This document shows, piece by piece, positions 1 through 64,000 of a stretch of 64,000 nt of DNA. The notes beneath the pieces are model-generated. The model was not told the DNA's origin. It ran no database searches and saw nothing but the letters and a program-made list of their open reading frames with translations. Origin of the DNA: a virus (taxonomy: Duplodnaviria; Caudoviricetes); IMG/VR virus record IMGVR_UViG_3300032280_000442, positions 96,001 to 160,000 of that record; one strand, written 5' to 3'. The translations under genes and the position numbers were made by a program. Position 1 is the stretch's first letter; every line of letters begins with the position of its first letter.

Positions 1-352
1 CCATTTTGGCAACATCTCTGGCAGAAGTGTCACGACCACCACTATAAAATAACTCAGCTAAATCCTCTCTATCTTTAATTTCTAAATAATACCCATCATC
101 TTTTATTGTTATATCATCCAATTTAGAAATACAAACTCTAAGTGTTTCTTTATCGTTTAAAACATTTAAAAGATAATTTAATATCTCCAATTGATAATCA
201 CTTAAGTTATCATCAAAAGGGTCAATATCATTTAATATATTTTGTTTTTGGAAGAAGGTAAGTATTTGTTCCATACTACCAAATATTTTTAGTAAATCGT
301 CAAATTCACCATTATTAAATTCGTCTATGTATTCTTGTAAATGTGGTTTCAT
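1..352 (-). CDS. Acidic hypothetical protein, truncated at window edge (MKPHLQEYIDEFNNG...)
   Basis: Read manually: ATG at 352, open frame to window start, 2 nt after stop of 355..873. Confidence 0.75.
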   Translation of the reverse strand, partial: MKPHLQEYIDEFNNGEFDDLLKIFGSMEQILTFFQKQNILNDIDPFDDNLSDYQLEILNYLLNVLNDKETLRVCISKLDDITIKDDGYYLEIKDREDLAELFYSGGRDTSARDVAKM

Positions 353-354
353 AA

Positions 355-873
355 TTATTGTTGACTTATGTATTCTGAATCAAAAATTATTTTAATTCCT
401 GTTTTTGATGTTATGTTCTCTTTAAAATAATCGTTTATACCCCACTGAACCTCGTCACTAACTTCCCATCCGTAATCGTCATCATTTAACGCATCTTCTA
501 ATGTTCTATTCTCACCATTTGAAACGGTAACTGTTCCCGACAAGTCATTAACTTTTACACTAACAACTACATTTGGTTTCTTTTCATCCAATTCCCAATA
601 ATCAATGTCATCCACCTCAAAGAAGAAATCGTATCCTCCATACTCATCTATATGATGGGGATTCTGAAGTAATAAGGTTTTAGCAAGTTCTTTAGATTCT
701 TCCTCTCCTCTCCACTCAATTAAGTATTTGTAGGCTTCATCGTAACTAGTAATACCCTCTCTATTATCCAACTTAAACATATTGATAAATTGATTGTCAA
801 TTTCACCCCCAAACTTATCAAAGTATTTGAATATAAAGTTCTTATATTTAGATTCCGTTATTATTAATTTCAT
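355..873 (-). CDS. Hypothetical protein with N-terminal IITE leader
   Basis: 172 aa ORF starting MKLIITESKY; TATTTATA upstream at 901-908. Confidence 0.8.
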   Translation of the reverse strand: MKLIITESKYKNFIFKYFDKFGGEIDNQFINMFKLDNREGITSYDEAYKYLIEWRGEEESKELAKTLLLQNPHHIDEYGGYDFFFEVDDIDYWELDEKKPNVVVSVKVNDLSGTVTVSNGENRTLEDALNDDDYGWEVSDEVQWGINDYFKENITSKTGIKIIFDSEYISQQ

Positions 874-923
874 TTATTATTTAGTTTCTTAAATTATAAT
901 TATAAATAGTTAAAACTACAGAA

Positions 924-1274
924 ATGGCACACCCGCTTTTACATTCAAAATCATCCGCCAAAAAATTTGGTGGTATTCCGGAGGATTATATCCATTTACA
1001 TAATTGGTTAGACGAGACTAAAGGATGGTATGGACATTCATTACATAGAATGTTTAGACATCATTCTGAGGGGATATTTGAGATGGAACGACTCTTTGGT
1101 CAATCATTTATAAATAGTGACGGAAAAGTCGTCTATACACGTTATGTGGGAGAACAACACGTAAAAGAGGATTGTTATAATTATATCCCTACAGCCCGTG
1201 AGTGGATACTAGCAATAGATGCTAAAGAAAAACCTATGTGGATGATAAGGACACTAGACATTAATGTAGATTAA
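924..1274 (+). CDS. DUF6915-like His-rich protein
   Basis: MAHPLLHSKSSAKKFGG..DY..LHNWLDETK..HRMFRHHSEGIF..E..FG..VGEQHVKED pattern. Confidence 0.75.
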   Translation: MAHPLLHSKSSAKKFGGIPEDYIHLHNWLDETKGWYGHSLHRMFRHHSEGIFEMERLFGQSFINSDGKVVYTRYVGEQHVKEDCYNYIPTAREWILAIDAKEKPMWMIRTLDINVD

Positions 1275-1297
1275 CATATTTATAATAAAAAAGATTT

Positions 1298-1999
1298 ATG
1301 CAACCACAAGTTACTGAAGAACAATTAAAATCATTAAAACTATTCGCTCTTTATCTAAACTCATATGGAGCTGAAACGGCAACTAAAGATTATTATATAG
1401 AATATTGTCAGATTGAATATGAAGATGATTATTTTCGTTCACCCGAAACAAGTATACCAATCGAAACTTATAAAAAAATTGATGAAGTTTTAAAAGAAAT
1501 ACTTGAAACTAATGAATTAATTGAAAATGCCACCACAGATTGTGAGCTTAGAGGACAATTAGAGATTGAAATTGATTGCATTGAAAGAACATTAACAGCG
1601 TCCGCAACTCAATGGGAATTTGAAAGTAACGGATTTGAGTTTTCAAAAACTTTAGAAGAAATTTCTGAAGATTATAGTGAAGAAACATATAACGAAGTTT
1701 TAAGGATATTTGAACTGATTGGTGAAAATGGTGAAGGTGAAGCAAGATTTCAAGGTGGTGGTGATAGTGGGTCTTTAGATGGCGATATGTATATCAACGG
1801 GTCATCTGAAGATTTACCAAAACTTATTGAAGATATGTTATATCACTGGTTAGAAGAAACTGATGTAGATTGGTATAACAACGAAGGTGGTCAAGGTAGT
1901 TTTATATTTAGTCCAAAAAATTCAGAAATTTATTTAAATTTAGAACAAAACTATGAAGAAAATGTAACAACACCAATGAACTTTGAAATACATTTCTAA
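1298..1999 (+). CDS. DUF6878-like acidic protein
   Basis: C-terminal FQGGGDSG and DWYNNEGGQG motifs; follows DUF6915-like gene. Confidence 0.65.
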   Translation: MQPQVTEEQLKSLKLFALYLNSYGAETATKDYYIEYCQIEYEDDYFRSPETSIPIETYKKIDEVLKEILETNELIENATTDCELRGQLEIEIDCIERTLTASATQWEFESNGFEFSKTLEEISEDYSEETYNEVLRIFELIGENGEGEARFQGGGDSGSLDGDMYINGSSEDLPKLIEDMLYHWLEETDVDWYNNEGGQGSFIFSPKNSEIYLNLEQNYEENVTTPMNFEIHF

Positions 2000-2000
2000 A

Positions 2001-2090
2001 AATACAAAACCCCCTGATTTCTCGAGGGTTTCTATAGTCAGGTTGGAAGTTTAATAAGTAAGTTAAAAGAGCTTTATGTTTTGACAAATT
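2001..2090. repeat. Imperfect direct repeat copy 1 (terminator plus 3' half of ncRNA); copy 2 at ~3014-3105
   Basis: tatagtcaggttggaagtt at 2033 and 3051, then taaaagag.ttta.gttttgac in both; both preceded by an aaaccc..agggttt hairpin. Confidence 0.85.
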
Positions 2091-2155
2091 AATGTTTTTT
2101 ATTATATTTACAAATATATGAATAAAAATAACAAATAAAATTAAAAAAAAAAATT

Positions 2156-2998
2156 ATGAAAAACTTAAAATTTTACATTTTTGGACTTTTGTTCTTGTCC
2201 TTAAATTTTATATCTTGTAACAAAGATGAAAATCTAAATCTAAATGTTGATAAACAATTAATCACTACTTCATCAAAAATTGATTTAACTAATGAATTAG
2301 ATTTTAACTCGGGTATTGATGTTTCAAACAACTATTCAAGTTATAGTAATAGATTAAATACAATTTCGCAATCAAATTCTGTATTATCTTGTGCAACAGT
2401 AACTGTTAATAATCCAACTCCCGGTGTTTTTCCAAAATCTTTTACGGTTGATTTTGGTACAGGTTGTAATAACAACGGAATAACTCGTTCCGGAATTATA
2501 ACTATAACAATTTCTAATTACATATTAAATAGTGGTAGTATAATGACCATCCAAAGAGGAAATAATTATTATGTAAATGGTGAAAAAATAGAAGGAACTA
2601 TTGTTTATGAAAATACCACTGTAAACCCTAATATTCCACAATGGACTAGAACTATAACAAACGGAAAAATTACTACTTCGTCAGGTATAGTATTTAATCA
2701 TTACGGAACAAGAACAGTTAAACAAATAGAGGGAGCAAATACATTAATTTTTGTAGACAACATTTATGAAATAACTTCAGGTAATCATACAATAATTAAA
2801 GAAGGTGGTTTTCCATTAAATATTACTGTTGTTGAACCATTAATTAAAAAATATACTTGTAATAATATTTCACAAGGAAAATTAAAACTACTTGGAAGTT
2901 TTTTAGATGGTATTTTAGATTATGGAAATAATCAATGTGATAATTTAGCTACTTACACACACTCTAATGGTAGTGCATATAACATAACATTAAATTAA
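2156..2998 (+). CDS. Bacteroidota-type surface lipoprotein
   Basis: Signal peptide II ending FISC followed by NKDE export-signal-like residues; TVDFGTGC..RSG.I and DYGNNQCDN motifs typical of Flavobacteriia lipoproteins. Confidence 0.8.
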   Translation: MKNLKFYIFGLLFLSLNFISCNKDENLNLNVDKQLITTSSKIDLTNELDFNSGIDVSNNYSSYSNRLNTISQSNSVLSCATVTVNNPTPGVFPKSFTVDFGTGCNNNGITRSGIITITISNYILNSGSIMTIQRGNNYYVNGEKIEGTIVYENTTVNPNIPQWTRTITNGKITTSSGIVFNHYGTRTVKQIEGANTLIFVDNIYEITSGNHTIIKEGGFPLNITVVEPLIKKYTCNNISQGKLKLLGSFLDGILDYGNNQCDNLATYTHSNGSAYNITLN

Positions 2999-3019
2999 TT
3001 CATAACAAATTAAAAATAC

Positions 3020-3051
3020 AAAAAACCCTCACCAAAAGTGAGGGTTTTTTT
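3020..3051. terminator. Bidirectional intrinsic terminator
   Basis: aaaaaaccctcac-caaaa-gtgagggttttttt between convergent units. Confidence 0.85.
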
Positions 3052-3052
3052 A

Positions 3053-3244
3053 TAGTCAGGTTGGAAGTTCAATAATAAAATTCTAAAAGAGTTTTAAGTT
3101 TTGACCGTTTAGGTTTGAAAATTTGAATATTGAGGTTTTAATGTCCGTCTTTATCACAATCATTTATCAATGCTCTCTGAATAATTTGTAAGGAAATGGT
3201 AGTTACCATCTTGTCTTATTAAATCCCTCCCGAACTCTGAACTA
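3053..3244 (-). ncRNA. Putative structured ncRNA (~190 nt) at end of DIP1984-like operon
   Basis: No ORF; 5' UAGUUCAGAGUUCGGGAG pairs with 3' CUUCCAACCUGACUA; UUUAAUAA/UUAUUGAA stem; AUGGU-AACU-ACCAU hairpin; heptad-repeat loop; ends at terminator. Confidence 0.6.
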
Positions 3245-3430
3245 TACTTTAGGAACCCCACACTCGAAACAAGTTTTAACAATGATAAAATATCCACCTT
3301 CGTTATACAACTTCAAATATTCCTCAGGGTTTTCCGGCTTAACATATTTGGTTGGTCTTAGATAAGTTCTCTCAACCGGTTTTTCTATATGACAAAAATC
3401 ACATTCGTCAAACTCCACACTACCACTCAT
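3242..3430 (-). CDS. Small zinc-ribbon protein
   Basis: CDFC and CFEC; likely start MSGSVEF at 3430, just after the upstream stop. Confidence 0.7.
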   Translation of the reverse strand: MSGSVEFDECDFCHIEKPVERTYLRPTKYVKPENPEEYLKLYNEGGYFIIVKTCFECGVPKV

Positions 3431-3431
3431 A

Positions 3432-3869
3432 TTATATTTCGGTGATTTGGTTATGGTTATCCAAAATATCCTGAAGGTCTTCAATCTGACCCTCCATAAT
3501 TTTAACCATCTCATCTCTATCAACCACTGATACCTCAGCAGTTTTTACCGGTGGATTCTCTCTATTTCGTGAGTAGTAATCAGTACTCACACCTTCTGTA
3601 CAATCCAAAGATTTTAATCTTGCAATTGTAGATTTTAATTCAGACAATCTGAATATTTTATCATACACCGGAGTGTTAGCCTTGTGGATTTTGGTTTTAA
3701 GTTCCACCAACTCATTACTTTTCTCATTGATTTGCTCAAGCATATCTTTAGGAGAATATGGTCTCACATTTCCAACCTCAACTGAATTGTACTGAGACAA
3801 TCTAGCGTAAAGTTCTTGGATTTCTTTAACCAATCGGTTTTTTTCTTTTAACGATTTCTTTACGTTCAT
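3432..3869 (-). CDS. DIP1984/DUF6847-like coiled-coil protein
   Basis: Family pattern: N-terminal helix, V.VG, KIHKAN, YYSR..E, V.V, LQDILDNHNQITEI C-terminus; 145 aa. Confidence 0.7.
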   Translation of the reverse strand: MNVKKSLKEKNRLVKEIQELYARLSQYNSVEVGNVRPYSPKDMLEQINEKSNELVELKTKIHKANTPVYDKIFRLSELKSTIARLKSLDCTEGVSTDYYSRNRENPPVKTAEVSVVDRDEMVKIMEGQIEDLQDILDNHNQITEI

Positions 3870-3921
3870 AAATTTGTTTTATTTGTTTAACTAATATAAT
3901 CTATTTTTTTCTAAAGTCAAA

Positions 3922-4260
3922 TTACCACACCTCATATGCACAAGTTTTAAACTCACTACCCCTTAATTCTTTAATGGAATCATCAATAGGCGTAACTATG
4001 TGTTTCTGAAAATCATCCGGTTTCATTAAAACTCCTTCTACAAATCCAAATGTTTTAGCAATACCATTTATTACCAACACCATATTATCAGTTTGATAAT
4101 CATCAGGTATTAAATTTGTTAAAACAATAAAATACTCTCTTGTATCAGGATATGACCAATGTAAATAAAAAAAACGATAGTCAGGGTGTCTCCTTAACTC
4201 AGGAAACTCCTTATACACCTCTTTTAAAATTAACTGTAATCGTTTAGGATATGGATTCAT
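3922..4260 (-). CDS. Hypothetical protein
   Basis: 112 aa ORF immediately after a Bacteroidota promoter. Confidence 0.7.
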   Translation of the reverse strand: MNPYPKRLQLILKEVYKEFPELRRHPDYRFFYLHWSYPDTREYFIVLTNLIPDDYQTDNMVLVINGIAKTFGFVEGVLMKPDDFQKHIVTPIDDSIKELRGSEFKTCAYEVW

Positions 4261-4264
4261 ACGA

Positions 4265-4295
4265 CAAAGATAATACTTTATTTTATATAAACAAA
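4265..4295 (-). promoter_or_regulatory. Bacteroidota sigmaA promoter (-33 TTTG, -7 TATCTTTG)
   Basis: TTTG 4292-4295, 19-nt spacer, TATCTTTG 4265-4272. Confidence 0.8.
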
Positions 4296-4321
4296 AAAAG
4301 GAACCAAATGTTCCTTTTTTT
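4293..4321. terminator. Intrinsic terminator
   Basis: aaaaaaaggaac-caaat-gttccttttttt. Confidence 0.8.
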
Positions 4322-4327
4322 AATCTA

Positions 4328-5068
4328 TTACATTATGTAGTTTAAAACCCACTCACCGTCCCACTTTTTAACTTGAGATTTAGGAACCCAAAATTCCATT
4401 TCACCAATCTCTTCAACTCTTCTCAAATAATCCTCACGGAATCTATCAGCTTGACTTATGTCAGTGATATATGGGATTCTCATATGTTTTGCGCAAGTTT
4501 TTCCAACACCTGTCAACATTGAAAACTCATCAGTCAATGTTTTAGCACAACATCTACAAATTTTATTTCTACCTGTTGTCATTTTACCTGAGAACTTAAA
4601 CGCCTTTGGTGAAACCGCTAACAACTTAGTAATGTCAATAACCATTGGGTTAAATTCTAATCCGTAAGTTTCTTTCATTTGTTGCCCAATTTTACGTCCA
4701 ACAGTTACAGTATCACCCGGAGTAGGAATTTTGAAATTACGAGTGTTCTCTTTATCGTTATCCTTTTGGATTTGTGTCAACACCGCATTTACTTGTTTAT
4801 CGGATAATGTTCCGTATTTAAGTAACTTCCCTTTGATTTCATTAACGAAATTATTTGGACCATCATATTTAGCAATCTTCTGTAAGTCTTCTGACATTAC
4901 CTCAACATTAACTGTTTGAACACCTTTTAACGCTTTCTCAGCAGATTCAAGTTGTTTTGGTGTTAATGAACCCCATCTTTCTAAAGATGATTTAAGATTT
5001 AATAAGAATTTGTTAGAACCTTGATAATTTCTAACTTTTGATGTCGTTGATGTAGTGGTAGTTGTCAT
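4328..5068 (-). CDS. Protein with two GxL(T/S)xKQ repeats and DUF6011-like Zn finger
   Basis: WGSLTPKQ and YGTLSDKQ repeats; CRCCAKTLTDEFSMLTGVGKTCA; start reassigned to MTTTT at 5068 downstream of promoter. Confidence 0.65.
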   Translation of the reverse strand: MTTTTTSTTSKVRNYQGSNKFLLNLKSSLERWGSLTPKQLESAEKALKGVQTVNVEVMSEDLQKIAKYDGPNNFVNEIKGKLLKYGTLSDKQVNAVLTQIQKDNDKENTRNFKIPTPGDTVTVGRKIGQQMKETYGLEFNPMVIDITKLLAVSPKAFKFSGKMTTGRNKICRCCAKTLTDEFSMLTGVGKTCAKHMRIPYITDISQADRFREDYLRRVEEIGEMEFWVPKSQVKKWDGEWVLNYIM

Positions 5069-5089
5069 AGTATATCTGTTTTGTGAGTA

Positions 5090-5120
5090 CAAAGATAATA
5101 CTATTTTTTAACTTACCAAA
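5090..5120 (-). promoter_or_regulatory. Bacteroidota sigmaA promoter
   Basis: TTTG 5117-5120, N19, TATCTTTG 5090-5097. Confidence 0.8.
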
Positions 5121-5127
5121 CTTTTAT

Positions 5128-5160
5128 AAAAAAAAAAGGAACTAATTGTTCCTTTATTTT
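5128..5160. terminator. Intrinsic terminator
   Basis: aaaggaac-taatt-gttccttt with A/T tails. Confidence 0.75.
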
Positions 5161-6083
5161 TAATCCACTAATTCTATTTCTGTGTTGTCATCCGTTAAAT
5201 AGTTCGGATAAGTTCTTAATACATCCCATTTAATTGTTTTCATAATATCATTCAACAATACAGGATTGTCTCTAAAATTAGAATCCGGAATCATTTTTCT
5301 ATCAATCATTTTACCAGCTTTAAGAACCTCAACAGATATTTTAATTTTACCATCAACATCTTCAATATCTTTAATCATAAAATTAACTCTAACCGCATCA
5401 TTACCAAAACCACCACTAATTAATTTTGATTGATTAGTTACTTTATCTTTAGACCTGACAAAGTTTGAAACTCTATCAGTTTTAACTCTATCAATATTAT
5501 AACTACCATTTATAAGACGTTCCATTTCACCTTTAGTCACACTCATAACATCTGACTTTAAGTTTGAATCGTATTTAACAGGATTGACCTGACTCATTTG
5601 TTTTCTTGTGGTACTAGAATAAGTATCTAATGTTCTATACCATTGGTCATTAATAAATAAAAATATTGGATACCAACCATATGACTTAACAACATAATAC
5701 CAATCATTATTGTTATTAACGTCCCATTGACCTTCAACATTTGAACCTTTAAACGGCATCTTAGCTGTTGCATATTCATAAGCCGTGTTGTTGGTAACTT
5801 TCCGTTGTTTGAATTGTCTATAGTCCTTAAAGTTTTCTTTTGTTAGATTCTCGTAATCACCATCCGGTCTGAAGTTAGCCGTATATATTTCGTAATACAT
5901 TGTCGCCTCATTTAATGGCATCCCAAAATATCTTAACATTTCCTGAATAAACTTAATCATCTCACTTTTGGTTCCGACTTTCTGTTTATTATCATTAATG
6001 TATTTAAACAACAAAATCTCCTTTTTATTTAAAACAGGAGTTTCTTGTTCTTCACGTAATATACGTTTAATTAATTCTTTCAT
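5160..6083 (-). CDS. Hypothetical protein with ILREE leader
   Basis: 307 aa ORF starting MKELIKRILREEQE. Confidence 0.8.
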   Translation of the reverse strand: MKELIKRILREEQETPVLNKKEILLFKYINDNKQKVGTKSEMIKFIQEMLRYFGMPLNEATMYYEIYTANFRPDGDYENLTKENFKDYRQFKQRKVTNNTAYEYATAKMPFKGSNVEGQWDVNNNNDWYYVVKSYGWYPIFLFINDQWYRTLDTYSSTTRKQMSQVNPVKYDSNLKSDVMSVTKGEMERLINGSYNIDRVKTDRVSNFVRSKDKVTNQSKLISGGFGNDAVRVNFMIKDIEDVDGKIKISVEVLKAGKMIDRKMIPDSNFRDNPVLLNDIMKTIKWDVLRTYPNYLTDDNTEIELVD

Positions 6084-6084
6084 T

Positions 6085-6543
6085 TTATTTTAAGAATCTT
6101 AATTTGTATAATGTAGAGTAGATTAATTCTTGAATAGTATCAATTTGATTTTGAATAAACGATTCTTTAATAGTTTTTCTATTTTTTTCAACCATAGCAT
6201 CTAAAGCTTTAAAATATTTAATAGTTTGTTCATTACTCTTATATTCCTCCGTTTTAATTGATTTATAACCTGTAAGAACATCATATTTACCTTGATAACT
6301 TTCAATAATACCATCCACAAGTGCATCAATCCCTTCATAATACCCTTGTAGAGCTTTATGTTCTGAATATGATTTTGTTTGTAAATGAAATATATGTACT
6401 TGAGTTTGTGAATGTAATAAAATAGACACCATATCTTTAAAACCTGAGTCGGTTTTTGTGTTGTCTACTTTAATATCACCGTCTTCTTCTTGTTCTCTTA
6501 AAAATATATTTCTTTTTTTGAATTGTATTAAATTTTTTTCCAT
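6085..6543 (-). CDS. Ferritin/Dps-like protein (DUF5856-like)
   Basis: HIFHLQTKSYSEHKALQGYYEGIDALVDGIIESYQGKY...YKLRFL. Confidence 0.75.
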   Translation of the reverse strand: MEKNLIQFKKRNIFLREQEEDGDIKVDNTKTDSGFKDMVSILLHSQTQVHIFHLQTKSYSEHKALQGYYEGIDALVDGIIESYQGKYDVLTGYKSIKTEEYKSNEQTIKYFKALDAMVEKNRKTIKESFIQNQIDTIQELIYSTLYKLRFLK

Positions 6544-6544
6544 T

Positions 6545-6865
6545 TTATTTTCCTATTATCAGGTCGTCAAACCCTAGTTTATTCATTCCTCCAATTTCTT
6601 CATCATCTTTTAGTTCATCATACATATATGCTTTAACTACCGATGTAATACTTTGTTCCGCTTGGGCTATTTTACTTTCCATCCAATCGTCCAATTGTTC
6701 ATTACCTTCTTCTTCCATTCTCTCCCACATTTTCTCAGCTAACTTAGCGATGATGTATAGCTGTTGTTTCGCCATATACGAACCTTTACCTTCACCCTCT
6801 TTAATGGTTTTCATTTTGGTAACCAACTTTTCAAGTTGTTTTTCTGTTAATATAATGTCCTTCAT
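6545..6865 (-). CDS. Hypothetical protein with ILTE leader
   Basis: Start reassigned to MKDIILTEKQL; MAKQQL..LDDWMESKI..A motif; TATTTATA at 6878-6885. Confidence 0.75.
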   Translation of the reverse strand: MKDIILTEKQLEKLVTKMKTIKEGEGKGSYMAKQQLYIIAKLAEKMWERMEEEGNEQLDDWMESKIAQAEQSITSVVKAYMYDELKDDEEIGGMNKLGFDDLIIGK

Positions 6866-6896
6866 ACTTATTTTATTTATAAATATCATAGAAAGC

Positions 6897-6924
6897 AAAA
6901 AACCCCCACTTTATGTGAGGGTTA
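6897..6924 (-). terminator. Intrinsic terminator
   Basis: minus strand aaccctcac-ataaa-gtgggggtttttt. Confidence 0.75.
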
Positions 6925-6978
6925 ATTTTAGGACCGACTGAATTGTCGGCGACTCCACCATCCTATCTTTAAAGAGAA

Positions 6979-7482
6979 TTAGGAAAACTCCGCAGTTGAT
7001 GATACTCTTAGACCATCAATTTCTTTATCATAATAATTTGATATATTAATAAAACTTGGTCTGTAATCAGGTTTTTTACTTTGTTCCAAAACGTAATTTT
7101 CATCCAACACATAACCATCCGGTTGACTCCACTCCAACGCCATCTTAATGAATTCTTCAACATTTTGTAATTCACCATATTCATCGATAATTCTACCTGA
7201 ACGAATGAACTTTAATAGCTCTTCCTTATTAATGTAGTATTTACCTTCTTGGAAGTTCCATAAAAATTTCCAACCTAAACTTCTCTTTCCTATATGAATT
7301 TTCATACCATCAAGGAATTCATCCCAAGCGGACCATTTCTCAAAACCTTTATCAGTGGTTCTAAAACCATTATAAATGTTCTCCGGACTCCATATATCCA
7401 AATCATTTATCTTCTCTACTAAGTCAAGGTATTTAATTCTAACCTCACCTGATTTTGGTATTCTGTAATAATTAGTTGACAT
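6979..7482 (-). CDS. Hypothetical phage protein
   Basis: MSTNYY...IHIGKRSLGWKFLW...IIDEYG pattern of a common phage family of unknown function. Confidence 0.8.
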   Translation of the reverse strand: MSTNYYRIPKSGEVRIKYLDLVEKINDLDIWSPENIYNGFRTTDKGFEKWSAWDEFLDGMKIHIGKRSLGWKFLWNFQEGKYYINKEELLKFIRSGRIIDEYGELQNVEEFIKMALEWSQPDGYVLDENYVLEQSKKPDYRPSFINISNYYDKEIDGLRVSSTAEFS

Positions 7483-7492
7483 ATCTTTTTAA

Positions 7493-7768
7493 TTATTTAG
7501 TTACTAACGCTTCTACTTTACTTCTCATATGGTCCGCCAACGACATCTCAAATGTTGATGTTACGATTATCGAATCCACTAAATATTTGTGTGGAACGTG
7601 AATTAAGAAGTCACTCCCGTTGAAGAAAGTCAAATCATTTTTCAGTTCAAGACAACCCTGAACCATCTTCAAGAATAACTTAAATTGGATTGCATCCACG
7701 AATGTTTCGTGTAATAGTTTCCCGAACTTCTCGTTCTCAATTCTAATGGTGTAATTTGATGTAGTCAT
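7493..7768 (-). CDS. Hypothetical protein
   Basis: 91 aa ORF after Bacteroidota promoter. Confidence 0.75.
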   Translation of the reverse strand: MTTSNYTIRIENEKFGKLLHETFVDAIQFKLFLKMVQGCLELKNDLTFFNGSDFLIHVPHKYLVDSIIVTSTFEMSLADHMRSKVEALVTK

Positions 7769-7788
7769 ATCTATATGTTTTGTGAGTA

Positions 7789-7819
7789 CAAATATAATAC
7801 TTTTATTTTAATAAACAAA
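7789..7819 (-). promoter_or_regulatory. Bacteroidota sigmaA promoter
   Basis: TTTG 7816-7819, N19, TATATTTG 7789-7796. Confidence 0.8.
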
Positions 7820-7895
7820 AAAAACCTCAACAAATTTTACTCTGTTGAGGTTTTAATAACACCAGCTATAAAGAAAGGGGCTGTTGGCTTATGAG
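7817..7895 (-). ncRNA. Putative small RNA (~75 nt)
   Basis: TATTTATA at 7898-7905, hairpin CAGC-CCCUUUCUUUAUA-GCUG, then terminator AAAACCUCAACA..UGUUGAGGUUUUUU; no ORF. Confidence 0.5.
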
Positions 7896-7927
7896 ATTAT
7901 AAATATACAATAAAATTAAAAAAGTTA

Positions 7928-8350
7928 CTATTTTTTTAAGATTCTCGTAATTAATCTATATAATTGGTCATTTTCATCTTCAAATGGTAGATTTTCAAGG
8001 TCAAAATATCCACATTCAGTATGTTCATCACCATCGATAGCATTTTCCAAGTCCGGATGTATCTTTTCATCAGTCTCCATTAAAAACACATACATCAATC
8101 CTTTTACTTCCGAACCATCACGATTATGTCTTTTAACAAATCCAACTAATTTTAAATCATTATCTAAAGTATAATCGGTTTCTTCTTTAAATTCCCTCTT
8201 AATTCCATCCATAGGATGTTCATTTTTTTCCAAATTACCACCAGGTATACTCCATTGTCCGGGCAAACTACCTGTAGCATTTCTTTTACATAGTAATACT
8301 TCATCACTACATTTAACAATTACACCGGAATATCGTTTTACTTTTTTCAT
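7928..8350 (-). CDS. NUDIX hydrolase
   Basis: Nudix box WSIPGGNLEKNEHPMDGIKREFKEETD. Confidence 0.9.
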   Translation of the reverse strand: MKKVKRYSGVIVKCSDEVLLCKRNATGSLPGQWSIPGGNLEKNEHPMDGIKREFKEETDYTLDNDLKLVGFVKRHNRDGSEVKGLMYVFLMETDEKIHPDLENAIDGDEHTECGYFDLENLPFEDENDQLYRLITRILKK

Positions 8351-8379
8351 TTTATATTTTTTTGTGTATTTATAAGTAT

Positions 8380-8727
8380 ATGGAATTAACTATAAATAAA
8401 AATAACTTTAAAGTCAAAACTGTTATTTCATCTAAAGACACTAGTCAAGGAATGATGAACAAAAAATTTGACCATACTTTTAATGGTATGTTATTTATTA
8501 TGTCCGAAGGTCAACACTGTTTTTGGATGAAGAATTGTTTGGTAAATTTGGATATAATTTTTATTGAAGATGATGTTATAACAGAAATTCACCACAACTG
8601 TCCTCCTTGTAAAACCAAAGATTGTAGAAACTATTGTGGTGAAGGTGATATGATACTTGAACTTCAGGGCGGAACCTGTAAAAAGTTAGGTATTAAATCT
8701 GGTGATAAAGTTATTCACTACGATTGA
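8380..8727 (+). CDS. DUF192 family protein
   Basis: GMM..GMLF..FWMKNC..LDIIFI..ILELQGG..GIKSGD; start reassigned to 8380 after TATTTATA 8367-8374. Confidence 0.85.
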   Translation: MELTINKNNFKVKTVISSKDTSQGMMNKKFDHTFNGMLFIMSEGQHCFWMKNCLVNLDIIFIEDDVITEIHHNCPPCKTKDCRNYCGEGDMILELQGGTCKKLGIKSGDKVIHYD

Positions 8728-10124
8728 TTTATCTTCTCCTGTAATAATTTCACAAACTCATTCTGAATCATTTTAGTAAACTTAACATACGGAGCGTCTT
8801 CCGAATCAGGATTGTATTTATAATTCCCTTTTGGTGGTCTAGTATTTCTACCCATAAAGTTTAATCCTGATATGTTTGTAATACATTTGTGTCCACCACT
8901 ATTTGCCTGAATGAAATCCCAAGCATTTACATTAATACCGTCCAACATTTGTTTATCGTCTTCAGATAACTCAGAAAAAGGTTTTTCCATCATTTGACCA
9001 ATATGGATTAAATCTTTCCTACCATCTTCTCTATTTTTAAATTCTTTACCATACAAGGCGATGAAATCTTTAAATGTAAAACCTGTTGATTCCGGATTAA
9101 AATCTTTTGATGATTCTGAAATCCATTTAATTGTTGATAACGGAATCTCTCTTTGTTTTAATTGGTCTTCCCATTTAGATAAAACCTCTTGAGCAATCTC
9201 ACCTAAATTCACACCTTTTAATTGACGCTCACTTTTAAATGGATTACAAGATGCTTGAACTAATCCTAATGGCCAAGCAATAACAATAAAGTCAGCCTCC
9301 GGATTATTTTTGAATGGTGTATATCTATCGTATGAACCTGGTTTAAACATTGAACCACCTCCATATTGAACTATGACATTCCCTAATACTTTAACATTCG
9401 GATTAGTTTGCATTGATTTAACATACTCATCTTTATTCACTTCAAGTTGTTCCGGCTTAGCATATCCTTTCTCAACCATTATTCTTTTAATTGTATGAAG
9501 AATGTTTAATAAAGATGGTGAACATTCCATAACCAAAGTTTCTAAGAACTCCGGTTTGTTTTTAAATGCTAATAATAGTTTGTTAACAACTAACCCCATT
9601 AACATTTTATTTTTTTGTAATGACTTATCTTTATCTAATTTAAATAAATAAGAAATTACTTCATCTACCGAAATGTTGTTAACCGCATAATTTGCAGAAT
9701 CAACAGTTGAAATAAGTAATATATCTGAAGATGGAAATAATTCTTTAGGAGAAACAACCTGAGAAATTGTTTCAACATTTGAACGAGAACTTCTAAAAGA
9801 TGTTGATTTAGTATCTTCAGCACCGGCTTGTCTATCGTGGTGGTCCGTATGAATTACAAACATTGGTTTTCCGTGAGCAAAATCCACTAATACCGGCATT
9901 GTGTCACCTTTAGCATCATTCTTTTTTACCGCAAACTCTTTATCACCATATTGAATAATGTGAGCCCCAACAACTTTAATACCATTGTTTTCAAGGTATT
10001 GTTTCATTGCTATAGCCGTAGTCACACCATCTAAATCTTGGTGAAAATATATTTCCGCTTTGGGATATCTTTTAGAAAGAGCATTAATATCTCTTAATCC
10101 ACTTTCTTTTATAAGTTTTTTCAT
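8718..10124 (-). CDS. DHH-superfamily phosphoesterase
   Basis: HQDLDG, LVDF, TDHH, DS and C-terminal GGH motifs; N-terminal LIKE leader. Confidence 0.75.
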   Translation of the reverse strand: MKKLIKESGLRDINALSKRYPKAEIYFHQDLDGVTTAIAMKQYLENNGIKVVGAHIIQYGDKEFAVKKNDAKGDTMPVLVDFAHGKPMFVIHTDHHDRQAGAEDTKSTSFRSSRSNVETISQVVSPKELFPSSDILLISTVDSANYAVNNISVDEVISYLFKLDKDKSLQKNKMLMGLVVNKLLLAFKNKPEFLETLVMECSPSLLNILHTIKRIMVEKGYAKPEQLEVNKDEYVKSMQTNPNVKVLGNVIVQYGGGSMFKPGSYDRYTPFKNNPEADFIVIAWPLGLVQASCNPFKSERQLKGVNLGEIAQEVLSKWEDQLKQREIPLSTIKWISESSKDFNPESTGFTFKDFIALYGKEFKNREDGRKDLIHIGQMMEKPFSELSEDDKQMLDGINVNAWDFIQANSGGHKCITNISGLNFMGRNTRPPKGNYKYNPDSEDAPYVKFTKMIQNEFVKLLQEKINQS

Positions 10125-10125
10125 A

Positions 10126-10479
10126 TTACATTTCAGGCATTATCACAATTGCAATCACATCACCACTTTTCAAACCCTTACTTAATGAGCAACCTTTGTT
10201 AATTCTAATAAGGTCATCAACACTAGTAACACCAGGATGTTTTGACGCAATGTCACTTAGTGTATCACCTGATTTAACTTTATATAATTTAACATTATAA
10301 CCATAAGCGGATTGAAGTCGTTTTGGGTCACCAAAACAGTATTTACCACCCATTTCAGGTTTAATATTATTCATTTGAACACTAACTTCTTTTTGTCGGT
10401 TCATTTGCTCACTAACTAAACCATATTTAGAAAGGATGTCACCTTTTTCTTCTTCAGTAATTATAAATCTTTTTGCCAT
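10126..10479 (-). CDS. LysM domain protein
   Basis: YKVKSGDTLSDIASKH..SVDDLIRIN..LKSGDVI; N-terminal IITEE leader. Confidence 0.9.
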   Translation of the reverse strand: MAKRFIITEEEKGDILSKYGLVSEQMNRQKEVSVQMNNIKPEMGGKYCFGDPKRLQSAYGYNVKLYKVKSGDTLSDIASKHPGVTSVDDLIRINKGCSLSKGLKSGDVIAIVIMPEM

Positions 10480-10523
10480 AGTAATTGTTTTAGTTATAAA
10501 TATACGGAAAATAAAAAAGAGGA

Positions 10524-11387
10524 TTAAACTTCCTCTTCTTTTAACTCTAATTTTGTTTGTCTTCTCTCATCAATTAACGCTTGAACTCTTTTTCTAGCAA
10601 TCTCCGTATAATCCGGTGATAACTCAATCCCTAACCATCTTCGGTCCAATAGTTCCGCAGCGAACGCCGAAGTTCCGCTACCCATAAAAGGGTCAAGTAC
10701 AATATCATTCTTGTAAGTTAATATCTTAATCGCCTTTGATGGAATATCCATTGAGAATGTGGCTTTAGTTAATGACCTAGTATCAGCAAAATATTCCCAT
10801 CTTCCAAATACCAAGTTCATAAACTCTTTCTTATCATCGTCTTGGTATACCATTTTGTTTTTGATTGACCCATCAGGCTGTTCAATATCAGTTGGAACAC
10901 CTTTCCATTGTGATTCTCCTTTGGTTAGTTTCTTATTAGTTTTTTTATAAGCTAATATTATACACTCCTTTGGGTTGTAAATATAAGGACAACTAGCACT
11001 CATCCAACTTCCCCAAGCAGTTTGTCTAACTCTATGGGGACTATCCTCAGTTAAATCAACCATACCAAAGAACTTAAACCCAACCTCTTTCATCTTCATC
11101 CAAAACTCTGCGTTGAATAATATCCTTCCACCTCTCTCTTGAACGTTTATCTCAATTGGAACATTAATCGCCACACGACCGTCATCTTTTAATACCCTGA
11201 ATACCTGACTTAGCCAATCAATAGTGAATTCCCAATATTCGTCCATAGGAATACTATCATTATAAACATCATACTTAATCCCCGCAGAATATGGGGGACT
11301 AGTCACCACCATATCAATACAACCTTCCGGTAATGTCTTCATCACCTCAACACAATCACCATTTATAATCTTTCCTGTCTCTATCAT
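10524..11387 (-). CDS. Beta-class DNA methyltransferase (N4-C/N6-A)
   Basis: VVTSPPY precedes LDPFMGSGTS. Confidence 0.92.
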   Translation of the reverse strand: MIETGKIINGDCVEVMKTLPEGCIDMVVTSPPYSAGIKYDVYNDSIPMDEYWEFTIDWLSQVFRVLKDDGRVAINVPIEINVQERGGRILFNAEFWMKMKEVGFKFFGMVDLTEDSPHRVRQTAWGSWMSASCPYIYNPKECIILAYKKTNKKLTKGESQWKGVPTDIEQPDGSIKNKMVYQDDDKKEFMNLVFGRWEYFADTRSLTKATFSMDIPSKAIKILTYKNDIVLDPFMGSGTSAFAAELLDRRWLGIELSPDYTEIARKRVQALIDERRQTKLELKEEEV

Positions 11388-11388
11388 A

Positions 11389-11700
11389 TTACTCTTTTAA
11401 TTGGTATTCCCAACCATCTTCTTTTTTAATTGGTGTTATCTCTAAATCCAAGAACACCGCGTTTTGGTCCGAAGCATATAATCCAAGAATATTATAATCA
11501 TAAAACTCCTCAGCCTCACCCATCGTCATTAGGTCTCTCTCTTGTAGGATGTTTAATATTCTTTGTTTGGAATACAACATCTTTCTTCCCGGAGAACCAA
11601 AGTCCTCAACAATCCCAACGATTGCACTTTCTAATCCGTCTAATAGAACCGCACCTTCCGCGTATTCATCAATATCAACTGTTACTCTCAAGTCTTTCAA
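11389..11700 (-). CDS. Conserved hypothetical phage protein
   Basis: LLDGLESAIVG..EAEEFYDYNILG pattern. Confidence 0.75.
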   Translation of the reverse strand: MKDLRVTVDIDEYAEGAVLLDGLESAIVGIVEDFGSPGRKMLYSKQRILNILQERDLMTMGEAEEFYDYNILGLYASDQNAVFLDLEITPIKKEDGWEYQLKE

Positions 11701-11905
11701 TTTTACGATTCAAATAAAACATCGCCTTTTTCAAGTCCTCAATTTCTTTATTCGAATCTTTCTTACCCGCTCTTGCAACATACTTAACCACGTTGAAGAT
11801 GTAAGCATCCTTATCAAGACCCCAAGCCTCACACACTTTTACAACCTCATATGGATTGTCCTGACCACCATAATGTTCCGGGTGGTTTACCATTTCTTTA
11901 CTCAT
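11675..11905 (-). CDS. DUF3310 family protein
   Basis: VNHPEHYG..NVVKYVARAGKK..EDLKKAMFYL. Confidence 0.9.
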   Translation of the reverse strand: MSKEMVNHPEHYGGQDNPYEVVKVCEAWGLDKDAYIFNVVKYVARAGKKDSNKEIEDLKKAMFYLNRKIERLESNS

Positions 11906-12123
11906 AATTTTACTATATAATATTTTCCTAATTTTACACTTTTTGTATACCCATTTCTAACGGAGAATAATGGTTTTGTTGTAACATTAACACCAATACC
12001 ATTATTAAATCTTATTGACCAACCTGATGGTGATTTACTGTATAATATTGATTGATTAAACATCTTAATTACAGTCTGACTACATCCATAACCTATGTGA
12101 TATGTTTTTTTAGACAGCCACAT
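11902..12123 (-). CDS. Hypothetical protein
   Basis: 73 aa ORF overlapping neighbours in operon; LFSVRNGY motif. Confidence 0.6.
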   Translation of the reverse strand: MWLSKKTYHIGYGCSQTVIKMFNQSILYSKSPSGWSIRFNNGIGVNVTTKPLFSVRNGYTKSVKLGKYYIVKL

Positions 12124-12292
12124 AATATCCGCTACTTAATTTACTTTCTTTTATATAACCCTCAGAAATTAAAATTTCTAATTGTTGTTTTGTTTCATCC
12201 ATATCCTTTTTAAGGATGTATTTGGAGATGTAATTAATATGGATTGGTTGTCTTAACTTATCCATCAAAGTTTTTATTTGTCTTTTGTCCAT
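12110..12292 (-). CDS. Small winged-helix-like protein
   Basis: 60 aa; LEILISEGYIKES..GYY resembles a wHTH wing. Confidence 0.55.
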   Translation of the reverse strand: MDKRQIKTLMDKLRQPIHINYISKYILKKDMDETKQQLEILISEGYIKESKLSSGYYVAV

Positions 12293-13059
12293 TATGATAA
12301 TAATTTTCTAGTTATTTTAACATTTTGATTAATATATGATAATATTTTTCTTTTAAAAATTGGAACCAATGTTTCTTCTAACGGGAACACATCATTACAA
12401 AACACCTCAAAGATTGGACAATCCTCTTCTTTATTTTTCTCATATGTTTTTGAAAAAGTAGAGATAATTTCCGGTATAGTCAAACTATCCTGTTGTCCTT
12501 TGAAAACTAATTTTAAAGATGTTTTTGTTTGACTTTTGGTTTTATACACCTTTCTTGTGGTATATTGCCAAACATATAAAGTCTCAGGTGTTTTGTAAGA
12601 GAAGAATCCTGATTTACTTTGTAGATTGTTTTTATTTTTCTTAACAACAACATCAATAGAGTCGTAAACAATGCTCCATATTGATTTTGCAAAGTTGAAA
12701 TAGTCGTGTAGTTGTGGTTGACTAATTTTTAAGATTTTTTGATACTCAATAACTTCCTCGTCATCTAACACAGGAATATCTTTAACCTTTAAATCAGATA
12801 ACACTAGTTCATCATCATTAGAAGTTAATTTTCTATCAACATATAAAATTTTGTTTTGTGTAAGTAAGGTCTGTATATTACCCAAATGTAACGAAAGTTC
12901 GATAAACATCGGGTAGACCTCCATTCTCTCAAGATGTTTATTCATCTTTTGGAAGTAGTCCAATAAAACATATTGTTTTTGTTCGGCGTCGAGAATACCA
13001 TCAAATAACCAATCAGTATCCATTATAAAATTATTCTTATTTTTCTGTCTCATTTCCAT
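12292..13059 (-). CDS. Hypothetical protein
   Basis: 255 aa ORF; TATATTTG at 13072-13079. Confidence 0.8.
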   Translation of the reverse strand: MEMRQKNKNNFIMDTDWLFDGILDAEQKQYVLLDYFQKMNKHLERMEVYPMFIELSLHLGNIQTLLTQNKILYVDRKLTSNDDELVLSDLKVKDIPVLDDEEVIEYQKILKISQPQLHDYFNFAKSIWSIVYDSIDVVVKKNKNNLQSKSGFFSYKTPETLYVWQYTTRKVYKTKSQTKTSLKLVFKGQQDSLTIPEIISTFSKTYEKNKEEDCPIFEVFCNDVFPLEETLVPIFKRKILSYINQNVKITRKLLS

Positions 13060-13107
13060 ATTGTATTATTTCAAATATACAGGAAAAGATTAGAAAAAGG
13101 AATAGTT

Positions 13108-14469
13108 TTAATTAATTCTCATTATGTAATAAGTCTCACCGGCAACATTAATACTATCGTAATTACCGTCATAACTATTCATAATACCCCAACCATCAGA
13201 GTCAACTAACCCTTGAGCTAAAGCGTCTTCATCTATATATTCCTTGAAGTCTAAACCATAGTTTCTAAGATAATCTAATGGGTCTCTTTTTACATCTCTA
13301 ACCAACTCATAAACTTTATTTTCAATCATATCTTCGGTTGGTTCAGTATCAACTTCAATACTATCTAATTCTTCTTGGAGAGCTTCTATCTGATTATCTA
13401 AATCTTCTTCGTAGTCATAATAATTGTCATCATCTGAATCCAATTCAAGTTTTTGTTGTTCTAAATCTTCTATTTGTGACTCAATTTGTTCTATTCTTTC
13501 TTCTTGTTCCGAAGTCAATTCATAATCATCATCATTAAAATAACTATCAGGGTTCTCTCTTACTTCATAATCATAATCTTCTTCTGCCATTCTAACAATT
13601 GCATCAACATCCAAATAATCTTCAATAAATGATTCACTAAATCCATCAGCACCCACATCATCAATATAAGACACTGCATATTGTAATGCCGCAGCATCCA
13701 TTTCTTCTTCAGTTCCAACAGTATATTCTCTATCTCTGAAACCAGATATTAAAACCTCAAATTGTTGTAAACCATAATGAGTATATCTTGATGCGTACAT
13801 CATATAAACATCCGCATTATTCTCTTCTAATTCTTCAATTTCTGTTTGTGTTTCATCAATAGTTTCTTGTAATTCATATGCTCTCTCGTCATTATCATCA
13901 AGTCCCTCATACTCTTGTTCCAAATCTTGAAGTTTACGTCTCAAAATTGTTAATTTTTCAATATCCTCATCCGATAATGGTTCAATCTCACCATTATTAA
14001 CTAAATTGTCAAATAATGCGTGAGCTTTCTCTCCGGTCTCATCTCCCTGTTCTAAAGCCCATTCGTCACTATCACGAAGAGATTCTTGTTCACCAAGTTT
14101 AGCATTTAGTTCTTGTTTCTCTCTAATTCTTTCGCGAGGAGAACCACCATCAGAAATATATTTTTTAACTTGTAAACCACCTAAGTCACCCACTTTAGTA
14201 TTACGAATATCTAATGAACCATCAATATAAGCTATTGGCCCAATATCTTTAACATCCTTACCACCCAAATCTAAATCTCCGGTAATGTATAATGGTTTAC
14301 CACCATATTGTTTCATTTTTCTAAAAACATTACCATTATAACTGGCATATCTCATCACATCCAAATAATCCTCAGGAGATATTCTATAATATTCGTCCTC
14401 AGTTTCTTTGATGATTTTCTTAATTACATTATATAATTCGGATTCTGTAAGTCTCAATTTTCTACTCAT
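13108..14469 (-). CDS. Highly acidic protein with LRLTESE leader; possible DNA mimic (ArdA-like C-terminus)
   Basis: Start reassigned to MSRKLRLTESEL; very D/E-rich; two coiled-coil repeats; EYIDEDALAQGLVDSDGWG..SYDG. Confidence 0.6.
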   Translation of the reverse strand: MSRKLRLTESELYNVIKKIIKETEDEYYRISPEDYLDVMRYASYNGNVFRKMKQYGGKPLYITGDLDLGGKDVKDIGPIAYIDGSLDIRNTKVGDLGGLQVKKYISDGGSPRERIREKQELNAKLGEQESLRDSDEWALEQGDETGEKAHALFDNLVNNGEIEPLSDEDIEKLTILRRKLQDLEQEYEGLDDNDERAYELQETIDETQTEIEELEENNADVYMMYASRYTHYGLQQFEVLISGFRDREYTVGTEEEMDAAALQYAVSYIDDVGADGFSESFIEDYLDVDAIVRMAEEDYDYEVRENPDSYFNDDDYELTSEQEERIEQIESQIEDLEQQKLELDSDDDNYYDYEEDLDNQIEALQEELDSIEVDTEPTEDMIENKVYELVRDVKRDPLDYLRNYGLDFKEYIDEDALAQGLVDSDGWGIMNSYDGNYDSINVAGETYYIMRIN

Positions 14470-14539
14470 ATCAATAAATATCAACGAAGATACAAAATTT
14501 ATTTACTTATTACCATTATTATTGATATTTATGAATAAT

Positions 14540-15127
14540 ATGAATTGTGGAATATACAAAATAGTGAATATTAAAAACAATAAAATTTATATTGGAAGCT
14601 CTGTTAATTTAAATAGCCGAGAATATAAACATTTTTGGATGTTAGAAAAAAATATTCACGACAATGATTATTTACAAAATTCATATAACAAATATGGTAA
14701 AGAAACTTTTTGTTTCGATATTGTTGAATTTTGTTTACCCGAAGAGTTAATTGTAAAAGAAAATTATTATATAAATAAGTATAAATCAAACAATTTATTG
14801 TTTGGATATAATTTAGCAACAGTAAACGAATTTAGACGTAACACCTATAACAACGAAGTTAAAATTAAATTATCTAAACATAATTTAGAAAAAAATGGAA
14901 ATATTAAAGTATTTTCATTAACAAATATTAAAACAAATGAAGAATTTATCTTCAATACGTTAGTTGACGGAGCAAACTATTTAATTGAAAATGGATTTAC
15001 TAAAGGTAAACCAAGTTATATTAGAATGAAATTATCATCGTCATTACGGAATGTAAAAGTAAATAATGGTCATAATGGGTCAATTCGTAAAACCTGTTAC
15101 AAACATAAATTTAAAATAATAAACTAA
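14540..15127 (+). CDS. GIY-YIG homing endonuclease (free-standing)
   Basis: CGIYKIVN..KIYIGSS..R..H..LQNSYNKYG..E..YI..GYN; start reassigned after TATTTAT 14526-14532. Confidence 0.9.
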   Translation: MNCGIYKIVNIKNNKIYIGSSVNLNSREYKHFWMLEKNIHDNDYLQNSYNKYGKETFCFDIVEFCLPEELIVKENYYINKYKSNNLLFGYNLATVNEFRRNTYNNEVKIKLSKHNLEKNGNIKVFSLTNIKTNEEFIFNTLVDGANYLIENGFTKGKPSYIRMKLSSSLRNVKVNNGHNGSIRKTCYKHKFKIIN

Positions 15128-15145
15128 ACTTAAAATCAATTAATT

Positions 15146-15292
15146 ATGGCTTGCGGATGCAAAAATCAAGGAAATCAAACTCCACCACAACCAGCTCAAC
15201 AAACGAATACTCAAACAGGTCAAAGTCAACCACAAACTCAACCTATTCAAGAGTCAATTCGTAAAGTAGTTCAAAGATACTACAAGAAATAA
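15146..15292 (+). CDS. 48-aa microprotein MACGCKNQ...IQESIRKVVQRYYKK
   Basis: Manually translated; not in ORF track; followed by terminator. Confidence 0.7.
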   Translation: MACGCKNQGNQTPPQPAQQTNTQTGQSQPQTQPIQESIRKVVQRYYKK

Positions 15293-15310
15293 TAGCTAAA
15301 CGTTTGGGGT

Positions 15311-15345
15311 AAAAAATCACAGGGGACAATTTTGTTCCCTTTTTT
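15311..15345. terminator. Intrinsic terminator
   Basis: aggggacaa-tt-ttgttccct followed by T run. Confidence 0.7.
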
Positions 15346-15394
15346 TATTTATAATTAAAATTAATTTCGATATCATTTCGTATAATTTAAAAAT

Positions 15395-16213
15395 ATGAAA
15401 TACATAAATGAAAACTCAAATAGAGGATTGGTTAATTTATTCTCCGATTATATAGTTAACCAAATTAATAAAGACAAACAATACGATGTAGTCATTGAAG
15501 TAACCGATTGTGGTAAATTCTTTGTAATCAACGGAATGACAAACACCGATAAGATTTTAGATATGGTTAAGGTAAAAGAATCTTTCCTTGAATCTCACAA
15601 ATCATTATTAACAAATTTTGGATATGAAAATGTTAATGTGATTGACTTAATAATGTATGGGAAAGAATTATCAAAGAAAAATGAATATACTTTTGACTTT
15701 TATAATTCATCAAGACCAACTTATCATTACAGATTAATTAACTCTATAATTGAATCTCCTCAACCTAAATTCAATTCCATATCTTACACCAATAGATTAG
15801 AATATGAATTGGATTACTCTGAAAACAATACAAGTCATTTAGAATATTACACTTATACCCCGTTAAATATCTCATCGGAATTTCCACACGGATATAGTTT
15901 GAGTATGGGAAGACAAGAGTTATACTATTCAGAATACATCTGTAATCAATTATTTGATGTTATTCTAACCGACAAGTTAACTTTTAAATATTCATCCGTT
16001 AAACAAGACGAGGATAACCAAATAAACATTCAGTCAATGAGTTTATTCCCTAAAAAAGATGTTATCTCTATGATATTGGATGTGTTTGATTTTGATATGT
16101 TAAAATTTAATGATATGATTAAAGGTTACAACATTATGGAAGATATAACTAAACCGTTTGACAAAAAACCTTGGCTTATAAGAGATAAAATTAAAGACCT
16201 TATACTATTCTAA
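15395..16213 (+). CDS. Degenerate S-adenosylmethionine synthetase (MetK)-fold protein
   Basis: NLFSDYIV..DVVIEV..FFVINGMT..GY aligns by eye with MetK N-domain (DQISDAIL..RVAxE..V.GE.T..IGY); GHPDK and GAGDQG absent. Confidence 0.5.
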   Translation: MKYINENSNRGLVNLFSDYIVNQINKDKQYDVVIEVTDCGKFFVINGMTNTDKILDMVKVKESFLESHKSLLTNFGYENVNVIDLIMYGKELSKKNEYTFDFYNSSRPTYHYRLINSIIESPQPKFNSISYTNRLEYELDYSENNTSHLEYYTYTPLNISSEFPHGYSLSMGRQELYYSEYICNQLFDVILTDKLTFKYSSVKQDEDNQINIQSMSLFPKKDVISMILDVFDFDMLKFNDMIKGYNIMEDITKPFDKKPWLIRDKIKDLILF

Positions 16214-16214
16214 T

Positions 16215-16244
16215 AAAAAATCCCCAATCAAGGGGATTTTTTTT
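16215..16244. terminator. Bidirectional terminator (near-duplicate at 16986-17014)
   Basis: aaaaaatcccc-aatcaa-ggggatttttttt. Confidence 0.85.
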
Positions 16245-16965
16245 ATCTTCTAAACCAACTTCTTCTTTCTTCTTTTGACGCAGATTTAGACACGCCACAT
16301 TTAGTATGCGAAAAATCAGGGTCTTGAGTATCACAAGATGGCACGTTTGGTAATTTTTTTTGTTTTTCTAAATATTTTACATAATCAGCTTCAGTTTTAC
16401 CAGGGTTATTCTTCAACCAAGCATCCACATATTTTTTATGTATTTCTTCAGCCTTTTTTAATTCAGGTGCTCTTTTTTCCTTCCAAGCTTTGGCAATAGA
16501 ATCTTTTTTCTGAATGGTTTTAAGTCTTAATTCTTCAGCAGCCTTCTTTTTAAGTTCAAGTTTTTCTTTATTTAACTTAATTTGTTCTTCTCTACTTAAT
16601 TTAACCGGTGTTGTGGTTGTAGAAGTTGTGGTTCCGGAAGTTGTGGTTTGTTCATCCAAATAATTTTCTAAATTTAATATTACAAATGTTGTATAAGTAT
16701 TATCCTCATTTTGAAATATTTTTTCTTTATCTATTTTACTTGTATTGGTATTATATATTTTTGTTTTAATTTTTTTTGAAAATGCCCTCATTGCATTTTT
16801 TACCGCTAATTCTTTAGAAAAAGACATATTAGGACTTTTACCTTCACCAAACGCTTTTTTACTATTTACATCATCATTACAAACACTCCATTCTTTTCTG
16901 ATATTTTCCGGAGTGGTTTGTTCAACCAAATAATTATACTGAGATTCTTTAATTACTATTTTCAT
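16243..16965 (-). CDS. Hypothetical protein with VIKESQ leader and LPP20-like segment
   Basis: MKIVIKESQYNYLVEQ; FGEGKS..S...A...A; Thr linker; Lys-rich C-terminus. Confidence 0.7.
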   Translation of the reverse strand: MKIVIKESQYNYLVEQTTPENIRKEWSVCNDDVNSKKAFGEGKSPNMSFSKELAVKNAMRAFSKKIKTKIYNTNTSKIDKEKIFQNEDNTYTTFVILNLENYLDEQTTTSGTTTSTTTTPVKLSREEQIKLNKEKLELKKKAAEELRLKTIQKKDSIAKAWKEKRAPELKKAEEIHKKYVDAWLKNNPGKTEADYVKYLEKQKKLPNVPSCDTQDPDFSHTKCGVSKSASKEERRSWFRR

Positions 16966-16985
16966 ACTAATAAATATCTCATAAA

Positions 16986-17014
16986 TAAAAAACCCCCAAT
17001 AAAGGGGATTTTTT
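16986..17014. terminator. Intrinsic terminator
   Basis: aaaaaacccc-caataaa-ggggatttttt. Confidence 0.75.
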
Positions 17015-17301
17015 TATAGTCCAAAATGTTCTTTGATGATGGCTACACCATCTTCAATCTCGTCATAATCTCTGTCGGGAGCGTATAGATAACTCTTATG
17101 GTCATCTGTGTCCGGTGATTCAACAATCATAAACGCAGGAACAAATTCATTCTCAGTAATCTCAACAAACATTTGGTATTCATCTTCGTGTTCATCAATA
17201 TCTCTAACCTCAAATGGTATATTTGATTCCTTTAATTGATTCTTCATTGTCTCACAGTGGGGACAACCTTCCATCGTAAAAAGAATTAATAACTTATCCA
17301 T
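17014..17301 (-). CDS. Glutaredoxin
   Basis: FTMEGCPHC active site, VP cis-Pro motif. Confidence 0.88.
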   Translation of the reverse strand: MDKLLILFTMEGCPHCETMKNQLKESNIPFEVRDIDEHEDEYQMFVEITENEFVPAFMIVESPDTDDHKSYLYAPDRDYDEIEDGVAIIKEHFGL

Positions 17302-17617
17302 TGATTAGATTCGTTGCTAAATCTTTTAATTGCCCCTCCATTTGAACACCTGTTTTAGAATCCACAACATCACCATTGTTGAATACTTTAATTGTTGGGA
17401 CCGCTCTAACACCATATTTCACAGCAATATCTCTATTGTTTTCAACATCCATAGTGTATAATTGAACAGGGGAGTTATTATTTCGGTATTGTTCCGCTAA
17501 TTTTTCAAAAGTTGGTTTCATCATTTTGCAGGGACCACACCAGCTGGCGTGGAAGTCCACAATTAATTTTTCACCATTTGCAATTTTTTTTGTTAATTCT
17601 TCTGTTGTAATTTCCAT
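17294..17617 (-). CDS. trxA: Thioredoxin
   Basis: VDFHASWCGPCK, VRAVPT. Confidence 0.95.
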   Translation of the reverse strand: MEITTEELTKKIANGEKLIVDFHASWCGPCKMMKPTFEKLAEQYRNNNSPVQLYTMDVENNRDIAVKYGVRAVPTIKVFNNGDVVDSKTGVQMEGQLKDLATNLING

Positions 17618-17619
17618 AC

Positions 17620-17940
17620 TTAATCTTTTTTTGTTAATCTTTTTAATTGTAGTAACAAATACTCTACTACGTTTTGTTTATCCACTCTTGTTAAAATAAA
17701 TATCTTAGTTTGTGACTTCCGTAAAATTAAAATACCGGTCGCATCATATTCGTATAATCTATCTTTATAAACTATATCGTGTTCATTATTTACAAAATAA
17801 TCAAACCATAGTAAAAGTGATTTACTTAATAATTTATCCGTGTCTTCATTAGACATCGTTGGATACACTTCAATAATACTAGGTTGTGCTAAAAATCTAG
17901 CTTTAAATGTATCTATACAATTTTGTGGTATCTCTTTCAT
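17620..17940 (-). CDS. Hypothetical protein
   Basis: 106 aa ORF in operon. Confidence 0.7.
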   Translation of the reverse strand: MKEIPQNCIDTFKARFLAQPSIIEVYPTMSNEDTDKLLSKSLLLWFDYFVNNEHDIVYKDRLYEYDATGILILRKSQTKIFILTRVDKQNVVEYLLLQLKRLTKKD

Positions 17941-17942
17941 AT

Positions 17943-19697
17943 TTAAAGTGGTAATTCATCATCCCAATTATGAACAGGGACAAGGTTATAATTATTATAC
18001 GAATTTAATTCCATAATTGAATTGTTTTCCCAACATAATTTCATTTCAGTTAGGTCTTTTCCGGTTTTAGTTACAGAATATCTTGTAACTTCTTTTGTCC
18101 CCCAATCAGAAAACAATTTCTTATGTTTAAATTCACCTTCAATCTGTAATGTATCAAACAAATCCTCATATTGGTCAATTTTATTATCCAATTTGATTAA
18201 TGCGTCATCCCAACTTTCATCCAATCTATCATTACGTTTACCCAAAGTTTGAACTCTCTCTAACTCAAAAACATTATCTTGTGAACACAATGTAATACGA
18301 TATTCAATTGACGCTCTCTCTTCAGTTTCACCTTGACCTCGTCTCATAGATATTAATAAGGAATCAATTCTTCTAATATATGTCTTAACACAATTGGATT
18401 GGAATGATGACTCGTTGTTGTATCTTTTGGATGTTGTTAATACTTCCGGATAGTATGGACCATCTTTGGTTAAGATAACCTCATTCACCTTATCCACAAA
18501 CTCTTGGTTGTAGATTCTAGTAAAGTCACCATTGGTATAATGGTTGTATTTCTCTGACCAATCGTAGTGTTCTTGAACAAACTCATCGTGAGTTCTTGAT
18601 GTCCATTTAACAGGTTCCATTTGGTCTAACAAACGATAAAATCTAAAGTGGTCATCAATTACATTATAGTTAATCAATCCTTTTTGAAATAATTTATATA
18701 TCTCAAAAAAATTGGAGAACTCTTTTTTTGTTAATAACCATTTTCCAATATTATTATGAAACGTACTTTGTTTATTATGTTCCAACAATAATTGAACAAA
18801 CTCATCCGGTTGATTTAAAATAAACTTCTCACCAAATATTGAACAAGCGTTATTAAAATTAAGGACACCATCAAATGATTTAACATTATGTAATGCTCGT
18901 TTAACTTTATCCCCCTTTAAATTATGAACCCTCATTAAAGCATCAATATACTTATATCCACACTTTACCAAATCTTTCTTCTTTGGTTGGGGGTAAGTTT
19001 TCATAAGTTCAAACCAATTGTTTGGCATTTTAGTTCCTTGAGCATCCAAATATCTTTTATAGATTCTTTGTTCAGGAAGTAAGTCGGCATATAATTCAGT
19101 TCCGGGAATTGCATTAACAAAGGTTGAGATTACCTGATTGATAATTGTTGGAATATCAACTTTATCTTTATCAACAATAGTATTCAATCCATCTCTTAAA
19201 TATCGTCGCATATTATTAATAGGGTCATTATTAAACATAACTCTACTAACTCTTTTACGACATTTTCTTTTCAAATGGTAGTTATCTAATGAACCGGTGT
19301 ATAACGCATTTGTTTTATAGTTAAAAGTAATAAATTTACAATTGGTCTGAACTTTAAACCACTTACCAGCAACTCGTCTTCTTTTAATATAACTGAATAC
19401 TTTGAATGAAACTTTATCATTCTCTTTAGTCACACAAACAATTACTCTATTAAAAAATAATGAAGCAAGTGGATTTCCGTAATGTTCTACAAATTTTTCT
19501 TCTGTATCATAATCCGCTTTAAAAGTATAGTCACCCCAAGGCGTATAACTTGTATGTTTAGTTGAAATCAGATTAGTTTCAACTAAACCCCAAAAATCAT
19601 CATCAACCTCTTTTATAAGAGGACGAATAGGATTGGTATCCAAGTATTCGGATACTTGATACCTCTTTACGGTATAGTTAAATAATTCTTCTTTCAT
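17943..19697 (-). CDS. PcfJ-like domain protein
   Basis: HD..S, ESSFQSNCVKTY, RASIEY, VQTLGKRN; start reassigned to MKEELF downstream of promoter 19716-19747. Confidence 0.7.
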   Translation of the reverse strand: MKEELFNYTVKRYQVSEYLDTNPIRPLIKEVDDDFWGLVETNLISTKHTSYTPWGDYTFKADYDTEEKFVEHYGNPLASLFFNRVIVCVTKENDKVSFKVFSYIKRRRVAGKWFKVQTNCKFITFNYKTNALYTGSLDNYHLKRKCRKRVSRVMFNNDPINNMRRYLRDGLNTIVDKDKVDIPTIINQVISTFVNAIPGTELYADLLPEQRIYKRYLDAQGTKMPNNWFELMKTYPQPKKKDLVKCGYKYIDALMRVHNLKGDKVKRALHNVKSFDGVLNFNNACSIFGEKFILNQPDEFVQLLLEHNKQSTFHNNIGKWLLTKKEFSNFFEIYKLFQKGLINYNVIDDHFRFYRLLDQMEPVKWTSRTHDEFVQEHYDWSEKYNHYTNGDFTRIYNQEFVDKVNEVILTKDGPYYPEVLTTSKRYNNESSFQSNCVKTYIRRIDSLLISMRRGQGETEERASIEYRITLCSQDNVFELERVQTLGKRNDRLDESWDDALIKLDNKIDQYEDLFDTLQIEGEFKHKKLFSDWGTKEVTRYSVTKTGKDLTEMKLCWENNSIMELNSYNNYNLVPVHNWDDELPL

Positions 19698-19747
19698 CAG
19701 GTTTATTTTGAACCACAAAAGTAAGACATTAAATTTGAATATACAAA

Positions 19748-20038
19748 TTAATTAAGGGAAAAGTGTGCGAATTGTGTGTGATAAATTAAAGATTTAATCT
19801 TATCCATATCAATCTCATCGTTTTGAGATTTTTTAAGTTCCACAACAATAGATATGATTTGTTTTTGAGTTAAGGAAACATCCTCTCCGTTCTCAATATT
19901 ATCTAATGATTGTTGTTTTACTCTGTCGTAGAAGTCATCCTTTAAAACATCCCCAATTAACTGAAGTAAGTCATTGGGGTTGTTGTTAAAGAAAGTTATA
20001 AATTGATTAATGTAGATTTCAACGTCAACATTTTTCAT
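19748..20038 (-). CDS. Hypothetical protein
   Basis: 96 aa ORF. Confidence 0.75.
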   Translation of the reverse strand: MKNVDVEIYINQFITFFNNNPNDLLQLIGDVLKDDFYDRVKQQSLDNIENGEDVSLTQKQIISIVVELKKSQNDEIDMDKIKSLIYHTQFAHFSLN

Positions 20039-20055
20039 AGTAGTAATTTTTTAAA

Positions 20056-21450
20056 TTATTCTTCCATATGGTAGAAACCGTCACCTGAATTGTATTTTTC
20101 TAACGATTCAGGAACTTTAACATTCGGACATCTACTTACATTTAAAAATGTAAGATTTGGTAGTGTTGTAACACACTCAGGAATTGTTCTCAATTCTTTG
20201 TTGCCAGGGAAAGCTAAGAACACTAAGTTTTTTAATTCACAGATTGAATCCGGAACTTTACTAATCATATTTTCAAACAAAATAGCCGTTAACGATGTGA
20301 ATCGACTGATTGTGTCCGGAACATCAATATTAACAGTTTCATTTGACGTGTTAATAATATTTAATCTTTTGATTGTTGTTGGTAGTGAGTTGAACAATTC
20401 TTCAAAACCATATAATGCTACGAACTTACCTGTTGCGGAGTCCGGATATTTAATCTCAACATTATCCGAATTTGGTTTAACAAATCCTGCAGCAAATTCA
20501 GGTTTGAATATTTCTTTAAACTCAGACCATTTTCCATTTAAATACTCAACAACCGGGATGTTACCTCCGTGTTGGTTAGCAAATTTAAATTGGTTTGATG
20601 GGAAGTGGAATTGATATCTTTCAGATGGCAATCCTGTAACCTCACCTACTTTACCTTTATCATCATTAGCGATGAAGATATATAACGGACCTTGATTTCT
20701 ATAAGTGTTTGAATAACTTGAGTTTTCTGCCGCAGTACACCAATTGGTTTCACCTCTATCAAGACCACCATTATAACCCCCAAAATAAGATGCCGCCTTA
20801 GAACCTAAAGCCCCTTTGTCAGCAATTTTGATTAAGGTATATTCAGAACCAACTTTTAAGATTTCAGCACCAGGAATATTATAGTTTGTGTTAACCGCAG
20901 CTCCTGCCTCTTTCTTAACTTTTTTACCACGATACATATTTAAATCAACAGTTTCACCATCGCCCACCTTAACTTTTAAGTGAGATAAGTCATTCAATGA
21001 TTTAACATTATTAATGTCTTTTTTAGAGGCATCCTCTAAACTACCTTTAAATCTATCGTATTTCACCAATAACTCAGTGAATTGAGATAAATCTTCTAAG
21101 AAAAGTCTTCTGTATTCGTTTGCTTTTGCTTTATATTCGTCAGAACCAACTTCAATTGGTTCGTTAGTTACTTCTCTAGTAAGGTTTGGTTTAACAAATA
21201 GATTCAATAACCATTGAGTATATTTACCAACTTTAACCTTGTCACTTGTCATATCTTCAACAGACGCAGCTTCTTTGTCATAGTTCTCAGGAACTCTTGT
21301 TGTAGGGTCAGCAAAAACTATTTGCTTAACAACCTCAAATGGTAAAATACCTTTTTTTCTCTCACCACTAGGTAAAACATATTTCTTGTATAATATTTGA
21401 AAACGAGCGTCTTCAGTAATTAAGTTCGATAATACTTTTGTAATCTTCAT
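20056..21450 (-). CDS. LITE-leader protein with TNWC domain and C-terminal leucine-rich repeats
   Basis: KYTQWLL, AASYFG..TNWCTAA..GPLYI..RYQFHF; LRR-like VPDSICELKNL, IPECVTTLPNL. Confidence 0.7.
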   Translation of the reverse strand: MKITKVLSNLITEDARFQILYKKYVLPSGERKKGILPFEVVKQIVFADPTTRVPENYDKEAASVEDMTSDKVKVGKYTQWLLNLFVKPNLTREVTNEPIEVGSDEYKAKANEYRRLFLEDLSQFTELLVKYDRFKGSLEDASKKDINNVKSLNDLSHLKVKVGDGETVDLNMYRGKKVKKEAGAAVNTNYNIPGAEILKVGSEYTLIKIADKGALGSKAASYFGGYNGGLDRGETNWCTAAENSSYSNTYRNQGPLYIFIANDDKGKVGEVTGLPSERYQFHFPSNQFKFANQHGGNIPVVEYLNGKWSEFKEIFKPEFAAGFVKPNSDNVEIKYPDSATGKFVALYGFEELFNSLPTTIKRLNIINTSNETVNIDVPDTISRFTSLTAILFENMISKVPDSICELKNLVFLAFPGNKELRTIPECVTTLPNLTFLNVSRCPNVKVPESLEKYNSGDGFYHMEE

Positions 21451-21525
21451 TTTAATTGTTTTTATTATAAATATTTGTTTTTTGTAAATAATTCATCAAA
21501 CATCACTTACTTTTGTTTGAGTTGA

Positions 21526-21556
21526 CAAAGATAATACTTATTTTTTATAACACAAA
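21526..21556 (-). promoter_or_regulatory. Bacteroidota sigmaA promoter
   Basis: TTTG 21553-21556, N19, TATCTTTG 21526-21533. Confidence 0.75.
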
Positions 21557-22414
21557 CTATTTTTGGTAATTCATAATTAGAAGTTCTTCCCCCATATTTT
21601 GAGTTTTTCCCTTCTTAGCCGCTGCCGCCTTAGCAAACTCTTTCTTCTCCCACACATACTGAAGTTGTGGGAACCAAGTGTGTAATTGGGGGAAATCATA
21701 ATAAGATAATGAGAACTTCCCTTGAATACCTTTTAAACAATTCGCCAATCTCTCGTGGTCCTCTCTTCCAAAATCGTGATTTGAATAATAACTACCTTCA
21801 CCCACAATATAATACGGTGGGTCAACATAAAAATAAGTTGTAGGTGAGTCATATTTTTCAATCACTTCTTGGAAATCCATATTCTCCACAAAAGTAATCC
21901 TTTCAAACATTTTTTGCCAATCCGGATTCTTTAATTTATTTTTAAATGAGGTGAATTTTGAATGATACTTACCTTTTAAATCTATAAATTTTGATTTGGA
22001 TGGGTTAGCCCCCGAAAACACTTGAGTTAAAACATAAATGTATTTTGCTGCAACAACATAATCATAAGCCTCTACTCTGAAATTATCATCAAATATTTCA
22101 GCTTGAAACCTGATAAATTGTTCACAACAAATTGGATTTGTCGGAAAAACATTTTTTTCCTGAACAATAAACTTTTCACATTCTTCAAGTAATCTTTGAT
22201 GGTTCTTTAAACATTGATACATATTATAATTCAACGGATTAAAATCATTATAAATCACCGTTTTGAGATTTGGGTAATTTTCCAATTTCATTTTAAAAAA
22301 TGTCCAAAATTGACCACTAAAGGGTTCTATAAATGTCTCAATATCTTTAGGGATATTTGGAATTATTAATTGTGGGGCAATTTTAGACTTACCCCCTACA
22401 TAGGATACACACAT
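21557..22414 (-). CDS. dam: Dam-like (D12 class) N6-adenine DNA methyltransferase
   Basis: YVGGKS, EPFSG, YND, YVDPPY, ELLIMNY. Confidence 0.9.
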   Translation of the reverse strand: MCVSYVGGKSKIAPQLIIPNIPKDIETFIEPFSGQFWTFFKMKLENYPNLKTVIYNDFNPLNYNMYQCLKNHQRLLEECEKFIVQEKNVFPTNPICCEQFIRFQAEIFDDNFRVEAYDYVVAAKYIYVLTQVFSGANPSKSKFIDLKGKYHSKFTSFKNKLKNPDWQKMFERITFVENMDFQEVIEKYDSPTTYFYVDPPYYIVGEGSYYSNHDFGREDHERLANCLKGIQGKFSLSYYDFPQLHTWFPQLQYVWEKKEFAKAAAAKKGKTQNMGEELLIMNYQK

Positions 22415-22415
22415 A

Positions 22416-23195
22416 TTATTTAAATTTTTCTTTTTTTCTTTTTAGGTAATAATCATTAGATGAATTATATAAAATATTTTTAATTAATTCAATATCTAAT
22501 TTTGAATTTACCTGAATTGAGTGAATATTTTTCTTTTTACTTATTTTAGGTGTTGTTTTCATTCCTTTATTTTTAAAAAAATTTAAAACCCATACTAATA
22601 ATTCGTTTGTCCCTAATAAACTAAATTTAAGTCTACCACCATATTTACCAATAGACCCATCCCCATCAAAATAACCTCTAATAAAATGAGGAATAAATTT
22701 ATCTTTCAAATTAGGAGGCATTAATATTAAACTTTTATTCGGAATACATCCTAAATTAATTAAATCATCAGCCATTTTTGAACTATTAACTTCTAACTTA
22801 TAACTTAAAAATTCATCTTTAATTTGTTTAGTAAGTTTATATGTTGACCCCAAATCAATGATTAATTTTTCTAACAAATATTCATCCCCATTTTTTAATG
22901 ATATCCCAACAGTTCCACCTTGTTTATGTTTTCCGTTAAATTGTTTTCGTTTTCTAACATACCCGTCGGCAAATAATAAACCTAACCAATACGCTTTTTC
23001 ATTACTATCTATTTTTTCAAAATAGTCTTCATTACAATTATGTTTACGGATTCTACTTTTAATATTATTTTTCCTTAAAACATTTCCAATACTCCAAGTA
23101 CAAATATTATATTTTTCAGATAATAAATTATAAGACAAACCTAATAAATAATCATCACAAATATTACCACAATCAATTTCAGTCAATTTTATCAT
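22416..23195 (-). CDS. LAGLIDADG homing endonuclease (two motifs)
   Basis: AYWLGLLFADG and FIRGYFDGDG; N-terminal HTH-like segment. Confidence 0.92.
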   Translation of the reverse strand: MIKLTEIDCGNICDDYLLGLSYNLLSEKYNICTWSIGNVLRKNNIKSRIRKHNCNEDYFEKIDSNEKAYWLGLLFADGYVRKRKQFNGKHKQGGTVGISLKNGDEYLLEKLIIDLGSTYKLTKQIKDEFLSYKLEVNSSKMADDLINLGCIPNKSLILMPPNLKDKFIPHFIRGYFDGDGSIGKYGGRLKFSLLGTNELLVWVLNFFKNKGMKTTPKISKKKNIHSIQVNSKLDIELIKNILYNSSNDYYLKRKKEKFK

Positions 23196-23340
23196 AATAA
23201 TCTTTAACTAATTTTTGAATAAACTTGGAAACACTAATCCCCTCGTTTTTCATCTTATCAAAAAGATGTTGGTCAATACTTATCCCGTATTTAACTTTTT
23301 TATCTTTATCTTCTTTATTAGGTCTTCCTATCTTTCCCAT
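23179..23340 (-). CDS. 53-aa ribbon-helix-helix-like protein
   Basis: Manually translated MGKIGRPNKEDKDKKVKYGISIDQHLFDKMKNEGISVSKFIQKLVKDYYDKID; overlaps LAGLIDADG start; TATTTATA at 23345-23352. Confidence 0.7.
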   Translation of the reverse strand: MGKIGRPNKEDKDKKVKYGISIDQHLFDKMKNEGISVSKFIQKLVKDYYDKID

Positions 23341-23456
23341 ATATTATAAATATAACAAAGTATAGTAAAAGTGCGTTAAAAAGTAAAGTTTTTTTTAAAA
23401 AAAATATAGTTTCACATTCAATTTTTTTTTACTATATTTGTGGTAAATTAATATTT

Positions 23457-23681
23457 ATGAATATGAAAGAATCAATAGAAACTCAGATTATCGAAGAGAA
23501 AGATATTATTGAGATTACTCCGGACCAAGTAGAACAACCTGAAAAAGAATGTAAGACGTGTAAACAAAAAAAAATAACTAATGGTCAATTAGCTATGTTA
23601 ATATCTTCTTTTTATATTTTATTCTCTTCAATATACGGAACTATAAAATTAATCAAAGAATTAATAAATTATCTTCAATAA
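23457..23681 (+). CDS. Small membrane protein with CxxC
   Basis: CKTC plus one TM helix; TATATTTG at 23433-23440. Confidence 0.7.
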   Translation: MNMKESIETQIIEEKDIIEITPDQVEQPEKECKTCKQKKITNGQLAMLISSFYILFSSIYGTIKLIKELINYLQ

Positions 23682-23704
23682 AAAAGAAACCCCTTTTATA
23701 GGGG

Positions 23705-24616
23705 TTATCTTTTAAATTTCACAAATAGTTTTATATATAAATCACCTCTACCGTGATATCCTTTACTTTTAACTCTTAATGGTTTTGACGTATCAAATTC
23801 ACCCGGTAACTTAATTGAAATCTCACCTAATGGATGAGGAACTTTAACACTATCCTGTTTTAACGAATTTAAATCAAAATAAGCATTATATATTAAATCA
23901 TCCATAGATTTTTCAAAATTATTTTCAGGAACAATTTTAACTTTAACCACTAAATTACCATACATCCCATCTTTATAATCACCTTTACCTTGAACACGTA
24001 AGAATTGTCCTTCATCAATTCCGTTAGGTAATTTAATTGATATTGTTTCAACACTAGATGTTGTAGTACTACCGTGACAGGTTCCACAAGTTGTTTTATA
24101 AGAAAATCCTCTACCACCACAAGAACCACAACTTTGTCTAATTATTTGAGTAAACAATCCGGTTCCTATTTGTTGAGTAATCACACCTTGTCCTCCACAA
24201 GTTGAACAGTTTATTCTTTCCCCTCCAGAACCATTACATCCTCCACAATTATGATTTCTAGTATATGTGATATTTTTTTCACCACCTTTATAAGATTCTA
24301 CAGCACCAACAACAACTTCAATAATTTTATCAGGAACTGCTCGTTTTCTTTGAGTGTGCATTTGATTAAACATATCTTCAAAAGGATTAAATCCTCCACC
24401 ACCCATATTAGCAAATGGGTTTCTTTTTTGATTATCGTATTGAGTTCGTTTATTTTGGTCACCTATCGTATCATACGCCTCTGAAATTTTTTTAAACTTA
24501 TTTTCATCACCACCCTTGTCCGGATGATGTTCAACCGCTAACTTTCTATAAGCTTTTTTTATTTCGTCTTGTGAGGCATTTTCACTAACACCTAATATTT
24601 GATAAAAATCTTCCAT
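23705..24616 (-). CDS. dnaJ: DnaJ chaperone
   Basis: J domain with HPD, four CxxCxGxG-type repeats, C-terminal GDLY. Confidence 0.95.
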   Translation of the reverse strand: MEDFYQILGVSENASQDEIKKAYRKLAVEHHPDKGGDENKFKKISEAYDTIGDQNKRTQYDNQKRNPFANMGGGGFNPFEDMFNQMHTQRKRAVPDKIIEVVVGAVESYKGGEKNITYTRNHNCGGCNGSGGERINCSTCGGQGVITQQIGTGLFTQIIRQSCGSCGGRGFSYKTTCGTCHGSTTTSSVETISIKLPNGIDEGQFLRVQGKGDYKDGMYGNLVVKVKIVPENNFEKSMDDLIYNAYFDLNSLKQDSVKVPHPLGEISIKLPGEFDTSKPLRVKSKGYHGRGDLYIKLFVKFKR

Positions 24617-24654
24617 TCTTTACTTAGTTTATATTTAAAGTTAAATTATATATT

Positions 24655-25299
24655 ATGAATTATTTAATTGTTCTATTCAAAAATAAAGTAAAAAAGAAAA
24701 TAATCAAGAAATTTAAGACCTCAAATAGAGCAAATAGTTTCTACGAATCTTTATTGGAAACTAGTAATAACGTTATTTTTGATAAACAATACGAAAATGG
24801 ATTTTTATCTAATTATGAAATAGCAATACTTGAGAAGGTATCCGGTACTTTTTTACCTGTATTTTTAAAAGATGAGTTTGGAAGAAACATTAAAGTAAAC
24901 TTAGATGATGAGGATTTTTCTATTAAAAAAATTAACCCGTATCATATTGATGAATTTATTTTAGACACTACCTTAAATAAAAAAATAAACCCTAAGGAGT
25001 TTATTAAGTTATATTTAGACCCATCAGGATTTAAATTAATATCCAAATTAAATAATAAAATTGTTGTTCAAAATGATGATAAATTTAATTTATTTACTTT
25101 AAAGAATGATTATGACTCAAGCAGATTTATTGATTCGATATCAGAATTCTTTATGAGTCAAAAACGATTTGATTGTATGTTTGTTAAAGATTATTCAAAC
25201 GCTCAAAGAAAATATCTTTACAACTTATTAATTGAAAATGGGTTTTCTAAGTCTTACTTACAACGTCAGACAACGACCCATCCTTCAATAAAAACATAA
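24655..25299 (+). CDS. Hypothetical protein
   Basis: 214 aa ORF. Confidence 0.75.
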   Translation: MNYLIVLFKNKVKKKIIKKFKTSNRANSFYESLLETSNNVIFDKQYENGFLSNYEIAILEKVSGTFLPVFLKDEFGRNIKVNLDDEDFSIKKINPYHIDEFILDTTLNKKINPKEFIKLYLDPSGFKLISKLNNKIVVQNDDKFNLFTLKNDYDSSRFIDSISEFFMSQKRFDCMFVKDYSNAQRKYLYNLLIENGFSKSYLQRQTTTHPSIKT

Positions 25300-25501
25300 A
25301 CTCAACTCCGGACATATCAATTTTAAATTGAGTAAAATTCCTATCAACATCTCTGAAGTTTTTTTGAACTTTTTTATAATCGTCATACTTAAGTTCCATA
25401 GCAATAGCCATAACCCCATCAGGAAATAATGTTTGCAATCCATCAGCAACAAGTGCCAATTTTTCTATTACCCCATCAATACTTTGTGTAGTCTCTCCCA
25501 T
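25247..25501 (-). CDS. Hypothetical protein
   Basis: 84 aa ORF in overlapping operon. Confidence 0.65.
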   Translation of the reverse strand: MGETTQSIDGVIEKLALVADGLQTLFPDGVMAIAMELKYDDYKKVQKNFRDVDRNFTQFKIDMSGVEFMFLLKDGSLSDVVSKT

Positions 25502-25665
25502 AATGTTAATTTTTTAGGTGGTTCAGGTGGTTTTGGAAGAATATCTTCTTTTTTTATTTGTTTAATTTTATTAGCAAAATTCTCTTTATCTCTATCTAAG
25601 ATAATTTTATTTTTGATAATGTCTTTATTCAGTAACTCCAATTCCTTTAACGCTTTCTTCTCCAT
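25468..25665 (-). CDS. Small basic hypothetical protein
   Basis: 65 aa; KKLTLWERL C-terminus. Confidence 0.65.
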   Translation of the reverse strand: MEKKALKELELLNKDIIKNKIILDRDKENFANKIKQIKKEDILPKPPEPPKKLTLWERLHKVLMG

Positions 25666-26056
25666 CGTCTAATTTTATTTTAGTAACTTTTGGTTTCATT
25701 TCAAAACTTAAATCTTTTAAATTGTTTAAGTTTTGTTTTTCAAAAATAGATTTTAATTCATTAACTTTATTTTGAAATAATTTATCTTTTTCTTCTAATT
25801 CAAGGTTGTATCGAATAATGTTTTTAAGATTGTCCGAGATTACTCCTACACTTTCTTCCGATATTTCAGACACAAAAGAAAAAAATCTATGATTTTCAAT
25901 TTTACTTGTTTGTTCCATCACCTTTTCTTCATCAACATATTTTTTAGGTAATTTCCAAGTTGTTGGAAAACTAACGTCAAAACTTAAATAGTTTTCTAAT
26001 TTTCTAACTGACTGTAAATAAGGTAAAAGAGATGAAAATTCTTTATATAAACTCAT
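25625..26056 (-). CDS. Hypothetical protein
   Basis: 143 aa ORF. Confidence 0.75.
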   Translation of the reverse strand: MSLYKEFSSLLPYLQSVRKLENYLSFDVSFPTTWKLPKKYVDEEKVMEQTSKIENHRFFSFVSEISEESVGVISDNLKNIIRYNLELEEKDKLFQNKVNELKSIFEKQNLNNLKDLSFEMKPKVTKIKLDDGEESVKGIGVTE

Positions 26057-26058
26057 AA

Positions 26059-26247
26059 TTAATTTTTAATAATAAATGTTAAGCAATACGATATTGCGAA
26101 TCCAAGAAACATAAGTTCCCATTTATTCCATACCATTGGTTTTGGCGGGTTTGAAAATAGGGAACTTATTATTCTACCAACTGTTCTTAAAACAGTTAAA
26201 ACAGAAAAGATAAATACAAATAAAAATACTGTATTAATATTATCCAT
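26059..26247 (-). CDS. Small two-TM membrane protein
   Basis: Two hydrophobic helices. Confidence 0.7.
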   Translation of the reverse strand: MDNINTVFLFVFIFSVLTVLRTVGRIISSLFSNPPKPMVWNKWELMFLGFAISYCLTFIIKN

Positions 26248-26249
26248 TA

Positions 26250-26423
26250 TTAGTCTTTTTTTCTTTCAGATAAAATCTCTTTTCTTAGACTATCTAATAA
26301 TTTTTTTAAATCCTGTGCAGATTTTCTAGCTCTTGTTCCGGCACTATTGTTACCCCCAAAAAACTTTGTTGTGTCAACTGATAATTCTTCAACCAATGAC
26401 TTAATTTGTTCTAATGTTTCCAT
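26250..26423 (-). CDS. Histone H1-like (Hc1-type) small protein
   Basis: Manually translated METLEQIKSLVEELSVDTTKFFGGNNSAGTRARKSAQDLKKLLDSLRKEILSERKKD; GNxxAGTRARK motif. Confidence 0.8.
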   Translation of the reverse strand: METLEQIKSLVEELSVDTTKFFGGNNSAGTRARKSAQDLKKLLDSLRKEILSERKKD

Positions 26424-26504
26424 CTGAATAATTTTAGTTAATTTATTTTTTATAATACTGTAAAAGTAATTTTTTTTACCCTATAGTAAATACTAACAAG
26501 GTTT

Positions 26505-26969
26505 TTAATGATTTAAATACTTATCTAATAATTTATAAATGGTAGTTATCATATCTAAATCAGATTTAGTAAATGACTTTTCATTATTAAATAAGTCAGT
26601 AAAAAAAAATCCTATGGAAGATTTAACTTTAGTATCTTTTTGATTATAAAACGTTTCATCAAAAAATGATTCAAAATAATCAAAGTGTTCTCCTTTTTTA
26701 TTAAACTTAATATTTTCTTTACTAAAATTATCAATAAGTTTGTTCCAACACCATTCAAAGTGATTTCTATCATCATCTTCAGTTAAAATGATTTTAGTTT
26801 CATTAATTTCACTTTCACCTAAATAAGTGTTAAATATAAGATTGTTAAGGGAATGCGTAAAATCAGAATATAATTCCAATTTTTCCGATATTATATTATT
26901 ACTTCGGAACCAAACGTCAACGTCTTCCCGTAATAAAGGTTTTGATATGTAGTTAAAAAAATTCTCCAT
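26505..26969 (-). CDS. Hypothetical protein
   Basis: 154 aa ORF; ATG inside a 10-bp inverted repeat. Confidence 0.75.
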   Translation of the reverse strand: MENFFNYISKPLLREDVDVWFRSNNIISEKLELYSDFTHSLNNLIFNTYLGESEINETKIILTEDDDRNHFEWCWNKLIDNFSKENIKFNKKGEHFDYFESFFDETFYNQKDTKVKSSIGFFFTDLFNNEKSFTKSDLDMITTIYKLLDKYLNH

Positions 26970-27015
26970 AGAGTTATCTATGGAGAAATAATAAGTTATA
27001 ATATTTTTTTGTAAA

Positions 27016-28311
27016 TTATTGAGTTTTTTGATTGTACCCCATTAAAGATTTTATTCTTTCAAACTCTTCGTTAATTTGTTTTGTTTTTTTATCTTCAATA
27101 GACTCTAATTTAATGTTTACACCTTTACCTTTTTCAGTCCCACTTTTTTCGTTAAAAACAGGTTGAGGTACTCTATTATAAGATTGGTCTTTTAATTTTT
27201 TAAGTGTATTTTTCTTTCTTAATTTATTAAATCTATCATTTGTTTTAGACTCTAAAGCATTCCCACCCGGTGCGTTACCCGTTTTTGAATCTCCTTTATA
27301 TAATTTTTCCATCCAATCTTCATTAAATTCAATAGCATCAGGTGTTGGTAAATTTAGACCTGCAATTTCATAATTAAAATCTTCTAAATCATCTGTCATT
27401 TGAAAAGCCTTTTTATCCATTTTCTCTAATTCACCATTACCTACCGGAAATATTTTTGGATTCATTTCATATTCACCTTTAGAACCATCTTTAAGGTAAT
27501 CTTTCATTTTTTTGGTAACATCCTTAATATAATCATTATTCTCTTTACCAGAACCGTTGTGAGCTTTTTTATAAACCTCTAAACCTCTTGGAGAACCACC
27601 CATACCTTTAATGTTATTTTTTTCCGCAGGGTCTTTAACAATTTTATTTTTTTGGTCTTTAACAATTTTCTCAATCAAACGAATCATTTCACTTTCAGTC
27701 AATCTATAAGACTCTTTAACAGAATATTTTTTACCATCAACCTCAAAAGAATCTTTACCTTCTTTTTTTGCCTTAGCTAAAGCTCCCGAAAATGCGTTAC
27801 CTTCTTGAGTTTCTTGTTCTTCCATACCGTGTTTTACAGATTTTTTCACACTTTTTTCTTTACGTAAAAGTTTAAAGTCTTCAGAATCAATCTTATTGTT
27901 TTTGTTTCTATCCAATCTTTTTTGACGGCCTTTTAACGCCTCATTAATGTTAACACCTTGACACATTTCTTTAGTAACAGGGTCTTCCTTACCAAAATTT
28001 TCTATATGGTATTTACAAGTTTTTTCTTTGTCTTCGTCAGTATCCTCAACATCAACTTCAATGTCGTCAATATATTCATTCTCACCAACGTAGTCGAATT
28101 CACCGTTAATATCCCCTTCATCGTGAATATCTTCTTCCATTTGACCACCACTATAACCACATTCATTACATTCACCTTCATACATAGTTCCACCACATTC
28201 GCATACATCACCTTTAATTTTAGAAACAAGACTATCTGCCTTTTCTTCTAAAGTTTCTTTTAGAATTTTAGATACTAAATTATCTAAATAAGTTGTATTT
28301 AATTTTTTCAT
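27016..28311 (-). CDS. Putative head scaffold/internal protein
   Basis: Charged low-complexity; many (I/L)xE sites; CECGG..CNECG; EF-hand-like LDRNKNNKIDSEDF; TATTTATA at 28325-28332. Confidence 0.5.
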   Translation of the reverse strand: MKKLNTTYLDNLVSKILKETLEEKADSLVSKIKGDVCECGGTMYEGECNECGYSGGQMEEDIHDEGDINGEFDYVGENEYIDDIEVDVEDTDEDKEKTCKYHIENFGKEDPVTKEMCQGVNINEALKGRQKRLDRNKNNKIDSEDFKLLRKEKSVKKSVKHGMEEQETQEGNAFSGALAKAKKEGKDSFEVDGKKYSVKESYRLTESEMIRLIEKIVKDQKNKIVKDPAEKNNIKGMGGSPRGLEVYKKAHNGSGKENNDYIKDVTKKMKDYLKDGSKGEYEMNPKIFPVGNGELEKMDKKAFQMTDDLEDFNYEIAGLNLPTPDAIEFNEDWMEKLYKGDSKTGNAPGGNALESKTNDRFNKLRKKNTLKKLKDQSYNRVPQPVFNEKSGTEKGKGVNIKLESIEDKKTKQINEEFERIKSLMGYNQKTQ

Positions 28312-28350
28312 TTTTAGTTTTTATTATAAATATATTAGTTTTTAACTTTA

Positions 28351-29217
28351 TTACTTTAAAAAGGTATTTTCATACTCATAAGCAATAATTGTTTTAATTA
28401 CATTCTCACTTATATTATGTCTCTGACTAATATTTTGAATAGCTTTCTTAACTTTTTCATTCTCAAATATTTTTAGAGCCTTTATGTCACCTTGATTACA
28501 ATATGGGAATTTTTGACATTTCTTTTTAACTTGAACAAATTTACCACCCGGTATTTGTGTTTTCTTTCTACCACCCCAATCTTTTTTATTGGTTGATTTA
28601 GCCCAAGCAGATGTTGTTTCGTATGAACCGGAAGACCCTGAACCCGTAGCTTCGGTAGCTTCAACTTTTTTAGTTTCACCACAAACACATTTAGATTTAA
28701 CTCTATCACAAGAATCGCAATATTCTTCATTCATTTCTTTTTTTGTTGCTGAGAACAATGGTCCTGAGTACCCACCCGCAGAACCTGAACCTGTAGATTC
28801 TTTATTTTCTTCTTTACCAACTCGTTTGTATCGACTTTTTTTAATAAACGGGTCCGACTGACTTACATTTGGTGTACCAAATTCATTATCTTTTTCTTTA
28901 AATTTTTTAAAATCAGAATCTTTTTGTAAATCTTTCTTAAATTGTGATTTAGCACTCTTATCTTCACCCATAATAGGTAATGATGAGGTTAATTTACCAA
29001 TTGGTTTATTAATCTTAGGTTTACCCACTAATTTATCAGCAATACCTTTTTTCATTGGTCGTTTAATTATTTTTAATTTTTTATTCTCAGGAATTTCATT
29101 TTTAAATTCATTTGCAGTAATTACCGCATCAATACCTCCTTGCGACACAACATTAGATTTTCCAATTTCTTCAGAATAAGCCTTTTTCAAATCAGCCCCA
29201 ATACTTTCTTTTAACAT
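28351..29217 (-). CDS. Putative head-associated protein
   Basis: MLKES start; repeated E(S/A)TGSGS(A/S)G.Y; Cys clusters. Confidence 0.5.
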   Translation of the reverse strand: MLKESIGADLKKAYSEEIGKSNVVSQGGIDAVITANEFKNEIPENKKLKIIKRPMKKGIADKLVGKPKINKPIGKLTSSLPIMGEDKSAKSQFKKDLQKDSDFKKFKEKDNEFGTPNVSQSDPFIKKSRYKRVGKEENKESTGSGSAGGYSGPLFSATKKEMNEEYCDSCDRVKSKCVCGETKKVEATEATGSGSSGSYETTSAWAKSTNKKDWGGRKKTQIPGGKFVQVKKKCQKFPYCNQGDIKALKIFENEKVKKAIQNISQRHNISENVIKTIIAYEYENTFLK

Positions 29218-29221
29218 AATC

Positions 29222-29467
29222 TTAAGCTTGTTTAAGTCTTGGTTCCCAATAACTTCTATTGGTCCACATAAATTGATAAAATTCTCGGAACATTCTTAAT
29301 GTAATGTCTTTAACATCACCTTCAAGTTTACCTCGTTTAATTTCTTTTGCTATTGTATCAATTAATTTATTTTCATACTGTTGTAAAGTAGAACTCCCCA
29401 GAAAATCTTTAATTTCTTTACGGATTAATGTTTCAATTTCTTTTTTATCTGTTGCTGATAATGCCAT
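29222..29467 (-). CDS. Hypothetical protein
   Basis: Start reassigned to MALSATDKKEIETLIRKEIK, overlapping upstream stop. Confidence 0.7.
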   Translation of the reverse strand: MALSATDKKEIETLIRKEIKDFLGSSTLQQYENKLIDTIAKEIKRGKLEGDVKDITLRMFREFYQFMWTNRSYWEPRLKQA

Positions 29468-29913
29468 TATTTTGTTAAAATAAGATATGTTGATGCGATA
29501 ATACCCGCATAAGTACCTACTTTCCATAAGAAAGTTTTAGTTCTCTGACCTTTAAGTTCTTTATGTAAACTGTTAGTTAATTCTTCTGAAATTTTTAATT
29601 GTTCATCTTTTTTACCTAACATAAAATTATTATTCTTATCTTTTTCTTCAAGAAGAACTATGTGAGAATCTTTTTCTTTTTCTCTCTCTTCAGTTTTGAT
29701 TAGTTTTTCCTGAGTCAATTTTAATTCAACTTCACAACCATCACCTTTAAGAATATCTTTAATTGCCAATTTAGCGACCGGAACTTTTAACCTAATCTTA
29801 GTGGTATCACTTTGAGTTGTTGGTATATTAGTTTTTTGATTTGTCGTATCTGTTTGTGAAAAACTGCTCAAGCTCGTTAGCAGTAAGAGTGTCAACACTA
29901 TTAACTTTTTCAT
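29467..29913 (-). CDS. Secreted coiled-coil protein with C-terminal TM (spanin-like)
   Basis: Signal peptide, coiled coil, C-terminal hydrophobic helix; overlaps upstream gene by 86 nt. Confidence 0.55.
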   Translation of the reverse strand: MKKLIVLTLLLLTSLSSFSQTDTTNQKTNIPTTQSDTTKIRLKVPVAKLAIKDILKGDGCEVELKLTQEKLIKTEEREKEKDSHIVLLEEKDKNNNFMLGKKDEQLKISEELTNSLHKELKGQRTKTFLWKVGTYAGIIASTYLILTK

Positions 29914-30187
29914 TTGTTTGTTTTTTAATTATTGTTATGTTATTGTCTATGTGATGAATTTCTTTTGTAATTTTAACCACATTACCTTTTACAGAATCAA
30001 TCTTAACGTCAATCCCTTCATTAATCGCTTTAGCAGAATCAATTTCTGTTTGAATTGATTCGATTTTCTTTTTATAACTATCAACATCAGTTTTAATTCC
30101 ATTGGTTGTAAAGATGTTCCATCCCGCCAATACAATAACGATTATCAATAATATATTCTGTTTATTATTACTTACAATATCTTTCAT
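29828..30187 (-). CDS. N-anchored coiled-coil protein (i-spanin-like)
   Basis: N-terminal TM then coiled coil; near amidase. Confidence 0.55.
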   Translation of the reverse strand: MKDIVSNNKQNILLIIVIVLAGWNIFTTNGIKTDVDSYKKKIESIQTEIDSAKAINEGIDVKIDSVKGNVVKITKEIHHIDNNITIIKKQTNEKVNSVDTLTANELEQFFTNRYDKSKN

Positions 30188-30801
30188 TATTCTTCTGTTT
30201 TAACTGTTTTTTTTCTTGAGGCTAAAACTCCAGCCCATTTTGATTTAAATTTTTCATAATAATTTTTTAATTTACCAATTAAATTTAAAAATTCATCATC
30301 AACTTTTAACATTTCACCATTAATATAAACACCATTTTCTTCACCTATTGAAAAGAAAAATTCAATATCAAATTCTATTAAAGTACCTGACCATTCAACA
30401 TTATTTGTGTATACGTTTAGTTTATTAAAATCCGCCATATCCGAAACATCGGCAACAAATTCATCCATAGTTTCTTGGAATGCAATTTTTTCATCTGTTG
30501 TTAATTCTAAATCTGTTTGGTTTTTACCGTGTAAAACTAATAATCCACCTGAAATTCGATAAACTTGTTTTTTATCGTCCTCAGATTCTTCTTCGTCATC
30601 TTCAGCAGTATCATAATCAATTTTATCTTTAACTGATTTTGTTACATTAATTTTTGAAGTGACATTGTTATCAGTTAAGTCAACACCTTGTTCTGTCAAT
30701 AATCCGTATTGTCTACGGATATCCTCATTAATAGTCTCATTATTTAATAATTTTCTTGAGGCTTCTAATAATTGTTTAATTTCATCGTGTGAATTGTTCA
30801 T
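30187..30801 (-). CDS. Hypothetical protein with LLE/INE/LTEQ leader
   Basis: 204 aa ORF. Confidence 0.75.
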   Translation of the reverse strand: MNNSHDEIKQLLEASRKLLNNETINEDIRRQYGLLTEQGVDLTDNNVTSKINVTKSVKDKIDYDTAEDDEEESEDDKKQVYRISGGLLVLHGKNQTDLELTTDEKIAFQETMDEFVADVSDMADFNKLNVYTNNVEWSGTLIEFDIEFFFSIGEENGVYINGEMLKVDDEFLNLIGKLKNYYEKFKSKWAGVLASRKKTVKTEE

Positions 30802-31390
30802 TTTCTATATTTTTTAAAAGTTCATTAAATTCAAATGCAGGACTAACATCTGTATAATCAGTACTAAAATTACTTTTAGTTACAACTCCACAATATTTTT
30901 CAATCCTATTTATTTTTGTGTTATGTTCTATTATTTGTGGTTTGATATTACTAACTTCAAACAACTCTTTACATAATAACCCAAGATTTTTAATTTGAGT
31001 TTCAGTATATGGTTGCCAAAAAAAGTAATCTCTCCACTTCTTTTTAAACACCTCACCTTTATAAATATCCCCAATCCAGTTAATGTAATGGTCTGTTAGC
31101 GGTTCTTTTTGTAACCACCCTAAATTTTCTAACGATATAATAATTGAATTACGATTTATATTGGGGTCTTTGAAGTATTCCGAGTGTTCGGTGTTTCCCA
31201 ATAATTGTATAATTTTACCCTCCCGAGTAATAATGTAGTTAGGAATCCTTTTAAAACCCCCATTAAAACGAAACTTCAACGACTGAAGGTAGTCGTTGAT
31301 ATTTCGTGATGTGTGTGTAAGTATGATTTGGTGTTTCTTCTTTTGTTTTCCAACAGGTTTAAATTCACCATAATTAATAATATCTATCAT
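30782..31390 (-). CDS. N-acetylmuramoyl-L-alanine amidase-like protein (Amidase_2 fold)
   Basis: IILTHT, NYIITREGKIIQL, NRNSIII.LEN, YTETQI..L..L, DVSP. Confidence 0.8.
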   Translation of the reverse strand: MIDIINYGEFKPVGKQKKKHQIILTHTSRNINDYLQSLKFRFNGGFKRIPNYIITREGKIIQLLGNTEHSEYFKDPNINRNSIIISLENLGWLQKEPLTDHYINWIGDIYKGEVFKKKWRDYFFWQPYTETQIKNLGLLCKELFEVSNIKPQIIEHNTKINRIEKYCGVVTKSNFSTDYTDVSPAFEFNELLKNIENEQFTR

Positions 31391-31408
31391 TCTTCATAGA
31401 TTATAATT

Positions 31409-32173
31409 TTATGATAGTGTTTTAGTATAATTTAACCTAATTGTTGTTGGTTTTTCTTCTATAATCTCTTCCTCAATATCTCCAAATTCTTCATCAAAAT
31501 AATCTTCTTCATCTACTGATTCAGATTGATACACAGGAACCTCAACTATTTTTTCCACAATTTTTTCAACAATTACTTCAACCGGAACCTCAACTATTTT
31601 TTCAACAATTACTTCTTCAATTACCGGAACCTCAACAACAACTTCTTTAATAATCTCTTTTTCCACAATAACTTCTTTAATAACCTCTTTTACCTCAAGA
31701 TTACCTTTTTTTCCATCATCGTATTTTGTGAAGAAATGTAATGATGTTAATGAAATTACCGGAAGTAAACCACCTTCTAAGAACGCTAACCATCTTTTCA
31801 TTGCAATTACATCATTACCCTTTGAACCCAACATCTCCCAAACAGGTCCGGTTAGTTCCATCCAAGATTTAAATAATTCACCTGTTTCATCAATTTCTTT
31901 ATAACAGAAAAAGATATTACCAATCATTTGAATAAAGGTAATTAATCCAAACATAAACCATACTCCACCTTTAATTTTGTTGGTTGCAGCAACCAATGCA
32001 GTCATAGCACCAATCTCAATCGCGATAGATAAGTAAATAGCCCAACTAATAGGGTTCGCTAAGTTATACCAAGAGACAACGTGAGATATTGATATTCCCG
32101 CAACTAATAATATAGGTACTAAGAACATAGCCCTATTTGGGTGTTCTTTTACCCAATTCCATATTTTTTTCAT
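31409..32173 (-). CDS. Multi-TM membrane protein with VEKI/VEVP repeats (holin candidate)
   Basis: About 4 TM helices then (V/I)EK(I)VEVP repeats; directly upstream of amidase. Confidence 0.6.
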   Translation of the reverse strand: MKKIWNWVKEHPNRAMFLVPILLVAGISISHVVSWYNLANPISWAIYLSIAIEIGAMTALVAATNKIKGGVWFMFGLITFIQMIGNIFFCYKEIDETGELFKSWMELTGPVWEMLGSKGNDVIAMKRWLAFLEGGLLPVISLTSLHFFTKYDDGKKGNLEVKEVIKEVIVEKEIIKEVVVEVPVIEEVIVEKIVEVPVEVIVEKIVEKIVEVPVYQSESVDEEDYFDEEFGDIEEEIIEEKPTTIRLNYTKTLS

Positions 32174-32442
32174 TATTTCTCTAATTTAGAAATTTCTTGG
32201 TCAATCTCAGTTTGTCTATTAACATCTAAGATTTTTCTATCAGACGCTTGAATAGCTCTTTTTTCTGATTTAAGACCTTCAATTTTTATTTCTTTACGAA
32301 GTTTAACCGATAATGTGTCAACGCTATCGTTAACATTTTGTACTTTTGTGTTAGTTGTACAGGTTTTGAAGAAAATGATTACCACAAGTAAAAACATTAT
32401 TCTAACACCCCAAGCGTCAATAAAATTTAATATTCCTTTCAT
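32173..32442 (-). CDS. Membrane-anchored small protein
   Basis: N-terminal TM ending FKTC, possible lipobox. Confidence 0.65.
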   Translation of the reverse strand: MKGILNFIDAWGVRIMFLLVVIIFFKTCTTNTKVQNVNDSVDTLSVKLRKEIKIEGLKSEKRAIQASDRKILDVNRQTEIDQEISKLEK

Positions 32443-32471
32443 AATTTTTGTTTTAAGTTTATCATAAAAGT

Positions 32472-32503
32472 AAAAAACCTTCTATTATAATAAATAGAAG
32501 GTT
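32472..32503 (-). terminator. Terminator of sigma gene with embedded TATTTAT motif
   Basis: minus strand aaccttctatt-tattat-aatagaaggtttttt. Confidence 0.75.
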
Positions 32504-32512
32504 CTAAACTTT

Positions 32513-33313
32513 TTACAAATATTCAAACAATATTGAACTATCATTCCTTAATTTTCGTAAAGCCTTTTCTTTGATTTGTCTAACTCGTTCTTTTGTTAGA
32601 TTAAAATCCGTACCAATATCTTCAAGGGTTCTTGGTGTCCCACTAAGACCGTAATAGTCCTCAACAATCACTTTTTCTCTTTCATCTAAAACACTTAGTA
32701 AAGAATGTAACTGTAATTTTAATTCATCTTTAGTGTTAAATACCTCATCCGGCATATCCGCTTGGTCATTTTTAATGATATCTACAAGAGTATCACCATC
32801 TTCGTTGATATTCATATCCAAATCAATCATTGAAGGTAGGTTTTGGAATTTATCTTCTAACTTACCACCATTAGATTCAATTGCTTTCTTAGCTCTATGT
32901 AAATCCTGAACCACATTAACCGGTAGTCTAATTGTACGAGCATTATCATTTAATGATTGAAGGATGGATTGTTTAACCCACCATACAGCATAAGATATAA
33001 ATCTAAGGTTCTTAGACCAATCAAAATTTTGGATTGCTTTCATCAATCCTAAGTTACCCTCAGAGATTAAATCAGGGAAGTCTAAACCTTGATTTTGATA
33101 TTGTTTAGCAACTGTAATAACAAAACGTAAGTTACCCTCCAACAATTCTTGGTTTACATCATCAATCTCTCTTGGAGATAAAGTCCCGGACATAATCAAT
33201 TTAGATAATTCTCTCTCTCTTTCAGGAGTCATTACTTTAATCTTACGAATGTCTTTTAAATACAAGTTAATCTCTTCTTGATTAATTGGAATACCTGAGC
33301 TTTTTTCTTTCAT
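32513..33313 (-). CDS. RNA polymerase sigma-70 factor, Bacteroidota RpoD-like (no region 1.1)
   Basis: YLKDI, NLRFVITVAKQYQNQG, DLISEGNLGL, RFISYAVWW, TLEDIG..LTKERVRQIKEKALRKLR. Confidence 0.95.
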   Translation of the reverse strand: MKEKSSGIPINQEEINLYLKDIRKIKVMTPERERELSKLIMSGTLSPREIDDVNQELLEGNLRFVITVAKQYQNQGLDFPDLISEGNLGLMKAIQNFDWSKNLRFISYAVWWVKQSILQSLNDNARTIRLPVNVVQDLHRAKKAIESNGGKLEDKFQNLPSMIDLDMNINEDGDTLVDIIKNDQADMPDEVFNTKDELKLQLHSLLSVLDEREKVIVEDYYGLSGTPRTLEDIGTDFNLTKERVRQIKEKALRKLRNDSSILFEYL

Positions 33314-33314
33314 A

Positions 33315-33890
33315 TTAATTTGAGTATTTGTTTAATTGCGATAATTCTTTTTCAGTCAACGAATTTAAACCTTTTTCTTTAATCTTTTCTAATAATTCGT
33401 CTAAAGATGGACTACGTTGTTTGTTTTTAATTTCATCTATGTCAGACCATTCATCTTCATCATATTCAAAATAAAAATTTTCAATGTTTAAATTAAAATT
33501 ATCTCGGATTTGTTCTTGTATCATTTTTCGTACCTCAAATTCATTTGGTTCAGAACCAAGTGATTTTTCTGACATAAAGTCACTAATCCCATCATTAAAA
33601 AGATGTTTTGATATTTTTTCAGGTAAACCATATGACAATTTGTCAGACGTATAAGGTAGTAATACATACATTATCTCACCAACACCTAAAATCATATCAA
33701 CATAATCTTTCACATCCTCATAGGAATCTAATGTTGAGATTGTGAACACAGATGATTCTGGTCCAAAATAAAAATTAAGATTTGGTGTATCCGAAATAAC
33801 ACATAATTCTTCGGCAATTTGTTCTGTAAATTCTTTTGGGTTGTCGTTTTTAGCAAAGACAAATAAAATGTATTTGGTTAAGTCCTTCAT
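33315..33890 (-). CDS. Hypothetical protein with C-terminal DUF6576-like helix
   Basis: LDELLEKIKEKGLNSLTEKE; TACTTTTG at 33922-33929. Confidence 0.7.
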   Translation of the reverse strand: MKDLTKYILFVFAKNDNPKEFTEQIAEELCVISDTPNLNFYFGPESSVFTISTLDSYEDVKDYVDMILGVGEIMYVLLPYTSDKLSYGLPEKISKHLFNDGISDFMSEKSLGSEPNEFEVRKMIQEQIRDNFNLNIENFYFEYDEDEWSDIDEIKNKQRSPSLDELLEKIKEKGLNSLTEKELSQLNKYSN

Positions 33891-33929
33891 ACGTTATACG
33901 TTTAAATTAGATATTATGTTACAAAAGTA

Positions 33930-34457
33930 CTAAACTCTTTTGGAATAACCAACTATTTGATAAAAATCTTTTTTTCCCTCACAGTAATCTTTAACTTTTT
34001 CAAGTAATTCTTTAAACATAAAAGCTCCTGTTGTTTGTTTTTCACAAATTGAAAATAATTCAATAAATGCAGTTAAGGTCGCAATACTGTAGTATCCAGT
34101 ATTATTCAAATCATTATACTTATTAACCAGGTCTAATGTATGAACCAAATTATAATCATTTCTTTGTTCAACTGATGTGAATGGTTTGGTATTTTCATAC
34201 ATTAAAATTAAGTCATTTACATATTCTAACACAAGATTTTTATTTGATTCACATTTAACCAATAAATCCACAATCCAATGTGTATGTGATGGAGTTCTTA
34301 ATCGTTTACCCTCTTCTCGGTATTTAACAATAAAGTCAAGTTCCGGATTCTCACCTCTCATACCTTGATAAATACCAATAGTCGTTTTATCATCTGTTTT
34401 CCAATAAGTTAAAGGACTGTGAGCCACTTTTTTTCTATTATAAATTAGCTGTTTCAT
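33930..34457 (-). CDS. Hypothetical protein
   Basis: 175 aa; own promoter TTTG-N19-TATCTTTG 34481-34511. Confidence 0.75.
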   Translation of the reverse strand: MKQLIYNRKKVAHSPLTYWKTDDKTTIGIYQGMRGENPELDFIVKYREEGKRLRTPSHTHWIVDLLVKCESNKNLVLEYVNDLILMYENTKPFTSVEQRNDYNLVHTLDLVNKYNDLNNTGYYSIATLTAFIELFSICEKQTTGAFMFKELLEKVKDYCEGKKDFYQIVGYSKRV

Positions 34458-34514
34458 TAATATTTAGTTAAATTAGGTAACAAAGATACTAAAAAAATTA
34501 TGTTTCCCAAATTT

Positions 34515-36884
34515 TTATTGGGAAACATAACTAATATTTTCTTCTTTTCTAATTCTTACCACATTATCCGCCCAATTTGTTACTAATGGGTTGTGAGTTA
34601 TAACAAATATTTTCTCAAAGTATTCTTTAATTTTAGAGAAAAACTCCGATACCATCTCCAAGTTATCGTTGGACATCTTTCCAAACACCTCGTCAAATAC
34701 AACAACGTTAGCTCTTGGTAATGAACATATCTTACTTAACACCGCTCTTAACGCTAGTGAAGCGATTGACCTTTCATATCCGGAACCGGACGCCATTGGT
34801 TTCTCAACTTGGGTGTTATTATCAATCATAAGGAAGTCAACCTCATTCTTATCGTTAATCTTAACTTCTAATCTAAAGTGACAACTATCCTCTAACAATC
34901 GTTGAAGTTCACTATTAATAAGTGGCATCATAGTCTTCATTATAAGTTTGGTCACACCATTCTTACCAAAAATTTCCAAATAGATTTTGTATATTCTTTC
35001 TCTCTCTGCCTCTTCCGCAATCTTTCTAATTGTTTCCAAGTTAGAAGTTATCTTAGTAGTTAGATTGGTAATTGTAAATTTATTGTTTGAAATACTAGTT
35101 TCAATAGTTTTCTTTTCACCCTCAAGTTCATCAATTCTAATCGCAGCTTTAATCAACAATCCATCTGTCTTATTATTTTCAATAATCTTATCCTGAACTT
35201 CAGAGTATCTTTCCAATTTGGTTTTCAACGCATCAATCATCAATTGAAAACGTTCAACACTTAATTCATATTTTTCTTTGATAAGTTTGTTCTTCTCATA
35301 CTCATCAAACTCTTTTTTAAGATTAACAAAACTTTCTTCTTTGCTGGTTAATTCACGCATTAACCCCTCTAATTCCTCTTTATGAGTGATAAGTCCGGCA
35401 AGTTCCCCAATTTTTGCGTTGGTAATCGCCGCATTCATTAGTTCAATACCACAGTGTTCACATTTGATTCCACCATCAACCGAACTCTTCAACTCCTCAA
35501 TACTTTTAATCTTTGCGTTGTTCTCAGCTTGTTTGGTAATTAAATCTTTAATCTCCTGTTTTACCTCATCGTGTTTATCCTCGTGATAAAATTCAGATGG
35601 TTCAACAACCTTAACACCATCTCTATCTGAAATAGCTTTGGATTTTTGTAAGTCCAACCCATTAATCTCTTCCTGAACTTTGTCCGGAGAAACCGTTACC
35701 AATTCATTATCAATGTTGTGTTTGGATTTCAATAACCCATCACGATACTCTTGACCTTTAAGGATTCTTGATTTAGCATCTTCCAATTGAGTATCTAACG
35801 TAAGATTACTCTCCGTTAGAGTATCAATGGTATCTTGACTAGTTTGGTTGTCCGTTTTAAGTTCTTCAGAGTTATAAATGTTTGACAACATTCCTTTGGA
35901 GAAGTCACTATAAATTTCTTTAGCAGCTTCTTCTTTACGTTTAAGGAAATCTAACCCCATAAACCTTGAAAGAACTTGACCCCTCGCCGTAGGTTTGGCA
36001 TCAATTAGTTCTTCCAAGTTGGTGGCAGTTGTTAGGATGGTCATTAAGAAGTCCTCTTTGGTTCCGATAGACGTTTTGATAAACGCCTCGGTCTCTCTTC
36101 GTTGTTCTCCGGTGAAGTTCTGCAAACTACCATCAGACAATCTTTTGTAGAAGTCCAACTCGGTCTTAACCGTCCATTCATTTTTCTTTGATAACTTTCT
36201 CTCAATATTTCTCAATATGATATACTCCTCACCATCGATTGTAATCTCACCTTTTACGGCAACTTTGTTTCTCTCTGTAAACCTATTGAATATCTCCTCC
36301 GCTTTGGATGTCTTGGTTGTCTCATTAAAGAATAAGAACATAAGTAAATCCACAGTAAGAACTGTCTTACCCCCAAAGTTAGGTGGGTTTGACTCTACAA
36401 CCGTAATCCCATCACACTTCTCAAAATCTATCTTCTGATTCTCACCATAGGATAAAAAGTTTGAGAACTCAATGTTTTTGATATACCATCTCTTAAACGG
36501 AGTGGCATCGGTTTGGTCCTGTAACAATTTGTTATCCACAATACTATTAAGTTGGTAGATATCATCGTAGTGTTCCATATTCCCTTTTGAATCCAAGAAT
36601 GAACGAACTAACTCTAATTGATAGTTCTCATCCAAGATGTTAAAGGATATGTCTACGGTATGTGTGGTGTCGTCAGCAACCTTTGTCTTTGTAATAACAT
36701 TAACATTGGTTGTGTTGTACTTTTTTTGAAAGTAATGACGAACACTTTTTATTTTTTCTTGTGTAAAGTTTTCAGCATAGTCCTCCCATACAATCTGTAG
36801 GTAAGGATTATCAAAACTTGTGATATCTAAATCTTTTATCATTATTGTGTAATTAAATTCTATGGGGGGATTAAATAAATCCAT
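34515..36884 (-). CDS. sbcC: SbcC/Rad50 (gp46-like) ATPase with extra N-terminal domain
   Basis: IEFSNFLSYG, NFGGKT Walker A, CEHC zinc hook, SGYE signature, VFDEVFG Walker B, ITH. Confidence 0.92.
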   Translation of the reverse strand: MDLFNPPIEFNYTIMIKDLDITSFDNPYLQIVWEDYAENFTQEKIKSVRHYFQKKYNTTNVNVITKTKVADDTTHTVDISFNILDENYQLELVRSFLDSKGNMEHYDDIYQLNSIVDNKLLQDQTDATPFKRWYIKNIEFSNFLSYGENQKIDFEKCDGITVVESNPPNFGGKTVLTVDLLMFLFFNETTKTSKAEEIFNRFTERNKVAVKGEITIDGEEYIILRNIERKLSKKNEWTVKTELDFYKRLSDGSLQNFTGEQRRETEAFIKTSIGTKEDFLMTILTTATNLEELIDAKPTARGQVLSRFMGLDFLKRKEEAAKEIYSDFSKGMLSNIYNSEELKTDNQTSQDTIDTLTESNLTLDTQLEDAKSRILKGQEYRDGLLKSKHNIDNELVTVSPDKVQEEINGLDLQKSKAISDRDGVKVVEPSEFYHEDKHDEVKQEIKDLITKQAENNAKIKSIEELKSSVDGGIKCEHCGIELMNAAITNAKIGELAGLITHKEELEGLMRELTSKEESFVNLKKEFDEYEKNKLIKEKYELSVERFQLMIDALKTKLERYSEVQDKIIENNKTDGLLIKAAIRIDELEGEKKTIETSISNNKFTITNLTTKITSNLETIRKIAEEAERERIYKIYLEIFGKNGVTKLIMKTMMPLINSELQRLLEDSCHFRLEVKINDKNEVDFLMIDNNTQVEKPMASGSGYERSIASLALRAVLSKICSLPRANVVVFDEVFGKMSNDNLEMVSEFFSKIKEYFEKIFVITHNPLVTNWADNVVRIRKEENISYVSQ

Positions 36885-36890
36885 TGGTTG

Positions 36891-36921
36891 AATGTCTAAA
36901 AAATGTCTAAGGAATGTCTAA
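36891..36921. repeat. Three direct repeats AATGTCTAA at 11-bp period
   Basis: Copies at 36891, 36902, 36913, just upstream of sbcC. Confidence 0.85.
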
Positions 36922-37190
36922 ACTGTTTGTGGTGTTACGACCTCATCATCTGTTACATTCATTTGATTGATATCACCATTAACAATTTCATCTGAAATAA
37001 TCTCAGTGTTAATATCCATCATCTCACCGTTTTCATTTTGATATTGAGCTTTCAACTCCTCCATTTGTTTCTCAAACATTTCAGTATATTCTGCTTGAGC
37101 TTTCTTTCTTAATCCTCTAAGAGCGTTGTTTCTTGTTGTTACTCTTACTTTGTGAGCCTTTGCTCCACCACGTAATTTTGACTTTGGCAT
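36918..37190 (-). CDS. Hypothetical protein (basic N-terminus, acidic C-terminus)
   Basis: 90 aa ORF. Confidence 0.7.
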   Translation of the reverse strand: MPKSKLRGGAKAHKVRVTTRNNALRGLRKKAQAEYTEMFEKQMEELKAQYQNENGEMMDINTEIISDEIVNGDINQMNVTDDEVVTPQTV

Positions 37191-37206
37191 AATTGTTTTT
37201 ATTTAT

Positions 37207-37731
37207 TTAATTGTTATTTATTTCGTTATTCATTTGTTCTCGTATTTCCTCCAATGTTATTCCCGGTTCACTATTAATTCGTTCCTTAACCACACTAGTC
37301 AGTCTATCAATAATGTCTTGACCTAAGTTCTTATCTCTATCAGATAATCCCATATGATTAGGACTCTCACCACCTTCATCATCATTACGATAATAATCCA
37401 ACCAATCCGGTCTTTCTTGAACTTTAATACTCTCAACTTTCTTAATCATTTTTTGAACTTCCGTTTCAGACCCTTTTAACATTTTAGATATCTGAACCTT
37501 TCGTTCAATATTTCTAAACCTATTATAATAATCGTTAGTCTTCGCTCCGTGGAAGTTAATATCGGTTTTATTATCTTCCAAATAATATATGATATCAACA
37601 ATTTCATCACTGTCATCATTAATCCCCATATCATTTACCAACTGAAAGAAATCATCACATTTAATAATCTTTCTTGTCTCAGTTTTATCTCTCAAAAACT
37701 TAATTACAAAGTCACCTAACTTACTTTCCAT
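37207..37731 (-). CDS. Hypothetical protein
   Basis: 174 aa ORF. Confidence 0.7.
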   Translation of the reverse strand: MESKLGDFVIKFLRDKTETRKIIKCDDFFQLVNDMGINDDSDEIVDIIYYLEDNKTDINFHGAKTNDYYNRFRNIERKVQISKMLKGSETEVQKMIKKVESIKVQERPDWLDYYRNDDEGGESPNHMGLSDRDKNLGQDIIDRLTSVVKERINSEPGITLEEIREQMNNEINNN

Positions 37732-37734
37732 ACT

Positions 37735-38085
37735 TTAATTTTTTGCAGGTCTATTTTCCTCAAACCATTCCACAATAGCATTTATTGCCCATACCGCTCC
37801 GGATGATAGAATTCCATCAAAGAACCAACTAATCCATAGTGGTGTACCAAACAATACAAATGTTGGTGAGAACACGGTTAATGATAAGAACCAACCTCCG
37901 TGAAAACTAAAACACATTGGGCAGGTTAATATACCTGAGATAAAGCTCCCTATTCTTTTGAAAGGTGCGTGTTGTGAATCCCCCCAATTTTTAAAGAAGT
38001 TTCTAACTCCTTGAAAGATTGACCCGTAGACCATAATGTTCATAAGCCCGTAGCTTAAAATGAACCAAGTTAAAATGTAAATCAT
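37735..38085 (-). CDS. DUF1360-like membrane protein
   Basis: TM helices around LTCPMCFSFHGGW. Confidence 0.65.
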   Translation of the reverse strand: MIYILTWFILSYGLMNIMVYGSIFQGVRNFFKNWGDSQHAPFKRIGSFISGILTCPMCFSFHGGWFLSLTVFSPTFVLFGTPLWISWFFDGILSSGAVWAINAIVEWFEENRPAKN

Positions 38086-38086
38086 A

Positions 38087-38512
38087 TTATATATTATTTT
38101 GTTTATTTATTTTTTCAAGTTCTTCAATCCTTGTGTTTTTTAAAGATAGTTCTTTTCTAAGTTTCTGTAAAGTTTCTTGGAGAAGTTTAACCTTATTATT
38201 TACTTGAGTTTCGTCCCCAATTTTATCTATATTTGGGACGGGAACTTCTACTATAATTTCTTTAATGACCTCAACCTCTTTAATAACTTCCACCGGAACT
38301 TCTACCCGTATTTCACGGATTACTTCAATTTCTACCTGTTTTTCACCAACAATATCCGTTTTTTCTGAATCATCACCAAGTAAACCATATTTTTCAATGT
38401 TCAAACCATTGGTAAAACATTTAGATATAAATTTCTCGACATCCTCAATATTGTTTAACTTACAATATTCTTGAACTAATGTTAATTGATTAGTTGTTAG
38501 TTTGACTTCCAC
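38087..38512 (-). CDS. Hypothetical protein with VEVP repeats
   Basis: EYCKLNNIED..IEKYG then VEV(I/P) repeats and coiled coil. Confidence 0.7.
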   Translation of the reverse strand: MEVKLTTNQLTLVQEYCKLNNIEDVEKFISKCFTNGLNIEKYGLLGDDSEKTDIVGEKQVEIEVIREIRVEVPVEVIKEVEVIKEIIVEVPVPNIDKIGDETQVNNKVKLLQETLQKLRKELSLKNTRIEELEKINKQNNI

Positions 38513-39287
38513 TGTTAACTAATTTTTCAGTTCCATTTATTATATCATCAAATGATTTCATCTTAAATGATAAGAAAGGTTTTGGATTATCCAAATCAAC
38601 AAATGAATAATCATCTGTTTCAAGATTATAGATTCCGAATCCGTGTTTGGTTATTGTCTCACCATAGTTCTGTTGGATTGTTGAACCCACCATATACGCT
38701 TTCTTACCTCCCGGGATGTTGAAGATTTGTCTTTTGTGAATATCCCCACATAAAACCAAATCACATCCGTTAAACTTATCTGTTTCAAACCCGGTTTCAA
38801 ACTTATATCCAATATCAGTTGTTAATCCCTGAACTGGTCCGTGAAATAAACCAATCTTTAATCTACCCGTATTTTCAATCTCAGGTGGAATGTTATGGTC
38901 AAGTAATGAATACACCACCCAATCAACATTATCGTCCTCGTATTCACCTCTGTTCTTCAAATAAACGATGTTATCATTCTTTAATGAATCAATTACTGGT
39001 GTTAAGGCATCCAACCTTGATGAGTTGGACTCCAAAAAATCGTGATTACCTATTATGACAATCGTTTTGGCAATTTGAGAACACTCCGTAAGAACCCAAG
39101 CCACAAACTCAATAAGTTCAGGTGTCATTTGGTTCTTAGAATGAACTAGGTCTCCGGTGAAGACAATTCTATCCGGAACAATCTCTCTGAATTGTTCCAA
39201 CATATTATTCAAGATACCTCTGTATAAGTCGTGGTCTTTAAATAATCTTATATGTAAGTCACTAAAGTGAACTAATTTTTTTATCAT
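38490..39287 (-). CDS. sbcD: SbcD/Mre11 (gp47-like) metallophosphoesterase nuclease
   Basis: SDLH, GDLVH, GNHD, FHG, GDIHK, GSTIQQNYGE; start reassigned to MIKKLVHF. Confidence 0.92.
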   Translation of the reverse strand: MIKKLVHFSDLHIRLFKDHDLYRGILNNMLEQFREIVPDRIVFTGDLVHSKNQMTPELIEFVAWVLTECSQIAKTIVIIGNHDFLESNSSRLDALTPVIDSLKNDNIVYLKNRGEYEDDNVDWVVYSLLDHNIPPEIENTGRLKIGLFHGPVQGLTTDIGYKFETGFETDKFNGCDLVLCGDIHKRQIFNIPGGKKAYMVGSTIQQNYGETITKHGFGIYNLETDDYSFVDLDNPKPFLSFKMKSFDDIINGTEKLVNSGSQTNN

Positions 39288-39288
39288 C

Positions 39289-39504
39289 TTATTTGTCAAA
39301 TAATTTAAACTCCTCATTTACGTGACCACAATCGTCACATCTGTAAGTTGGAAACGGAACAATAGTGTCTTCCGAACTTCCTGTTAACAATTTGTTAACT
39401 TTTTTTATCATAACAACTTCTTTGAAGTAGATACTGTCACACTCCTCACATACTAATGTTGGTTGTTGTTTTAAATCAATCTTTGGTTTTAATAAATCGT
39501 CCAT
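39289..39504 (-). CDS. Small zinc-ribbon protein
   Basis: CEEC and CDDCGH. Confidence 0.75.
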   Translation of the reverse strand: MDDLLKPKIDLKQQPTLVCEECDSIYFKEVVMIKKVNKLLTGSSEDTIVPFPTYRCDDCGHVNEEFKLFDK

Positions 39505-39532
39505 ATTCTTTTTTTATAAATTTAGTTTATTT

Positions 39533-40396
39533 TTATTTCTTTGTCAAATACTTTGACATATCCATTTCCAAGATAGTGTCTTGAACTGTCTTTGGAACAC
39601 GGAACTCTTCATATTGTCCAATTTCTTTAACAAGGACAATTACACACCCATACAATTTAATGTTTTCGTATTTGGTTCCTTGTAACATTTTAATAAGAAG
39701 TTTCCCGTAAAACGGTAATTGAGTGAAGTAATGACCCAACGCATTGTTTGGTAACTTATCAAATGGGTAATACATTTTTTTGGTAAAATGATTCTCTTCA
39801 AAATTTTTCGGTTTATTACTTTTCCAGTCTGTTATGACCAATCCAAACTCGGTTTGTTCCTTATTCATAATTAACCACACCTTATCCGGTTGTCCTGTAT
39901 ACTTCAACTCAGGGTCACCCAATACAATCTCAGTATCCAATAACACGGCACCCCTCTCAACCATAAGGTTTAGATATGTAGTACCTGCCGATATCATACT
40001 ATCCCCCTTTAATATTTGTGTAAAGTCACATTCAAAAATGGGTTGTCTCACTTCTTTATAATCCCCAAACATCTCAATGGTTTTCTTTTCCAACATATAG
40101 TGAACTCTACTTCCCATATTGGTTGAGTAATCTCCTGCCGCCTTCCACTCATCTAATAGTTGTTGTTGAACCTCAGGGTCACCTTTAGCCTTCTTTAGTG
40201 AGATACCTTCCGTATCAAACTCTTCGTAAAAGTATTTCATCACTTTACTAACGGAGGGATAATCACTTCGGATTACACCGGTTTCATCCTTCATATAATA
40301 AGTGTGGGTGTCCTCAACGAATGTTAACTCAAGTTCCTCTCTTCGTTTATCTAATAATCCTCTTATTTCTTTTGCAACCTCATTTAAATCTATCAT
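39533..40396 (-). CDS. PD-(D/E)XK exonuclease (Cas4/RecB-like)
   Basis: HTY..SVS, GSRVH, E, GQPD, DWKS, QL.FY. Confidence 0.85.
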   Translation of the reverse strand: MIDLNEVAKEIRGLLDKRREELELTFVEDTHTYYMKDETGVIRSDYPSVSKVMKYFYEEFDTEGISLKKAKGDPEVQQQLLDEWKAAGDYSTNMGSRVHYMLEKKTIEMFGDYKEVRQPIFECDFTQILKGDSMISAGTTYLNLMVERGAVLLDTEIVLGDPELKYTGQPDKVWLIMNKEQTEFGLVITDWKSNKPKNFEENHFTKKMYYPFDKLPNNALGHYFTQLPFYGKLLIKMLQGTKYENIKLYGCVIVLVKEIGQYEEFRVPKTVQDTILEMDMSKYLTKK

Positions 40397-41296
40397 CTAT
40401 TTCATTTTATAAAAGTAATCACTGATGTCACCCCTTAAATCGGCAACATCGGCATCACCCGTTAATTTTATTATTTTAACCTTACCATATAATCTCCCGC
40501 CATTTAAGTTGTGGAATAGTTTTACACCATCATTCCAAGCGTCACTATCCAAACAAATAATTATATTCCCATTTGCTTTCTCGTATAATGTATTAAGTAA
40601 TAGGTCGGACATATGTTTTCCCAACATAGCGATACTATTAGGTAAGAATATCGCATCAAACGCTCCTTCACAAAGATGAATGTCGGCATTCCAATTGATT
40701 GTACTTTCAAAAAAAATTATATCATCTTTTGATGCCTCAGGATTTTTGTATTTGGCTCTTGAGTTCGGGTCCCAACTTCGGGCAATAAAATAGTTCAACT
40801 CATCCTTACTATCATAGGATGGTATAATAATCCTTCCTGAGAATGCTCCACTATCACAGAATCCGATACCATACTTCTCAATAATCTTATCGGTAATACC
40901 TCTTTGAGTTAAGTAGTTATACGCCTGACGACGAACCGGATAAACTAAACTACTATCTTTGAATTTGGTAAATCCTTCAGGTAGTTTTAATTTAGTAACT
41001 CGTTTCTCTTTTGGTTTGTGATTTTCCGGTTGAAGTAAGTTGTAGATTTTTTTCTGTTTCTTATTACCAAAAGTATCTATAAGTTTTCCAAGAGGTCCTT
41101 TGGTATTATTTTCATCACCACAACTCCAACATTTATAAACGTGTTCAAAGTAATTTACCTCCATATTTCCTTTGTGCTGGTCTTCATCGCATACAGGACA
41201 GTCAAAAGATATTTGACCCTTTGACTCATAGTGAAGTTTTTCATCACCTAAGATATCGTGTAATATCTCCAATAAAATTTCCGCATCATCTGACAT
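40397..41296 (-). CDS. DNA primase (zinc finger + Toprim)
   Basis: CPVC..CWSC, RIIIP, KYKNP, EGAFD, LDSDA; promoter TTTG-N19-TATCTTTG 41302-41332. Confidence 0.9.
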   Translation of the reverse strand: MSDDAEILLEILHDILGDEKLHYESKGQISFDCPVCDEDQHKGNMEVNYFEHVYKCWSCGDENNTKGPLGKLIDTFGNKKQKKIYNLLQPENHKPKEKRVTKLKLPEGFTKFKDSSLVYPVRRQAYNYLTQRGITDKIIEKYGIGFCDSGAFSGRIIIPSYDSKDELNYFIARSWDPNSRAKYKNPEASKDDIIFFESTINWNADIHLCEGAFDAIFLPNSIAMLGKHMSDLLLNTLYEKANGNIIICLDSDAWNDGVKLFHNLNGGRLYGKVKIIKLTGDADVADLRGDISDYFYKMK

Positions 41297-41384
41297 ATAA
41301 GCAAAGATACGAATAAAATTATTATTATCAAAACTTTATTAGTTTTTTAATCCTCTTATATTTATGATAATAACTTTTAAACAG

Positions 41385-41606
41385 ATGCCAACAAATATTA
41401 ACATCAATAACATATCAGGAGCAACACCCTTCAATCTTTATCTATGCGACCAAACAAACATTACTTGCATTTATATAGACACAATCCCATCATCGTCGTT
41501 ACCTTATAATTTTCAGGTCCCATCGATATTGGAATACAACCCATCTTATAATTTAAAAGTTGTTGATAATAATGGTTGTACATCAATCTTAAATATCTTA
41601 ATTTAA
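41385..41606 (+). CDS. Small structural module protein
   Basis: Start MPTNININNISG after TATTTAT 41359-41365; paralogous to N-terminus of 43371 ORF. Confidence 0.7.
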   Translation: MPTNININNISGATPFNLYLCDQTNITCIYIDTIPSSSLPYNFQVPSILEYNPSYNLKVVDNNGCTSILNILI

Positions 41607-41607
41607 T

Positions 41608-43359
41608 ATGCCTTGTAATTCTACATATTGTATAAAAAACACCGGATTAGTTGGTGCTGATGATAACTACATAACAGGTGGGACCTATAATGGTTACACA
41701 TATTGGACGGGCCAAACAAGTGGTTGGACTATATACCACACAACGGGAACAACAAATTATTGGTGCTTATCTAATACATTAGGAGGAACTTGTTATTTAA
41801 CAGGTAAATCACCTTGTACTAGTACTTGTCCTGACTTATCAAGTATCTATGTTTTTAGTGGAGCGTGTCCAACACCAACTCCAACACCAACACAGAATTG
41901 TGAAGTATTTGATTTTACCGCAATATTTAATTGTGATTTTATACCAACACCAACTCCAACACCAAGTGCTAGTCTAACACCAACACCTACGGTAACACCT
42001 TCATCGACTAATTTTTGTTCAATTATTGGTATTAGTGCTAGTGGATATACTTACACTTCAACACCCACACCTACACCTACGGTAACACCTACAATGTATG
42101 ATGAAAACACATTAAAAAAACTACCCTTTTATTCACCATTAATATCTCGTAATTGTCCGGTATTTGGGTTTGCAAATTTTTCAGCAATAACAGGACAAAT
42201 TATTTGTCCGGGAGCTTTAAAATTCCAAGATTGTTACGATACAGACCAATTTTACTATACTAATGATGTTACAGGATTGTTACCGGGTATTTATCTTGAA
42301 CAATACGCAATCTATTCCGCTATTGTAAATAATAACGGTGTTATTTCCACAAGATGTATCTCATATTTTGGTTATGATTATGACCACGGAAATATCAACA
42401 CTATACATATTACTAACTCAAATTCATATGGTCTATCTACTCAAGGAGCTTGTATACTTTGTGAAAGCGCTATTGTACCAACCCCAACACCTACTCACAC
42501 ACCAACAATGACTAAAACACCTACTTTAACACCTACACCAACGGTAACAACTACAACAACTACAACACCAACTTACACACCAACTCAAACTCCAACAAGA
42601 ACTATTGGTGCAACACCTTCGATGACACCTACTCAAACTACAACTCCAACAGTAACCACAACACCAACTAAAACACCAACGTTAACACCAACATCATCAA
42701 ATACTAATTTACCTTGTTTTGGTTACTTATATAACTTCTACTCTATTGAAGGTACAGGTACTCAATCTATAACAAGTAGTAATAGTTGGTCAGTTCCAAG
42801 TGCTACTGATTTCAATACATTATCTGTATCTGTTGGTGGTAACGCTAACTCACTAAAATTAGTTGATGTTACAACATATTGGAATTCACTCAATACCTCC
42901 GCAACTAATTCATCCGGATTTAACGGTATAGGTGGTGGAAACAGAAATATTACTAGTGGATTTTATGGACAAAAACTATTAAGTAGTTACATATCACGAA
43001 CTTCCTATTCATTAAATGAATGTGTTTATATGTCTTTAGGCACCAATAGTAATATTATACTTATTGGAGGTGCACCATCTAAAATTAACGGTTTTGCAAT
43101 TAGATTAGTTAAAAATTCAACAACATTAACACCAGGTCAAACAGGAACATATGTTGGTAATGATGGAAAAACATATAACACAATTTGTATTGGAACTCAA
43201 GAGTGGATGTCTCAAGATTTAAGGGAAACTTTATACAGAGGTTTAACTTCAATACCAAATGTTACAGACCAAACTTCTTGGTTTAATTTAACAACCGGAG
43301 CATATTGTATTTATAACAATAATCCATATTTTGTTGGTGGTTGTATTCCACCATCTTAA
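41608..43359 (+). CDS. Cys-rich Thr-Pro-repeat fibre protein with permuted FISUMP (Fib_succ_major) domain
   Basis: TPTP runs; GYLYNF, WSVPS, TNSSGF..GG.R, IRLVK, IGTQEWMSQDL. Confidence 0.7.
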   Translation: MPCNSTYCIKNTGLVGADDNYITGGTYNGYTYWTGQTSGWTIYHTTGTTNYWCLSNTLGGTCYLTGKSPCTSTCPDLSSIYVFSGACPTPTPTPTQNCEVFDFTAIFNCDFIPTPTPTPSASLTPTPTVTPSSTNFCSIIGISASGYTYTSTPTPTPTVTPTMYDENTLKKLPFYSPLISRNCPVFGFANFSAITGQIICPGALKFQDCYDTDQFYYTNDVTGLLPGIYLEQYAIYSAIVNNNGVISTRCISYFGYDYDHGNINTIHITNSNSYGLSTQGACILCESAIVPTPTPTHTPTMTKTPTLTPTPTVTTTTTTTPTYTPTQTPTRTIGATPSMTPTQTTTPTVTTTPTKTPTLTPTSSNTNLPCFGYLYNFYSIEGTGTQSITSSNSWSVPSATDFNTLSVSVGGNANSLKLVDVTTYWNSLNTSATNSSGFNGIGGGNRNITSGFYGQKLLSSYISRTSYSLNECVYMSLGTNSNIILIGGAPSKINGFAIRLVKNSTTLTPGQTGTYVGNDGKTYNTICIGTQEWMSQDLRETLYRGLTSIPNVTDQTSWFNLTTGAYCIYNNNPYFVGGCIPPS

Positions 43360-43370
43360 TAAATTAATAT

Positions 43371-46259
43371 ATGACATCAATAATTTTAACTAACATATCA
43401 GGTTTAACTTACCCATATGACATTTACGTATGTGATGTCTATGGTAATAATTGTGGTTATGTTTCACAAGTTATTTCATCAATTCCACCAACAATAGAAA
43501 TTGTTTTACCACCCCCATTTAATATGGCACCTGCGGTCGGTATTAAAATTATTACATCAGATAAATGTGAGAGATTTAGAGTTATTGATTGTATTAATGT
43601 TGTACCTGTTATCGTTGATTGTTCTAGTTATATTACTACAGGAGGTACGGATATATTTAAATACAATATTGACACTAATGCGTTAACCCTTCTAACGTTC
43701 CCATCATTACCATCAATTAGTGATATCGCGAACAATAGTAATAAATTTTGGATTACAGATGTTAATAACCCTCAAGAAATAACAGAGTATTACATTAACC
43801 CAACACCATTTGTTGCAATATTTAATAGAATACTATATCCGTCGAAACCTTTATTAGGATTATGTGTTAAAGATGATAATACTTTAATTTCAACAATAAC
43901 CGGAGCAACTGTCGGAGCATCCTATATTGTTGTTGAAGTAGATTTAACAACAACAATTCCAACAATCACTAATAAATTTTCATTACCGGGAACTGGTAGG
44001 ATACTTGGTGGTGATTTATATTATTTTCCAACTACAGGTAAATTATTTGTTGCAAATATTGGTTCAGGTAATACTTACTTAACTCAATATAATTATTCTA
44101 CCGGAACATTAGAATATGATACAATACTTAACCCATCAATTACAGGTGTTTATGGGTTGTCCTCAAAAAATAGTGACCTTTATCTTTTTGAATACTCGAC
44201 AGGGAAGGTATACCGTCTTGACAATATAACAATACCAACATTTACTTTAGTTCAAACAACAATTCCGGGTGTTGGCGCCGCATCATCAGATGTTAATTGT
44301 GTTATTTTTGCAACACCAACACCAACCCCAACAAATACAAATACTCCAACACCAACTCTAACACCAAACCTTTCACCATCAATAACACCAACAAACACTA
44401 CAACCCCGACATTAACACCAACAAATACGTCAACACCTACCTTGACACCAACAAACACTACAACCCCAACATTAACACCGACTAACACCACAACTCCAAC
44501 AAATACTATAACACCAACAAGAACTGTAACACCTACTATAACACCAACAAGAACTGTAACCCCTACTGTGACACCAACCAACACCATAACTTCTACCGTA
44601 ACACCAACATTAACCGTAACACCAACAGTAACACCAACAAATACTACAACACCTACCTTGACACCAACAAATACTACAACACCTACCTTGACACCAACAT
44701 CATCATCTGTTTGTTTATCTCCGGTTATCACTAATGTTACACCAATAAGTTCTAGTTTTTTATTAGTTTATTTTACACCGTCATCTAATTGTAATTCAAT
44801 ATTTTTACAATATTCGTATGATAATATCTATTGGTATTATGGTGCCGTAACTCCAAATGATTGTACATCACCATCCAGTTTTAATTCACTAACCACAACC
44901 AATACCGTATATGTTAAAATTGGTCAAGTATGTAGTGTTGGAGGTATTAGTGTATATTCTAATATTTTATCTTACACATTCCCAACCCCTACTCCTACAC
45001 CAACAAGTACTGTCACACCAACGTTGACTCCAACAAATACGCAAACAATAACACCAACAAGAACTGTAACTCCAACAACAACACCAACGTTATCCGCAAC
45101 ACCAACGTTGACACCAACAAATACGCAAACAATAACACCAACAAGAACTGTAACTCCAACAACAACACCAACAAATACGCAAACAATAACACCAACAAGA
45201 ACTGTAACTCCAACAACAACACCAACAAATACGCAAACAATAACACCAACAAGAACTGTAACACCAACTGTAACGCCTACTATAACACCGTCAATTACAC
45301 CTACTATGACTCCGACAAACACACCAACACCGACTGAAACTCAATCAATACTTTGTGAATGTTATACATTAACAAATATTAATACGGGTATGACATTTAT
45401 TGATTCTACAACTTTCCAATATATTGATTGTAGTGGTGTCACTCAAAATATCGCAGCAACTTTTGGAGGTTCAGTAGATGTTTGTTCACAAAATGTCCCT
45501 GTAAGAATCTTAGGTGACCCAGGAAGTGTTGGTCTGTCATCATTTAATTGTTGTGCGGTACCAATTTCATTAGGATATAGAGTGACAGATGCGACGTGTG
45601 TATCTTCTGGTTGGACCTTAGTTGACCTATGTGCAAATAATTCCACAACAAGTTTATGTGATGCAACAGTGTTATATCAATCGGATATTGATGGCAATTG
45701 TACCTTTGCCTCAGCATCTGCGGGTTATTATAAAACCACTGATAACATTAGTAGAAGATATTGGGATGGTCTAACATTCCCTGCCGCTTGTTATGGATGT
45801 GGTTGTCTTGTTTCCAATACAATAATAACATTATCGGATGGGTCTACCAAATTAATACAAGATATTCAAGTGAATGATGTACTTAAATCTATTGATGTGT
45901 CAGGAATGCCTCAACCTGCCGATGAGTGGTACTCTTGGAGTAGTAATACATTGAATTACGTTGATTCAACATCGACAGTAATTAATTTTACAACATACGA
46001 ATTTGATTCAGTTGTTAACATTAATAATAGTAGATTAATTGCTACTGATTCTCATAACCACGTTGTTAAACAAAATGGTGTTTGGTACATCAGAACAACG
46101 TCTGAATTAAATATTGGCGATATATTGTTAGATATAGATAATACCGAATTTGAAATCACATCATTAGTTACAATCACAGAACCAACAACAGTTTATGATA
46201 TTGACGTTAATAATAGTAACTTATATTTTGCGAATAATGTCTTAACTCACAATAAATAA
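43371..46259 (+). CDS. Thr-Pro-repeat fibre protein with beta-propeller-like region and C-terminal Hint domain
   Basis: Two long TPT tracts; CLVSNTIITLSDG..I..I..ND..VYDIDV..LYFANNVLTHNK. Confidence 0.8.
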   Translation: MTSIILTNISGLTYPYDIYVCDVYGNNCGYVSQVISSIPPTIEIVLPPPFNMAPAVGIKIITSDKCERFRVIDCINVVPVIVDCSSYITTGGTDIFKYNIDTNALTLLTFPSLPSISDIANNSNKFWITDVNNPQEITEYYINPTPFVAIFNRILYPSKPLLGLCVKDDNTLISTITGATVGASYIVVEVDLTTTIPTITNKFSLPGTGRILGGDLYYFPTTGKLFVANIGSGNTYLTQYNYSTGTLEYDTILNPSITGVYGLSSKNSDLYLFEYSTGKVYRLDNITIPTFTLVQTTIPGVGAASSDVNCVIFATPTPTPTNTNTPTPTLTPNLSPSITPTNTTTPTLTPTNTSTPTLTPTNTTTPTLTPTNTTTPTNTITPTRTVTPTITPTRTVTPTVTPTNTITSTVTPTLTVTPTVTPTNTTTPTLTPTNTTTPTLTPTSSSVCLSPVITNVTPISSSFLLVYFTPSSNCNSIFLQYSYDNIYWYYGAVTPNDCTSPSSFNSLTTTNTVYVKIGQVCSVGGISVYSNILSYTFPTPTPTPTSTVTPTLTPTNTQTITPTRTVTPTTTPTLSATPTLTPTNTQTITPTRTVTPTTTPTNTQTITPTRTVTPTTTPTNTQTITPTRTVTPTVTPTITPSITPTMTPTNTPTPTETQSILCECYTLTNINTGMTFIDSTTFQYIDCSGVTQNIAATFGGSVDVCSQNVPVRILGDPGSVGLSSFNCCAVPISLGYRVTDATCVSSGWTLVDLCANNSTTSLCDATVLYQSDIDGNCTFASASAGYYKTTDNISRRYWDGLTFPAACYGCGCLVSNTIITLSDGSTKLIQDIQVNDVLKSIDVSGMPQPADEWYSWSSNTLNYVDSTSTVINFTTYEFDSVVNINNSRLIATDSHNHVVKQNGVWYIRTTSELNIGDILLDIDNTEFEITSLVTITEPTTVYDIDVNNSNLYFANNVLTHNK
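45027..45262 (+). repeat. 54-bp coding tandem repeat (TPTNTQTITPTRTVTPTT)
   Basis: Near-identical units at 45027, 45111, 45165, 45219. Confidence 0.85.
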
Positions 46260-46278
46260 TAACTTAGTATTATTATTT

Positions 46279-46461
46279 TTATAAAGTTTTGTCTTTAGGA
46301 TTTCTTCCTAAATTTTCGTATATCCTTAGAAGTTTTAAGGATTCGTAGTAATTTTTTTCCAATCTATCAAGTTCCTTCTCAGGAACACCTCTGTCACACG
46401 CCAATTCATAAGCCTCTTTTGCCTCTGTAACAACATTAGATATTGTATCAATCAGTTTCAT
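46279..46461 (-). CDS. Small protein with VVTE leader
   Basis: Start reassigned to MKLIDTISNVVTEAK after TATTTATA 46465-46472. Confidence 0.65.
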   Translation of the reverse strand: MKLIDTISNVVTEAKEAYELACDRGVPEKELDRLEKNYYESLKLLRIYENLGRNPKDKTL

Positions 46462-46564
46462 ACTTATAAATATCGTCCAACTCACCATTTATTAACAACA
46501 AATGTCAATTATATTTTAATAAAATCAAACTTTAGATTATTTATAGTAAAATAAAATTCATATA

Positions 46565-47227
46565 ATGGCACAAATATATTATTTTAATCCGTGTTGCGGA
46601 GGTTTAGAACCATTTGGGATTCCAAATAATTCAATTCCATTCACAACTTTCCCTGGTTTTATCGATACAGTAGGAACTCAGTATGGTTTAGTTATTGGTT
46701 CATACTCAGGATGTGTAACATATAGTGGTGTTTCAACAACAGATTTAGGTTATGAAATAAAAAACTATGGTGATACACTTCCAACATTTTTATCATATGA
46801 TTGTGAGTTTTGTTTAGAATATATTTTTCCTTGTGTCGATACGCCTACAGTAACAACACCCATAATTATTGGGTATAAAAATGAATGTGGAATAATAACG
46901 ATTCTACCAATGCTTGTCGAATGTGAGATATCTCAACCAACATCTTCGGATTCTTTTGATGGTGAAGTTTCAGTATCAATAACAGGAGGTACACCTCCAT
47001 ATACAGTTACTTGGTCAAATAATGGTAACATATCACCCGCATTAGATGGTCAAGGCATTGGGTCATACACCGCAACAACAGTTGATTATTGGGGTGATTT
47101 TACCGCAGTAACAGTTTGTAATCTTTTTGCCGAAAAAAATTGTTCATTTAACGCAACCATTGTGGAACAAGATATTAATGATTGTTTACCAACCGCTATG
47201 TCCGGATACACATTTGATTTAACATAA
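46565..47227 (+). CDS. SprB-repeat structural protein
   Basis: DGEVSVSITGGTPPYTVTWSN..GSYTATTVD; TATTTATA 46538-46545. Confidence 0.7.
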   Translation: MAQIYYFNPCCGGLEPFGIPNNSIPFTTFPGFIDTVGTQYGLVIGSYSGCVTYSGVSTTDLGYEIKNYGDTLPTFLSYDCEFCLEYIFPCVDTPTVTTPIIIGYKNECGIITILPMLVECEISQPTSSDSFDGEVSVSITGGTPPYTVTWSNNGNISPALDGQGIGSYTATTVDYWGDFTAVTVCNLFAEKNCSFNATIVEQDINDCLPTAMSGYTFDLT

Positions 47228-47234
47228 AAAATAT

Positions 47235-49448
47235 ATGCCAGCAACATTTTCAGCATCAACCTGTATATCATCAAATAACACTTCACCGGGTCCATTTAAC
47301 ATTTATTTGGATAGCGACTACACATCTACACCATTTTCTTCAGCAACTCTTACACAATTAACGAGTTGCCCTTTTGTTATTATAGTCCCAACAGGAACAA
47401 CTAGTTTAGGATTTAAAGATACCCTTTTAGATTTTTGTTTTGAAACAACAATTCAAGATAATAACATCTGTAGTAATTGTAATTTAGGATTATCTAATTA
47501 TTCATCATCAACAATAACACAATTGTCTTGTGGTATTTTAACTGGTACTTGTTTAAATATTAATGATTATGTGATAAATTGGTATGGCCCAAATAATACA
47601 ACAACATTATCGTTTACTTCAGGTGCCGGTAGTTTTCTAACTACGGGTATGATTCCTCATCCTTTTTTAAATAATAATTCAATACCGTTACCTGAAGGTG
47701 TTTATACACCTGTTATTAGTAAAATTAAATTAAGTGGAATTACCTTTTCAAATACTGGTGGTACGGGTACAGTATTATTTAGTGGAAATTGTTTACCTTC
47801 AACAACTATACTACCATTATCGTGTAGTAACCAAACTAATCCTTCGAAATCTTTACCATATTCAGCATACAATCATTATATTTCTTACGAATTTCTTAAC
47901 GGAGATACACCAACACCTGTTAATTTAACGTATAAAGTTTCCGCAACTACACAATTTTTTGCTTGGAGATTTAAGGGGTCCAATAATCCGGATAGAATAA
48001 CTATTAAATTTAGTGGTAGCTCATATGGCACAAATATACTTGGGTTAGATGATTTTGTTGTCGGGAGTAATAATAATATAAACAATTTTAACTCAACAAT
48101 TTTTCCTAAATCAGCAAGTACACCTAATTTTTTTACTAAATTAACTTGTTTAACCGGGTTAACAGTAAATAATAATGATAATATTTTAATAACTATAACT
48201 CCCGGAACATCAGAAACTGTTTGGGAATTATATTCAACTTGTTTAACTAATTACGATTGTACGAGTTGTTTATTTACCAATCCGTATAAAATAATCGGTT
48301 CAACAATTACAGGTATAACCGGTAGTTGTTCCTCAAGAGTTAGATTTTCAATTTCAGGATGTAATAACTCATCTTATTTGTCAAGTGATTTATATAAATA
48401 TTATGTGGATGTTAACCAAACATCACCATTTCAATTCCCATTTAATGAAGTATCACCTAATTTTATTACTCTTGATGAGGTAGGGTCTAACCCTATTAAA
48501 TTTAATAGTGCAGAGTTCTATAATAATCAAAATTTTTGTAACCAAACAAATCTATTTAATTTAACAAGTAATTGTGCCACCGACACAAATAATGTTAGAT
48601 ATCAAAAAACATTTGTAGGTGGTGTTGGGTCTAAAGGTGTTTTAAATATCACAGGGTCTTCTACCGTAATATCAACATATTATAATAGTTGGAATTATGC
48701 TAAAACTAATTATTCCGGTAGCTCGTCCTCAACAAACGTGAACTATTATAGATATTTTTTAATTAAGATTCCTTCACAAACAAGCCCTAATAATTGTTTA
48801 GAAAATGTATCATCGGCCTCATTTAGTGTTCACCCATCCTCAACAGTATCGACAGGGTTAACTAGTAGTGGTAGTTATTATTTCAGACTAACGGCTGAAA
48901 CCATAACTAACAATTTTTCATCAACAACCACTTGTGACCTTAATTGTTTAAATTATAGTAACTTATATGTTAATAGTATTAACACCAATTCAACCGGAGG
49001 AACTTACGATAGAGAATTTATATACACACCAAATACAAATAATTTTGGGGTTTACTATACTAACCCTGTTTACGTAGGTTTTACAGTAGATATAACTAAT
49101 CAAACATTATCAGCACAAACTATTAGTGGTAGATTATATACCAACCAATGGACCACTAATACAATTCCGTATTCTGGTGTAAGTAATACATTAATACCTT
49201 CTTTTTCCGGAACATTGTGTAATTATAATACTTTAGGTGGTGTAATAATCTCTACACTTAATACTTTTTATAATAACTATAATTTTTATTATTATTTTAT
49301 TAGAACGTTTAATCTTACCGATTTTGAAATATGGTCAGCACCTACTATAAGTTATAGTGCCAACACTAACCCAAATAACGCAATTTTAGCATACAGATAT
49401 TCAGGTGGAAATGTTACATATTCATCATCAACATATATAATCGGATAA
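47235..49448 (+). CDS. Ser/Thr/Asn/Cys-rich putative virion fibre protein
   Basis: 737 aa; N-terminal SPGPFNIY module. Confidence 0.65.
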   Translation: MPATFSASTCISSNNTSPGPFNIYLDSDYTSTPFSSATLTQLTSCPFVIIVPTGTTSLGFKDTLLDFCFETTIQDNNICSNCNLGLSNYSSSTITQLSCGILTGTCLNINDYVINWYGPNNTTTLSFTSGAGSFLTTGMIPHPFLNNNSIPLPEGVYTPVISKIKLSGITFSNTGGTGTVLFSGNCLPSTTILPLSCSNQTNPSKSLPYSAYNHYISYEFLNGDTPTPVNLTYKVSATTQFFAWRFKGSNNPDRITIKFSGSSYGTNILGLDDFVVGSNNNINNFNSTIFPKSASTPNFFTKLTCLTGLTVNNNDNILITITPGTSETVWELYSTCLTNYDCTSCLFTNPYKIIGSTITGITGSCSSRVRFSISGCNNSSYLSSDLYKYYVDVNQTSPFQFPFNEVSPNFITLDEVGSNPIKFNSAEFYNNQNFCNQTNLFNLTSNCATDTNNVRYQKTFVGGVGSKGVLNITGSSTVISTYYNSWNYAKTNYSGSSSSTNVNYYRYFLIKIPSQTSPNNCLENVSSASFSVHPSSTVSTGLTSSGSYYFRLTAETITNNFSSTTTCDLNCLNYSNLYVNSINTNSTGGTYDREFIYTPNTNNFGVYYTNPVYVGFTVDITNQTLSAQTISGRLYTNQWTTNTIPYSGVSNTLIPSFSGTLCNYNTLGGVIISTLNTFYNNYNFYYYFIRTFNLTDFEIWSAPTISYSANTNPNNAILAYRYSGGNVTYSSSTYIIG

Positions 49449-49450
49449 TT

Positions 49451-50740
49451 ATGAGTAAATATTATACAATAACACTATCATTTGGGACAACATCTCCAGG
49501 TCCTTACACAATTTATCTTAATCAGTCGCCACCAGCAGTAATCCCACCAAGATATCCTATAGGAGGTTTGGCGGAAAATATATCATTAGATACATTACTA
49601 GCCGGAATAACAGTTGAGGTACCGGATAACACTACATCCATTATTGTTTATAACACATATTGTGGAACTTCCTTGTTTTTAATACCACCTGTGACAATAA
49701 CATATTCCGATTTTTGTTTAACAATACGGCCAAATGGAAGACGTTCTTCAACAATTATACATTTCACTTATAGTAGTTTAGATTCAAATAATAAACCAAT
49801 TTGGTTGGGTGATGATTCACCCCAATCATCAATTAATTGGGTAAATGGTCAATGGTTATTGTCACCGAATGTTTACGATAACATAATATTTTCAACATCT
49901 CAAATAAACGCAACAACAACATACCCTACTAATTGGAATTCAGCAAATGCTAATGAAATTAACCCTATTGCAATATCATCAATTGTGATAAATGAAGGTA
50001 GTTGTGTCGAAACAAGAAAAGAATTACCTCCTGTAAGTGTTACTCAACCAACTTGTTTATGTGATGGTAGTATCATTTTTAATGTTCAATTAGATAATCC
50101 ACCATTTAATTATTCTATTGATAACGGTGTGACTTATTATTCATTCCCAATTTTTACAGACCTTTGTAGTGGAATATATAATCTATCAGTTGTTGATTCA
50201 TTAGGCGATACTTATTCAAGTTCAGTCACATTAGACAAACCAACACAAACAACCACATATAATTTATCACTTTTTACAACCAACACAACACCAGTTGTGA
50301 ATAACATATCATTAGTTAATTCTTATGAAACAACCGTTATTATAAACCCACCATTACCTGATGGAACAACAGTAACATTTGATATTATACATAACAATAG
50401 TTTCTATTCTTCACCAAATAGTGGAACATCAATATTAACAACATCAACAGTATTATCTAAAAATAGTACTACAATATCGTTAAGTAATACATCAAATTAT
50501 ACTAATGAATCTGTTAATACAATAACAAATTGTCAAAAAGAATATGTTTACCAATCAAATCTTGACGAGGTTTGGAATTCATTGACAATTACAAATAGTG
50601 ACACAATAACTATTAGTACAACATCAAGAGTTGATAAAACAACTTCAGGTGAATGTGTTGTTGGATATAGTATGGATAGTTACTCAATTAGTAATGCTGT
50701 TATCAGTGGATGCGATTGTTGCACAATAAAAATTAATTAA
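49451..50740 (+). CDS. Putative virion protein with SprB-like repeat
   Basis: SPGPYTIY module; QPTC..DGSI..YSIDNG..L.SG.Y...V.D. Confidence 0.65.
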   Translation: MSKYYTITLSFGTTSPGPYTIYLNQSPPAVIPPRYPIGGLAENISLDTLLAGITVEVPDNTTSIIVYNTYCGTSLFLIPPVTITYSDFCLTIRPNGRRSSTIIHFTYSSLDSNNKPIWLGDDSPQSSINWVNGQWLLSPNVYDNIIFSTSQINATTTYPTNWNSANANEINPIAISSIVINEGSCVETRKELPPVSVTQPTCLCDGSIIFNVQLDNPPFNYSIDNGVTYYSFPIFTDLCSGIYNLSVVDSLGDTYSSSVTLDKPTQTTTYNLSLFTTNTTPVVNNISLVNSYETTVIINPPLPDGTTVTFDIIHNNSFYSSPNSGTSILTTSTVLSKNSTTISLSNTSNYTNESVNTITNCQKEYVYQSNLDEVWNSLTITNSDTITISTTSRVDKTTSGECVVGYSMDSYSISNAVISGCDCCTIKIN

Positions 50741-50767
50741 TAATAAAACACAGAATATTTATAAAGT

Positions 50768-53215
50768 ATGGCATATATAGTTAAAAATACATCAGCATTA
50801 ATTAATACAAGATTAACCGACACGGCTAGACTAAAACTATCTCAAGGTAATTTTAATATTTCATATTTCCAAATAGGGGATAGCGAAATTTCATATAATA
50901 CATTAACCGGAACATCTTACAATCAAACTAGTAATAATATATTAGAACCTAACTTTAATTCTCAAAATTCTGCTCAAGGTCAAACTAATAAACAGAATGT
51001 TAAATACCCTATTTATGTTGACCAAAATAACAATAACACATACGGTATTCCATTTTCAGAACCAGCAGTTTCTCCAATATATAATAGAGCAACAATGAGA
51101 GGATTTTTTAGTGGTAATTCTTCTAATTTATCACAAACCTGGAGTGCTTATACAGACACTGATTATGTTATTAATTCTAATTATGTTGTAGATATTTCAA
51201 CATTTACAGGTGGAACAAAAATTAAAATAATTTACTCAGGATGTAATATAGATATTGTTAGATTACCAGTTAAAGGAGATTTAATCACAATTTTTTATGA
51301 TGGTAATACAACTTCTTGTGGTAGTGGACCAATTTCTGTAACTCCAACATCAACACCAACCCCAACACCAACCCCATCATATGATGCTTGTGCATTACCA
51401 CTACCAACACCAACACCATCGGCCAGTTGTTGTGTCACAACACCCACAGGATGTACACCAACACCTGTTATTAACACATTTTCAAATGTTGAAAGTTGTT
51501 ACAATATTTTAACTTATAAAATTATTGATGTTTGTTTAAATGTTATAACATTAGATAGAGTAACACCTAATTATTCATATATTGCATCGGGATGTTCATA
51601 TGTTAGAACATTAGTATATCCTCCAAATATGTCCGATTTATACGATAGTATATCACCAACACCCCATTGGAATCCGGATGTAATTAATTTTGAATCTATC
51701 TGTAACACAGATGAATTTGATGTTAAGGTTTGGAATATGAATATTCCTTGGACTGAAAACCCGGCAGGGTTAATTGATTCGGGAAGTAATGCTGTGCAAA
51801 ATTATAAATCATTTGGGTCTAAATCATATATTGGAACTAAAGAATATTTAGGTTATATGTCAAATAGTGGTCAAACATTTGTTGATTATAATGGTGACAT
51901 TGAAGATTCCGTTTATTATTATGATTCGTTTAGTAATAAAATTGTTGTTACACCTAAAGAACAGAAAGCCATTGCTATTATTCACTACACAAATAATACT
52001 ATTGATTTTTTCTATGGTGAAAAATTTGCACTTGAGCAACCTATTGCCGGGACAAACCCAATTGATGTTACAGGAGATGCTAGAAATTTTAAATTACATT
52101 TACCTTGGCTAATGTGGCATAAAAATCCTTATTCTTGCGCTAGTTGTGTGGGTGAAACATTTTATGTTTATCCACCTGAAAATTCGCTTAAAATAGACGT
52201 TAATACTTTATTTAAACCACACTACATTAAATCTACTAAAAATAACGATATGAATATGCCAGGTATTCGTTATTATATGTTATGGGACTCAAACCCTAAC
52301 GCTATTGATGGTAGACCTAATAGAGTTGGTAAAGTATTTCCGGACCAAAAAATAATTATAATTGATGATGAGGAATTAATAGCTGCATTATCTTATAAAT
52401 CAAATCGTAATTGGACTTTACCTGCGGCAACCACATCATTGATTGTCCCAAATAGTTGTAATTCGGAACAATCATCACCATTAGGAGTATTAAGTGGAAC
52501 TAACCAAACAATGTATGTTACTTATTTATTAACAAACACATCATCAGGAGCAACAAATTCATTACATTGTAACTACTACTCAAGTATAGTTGGTCCAAAC
52601 GTAGATTGTGGAACACCGGGTTCTCAAAATGTTGCAGTTAGATTTGGTTCAGAATTTAATTGTTTAAAACAAATCACAGGTAATACACTTGCAAATGGAT
52701 TTGTTGCAAATAGATTTCAAATAATTTGTCAATTAGTTGAAGATGGTGGAAGACCTGAATCTGATGGTTGGAAAATAATTGATTTTACTAACCAATTAAG
52801 TGCAACAACTGTAAATGGATTTTTAACTCAAAGTGGGTTAACAAACAATACATTTGTCATTACAAACGATTTATATAACCCATCAATATCAAACCAATAC
52901 AATTTAAGTAATTACATTTCCTTACCAACAGTTGGTCAAACAGGTCAAACACTTAATTTTGGTGATGAATACTATTTTTATGGAACATTAGAAACTGACA
53001 TTCAAGCAACCATTTATGAAATGAGATATAAAATAAATCTTGGTCAAGCAGAATTCCAAAACTCATCAAATCCAAGTTGGTCTCAAGGTCTTCCTCCATA
53101 TATTTCAGAAATTGGTCTTTACGATAACGAAATGAATCTTATGATTGTATCAAAGCTACAATCTCCTGTTCAAAGACAGGGTATTCAACAGTTTTTAGTA
53201 AAATTTGATTTTTAA
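50768..53215 (+). CDS. Tail collar/baseplate fibre-like protein
   Basis: N-terminal LTDTAR..L..G.F.ISYFQIGDSE; C-terminal ISEIGLYD..L..VSKL..P; TATTTATA 50756-50763. Confidence 0.65.
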   Translation: MAYIVKNTSALINTRLTDTARLKLSQGNFNISYFQIGDSEISYNTLTGTSYNQTSNNILEPNFNSQNSAQGQTNKQNVKYPIYVDQNNNNTYGIPFSEPAVSPIYNRATMRGFFSGNSSNLSQTWSAYTDTDYVINSNYVVDISTFTGGTKIKIIYSGCNIDIVRLPVKGDLITIFYDGNTTSCGSGPISVTPTSTPTPTPTPSYDACALPLPTPTPSASCCVTTPTGCTPTPVINTFSNVESCYNILTYKIIDVCLNVITLDRVTPNYSYIASGCSYVRTLVYPPNMSDLYDSISPTPHWNPDVINFESICNTDEFDVKVWNMNIPWTENPAGLIDSGSNAVQNYKSFGSKSYIGTKEYLGYMSNSGQTFVDYNGDIEDSVYYYDSFSNKIVVTPKEQKAIAIIHYTNNTIDFFYGEKFALEQPIAGTNPIDVTGDARNFKLHLPWLMWHKNPYSCASCVGETFYVYPPENSLKIDVNTLFKPHYIKSTKNNDMNMPGIRYYMLWDSNPNAIDGRPNRVGKVFPDQKIIIIDDEELIAALSYKSNRNWTLPAATTSLIVPNSCNSEQSSPLGVLSGTNQTMYVTYLLTNTSSGATNSLHCNYYSSIVGPNVDCGTPGSQNVAVRFGSEFNCLKQITGNTLANGFVANRFQIICQLVEDGGRPESDGWKIIDFTNQLSATTVNGFLTQSGLTNNTFVITNDLYNPSISNQYNLSNYISLPTVGQTGQTLNFGDEYYFYGTLETDIQATIYEMRYKINLGQAEFQNSSNPSWSQGLPPYISEIGLYDNEMNLMIVSKLQSPVQRQGIQQFLVKFDF

Positions 53216-53218
53216 CCT

Positions 53219-53818
53219 ATGAAAAAAACATTAAAAGAAAGCCCTAAAGTTTTAGGGCTTGATGTTTCAACCAAAACTATTGGGTGGGCATTATTTGACA
53301 TACAAAGTAGAGAATTATTAGAATTAACCCACGTATCTCCAACACCAAAACCAAAAGAAGAAAATAAAATAAAAGAATTACTTCTTAAAGGTGAAATCTT
53401 TAGAACTAAACTTTTAGAATATAAAGATATGGGTATTAGTAAAGTTATCATTGAAGAACCTTTATTAAACTCAAATAACGTCTATACTGTACAAACATTA
53501 TTAAGGTTTAACACTTTAGTCACAAAAGAAATTTACGACGTTTTAGGTATAGTTCCTGACTTTATATCAACATATAACTCTCGTAAGTTTGCCTTCCCTG
53601 AATTAGTCAAGGAAAATGACAAAGGTAAATTTGTATTATTCGGTGGTCTTCCAAAAGACATTGATAAGAAATTAATTATATGGGATTTAATAGCCAAGAA
53701 AGAACCTCAAATAACTTGGCAATACACAAGAAACAATACCCTCAAAAAAGAAAACTTCGACCAAACAGACGCTTATTGTTGTGTCTTAGGTCATATGAGA
53801 CAAGAAAATATATGGTAA
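53219..53818 (+). CDS. ruvC: RuvC-like Holliday junction resolvase
   Basis: LGLDVSTKTIGW, IIEEP, DQTDA. Confidence 0.85.
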   Translation: MKKTLKESPKVLGLDVSTKTIGWALFDIQSRELLELTHVSPTPKPKEENKIKELLLKGEIFRTKLLEYKDMGISKVIIEEPLLNSNNVYTVQTLLRFNTLVTKEIYDVLGIVPDFISTYNSRKFAFPELVKENDKGKFVLFGGLPKDIDKKLIIWDLIAKKEPQITWQYTRNNTLKKENFDQTDAYCCVLGHMRQENIW

Positions 53819-53819
53819 T

Positions 53820-53849
53820 AAAAAACCCCTCTTAACGGAGGGGTTTTTT
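53820..53849. terminator. Bidirectional terminator
   Basis: aaaaaacccctc-ttaacg-gaggggtttttt. Confidence 0.88.
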
Positions 53850-53862
53850 ATTTATTAACCTA

Positions 53863-56800
53863 TTACACAGATGTAAATGTTGAGTAATTACTTTCAATTA
53901 CATTTCCATTTATTAATGTCGCAGTAATTCTTATTCTATAATTATGTGTCGATGGTGGACAAGGCCCGTTCCATCCATTAGGTCCATCACTACCCGGGAA
54001 AGGTCCTTCCCAATCTGTTGGTTGAATATTTGCACTAATCCAAGCACCATTAGCTACGATATTTGTTTGAAGTGGGTCAATATCTGTTACATACCAATGA
54101 ACAAAATATCCTTCAGGACTACTACCAGGTGAGTCAATATCTTCACAAAGTAATTCATAACTTAAAATATTTGTAGTATCAAAATTATTTAAAATCCAAA
54201 CTAATTCAGGACTATCGTTTGCAGATGAACATAGTACTAAATTTTTATAATTAGAAGGAATTAAACCTCCTTCTGTATAAGATGTACTATATAACGTCAT
54301 TGATGGAATACCTTTCTTACAAGTTGAGAAAATATCGATACTACATCCATTAGGAAACTCTTTATTACATTCAGTTTTAAAAGTATACACAATATTACCA
54401 CTACTTGTTTCTGAATATGTCACATATCCTGAAACATTTAACGTAACCGTTGTATCACCATTAGTCGGTGGATATAATATTACTTTAATAATATCACCAC
54501 TATTTGTTGGTAAAGTACCTACAAATATGTTAACATCAAAATTAGGACCAAACGAATAAACAAGACTTGTAACATTATTTGGTGTTGTAACATATATCTC
54601 ACCAGTAACATCAGCCGCTTTACAATCGCTCCAATTTCTTAAATTTGTTGGACAAGCGCCCTCAAGAGGTAGAAAATCAAGAGCTTTTTTACAATCTTCA
54701 CAAGGTGTTCTACTTGGGATATTAGGGAATAATGTCACACCACCCGTAAAGTAATTATTAGGATATGTTACACCAAACCATTGATTTTGTAATTGTTGTA
54801 AATTACTACCAATAGCCATTAATTGCCAACAAACTCTACTAGGTATGTGTAATACAACATCATTAATTAGATTACCAGGAACTGCCGGAACCGGTTGAAT
54901 AACCACAGTTGTTTCAGACGGACGACGAGTTCCACAAATCATATACACGTAATACATAGTTTTTGATGTTGTAGATGGAGTCATTGTTGGTGTATGAGTC
55001 GGTGTTACCGTTGGTGTTGTTGTCATTGTTGGTGTTTTTGTTACTGTTTGTGTTGGTGTTTTTGTTACTGTCGGTGTCGGTGTTTTTGTTACTGTCGGTG
55101 TTGGAGTTTGAGTAGGTGTTACAGGAGGTGTCGTACCAACAGTTGCTGTTGGACTTGGCGTAAGTGTCGGTGTCGCAGTTCTTGTTGGTGTTAGAGTCGG
55201 AGTTTTAGTCATTGTAACAGTAGGTGTTGGTGTATATGTAGGTGTCGGTGTTGGAGTTGGTTTAGGACAAACACAATTAATACCATAATCTATATACATT
55301 TCTACTAAAACATCTGAATTCTGTAACGATGTTGGGTCGCAATTTGTTGTAACAGTTATACTATTATTAAAAGCGTCAATAGTTACATTACCAGGTCCAA
55401 TTTGAGGACACGATTCTATCAATGAAATAACCGTTGAAAACCATAATCCGTCTGTAGGATAATCAGTTAATGATGTACTATTATAAAATATTGTAGAGTT
55501 AACACAAGCCCCAACTGTTACTTGTGCAGTAAATGTCGCTGCAGTTAATTCACAATTATAATAACCTGAGGTTATTAACGCTTGAGAAATTAATTCGTTA
55601 TATCCTTCGTAAAAATATTGTTTTGGATTAGATTCTATAATAATACTATCACTTAATTTTCCATTACAAACATTATAATAACCAGTAGAACTAAATTCAG
55701 TATAACCTCTAATAGGTCTTAATTTTGTTTTAGAACAACCAGCACTATCAACAATTCTAACTGAATAATCACCTGCAGGTAAATTAGGTATTGTCATAAC
55801 TGATGTCCCAACTGTACCCCCATTAAAATATAATGTAAATGGCGGAGTTCCATTTGTAATATAAGCAGTAATTAAACCGTCATTATTATATGAATCATCC
55901 CCTAATAAATTAAAATCAATTGTATTTGATTGGTCAATTGTAAATGGTTGTGTTTGTTTACAAAATAATGAATCTGTAACAATTGCAAGATAATTTCCAC
56001 TAACTAAATTATTAAACGTATACGAAGTTAATGATACGTTATAAATAGATTGTCCATCAATCTGATATATATACGGTGGAGTACCTCCACTAGTTATAAA
56101 TAAAGTAACTGAACCATTATCACCATTACAAGTCGTTCCGGTGGTTGAAGTTCCCAAATCAAACGTATTAACGTTATTAATTGTATACGCACTTGTAAAT
56201 GAACAAGCCCCATTATCTGTAATATCTAAAGTATAATTTCCCGAAGAAAGATTATTAAATATCCAACTTGATTCATAAACAGTATTTGAATTTTGATTAC
56301 CTAATGAGTCAGTTAAAGTAAATGTATACGGAGAAACACCCCCAAAAACAACAATAGGACCTATTACTCCCGATGAATCATTACAAGTTGAATTTGTGAT
56401 GTCTACAGAAATTATTGACATCCCTCTTGGTGTTAATAAACTTGTACTTGTTGTAAAAGTACATAAACCAGCATCAACTACTTGAATTGTGAAACCTCCC
56501 GGTCCTAATCCTGTAAAAACAACTGTTCTATCAAACGTAATGTCCGTAACACCATTTGAACCTAAATAATAAAATGGTGCAGTACCTCCAGTTATAATAA
56601 TTTCAATTTCACCATCTGAAGTAAAACAAGTTGGTTGTGTTAAATAAATAGCACCTAACCCCACAGGTGGTATAGAAAAGATAACTGTAGTATTCGATAT
56701 TGAACAATAATTACTATCAGTTACGGTAACTGTATAAGTTCCTTCTGTTAATCCTGTAATACTATCATTTGTACTTCCGTTAGACCACAAATAAGTGTAA

Positions 56801-57417
56801 GGTGCAGTACCTGTTAATCCTGTTATAAATATTTTTCCTGAATTAACCCCACATCCAGCATCATCAACAGTATATAAACCAAAACTTAAGTTTGAGGAAC
56901 TTTTAACTATTACACTCTCAGATTTTCCTGTACATCCACCACCATCGTTAGCGATAACATAATAAGTCCCAACTGATAGGTTATCAAAAACATACGAATT
57001 ATTTGCAGGATAAAATGTTGATATTAAACCCGTAATTTCACTATATAACGAAAACACCGCACTTCCATAAAAATTAGTAGTTGATGCCGTTAAAGAACCA
57101 TTATTGGAATCACAAATAGTATTATTAACATCTAATATTGAAACACAGGTTCCACTAGATATATAAATGTTTACAGGTAGAACAGTATTACCCGAAATAC
57201 AACTATCAATAATGTTAAATGAATAGGTATTCGCAGATAAATTTGTTCTAGTGTATGCACTAACGCCAGCACCTAAGGCTGTTGTTCCTGTGATTGGGGA
57301 TAACCATTGGATGGTATAATCAGGAGCTTCACCAAAAATATTAATGGTAAATGAACCTAAGTTAAGATTAGTACAATCCCCTGTTATACTAGCGTTATAT
57401 GATAAAAGACAAGACAT
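53863..57417 (-). CDS. Large SprB-repeat/Thr-Pro virion protein with C-terminal PEBP (YbhB/YbcL) domain
   Basis: Multiple GGT.P(Y/F).Y..G.Y...V.D..C repeats; TP tract; SPELVW..EDIDSP..FVHW..GPCPP..HNY. Confidence 0.75.
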
Positions 57418-57452
57418 TTATTTTATCTAAATTATTGTATAGTTTATTTTTA

Positions 57453-60400
57453 TTAAAATCTTTGACAAGTAATACTAAATTGTACCCCAACATTTATTGA
57501 TATAGTTGTTCTTATTTGTGTTGATGAACAGTTAGTATCCCATATTCTAACCATAACCGCATTACTATCCTCATACCCAAGAATATTCCCTGACATATCT
57601 TCATAACGATAATCATATCCTAATGAAATCATTTGTTGTAACGTTTGGTCTAATGAGTAATTCCAATCATTTAAACAAGGATAACTATCTGTTATATTAT
57701 GTAACACACAATTAGGTGTATTATAAAGACCAGCACCATAAAAGAATGGTGATTGAGGAATATTAACACCATTTATCCTTATGTCAACAAACCATTGACT
57801 ACTAATCGAATTAAAATCACAATTAAATAGGGCCGGTGTAGGTCCAAGAGGAGGGTTAAGTGAATTATTAACAACATCATACAATACCAAATCAAATCCT
57901 TTATCAGGGTATCTATCACACAATGTTGACCAAACAGTACAATTGTTCAGATAAATACTACCTATAAATTTACAAGGTTTACAAAGAATCGGTACTAAAT
58001 CACAACCTCTTTGTCTTCTCCATACAAACTTTTGTCTATGAAAAATTGAATTCTCTAATTTAACACCTGTATTCCAAATAGTACTTGCCGGTATCATTTG
58101 TTCAACCAAACGAATCCAATAATCTCCCATACCACTAACATAATCAATCATAGTACTGTAGGTGAAATTATCATTTTGGACCCCCGCTAAAGATTCTGAC
58201 TGTAAATAATTCCAATATATCGATGATAGTGTTGGGTATCCACTTGTTCCTCCATCAGTCGCGTATTGTCTATTTCTAACATTAATTGTATTTCTCCAAA
58301 ATGTTTGAGCAAATTCAAAAAATGTTTGTTTTAATGGTTGAGGATTAATAACTGTTGAATCAACACCACCTCTATGTGGGTATGCAGAAATAGGGTCAGG
58401 ATTACATCTTGTTGGAGCAACATAACCTAAACCTTCATTCGCTATAGGATAGTTAGATTGTCTAGACATATACCAAACATCATATACTAATCCTTGTGCT
58501 GGATTTAAGTATAAATCAACGTTTTTAACATTAATTACTAAATTTTCATTATCAGCGTTATATAATGCGTCATACCCTCCGTCTAAATTACTTCTTGCAC
58601 CAATTTCAGTATCAACCCAACTTTTATTATTATCAACAATTGATGTTAAATTATAACCTAAATCAGTAAATGGAAATTTTCTATAAACATCCAAATATTC
58701 CTGACCATAGGTGAATGGAGCTAATTTTGTTTGATAATTTGGGTTTGACCCTGTAAATACACTTTTTGTTAAATCAGGTTGTTCCGGCGACCTATGTTTA
58801 GGTGTCGATTCAAACCATCCACTACCCATTTGATAATAATAAGTTTCAGAATTAACCGGTGACTGAGGAAAACCATAATCACTAATTGGAAAATCACTTT
58901 TAGTCACATTAGCTTCTTGAAGGACAGATGTTGTTGTAAAACCTGAATATTGATTACCTTGTATAGTAAAAGTATAACCACCGTCTAACGTAGGTAATGT
59001 TTTACTATAAGTTCCTCCTGATATGTTGGCATATTGTGAGTCAAAATCTGACATATTTATTTTTTGGCCCGCTAAATAAACATATTCATTAAACTCAACT
59101 AAAGCGTCCGGAGCACCAATCAATCTCATTAAAGTTTCGATTGACTTTCGAGTCCCTTTAGATTTAAACAAATATGCAGAATTAAGAACTAAATTTTTAT
59201 AATATTGATAATTTAATTCATCAGGTGTTTGAGATTGACCAACACCACTAAAAGCAGATTTATCTACATTTTTTTGACCAAAAACTGAAGATAAAAAATC
59301 ATCATTAGTTATTGGTGACATATTTGTTGACCAACCTAATGTTTGAGATAAATTTTTTAATAACTGTGATGGCATATCATTACCTGTATTATAATTTACA
59401 GAATTCATATAAGCCAAACCATTTATAAATTTCTTAGTTTCATCAAAACTTCTACCATAAATTTGTAATATTTTTTCAATTTTTTGGTCAGAAGTGTCAA
59501 ATTCTTTAAGTGAATCAGTTGTTAAAAATCTAGAAACAAGATTTGTTTGATAACCATCAAAAGACAAACTGATTTCATTTAACGTTGTTAAATAAGTCGT
59601 AAACGAATTTGTTAAAATATCTAAATTCCAATTACCATATAATGGCCAAGTAACTAATTTATTTTGTATATAATAAGTTCCATCATCATTTTCATTAGGA
59701 ACTTTAAAAGTTGCCGTATAAATAGGAACTATATTTCTGTTTAATAAAAATCTTTGAACCTCATCTAAATCTTCATTAAAAACTCTATTAACTTGATAGT
59801 CGTTTGGTCTAATAATTAAATCTTCATATGTTTCAGTTTGACTTGGAAACACATTACCTTTAAGATATATTTTAAGAACCCCTGTTGTCAAAGACGTTGT
59901 TGGGTCAATATGCGTAACATCATAACCACTACCACTATAATATAATGAATATTTGGTAAATTGAGTTGTCATATTTCTTAAAGGAGAAACTTGAATTTCT
60001 CTTAATTCTAAGTTTCTAGTGGAGTTAACTGTAAAATCGACATCAAATGGATTTCTAATTTTTGGAACACTAATTTCAATACTAGTTTCATCAGTGATTG
60101 GATTATAAGAAATATTTGTTGCCGTCGTACCGGTTATATAATTCTCATCCATAAAAGTAACTTCTAACGCCGCAGGGAATTTACTAATAATAGTTTCAAC
60201 TGATGTTGAAATTCTTTTAACCATTGACCCATATGAAGTAAAATTAGTTACCTGAGTTAAATCAAAATTTGGATATACTTTAAAATTATTTTCAAAAATA
60301 GCTTTTGATTGTGCAATACTATTAACACCTAACCCCTCTAAATTTATTGGGTTTGAAAATGTTCCTGTTGTAAAAGTCCTATTTGATTTTTCAGTAATAC

Positions 60401-60530
60401 CTGTTGTAAACTCAAAATTACCTTGCGTCAAACCTCCCCCCGCAACAAGTTGGAATCCAACTAAATTATCGGAAAAAGTACCAGCGCCGGAGGCTGTCTG
60501 TGGTGGACACGTAAATTTTTCTATTGCCAT
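57453..60530 (-). CDS. Baseplate wedge/tail-like structural protein
   Basis: LLKNLSQTLGW..YLFKSKGTRKSIETLMRLIG (P2 gpI/baseplate-like motif). Confidence 0.6.
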   Translation of the reverse strand: MAIEKFTCPPQTASGAGTFSDNLVGFQLVAGGGLTQGNFEFTTGITEKSNRTFTTGTFSNPINLEGLGVNSIAQSKAIFENNFKVYPNFDLTQVTNFTSYGSMVKRISTSVETIISKFPAALEVTFMDENYITGTTATNISYNPITDETSIEISVPKIRNPFDVDFTVNSTRNLELREIQVSPLRNMTTQFTKYSLYYSGSGYDVTHIDPTTSLTTGVLKIYLKGNVFPSQTETYEDLIIRPNDYQVNRVFNEDLDEVQRFLLNRNIVPIYTATFKVPNENDDGTYYIQNKLVTWPLYGNWNLDILTNSFTTYLTTLNEISLSFDGYQTNLVSRFLTTDSLKEFDTSDQKIEKILQIYGRSFDETKKFINGLAYMNSVNYNTGNDMPSQLLKNLSQTLGWSTNMSPITNDDFLSSVFGQKNVDKSAFSGVGQSQTPDELNYQYYKNLVLNSAYLFKSKGTRKSIETLMRLIGAPDALVEFNEYVYLAGQKINMSDFDSQYANISGGTYSKTLPTLDGGYTFTIQGNQYSGFTTTSVLQEANVTKSDFPISDYGFPQSPVNSETYYYQMGSGWFESTPKHRSPEQPDLTKSVFTGSNPNYQTKLAPFTYGQEYLDVYRKFPFTDLGYNLTSIVDNNKSWVDTEIGARSNLDGGYDALYNADNENLVINVKNVDLYLNPAQGLVYDVWYMSRQSNYPIANEGLGYVAPTRCNPDPISAYPHRGGVDSTVINPQPLKQTFFEFAQTFWRNTINVRNRQYATDGGTSGYPTLSSIYWNYLQSESLAGVQNDNFTYSTMIDYVSGMGDYWIRLVEQMIPASTIWNTGVKLENSIFHRQKFVWRRQRGCDLVPILCKPCKFIGSIYLNNCTVWSTLCDRYPDKGFDLVLYDVVNNSLNPPLGPTPALFNCDFNSISSQWFVDIRINGVNIPQSPFFYGAGLYNTPNCVLHNITDSYPCLNDWNYSLDQTLQQMISLGYDYRYEDMSGNILGYEDSNAVMVRIWDTNCSSTQIRTTISINVGVQFSITCQRF

Positions 60531-61438
60531 TATTGAGTTATATTTGTAAAGTTTTTACTAAAATCTATATTATTTCCTCTATCTTGTCTAACCTCATATA
60601 ATAACTCATTAAATTGGTCTCTAATTTCATATAAGTTGTATTGTTTGTATATATTATTAGCATTATCATATAATGTGTAGATACCGTCATCAATAGATTT
60701 AGTTTGATTACCATATAGAGCAATTGCCAATGTTGAGAAATCGTGTTCACCAATTTCAATATCCAATGTTATTGGATTAAAGAAAGTATTTGTAATAATT
60801 ACACCTTGATTTGGTTGACCAATATATGGCGTAGCATTTGGCTTATTTGTTGGTGCCGAAGATGGTGTTAACGTACAGAATAATAAATTAGTATTATTGT
60901 CAGTATATTTATATCTAATCGCTTTTTGTGATGAGTTTGTTAAGTTTTGAACAACAGGTTCACAAAAAAATGATGAAGTAATAATTCTAAAAAAATTAGG
61001 TATTTTTGTCCCGTCCGAATTTAAATATTCAATTCTAAATCCAACCAACCCTTGATTGACAAATTTGTTACGATAAGTAGATGGGACTTGATTTAAATCA
61101 AAAATTAACCCTTTAACATTAGGAAGAGCAGATAAAACACCACAATCTAATATAGTCGTTCTTATTTGTGCAGGTCTAATAAATACGGTATATATACCTA
61201 TTTGGTTAAATTGTTCTGCAGGTAATTTTAAATTATATAACCCCCCTAATATCTCAATACCATTATTAACACCTGTAGTGTCATTATTATAGTAAGGTCT
61301 TAAAATAGACAATGCGTCCAATTTTGTTAAAACAAAATTATCCGTCTCATCTCTTGATGGTGTATAATTTAAAATTATCTCAACATCTTCCGGACTTACA
61401 TCAGCCGGTCTTATTGTTCCATATGTTCCTGTAGCCAT
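60530..61438 (-). CDS. Putative structural protein
   Basis: 302 aa ORF in structural operon. Confidence 0.7.
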   Translation of the reverse strand: MATGTYGTIRPADVSPEDVEIILNYTPSRDETDNFVLTKLDALSILRPYYNNDTTGVNNGIEILGGLYNLKLPAEQFNQIGIYTVFIRPAQIRTTILDCGVLSALPNVKGLIFDLNQVPSTYRNKFVNQGLVGFRIEYLNSDGTKIPNFFRIITSSFFCEPVVQNLTNSSQKAIRYKYTDNNTNLLFCTLTPSSAPTNKPNATPYIGQPNQGVIITNTFFNPITLDIEIGEHDFSTLAIALYGNQTKSIDDGIYTLYDNANNIYKQYNLYEIRDQFNELLYEVRQDRGNNIDFSKNFTNITQ

Positions 61439-61439
61439 A

Positions 61440-62678
61440 TTATATTTTAGTATTTACATTAAAAAATTTATACCCGTATTTGACTAAATCACCTACGTTG
61501 TCAACCTCACCCAATCTCTCAACTCTTTCAAGTGCTGAGTTCTTCCCTCGTTCTATAAATATGTTGGATTGCACTTCTGCCTCGTCAATTATGTTCATTA
61601 ATAAATCATTTTTAACTATTGGTTCACAAACTACCATATTAGAGGTTAAACCTGAAGATTTTGTAACAAAAATTGTTGTTCCATTTGAATAATCATAGTA
61701 ATCAATATCATTAATTGTATAGGCCGTATATAACCCAAACCCATCTACACTTGTTCCTGAATATTTTCCAATTACACCAGTATTACCTGTTACTTGAATA
61801 CCCGGTTTATATTTAACCGAACCATATTGTTTTAAATCACTTAATGATGAGGTTGTATAACCTGTTATTAAGAAAGGAATTGATTGTCCCGTAAATGGTG
61901 GGACATTACCTGTATTAAATAACCAAATATCGTTTGTTGTTGTATCACAACTTGAATCTCCACTGAATATATAATTGTAAGAAAGTAGAGTATTCGACCA
62001 ATTACCCCCTGCCGGTTTGAAATAAGCGGTCCCTTTTTGATTTGTTACTGTAGCACCTGTAAATGGTACATACACTGTTTTCTTAATTATGTTCGTTCCC
62101 CAAGGACTCATACCTGATAAAACAATGTTATATGTTTTACCTGTTGTTACTTGAGGGTAAGGGTGTGATAAAGGTAACGTTGATGTCACAGGTTGAACTG
62201 TTGAACCGTCACCCCAATCTATCTTATATGTTGAGAATTCCAAATACTTTTTAAATTCAGTATCCGATGTATTATAGAAATAACATTGATATGGTGAGAC
62301 ACTATTACCACTAAAAACAAAATTTAACATTGTCTCTTGTTGCAATACCATACCATCAAATACCGAGTAATATCCAATATCCGTTACAGTTTCTGTTAAT
62401 AAAATTGGTACCGTTAATCCGGTTAATAATGATGTTCCAAGTTTATTTGTAACCTTTGAAAGGTTCTTGGTGTTTGTTCCTCCTGATAATACTTCAGTCA
62501 TTGATGAGTAGACATAAGATGTCCCCGTCAAATCAATTTTAAAGGTCTTGGCAGGAATAATACAACAATTATTAACTATTCCAGTACCAGTTATAGTTCC
62601 GGCGTTATAAGTCACTTTAAAAATGTCTCCACTAATAAATTCAGGTGATATTTTAATACGATAATCTCTTTCTGTCAT
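61440..62678 (-). CDS. Putative structural protein with PKD-like segment
   Basis: IDWGDG..H.Y motif; EVQSNIFIERG. Confidence 0.65.
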   Translation of the reverse strand: MTERDYRIKISPEFISGDIFKVTYNAGTITGTGIVNNCCIIPAKTFKIDLTGTSYVYSSMTEVLSGGTNTKNLSKVTNKLGTSLLTGLTVPILLTETVTDIGYYSVFDGMVLQQETMLNFVFSGNSVSPYQCYFYNTSDTEFKKYLEFSTYKIDWGDGSTVQPVTSTLPLSHPYPQVTTGKTYNIVLSGMSPWGTNIIKKTVYVPFTGATVTNQKGTAYFKPAGGNWSNTLLSYNYIFSGDSSCDTTTNDIWLFNTGNVPPFTGQSIPFLITGYTTSSLSDLKQYGSVKYKPGIQVTGNTGVIGKYSGTSVDGFGLYTAYTINDIDYYDYSNGTTIFVTKSSGLTSNMVVCEPIVKNDLLMNIIDEAEVQSNIFIERGKNSALERVERLGEVDNVGDLVKYGYKFFNVNTKI

Positions 62679-62679
62679 A

Positions 62680-63501
62680 TTATGGATTTATATATTCATA
62701 CCATTTTATTGAACTCGTAGTCCCGACTCTGTTTACATTATTAAAAACCTCATATGTTCTATTTGAATAATTTAATCTAACTTCATAGTAGAAATAATCT
62801 TCAGGGTTAAATCTAAATTTTGCAGGTATAGCGCTTTGAGGTGTATTGGTCATTTTAACAAAAATACCCAATCTAGCATCAAAGAATTTTGCCGTCATAT
62901 AAAATTTACTAATATCTAAGAATTTTGTATTTCTCAACCAATATAAAAAGAAACCTTCTTTATCCCCAACATAATCTAATTTAAATGAAGGGATTTTAAT
63001 ATTAACCGGTGGTTGATAAGAAGTTGTTGTTGCTGTCACAGTAAACCCTTGTTGTACCGGTAATATTACCGTAAAATAATTTGTTTGACTAATCGCATCT
63101 TTAGTGTCGTAAAAATCCAATTTAAAAAATGATTTAGTAAACGGTTTTACATAATAATATATTTCAGTTGTTAAAAACCCTTCCGGAATATAACTTGTCA
63201 CCCAATTATTAGCCGTAGATGTTAAAACTTGTGATGAAGGATTTGCCGGAACACCTCCATTAATACTAAAAAAATGAAAATCATATTTAATATCAGTTTT
63301 AGTATCACTACTATAAGGTGCGTGTGCAAATCTTAGTATCTCAAAGTCACCAGGAAAACCAACAACCTCTTCAACAACGTTCTGTTGATATTCTTCAACA
63401 GCATTGTCTTGACCAAGAAAATCCCATTTAATTTCTATTGGTATATTGATATATTTGTCGCCCTCTTTTGGTAAGGTAAATTTATAACTATTATTATTCA
63501 C
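62680..63501 (-). CDS. Putative structural protein
   Basis: 273 aa ORF; SFFKLDFYDT. Confidence 0.65.
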   Translation of the reverse strand: MNNNSYKFTLPKEGDKYINIPIEIKWDFLGQDNAVEEYQQNVVEEVVGFPGDFEILRFAHAPYSSDTKTDIKYDFHFFSINGGVPANPSSQVLTSTANNWVTSYIPEGFLTTEIYYYVKPFTKSFFKLDFYDTKDAISQTNYFTVILPVQQGFTVTATTTSYQPPVNIKIPSFKLDYVGDKEGFFLYWLRNTKFLDISKFYMTAKFFDARLGIFVKMTNTPQSAIPAKFRFNPEDYFYYEVRLNYSNRTYEVFNNVNRVGTTSSIKWYEYINP

Positions 63502-64000
63502 AATTATCGTTTGTTGGTTCTGCAGCCCCGTAAAGAGTTGCGTAATTATTTAAACTACTTTCTATATAATTAGTTCCTTCAGGTATTATTCTAAAAATAA
63601 AATTACTATATGGATAATGTTTTCCGTTTAAAAATGGATAATCAACACCATTACCACTATTATCTTTAAATCCGTAACTATATAAATCTCTCCATATAAA
63701 AGAATTATAGGTTGTTGAGAAATATGAATAATCAGGAACATCCGCCATATTATTAACACTACCGGTTTCTATATAATCAGAATAATCTCTAATTTTTATT
63801 TTGTTATGTGGTTGATAATAATAACCCATTAAATTTTGAGGATTACCACCAATAGGGAAAACAATAGGATTAAATGTAAATTTATGTGAAATTTCACTAA
63901 TCATTCTTTCTTTCTGCTCATAATCATTCCATTCATAAATTCCACCATCAACAACATCACCTTCTTTTAACGAGTTCATATAAGTAAAAGTAATTGGTTG
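63494..64000 (-). CDS. Putative structural protein, 5' end beyond window
   Basis: Frame open from 63979 to window end (QPITFTY precedes M); WRDLY.YGF.D..GVDYPF.N..HY. Confidence 0.7.
   Translation of the reverse strand, partial: QPITFTYMNSLKEGDVVDGGIYEWNDYEQKERMISEISHKFTFNPIVFPIGGNPQNLMGYYYQPHNKIKIRDYSDYIETGSVNNMADVPDYSYFSTTYNSFIWRDLYSYGFKDNSGNGVDYPFLNGKHYPYSNFIFRIIPEGTNYIESSLNNYATLYGAAEPTNDNCE

Follow-up and report, generated by a model that had tools for sequence, protein, structure and literature searches.

In bacteriophage T4, capsid-targeting sequences of 10–20 residues occur at the N-termini of unrelated, non-essential head proteins, are removed by the gp21-family protease, and are portable to foreign proteins (PMC9958956; PMC5694885). 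T4 N-termini of this kind include those of IPI (..TITE↓A), Alt (MELITE..) and gp24 (..LLRE↓S), as well as that of gp21 itself (MNEPQLLIE, nine residues that are self-cleaved; PMC9958956; PMC5694885); here and below, an arrow follows the Glu of the motif.

In the phiKZ-like giant phages (phiKZ, 201phi2-1, SPN3US), N-terminal propeptides, frequently with more than one cut site, are found on many head and ejection proteins, and the N-termini of SPN3US gp53 and gp54 are conserved between these diverged paralogues (PMC5694885; PMC10052503). The phiKZ-like prohead protease site is Ala/Ser/Gly-x-Glu, with a small residue at P3, and the propeptides are mostly longer than 100 residues.

Here we describe a set of N-terminal leaders on diverse proteins of an uncultured, T4-related jumbo phage. 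These leaders are probably (at a probability of about 0.6) capsid-targeting propeptides in the style of T4, cut off by the head protease, in a much larger and modular set.

Leader genes and head module

The window, that is, the whole 64,000-nt stretch of DNA analyzed, comprises bases 96,001–160,000 of a complete 308,574-bp phage genome (31.5% GC, 377 genes). This ∼309 kb genome encodes T4-type portal, prohead protease and capsid proteins, in the order portal, two small core genes, protease, small gene, acidic scaffold, capsid protein; the acidic scaffold-like gene (528 aa) sits between those for the protease and the capsid protein. The prohead protease implied by the sequence-only reading of the window is thus present, as a gp21-family Peptidase_S77 beside the T4-type portal and gp23-type capsid genes:

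Genome 271207–271635, minus strand: prohead protease, gp21 family (Peptidase_S77, PF03420, E=1.6e-24, 83.9 bits)
Near the protease gene: portal, gp20 T4-type (Portal_T4, E=1e-77)
Head module, last gene: capsid protein, gp23-type (Gp23, E=5e-66, with matches to gp23 in the PDB)

The sequence-only reading had reported a shared leader ending in (I/L/V)-x-E on 14 proteins of the window, and all 14 N-termini read as written at the given starts. Nine are solid (defined as family membership or homologues that bear leaders) and three plausible, but two are doubtful. The following lines give window coordinates, with approximate codon positions of the leader in brackets.

Solid members:
355..873, minus strand: 172-aa protein, class-A leader MKLIITE↓S (about 853–873)
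5160..6083, minus strand: 307-aa protein without a Pfam match, class-C leader MKELIKRILREE (about 6048–6083)
6085..6543, minus strand: 152-aa DUF5856 protein (Pfam, E=2e-21), idiosyncratic leader ending IFLRE↓Q at residue 17 (about 6493–6543)
6545..6865, minus strand: 106-aa protein, class-A variant leader MKDIILTE.. with a second site, TIKE↓G, near residue 22
8718..10124, minus strand: 468-aa DHH-like phosphoesterase (Pfam DHH, 22.7 bits, below the 28.1 cut-off), shortened leader MKKLIKE↓S (about 10104–10124)
10126..10479, minus strand: 117-aa LysM protein (E=1.8e-9), class-E leader MAKRFIITEEEK..YGLVSE↓Q (about 10408–10479)
13108..14469, minus strand: 453-aa protein, very acidic (net charge −79 beyond residue 25), with the class-B leader MSRKLRLTESELYNVIKKIIKE↓T (about 14404–14469)
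16243..16965, minus strand: 240-aa protein without a Pfam or PHROG match, class-A leader MKIVIKESQYNYLVE↓Q (about 16921–16965) followed by a Thr/Pro linker
20056..21450, minus strand: 464-aa protein with weak LRR similarity (below the Pfam cut-off), class-G leader MKITKVLSNLITE↓D (about 21412–21450)

Plausible members:
27016..28311, minus strand: 431-aa protein without a Pfam family match, leader ..NLVSKILKE↓T at residue 19
30187..30801, minus strand: 204-aa protein, long leader ending RRQYGLLTE↓Q at residue 37, like the class-E endings KYGLVSEQ and KRQYLSEQ
46279..46461, minus strand: 60-aa protein, class-G-like leader MKLIDTISNVVTE↓A, TATTTAT 11 nt upstream

Doubtful members:
1298..1999, plus strand: 233-aa protein starting MQPQVTEE, C-terminal DUF6878
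28351..29217, minus strand: 288-aa protein starting MLKES, a leader of four residues only

Among sampled relatives, the proteins at 30187..30801 and 46279..46461 have no homologue, and MLKES finds neither family nor homologue support. Homologues of the MQPQVTEE protein begin MTEIKISPEMKK.. or MKTIKLTDDQKK.., with no phi-phi-x-E site (phi, hydrophobic). The loose (I/L/V)-x-E rule also catches what are probably two chance matches.

Enrichment, conservation and expression

The loose motif is only modestly enriched in the window: 20 of 78 genes have [ILV]-x-E with the Glu at residues 3–12, when interior windows predict 14.1 (p=0.05), and 34 have it at residues 3–20 (22.9 expected, p=0.0005); its enrichment over residues 3–45 is not significant. 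Specific families are enriched 16- to 49-fold genome-wide, bearing out the expectation that the motif would exceed background: [ILV]-T-E with the Glu at residues 6–10 is found in 31 genes (16x the interior rate), and [ILV][ILV]TE in 22 (49x). In a complete relative (G003, 268,739 bp), the latter is enriched 28-fold, and phi-phi-x-E[SQE] at residues 6–25 is enriched 6- to 18-fold.

Regular expressions for classes A–G recover 52 leader genes among the 377, and variants added by hand raise the set to 64; some 60 tagged proteins amount to ∼15% of genes and ∼10% of coding residues. At least seven classes can be distinguished (examples being MKIIITESQY.., MKKIIRLTESDL..VKRVL.EQ and MNLQENI.RI..MMG); class C, MKELIK..(I/L)LREE, is common to four genes of the genome, including that at 5160..6083. 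The core of the leaders forms a basic amphipathic helix, and nearly every leader ends in hydrophobic-hydrophobic-x-Glu with Gln, Ser or Glu as the next residue (site logo I-(V/I)-K-(K/R)-(V/I/L)-(I/L)-x-E-Q), with the Glu at residue 7–37, mostly 15–24. Tags invariably occupy the very N-terminus, however long the rest of the protein is, and the bodies are mostly unrelated: 30 are singletons once the first 25 residues are removed.

Class B (L-T-E-S-D/E-L-x-x-I/L-V) superficially resembles bacteriocin double-glycine leaders, which raises the very improbable alternative that a modifying or exporting enzyme recognizes the leader, as in RiPP-like radical-SAM tagging or export of double-glycine leaders by a C39 peptidase exporter. 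The complete genome contains no Peptidase_C39 (PF03412; controls positive), Radical_SAM (PF04055) or SPASM (PF13186) domain, which counts against such recognition, as do the lack of Gly-Gly in the leaders and cargo of up to 526 residues.

Most leaders had been placed directly after TATTTAT or in an operon after it, an association that the whole genome upholds. TATTTAT lies at most 45 nt upstream of 23 of the 52 class A–G genes (odds ratio 2.6, p=0.003), and units headed by it, as delimited heuristically, cover 62 of the 64 leader genes and 165 of the 313 others (odds ratio 28, p=3e-13). Scaffold, protease, portal and tail genes have TATTTAT at their head as well, and the leader genes share their late regulation with structural genes. 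A candidate reader of one phage promoter class is encoded in the window:

32513..33313, minus strand: phage sigma-70 family factor (Pfam Sigma70 regions 1.2, 2 and 4)

Gene starts across the genome lack a Shine-Dalgarno signal, 25 genes have TATTTAT 11 nt ahead of their ATG, and the leader uses ATA codons to some excess. These features would suit an RNA-level signal, in which an A/U-rich, unstructured 5' coding region serves translation initiation on near-leaderless late mRNAs in a host that does without Shine-Dalgarno pairing. What is kept, however, is the amino acids: codons for Ile, Thr and Glu vary, Ser is encoded by both AGT and TCN (TCT/TCA), and Ile, Leu and Val exchange. Because synonymous codons vary, the leader is conserved at the protein level; moreover, leaders inside promoter-less operons are equally conserved, and the conserved ending lies 15–24 codons into the gene, making an RNA signal highly unlikely.

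Exchange and distribution of leaders

Homologous bodies in related phages bear different leader classes; the leaders are portable modules that are exchanged. Homologues of the LysM protein in two relatives (L062, L067) have the class-B leader MKKVIRLTESDLVRIVKRVISEQ in place of class E; the acidic body of 13108..14469 stands behind ..SRIIKEE, ..NFLLEQ or ..RRVLNEQ; and the DUF5856 protein has relatives with other leaders, ending LMSEQ or LILEQ just ahead of an acidic stretch. Orthologues of the DHH-like protein (50–70% identity) begin MKIIITESQYK.LIKES, then GIRDIN, and homologues of 20056..21450 carry MSLLFKNLLKDLIVE↓N ahead of the same body. Relatives of 6545..6865 begin M(G/S)KIIITEKQLE..(I/M)(N/K)E(E/N), followed by a conserved EGSYMAKQQ body, body homologues of 355..873 also begin MKII(I/L)TESQY, and one homologue of 27016..28311 has ..RFEKILSEN at the same position.

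Clustering at 50% identity gives 105 representatives of a lytic-transglycosylase-like body; phi-phi-x-E falls within the first 40 residues of 77 of them, compared with 9 of 100 in a control window, and in 50 of those 77 the next residue is Gln. Among 58 homologues with a mean column identity of 19%, at least 90% retain Glu22.

The tag is missing from some homologues, such as that of g4 in L109; leader genes sit in tandem arrays, 33 of the 64 between 60 and 100 kb of the genome; and a few body families are true paralogues. Such a pattern could be left by gene-family expansion and cassette shuffling, if one ancestral small gene had been duplicated many times and its 5' end kept by recombination, with no common function at the protein level. 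This explanation is improbable: the scrambled synonymous sites indicate that no recombination-length stretch of DNA has been kept, the leader persists before unrelated folds (DHH-like, LysM, transglycosylase-like), Glu22 is retained at such low overall identity, and the tag is invariably N-terminal.

Exact copies of the class-A leader are present in more than 120 viral contigs (IMG/VR) and, across 596 Gb of cellular genomes, in only three tiny contigs of metagenome-assembled genomes. All seven class-A records at least 90% complete also encode the protease, a co-occurrence that is trivial because the leader-bearing contigs all belong to one clade. In the papers searched, we found no cultured phage with these leaders and no proteome.

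Protease motif, capsid loading and known systems

The capsid protein contains ASFLINE↓A at residue 60, matching the T4 gp23 cut SFLTE↓A (E65↓A66), with counterparts FLINE↓A in G003 and QIVSE↓A in phage immuto; by this match, it would be cut there. Phi-x-E sites are abundant in the scaffold (20 vs. 10.5 expected) and in core genes g340 (14 vs. 4.8) and g336 (7 vs. 1.4). In an AlphaFold2 model of the transglycosylase-like protein (pLDDT 90), the leader forms a separate helix (residues 9–21) joined to the body by a low-confidence linker (residues 22–45). For a small class-A protein, MKIIIT is modelled as an N-terminal tail that does not pack. Some small class-A families use the helix that directly follows ITE as part of the fold, so that only seven residues would be removable.

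A basic amphipathic helix would also suit an uncleaved sorting or assembly tag with a target other than the capsid: a recognition peptide for a ClpA/B-like AAA+ unfoldase (a double-AAA+ Clp-like ATPase adjoins leader genes g353–356), a docking helix of another late structure, or a membrane-association helix. We consider this unlikely, since the invariant hydrophobic-x-Glu ending fits both the rule of the S77 protease and the site in the capsid protein itself, very different leader helices interchange provided that the ending is kept, and scaffold and core proteins have the same motif.

Interchangeable tags ending in a T4-type head-protease motif point to proteins that are probably loaded into the capsid and trimmed there. 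This supports the sequence-only reading in part: protease, portability, motif, co-regulation, capsid site and the motif-rich scaffold and head-core proteins all favor it. Several observations weigh against capsid cargo, among them the seven removable residues of those class-A families and the lack of sequence shared with the T4 IPII/IPIII tag before the ending. In addition, the share of tagged genes is far above T4's roughly eight tagged proteins, and bodies exposed to the protease should avoid its motif, whereas an objective rule shows depletion only as a weak trend (ratios 0.67, 0.32 and 0.79; p=0.29, 0.054 and 0.065), the stronger ratio of 0.15 depending on a hand-picked protein set.

Under capsid loading, ∼50–60 small to medium proteins would be produced late, alongside the head proteins, each with an N-terminal tag of 7–37 residues made up of a brief hydrophobic segment and/or an amphipathic helix and ending hydrophobic-hydrophobic-x-Glu. 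The tag would recruit its protein to the prohead's scaffold core during assembly, where the gp21-family protease would cut after the tag Glu, as in the capsid protein and scaffold; mature cargo would remain in the head and exit with the DNA. We infer cleavage, core binding, head residence and injection alike. Candidate cargo includes the lytic-transglycosylase-like enzyme, the LysM protein, the DHH-like phosphoesterase, very acidic proteins and many others. Of the effectors named earlier, LysM is firm, but DHH and LRR fall below Pfam cut-offs and ‘ferritin-like’ amounts to DUF5856.

Tentatively, and at somewhat less than even odds, a widespread clade of ∼300-kb phages, with hosts probably of Flavobacterium type, may use at least seven interchangeable address peptides and one protease site to load ∼60 proteins for co-injection. 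If so, this set (cell-wall enzymes, phosphoesterase, hyper-acidic proteins) would be the largest modular virion-cargo repertoire known, evolving through exchange of tags and bodies, and T4's handful of internal proteins could be seen to grow into a large exchangeable cargo library. As packaging and cleavage signals, the tags would make ∼60 uncharacterized proteins candidate first entrants into the host, where anti-defense and takeover functions are expected; they would also be natural sequences, short and portable, with which foreign proteins could be loaded into large capsids, and would give a simple annotation rule flagging virion cargo in uncultured T4-related phages.

Encapsulin cargo-loading peptides are likewise short and portable and bring diverse enzymes into an HK97-fold shell, but are usually C-terminal and uncleaved, and serve no DNA packaging or injection. 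In contrast to the phiKZ-like phages, the jumbo phage has a T4-type head module with a recognizable scaffold; the small P3 residue of phiKZ-type sites is not a feature of its N-termini, [AGS].E in the first 30 residues standing at 0.3–0.9x the interior rate. Beyond their ending, the leaders do not resemble the T4 IPII/IPIII tag MKTYQEFIAE, and the family scan that recovers the leader families finds no comparable family in T4; the leaders are thus an analogue or a far-diverged form, not T4's own peptide. The set processed by gp21 in T4 (IPI, IPII, IPIII and Alt, also gp24, gp67 and gp68) nevertheless shares the Leu/Ile-x-Glu ending of the leaders, IPI and Alt even having I-T-E and gp23 L-T-E. 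Whereas T4 has about eight tagged genes, the jumbo phage has about 50–64, in at least seven sequence classes that are swapped among homologous bodies and prefer the ending phi-phi-x-Glu-Gln.

Leader families and selection at the protein level

The 64-kb window spans bases 96,001-160,000 of a virus record that is 308,574 bp long, carries direct terminal repeats and is rated 100% complete, with a GC content of 31.5%; 377 genes were called with a simple codon-usage caller, and no Shine-Dalgarno signal was found upstream of gene starts in this genome. The 14 amino termini in which the sequence-only reading had seen a shared (Ile/Leu/Val)-x-Glu leader (a short tag preceding otherwise unrelated protein bodies) all read as written. 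Under this loose rule enrichment in the window is modest: 20 of 78 genes have the Glu within residues 3-12 (14.1 expected, p = 0.05) and 34 have it within residues 3-20 (22.9 expected, p = 0.0005), whereas out to residue 45 the excess is not significant. Enrichment of specific families is sharp genome-wide: 31 genes (16-fold) carry an [ILV]-T-E whose Glu falls at residues 6-10, and 22 (49-fold) carry [ILV][ILV]-T-E. Regular expressions define 52 leader genes, or 64 including hand-added variants, mostly on the minus strand at genome positions 0-125 kb, a block whose tail lies in the window. The original observation is confirmed and extended.

Leader classes (dots, variable positions)
A: MK(I/L/V)(I/V)ITE(S/E/N)(Q/K/R)Y..L.E(Q/S)
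B: MKK.I(R/K)LTES(D/E)L..(I/L)V(K/R)RV..E(Q/S)
C: MKELIKK(I/L)LREE
D: MNLQENI.RI..MMG.I.E
E: ..(I/F)I.EEEK.RIL..H....SEQ
F: ..IK(Y/E)(L/I)(F/L/M)G....(V/I)ISEQ
G: MK(L/I)I..I...(I/V)(V/T/N)E

The leaders are under selection at the protein level. Codons vary synonymously at every leader position (ATA/ATT/ATC, ACA/ACT/ACC/ACG, GAA/GAG), Ser being encoded by AGT but also by TCT and TCA, and the leaders are equally conserved whether the gene lies within an operon or directly behind a promoter. The synonymous variation, that of Ser included, speaks against the alternative that the conserved element is a signal read in RNA, which was rejected.

Portability and spread of the leaders

Compared by BLAST beyond residue 25, 30 of 37 leader proteins are without a relative elsewhere in the genome. 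Across related phages, sequence comparison indicates that the leaders are portable, in that homologous bodies appear with different leaders. The ..YSPAGKE.. body follows MKLINTIIRIVNEE here and MNLQETIRRILREE or MKELIRHILREE in related phages, while the ..FYGSVEE.. body carries class A here and class B or ..IIRRVLVEE elsewhere; the LysM protein in the window has a class E leader and its relatives class B, and the DHH-like protein begins MKKLIKES-GLRDIN here versus MKIIITESQYK.LIKES-GIRDIN in orthologues. A rival explanation regards the leaders as a relic of cassette shuffling.

A 30-nt pattern for MKIIITE(S/R)QY matched more than 120 IMG/VR stretches among the matches listed, all of these on AT-rich contigs and with many different bodies behind the leader. 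In 596 Gb of cellular genomes the pattern occurred only on three tiny contigs from metagenome-assembled genomes, one of which is binned to Flavobacterium. CheckV figures suggest that leader-bearing contigs are pieces of ~300-kb genomes; a head protease is present in 22 of 30 leader-bearing records, and in all seven of those at least 90% complete. The enrichment is repeated in a second complete relative of 268,739 bp (G003), with ~60-70 leader genes. A word-indexed search with the DHH-like protein returned, among the matches listed, only relatives of at least 90% identity, and bears on how common the clade is, not on what the protein does. Leader pieces of 25 and 30 residues had no tblastn match in 50,697 phage records, owing to their shortness or to filtering; a DNA similarity search with window positions 41608-46259 found no match among phage records, and a full-text literature search for four leader strings returned no paper. 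The nearest cultured relative by capsid protein, Flavobacterium phage immuto (41% identity), lacks the MKIIITE families, having only a few leader-like starts near head genes, and is therefore not a ready laboratory model.

The class-B protein g353 offers a view of one family in depth. A profile-free search gave 109 cluster representatives, among which every leader class is present; 77 of the 105 starting with Met carry phi-phi-x-E (phi, hydrophobic) in the first 40 residues, versus 9 of 100 for a control window, with the Glu mostly at residues 15-24 and followed by Gln in 50 of the 77. Aligned at a mean column identity of 19%, 58 g353-type proteins retain Glu22 in at least 90% of cases, and the body contains an invariant Glu in GIIGRES together with a ..YN.G motif. 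The AlphaFold2 model (pLDDT 90) has coil at residues 1-8, a leader helix at 9-21 and a low-confidence linker to about residue 45, then a confident body. The Pfam SLT match lies slightly below cut-off and the top Foldseek matches are all lytic transglycosylases at E ~0.1, so that such a fold is consistent with the model but unproven; neither this protein nor the DHH-like one has a sequence match in the PDB. In a model of a small class-A family (pLDDT 89), MKIIIT forms an unpacked tail, and the helix from residue 7 is part of the fold.

Expression and gene neighbourhood

The proposed association of leader genes with the TATTTAT motif was borne out, 62 of 64 lying in TATTTAT units (heuristic transcription units) versus 165 of 313 other genes. 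Genome-wide, 116 of 289 occurrences lie no more than 60 nt before a start on the same strand. The spacing to the ATG is fixed, at -11 in 25 genes and about -21 in 11; the motif also stands at the head of scaffold, protease, portal and tail-region genes. If TATTTAT at -11 acts as a late promoter element of the -10 kind, many late transcripts would have little or no 5' untranslated leader, in a genome whose starts lack a Shine-Dalgarno signal.

TATTTAT at -11, examples in the window
16966-16976
14470-14480
46462-46472

The remark that replication genes lack leaders agrees with the untagged genes of the window.

Untagged window genes (the first two read from sequence only)
14531-15127, +, GIY-YIG-like endonuclease
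23705-24616, -, J-domain protein
34515-36842, -, SbcC/Rad50-like ATPase
38490-39287, -, calcineurin-like phosphoesterase
40397-41296, -, primase-like protein

The window also encodes a sigma-70 family factor (regions 1.2, 2 and 4; 32513-33313, minus strand) and a class-B-tagged 453-aa protein (13108-14469, minus strand) with a net charge of about -79, possibly a DNA mimic or a scaffold-like filler.

The leaders might alternatively be an uncleaved tag for another machine, such as the ClpA/B-like double AAA+ ATPase (outside the window at genome 285504-287549, plus strand; L021:5504-7546) that adjoins four tagged genes, g353-356. A small HExxH protein adjoins the same ATPase. A further rival makes them recognition tags for an enzyme; C39, radical-SAM and SPASM domains are all absent from the genome, and C39 export and radical-SAM tagging were rejected.

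Proposed head maturation and comparison with T4

The sequence-only reading had proposed that the leaders mark packaged cargo matured by a prohead protease, and such a protease, Peptidase_S77 (genome 271066-271791, minus strand), is present among head genes (with Portal_T4, Gp23 and an acidic scaffold) in a T4-like order. At residue 60 the capsid protein reads ASFLINE↓A (arrow, putative or, in T4, known cut), corresponding to FLINE↓A in G003 and QIVSE↓A in immuto; the known T4 gp23 cut, E65/A66, is SFLTE↓A, leaving a mature chain of 456 of 521 residues. Sites of the form phi-x-E are over-represented in the scaffold (20 versus 10.5 expected) and in core genes g340 (14 versus 4.8) and g336 (7 versus 1.4), with local sequences (DLVKES, SLSEQ, NVLLES) that match leader endings. 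The proposal is partly supported. Cargo bodies would be expected to be poor in such sites; the depletion looked significant in a curated set (1 versus 6.8 expected), but shrank to a weak trend in three data sets under an objective rule, and is not counted as support.

Tagged genes g132 and g133 (genome 79470-80469, outside the window) contain internal E-(L/F)-T-E sites (..GEFTEK.., ..EELTEK.., ..EELTEY..). G003 (L152-L165) holds two head modules in one record, at ~25-37 kb and 226-236 kb, one of jumbo type and the other immuto-like and separately equipped with an S77 protease, a capsid protein and a portal; an assembly chimera, a satellite and a second capsid system are all possible explanations.

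The phiKZ-type motif [AGS]-x-E, unlike the leaders, is not enriched genome-wide. In T4 the tag is portable, comprises ~10-20 residues and is removed by gp21, which itself loses nine residues by self-cleavage (PMC9958956; PMC5694885). T4 run as a control through the identical pipeline gave the starts of known substrates, MKTYQEFIAE (IPII, IPIII), ..TITE↓A (IPI), MELITE (Alt), ..LLRE↓S (gp24) and MNEPQLLIE (gp21), and no large leader family. The description that fits the leaders best is that of the capsid-targeting and propeptide principle of T4, much enlarged and divided into several classes, under which we infer that tagged proteins would be cleaved, carried in the virion and injected.

Follow-up and report, generated by a model that had tools for sequence, protein, structure and literature searches.

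A host-like lipoprotein gene between two copies of a structured RNA end in a Flavobacterium jumbo phage

A single lipoprotein gene, apparently of host origin, lies at the 3′ end of a conserved structured RNA gene in a freshwater Flavobacterium jumbo phage. It is bounded by an intact RNA on one side and a truncated, apparently decaying copy of the RNA end on the other. This arrangement is probably the scar of a one-time, staggered capture of a host gene, followed by spread of the resulting cassette through homologous recombination, with no recombinase or att site involved. We infer the order of the events, the mechanism of the capture and any function of the lipoprotein.

The insertion site and its repeated RNA end

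The window, the whole 64,000-nucleotide stretch of DNA that was analysed, covers bases 96,001-160,000 of a 308,574-bp IMG/VR phage genome with direct terminal repeats. The phage is one of a group of jumbo phages of freshwater Flavobacterium; a search of window positions 900-4300 against INPHARED found no DNA match. The site lies between convergent units, with plus-strand DUF6915 and DUF6878-like genes facing a minus-strand operon. This operon reads, in order, g4260, a DUF6847/DIP1984-like gene and the gene of a 62-residue CxxC protein (sm62), beyond which come ~200 bases without ORFs and a strong terminator. The DUF6847 protein, searched against PDB sequences, returned a weak uL29 match and nothing else. 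The features of the region are listed below, by window position; relatives are designated hereafter by L numbers.

1298..1999, plus strand: DUF6878-like gene (Pfam PF21798, E 8.5e-06), the left neighbour of the site in most relatives
1997..2032, no strand assigned: terminator A, the old RNA terminator (T-tract in the minus-strand sense, and hairpin), now the terminator region after DUF6878
2033..2096, minus strand: the orphan, the final ~64 nt of an RNA body of subtype T2, which breaks off at 2096 (from T2 identity and alignment ends)
2081..2110, plus strand: promoter-like site across the junction, with TTG in the orphan, N19, and TATATTTA in the cassette, 46-75 nt upstream of the ATG
2097..2141, plus strand: AT-rich 45 nt between RNA homology and host homology, which may be diverged host intergenic DNA (69 nt in host loci)
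2142..3009, plus strand: putatively host-derived segment, 76.7% nucleotide identity over 868 nt to bacterial contigs
2156-2998, plus strand: lipoprotein gene (CDS), between the DUF6878-like gene and the RNA
3011..3050, minus strand: terminator B, the intrinsic, bidirectional terminator of the RNA, which also ends the lipoprotein gene (14-bp stem, then minus-strand T-tract)
3050..3246, minus strand: intact structured RNA, subtype T1, ~197 nt (202.6 bits with model R1, see below)
3242..3430, minus strand: sm62, 62-residue CxxC...CxxC protein, found in some relatives and missing from others
3432..3869, minus strand: DUF6847/DIP1984-family gene (Pfam PF20935; NCBIfam NF038048 below its cut-off)
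4265..4294, minus strand: promoter-like site, exact TTG-N19-TAnnTTTG, upstream of the operon g4260, DUF6847, sm62 and RNA

The RNA end and its terminator occur as two direct copies, the orphan copy (1997-2096) and the copy attached to the RNA (3011-3117), with the lipoprotein gene between them. This duplication was the starting point of the original prediction, and only its coordinates have been refined. Each copy is composed of a minus-strand T-tract, a G+C hairpin whose loop and stem differ between the copies, and ~65 nt of the RNA 3′ part. The copies are identical at 81/107 positions overall and at 28/40 over the T-tract plus hairpin. Over the RNA part (2033-2085 vs 3051-3106) the identity is 47/56, and this is more than terminator similarity: the likeness reaches ~65 nt past generic terminator sequence, contrary to the possibility, raised at the outset, that it might be limited to the latter. 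A 19-mer, TATAGTCAGGTTGGAAGTT, is found exactly twice in the window (chance expectation 0.03 at ≤3 mismatches), and the repeat element has two occurrences only in the whole 308,574-bp genome. Nearly all relatives retain the minus-strand T-tract of the terminator (UUUUGUAU...); some of them, L004, L005, and L021, have an interrupted T-run on the plus strand.

Exact TTG-N19-TAnnTTTG sites are observed on the minus strand of the window at 4265-4294, 5090-5119, 7789-7818, 21526-21555, 34481-34510, and 41302-41331. These six promoter-like sites share GTATTAT(C/A)TTTG, and each is located just upstream of a minus-strand gene. These minus-strand operons seem to be expressed from host-type Bacteroidota promoters. 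When one mismatch is allowed, the pattern is enriched in the window (88 sites vs 56.5 expected).

The structured RNA and its two subtypes

The RNA is real, conserved and structured, with strong covariation, and it belongs to no Rfam family. That it is a genuine RNA, with the lipoprotein gene at its 3′ end, had been predicted from the sequence and is borne out. Its architecture consists of a long closing stem that joins the ~35 nt at either end, together with an inner helix, a hairpin, and a conserved GUCAAAACUUAAAACUCUUUU stretch. RNAalifold applied to a MAFFT alignment of 13 close relatives yields nine pairs with changes on both sides. A covariance model built from those close relatives (R1) detects the RNA behind DUF6847 or DUF6878 homologues of only 31-52% identity, with 48.6 bits in L035, 40.4 in L118, and 28 in L116; L123 reaches 23.6 bits (E 0.0063), in a smaller search only. 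In a 17-sequence model alignment, fitted as such to the model, 95.9% of the cells are paired and 20/31 pairs are changed on both sides, as compared with 30-48% paired in slid controls. Furthermore, when the distant copies are folded singly, each one closes with a long stem, and the sequences of these stems are unrelated. Each genome harbors one copy of the full RNA. A gathering scan of the whole window against Rfam, together with E-value scans of positions 1950-3300 and of L118, gave terminator look-alikes only, and a scan of the window for tRNA and tmRNA genes found none.

Among close relatives, two subtypes are found: T1 (...GACCGTTTAGG), that of the window's attached copy, and T2 (...GACAAATTAAT). 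Their halves covary: in the extension of the closing stem, A-U and A-U (T1) are replaced by G-C and U-A (T2), and in the inner helix, U-G and G-C (T1) by G-U and A-U (T2). DUF6847 proteins are 86-98% identical to that of the window at T1 loci (n=24), vs 67-77% at T2 loci (n=21). The RNA subtype tracks the DUF6847 type in 45/45 loci, whereas each DUF6878 type is found with both subtypes. The RNA therefore belongs genetically to the DUF6847 operon, with the exchange point on its terminator side.

The 5′ side of the RNA also varies. The sm62 gene, in the interval between DUF6847 and the RNA, is variable in both RNA subtypes (the window, L014, L017, and L008 vs L015, L018, and L022). The RNA begins at the stop codon of the gene before it, whichever that is, the UAG being in every case inside a conserved AUAGUUCAG; this side is thus a second variable slot. 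In the distant relatives L115-L123 (about 6430-6650), the RNA has no terminator and is directly followed by a co-directional small membrane-protein-like gene, and in L123 a tRNA-like sequence follows the RNA. The motif GUCAAnAC..AAAACUCUUU remains recognisable in distant relatives, though their closing stem is wholly changed.

The lipoprotein cassette and the occupancy of the site in relatives

The insert (2097-3010) contains a single ORF, that of the lipoprotein, and no integrase or recombinase. The protein displays a signal peptide, whose lipobox Cys precedes NKDE; no function could be assigned to it from Pfam, NCBIfam, PHROGs or the ESM Atlas. Host identity spans from 14 nt before the ATG to 11 nt past the stop of the gene. 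All source-named members among its 190 homologues are from Flavobacterium or Flavobacteria, and the best non-phage ones are 73% identical and chromosomal. The host locus is ordered HtpG, DUF2721, lipoprotein homologue, partner gene, and TonB-dependent receptor. The gene is in all likelihood host-derived, the host-to-phage direction being read from this distribution and not from a rooted tree. GC content fails to set the insert apart from the phage (26% vs 31% for the window). In the bacterial contigs L126 and L129, the lipoprotein gene opens a conserved pair (278 and 271 residues, stop and start three bases apart) beside DUF2721; a TonB-dependent receptor follows the pair in L126 and L127, and the phage acquired the first gene only. 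The sequence TTCATAACA after the lipoprotein stop may be a relic of the start of the HExxH gene found in L004 and L021 (see below), although the host alignment, which runs to 3009, explains it at least equally well.

The lipoprotein gene occurs in only two other IMG/VR contigs, hence three carriers in all. The three phages have the junction AATTAATGTTTTTTATT in common, which indicates a single capture. Identity among their cassettes is ~99%, vs only 38-78% for the flanking DUF6878. Between the window and L108, identity is ~60% up to about 2070, a point inside the orphan, and 99-100% beyond it, and one crossover maps there; the L113 orphan is itself a T1/T2 chimera. Compared with the T2 relative L015, the window has 96% identity in g873, 96% in g4260, and 91% in g5092, vs only 72% in DUF6847. 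With the T1 relative L108 the pattern is reversed, at 97% for DUF6847 and 59% for g4260. The backbone of the window is T2-like on both sides, and the block of lipoprotein, RNA and DUF6847 genes resembles a T1 donor in its sequence. This neighbourhood is mosaic at nearly every gene boundary.

Relatives were retrieved with the 19-mer, which gave 25 viral and 55 metagenome loci, reduced to 60 distinct contexts. The site is occupied in them as follows:

36/60 contexts: empty site, with the stop of DUF6878 37-41 nt away from the 19-mer, a single terminator, and a single intact RNA
14/60: co-directional HExxH protein gene adjoining the terminator
3/60 (L017, L142, L178): NAD-epimerase/dehydratase adjoining the RNA, with the lipoprotein cassette beyond the epimerase in L178
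2/60 (L164, L180): 50-residue gene and endonuclease VII-like gene
1/60 (L168): cytidylyltransferase
1/60 (L008): lipoprotein cassette adjoining the RNA; the genome of the window, which shows the same state, is left out of this count
3/60 (L012, L175, L186): left flank too short to read

Relatives look as the original prediction expected: one intact RNA beside a DUF6878-like gene, without insert, is the commonest state, and other cargo is found at the same site (epimerase, endonuclease VII-like, cytidylyltransferase, and HExxH genes). The RNA is intact in all 57 contexts with a readable flank, whatever adjoins it. The junctions vary with the cargo: those of the epimerase and endonuclease lie at the terminator, without duplication of the RNA, and an orphan is present in the lipoprotein lineage only.

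The epimerase/dehydratase (Pfam PF01370, 3.2e-56; L113:6866-7783, L028:2485-3402, and L142) is found between the RNA terminator and three kinds of left neighbours, namely DUF6878, the lipoprotein cassette, and the HExxH gene, and it is flanked by terminator hairpins. The endonuclease VII-like protein (L164:2390-3104, minus strand, and L180) is 193 residues long, matches phrog_1035 (8.9e-24) and ends with a HIDH...NLRPLW...N..K tail; it has no Pfam match. In both loci its cassette lies directly against the RNA 3′ end and brings a different terminator hairpin of its own, which replaces the usual one. The HExxH-like protein, of 134 or 322 residues (L004:5653-6057, L006:10031-10999), belongs to no Pfam family and carries a SHEW(I/V)HE(F/Y)Q motif. 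Its gene takes the place of DUF6878 in the 14 contexts, three of which (L004, L005, and L021) have a disrupted plus-strand T-run in the hairpin.

Origin of the orphan and competing explanations

The RNA adjoining the lipoprotein gene is native throughout. Its attached end is T1, as is the rest of the molecule, and empty-site T1 relatives are near-identical to it (96.6% in L163, 98% in L109; also L018). The orphan, on the other hand, is closer to T2 (60/65 identity to L014) than to the attached T1 copy (53/67). Alignments of the left flank end exactly at 2096 with T2 relatives and at 2085 with the T1 relatives L109 and L163. Three substitutions of the orphan, T2052, C2072, and T2077, are private to this genome, at positions invariant elsewhere, and suggest decay. 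The terminator-proximal stretch of the orphan possesses the four-A variant TTAAAAGAG, as do the T2 relatives L137 and L143, whose DUF6878 is 85-88% identical; from this shared variant, the stretch is plausibly the recipient phage's own old RNA end. The claim that the orphan is the original 3′ end is thus plausible for this terminator-proximal part, as far as the recipient is concerned. It fails for the present RNA, which is T1 while the orphan is T2.

The scenario we favour takes the site to be the outer boundary of a transcription unit made of g4260, DUF6847, sm62 (in some phages), the ~197-nt RNA, and its terminator. A piece of host chromosome carrying the lipoprotein gene would have been captured there once, by illegitimate (non-homologous) joining. 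The left joint would lie inside a subtype-T2 RNA gene, ~100 nt from the RNA end (window 2096), and the right joint just beyond the T-tract of an RNA terminator (window ~3010). With the joints offset in this way, the insert would be flanked on either side by the final ~100 nt of the RNA gene, of which one complete copy would survive. The cassette would then have moved among diverged phages by homologous recombination, the conserved RNA end and terminator serving as the left homology arm. The genome of the window would be a recombinant, in which a T2-like backbone (from DUF6878 leftward and from g4260 rightward) received a ~1.8-kb block, roughly 2078 to 3880, from a lipoprotein-carrying T1 donor. 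This block would comprise the distal orphan, the lipoprotein gene, the T1 RNA, and the T1-type DUF6847. It had been proposed that the cassette supplied a diverged 3′ half alone, but the attached half is T1 like the 5′ half, and the whole block of lipoprotein, RNA and DUF6847 appears to have come in together. The events may have occurred as a one-step capture between two co-infecting genomes, or as a capture with later replacement of the RNA unit.

It is possible, if rather doubtful, that the orphan has been retained for a job, providing the -33 TTG of a lipoprotein promoter and the terminator of DUF6878; this would be compatible with the capture scenario. The site 2081-2110 is the best sigma-70-like match of the region (11/12) and fits TTG-N19-TAnnTTTG with one mismatch. 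TTGACA at 2081-2086, which is T2-specific (TTGACC in T1), lies 16 nt before TATATT; the site also fits TTG-N19-TAnnTTTa at a sensible distance from the ATG, and the junction is identical in the three carriers. It may drive the lipoprotein gene, although such matches are common by chance: the window contains 88 sites with ≤1 mismatch vs 56.5 expected. Moreover, with carriers ~99% identical, retention is untried by time, and the three private changes fall at positions that are invariant in functional copies.

Free-standing homing endonucleases of T4-like phages are known to promote intronless homing. An unlikely alternative has the endonuclease VII/HNH-like protein cut the RNA end or terminator in co-infecting phages, with break repair driving cargo turnover and co-conversion in the same manner. 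The phrog_1035-matching gene does occupy the same intergenic slot, against the RNA 3′ end, in L164 and L180, and breakpoints cluster within the same ~100 nt. A homing nuclease acting at this site is possible, but its role here is putative: the gene is missing from the site in the window, Pfam has no match for the protein, and mosaicism proceeds gene by gene all along the region without any nuclease. Given this mosaicism, the RNA end is one breakpoint among many and not a proven special hotspot. The recombination hotspot of the original prediction consequently holds for the gain and loss of cargo, and not for crossovers in general. We regard as improbable a stronger version, in which the 3′ end of the RNA, with its terminator, is a dedicated docking site for cargo. 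In this version, the nuclease would cut the 19-mer/terminator junction of naive genomes, repair would repeatedly load genes, and selection for the RNA would force duplicative outcomes with one intact copy. If true, the docking site would be a recombinase-free phage analogue of tRNA-gene islands.

Genomic islands integrate into the 3′ ends of tRNA and tmRNA genes. The site resembles such islands in that the insert lies in the 3′ part of a structured RNA gene, the intact gene is kept, and a partial 3′ copy stands at the opposite end of the insert; relatives with an empty site or with other cargo add to the likeness. The prediction had accordingly proposed a tRNA-att-like event, namely site-specific integration of an element bringing its own replacement 3′ half, with the orphan as the original end of the present RNA. 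We consider this very unlikely. The 1-kb insert is one lipoprotein ORF without integrase, an identical att core is missing, and other cargos use other junctions, those of the epimerase and endonuclease lying at the terminator with no duplicated RNA. The preserved RNA gene is, moreover, not completed by the insert. Direct repeats do flank the insert at the RNA 3′ end, 81/107 identical and with an exact 19-mer; they are of two subtypes and far longer than a typical core.

The proposal had leaned on a better pairing of the orphan with the 5′ strand. The pairings quoted, CUUAUUAAA/UUUAAUAAG and GCUCUU/GAGAGC, are present. They rest, however, on T2052 and C2072, found only in the window's orphan, and they differ from the covariation-supported pairs. 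In the supported register, three of the four subtype-diagnostic pairs are broken by the orphan, which gives A·C, A·A, and U·U there. The closing-stem duplex amounts to -22.9 kcal/mol with the orphan vs -22.6 with the attached copy. The chimera of 5′ half and orphan folds at -39.4 kcal/mol vs -34.4 for the native RNA body, a point in favour of integration; chimeras with ordinary T2 3′ halves, however, reach -36.3 to -39.4 kcal/mol, and the unmutated orphan of L108 likewise -39.4. Better pairing was therefore rejected as evidence. Among simulated, randomly mutated T2 ends, 5.75% fold as well as the window's orphan, and the improved pairing that two of the three private substitutions bring with the present 5′ half is treated as chance. 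As for an assembly artefact, conceivable in a metagenome-assembled IMG/VR record, it has next to no probability: the same junction and two-copy layout are found in contigs from two other samples, 3300032330 and 3300027969 (that of the latter also listed in the metagenome collection, as Ga0209191_1002118).

The capture scenario makes this case an ordinary gene-capture and recombination scar, a moron at a plastic site, and not a new mechanism. Morons, in the concept of Hendrix and Juhala, are lone additional genes that bring along a promoter and a terminator and come between two genes standing side by side in related phages. The lipoprotein gene corresponds to this description as a single, non-phage-like gene of apparent host origin, preceded by a promoter-like site and followed by its own terminator, a hairpin with T-runs in both directions at 3020-3050. 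It separates units adjacent in most relatives, as the 36 empty contexts illustrate. It differs in that the insertion is staggered over the end of a structured RNA gene, with ~100 nt duplicated, and in that its promoter may be a hybrid created at the junction. A likeness also exists with PeSLs, elements present in many copies across hyperplastic regions (PMC2839356; Comeau et al. 2014, PMC4122927). Here too, a short conserved regulatory sequence with a terminator stem-loop flanks a non-essential gene and is a point of homologous exchange between diverged phage genomes, as seen in the ~60% to ~99% transition with L108 and in the chimeric orphan of L113. In contrast to PeSLs, the element is the end of a single-copy RNA gene, with two copies in 308 kb and one full RNA, and its second copy would be a by-product of the insertion.

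Functionally, the lipoprotein is perhaps a surface or superinfection-related moron. A role in superinfection or in receptor masking makes a reasonable candidate, judging from its surface-export-like motif and from the TonB-receptor neighbourhood of its host counterpart. The locus offers a clean example of a giant phage gaining a host gene, which would then have been passed on to diverged relatives via a short conserved non-coding sequence. It also brings independent genetic support to the idea that the ~197-nt RNA behind DUF6847 matters to the phage, since this RNA is single-copy, covarying, linked to its protein partner, and intact in 57/57 readable contexts.
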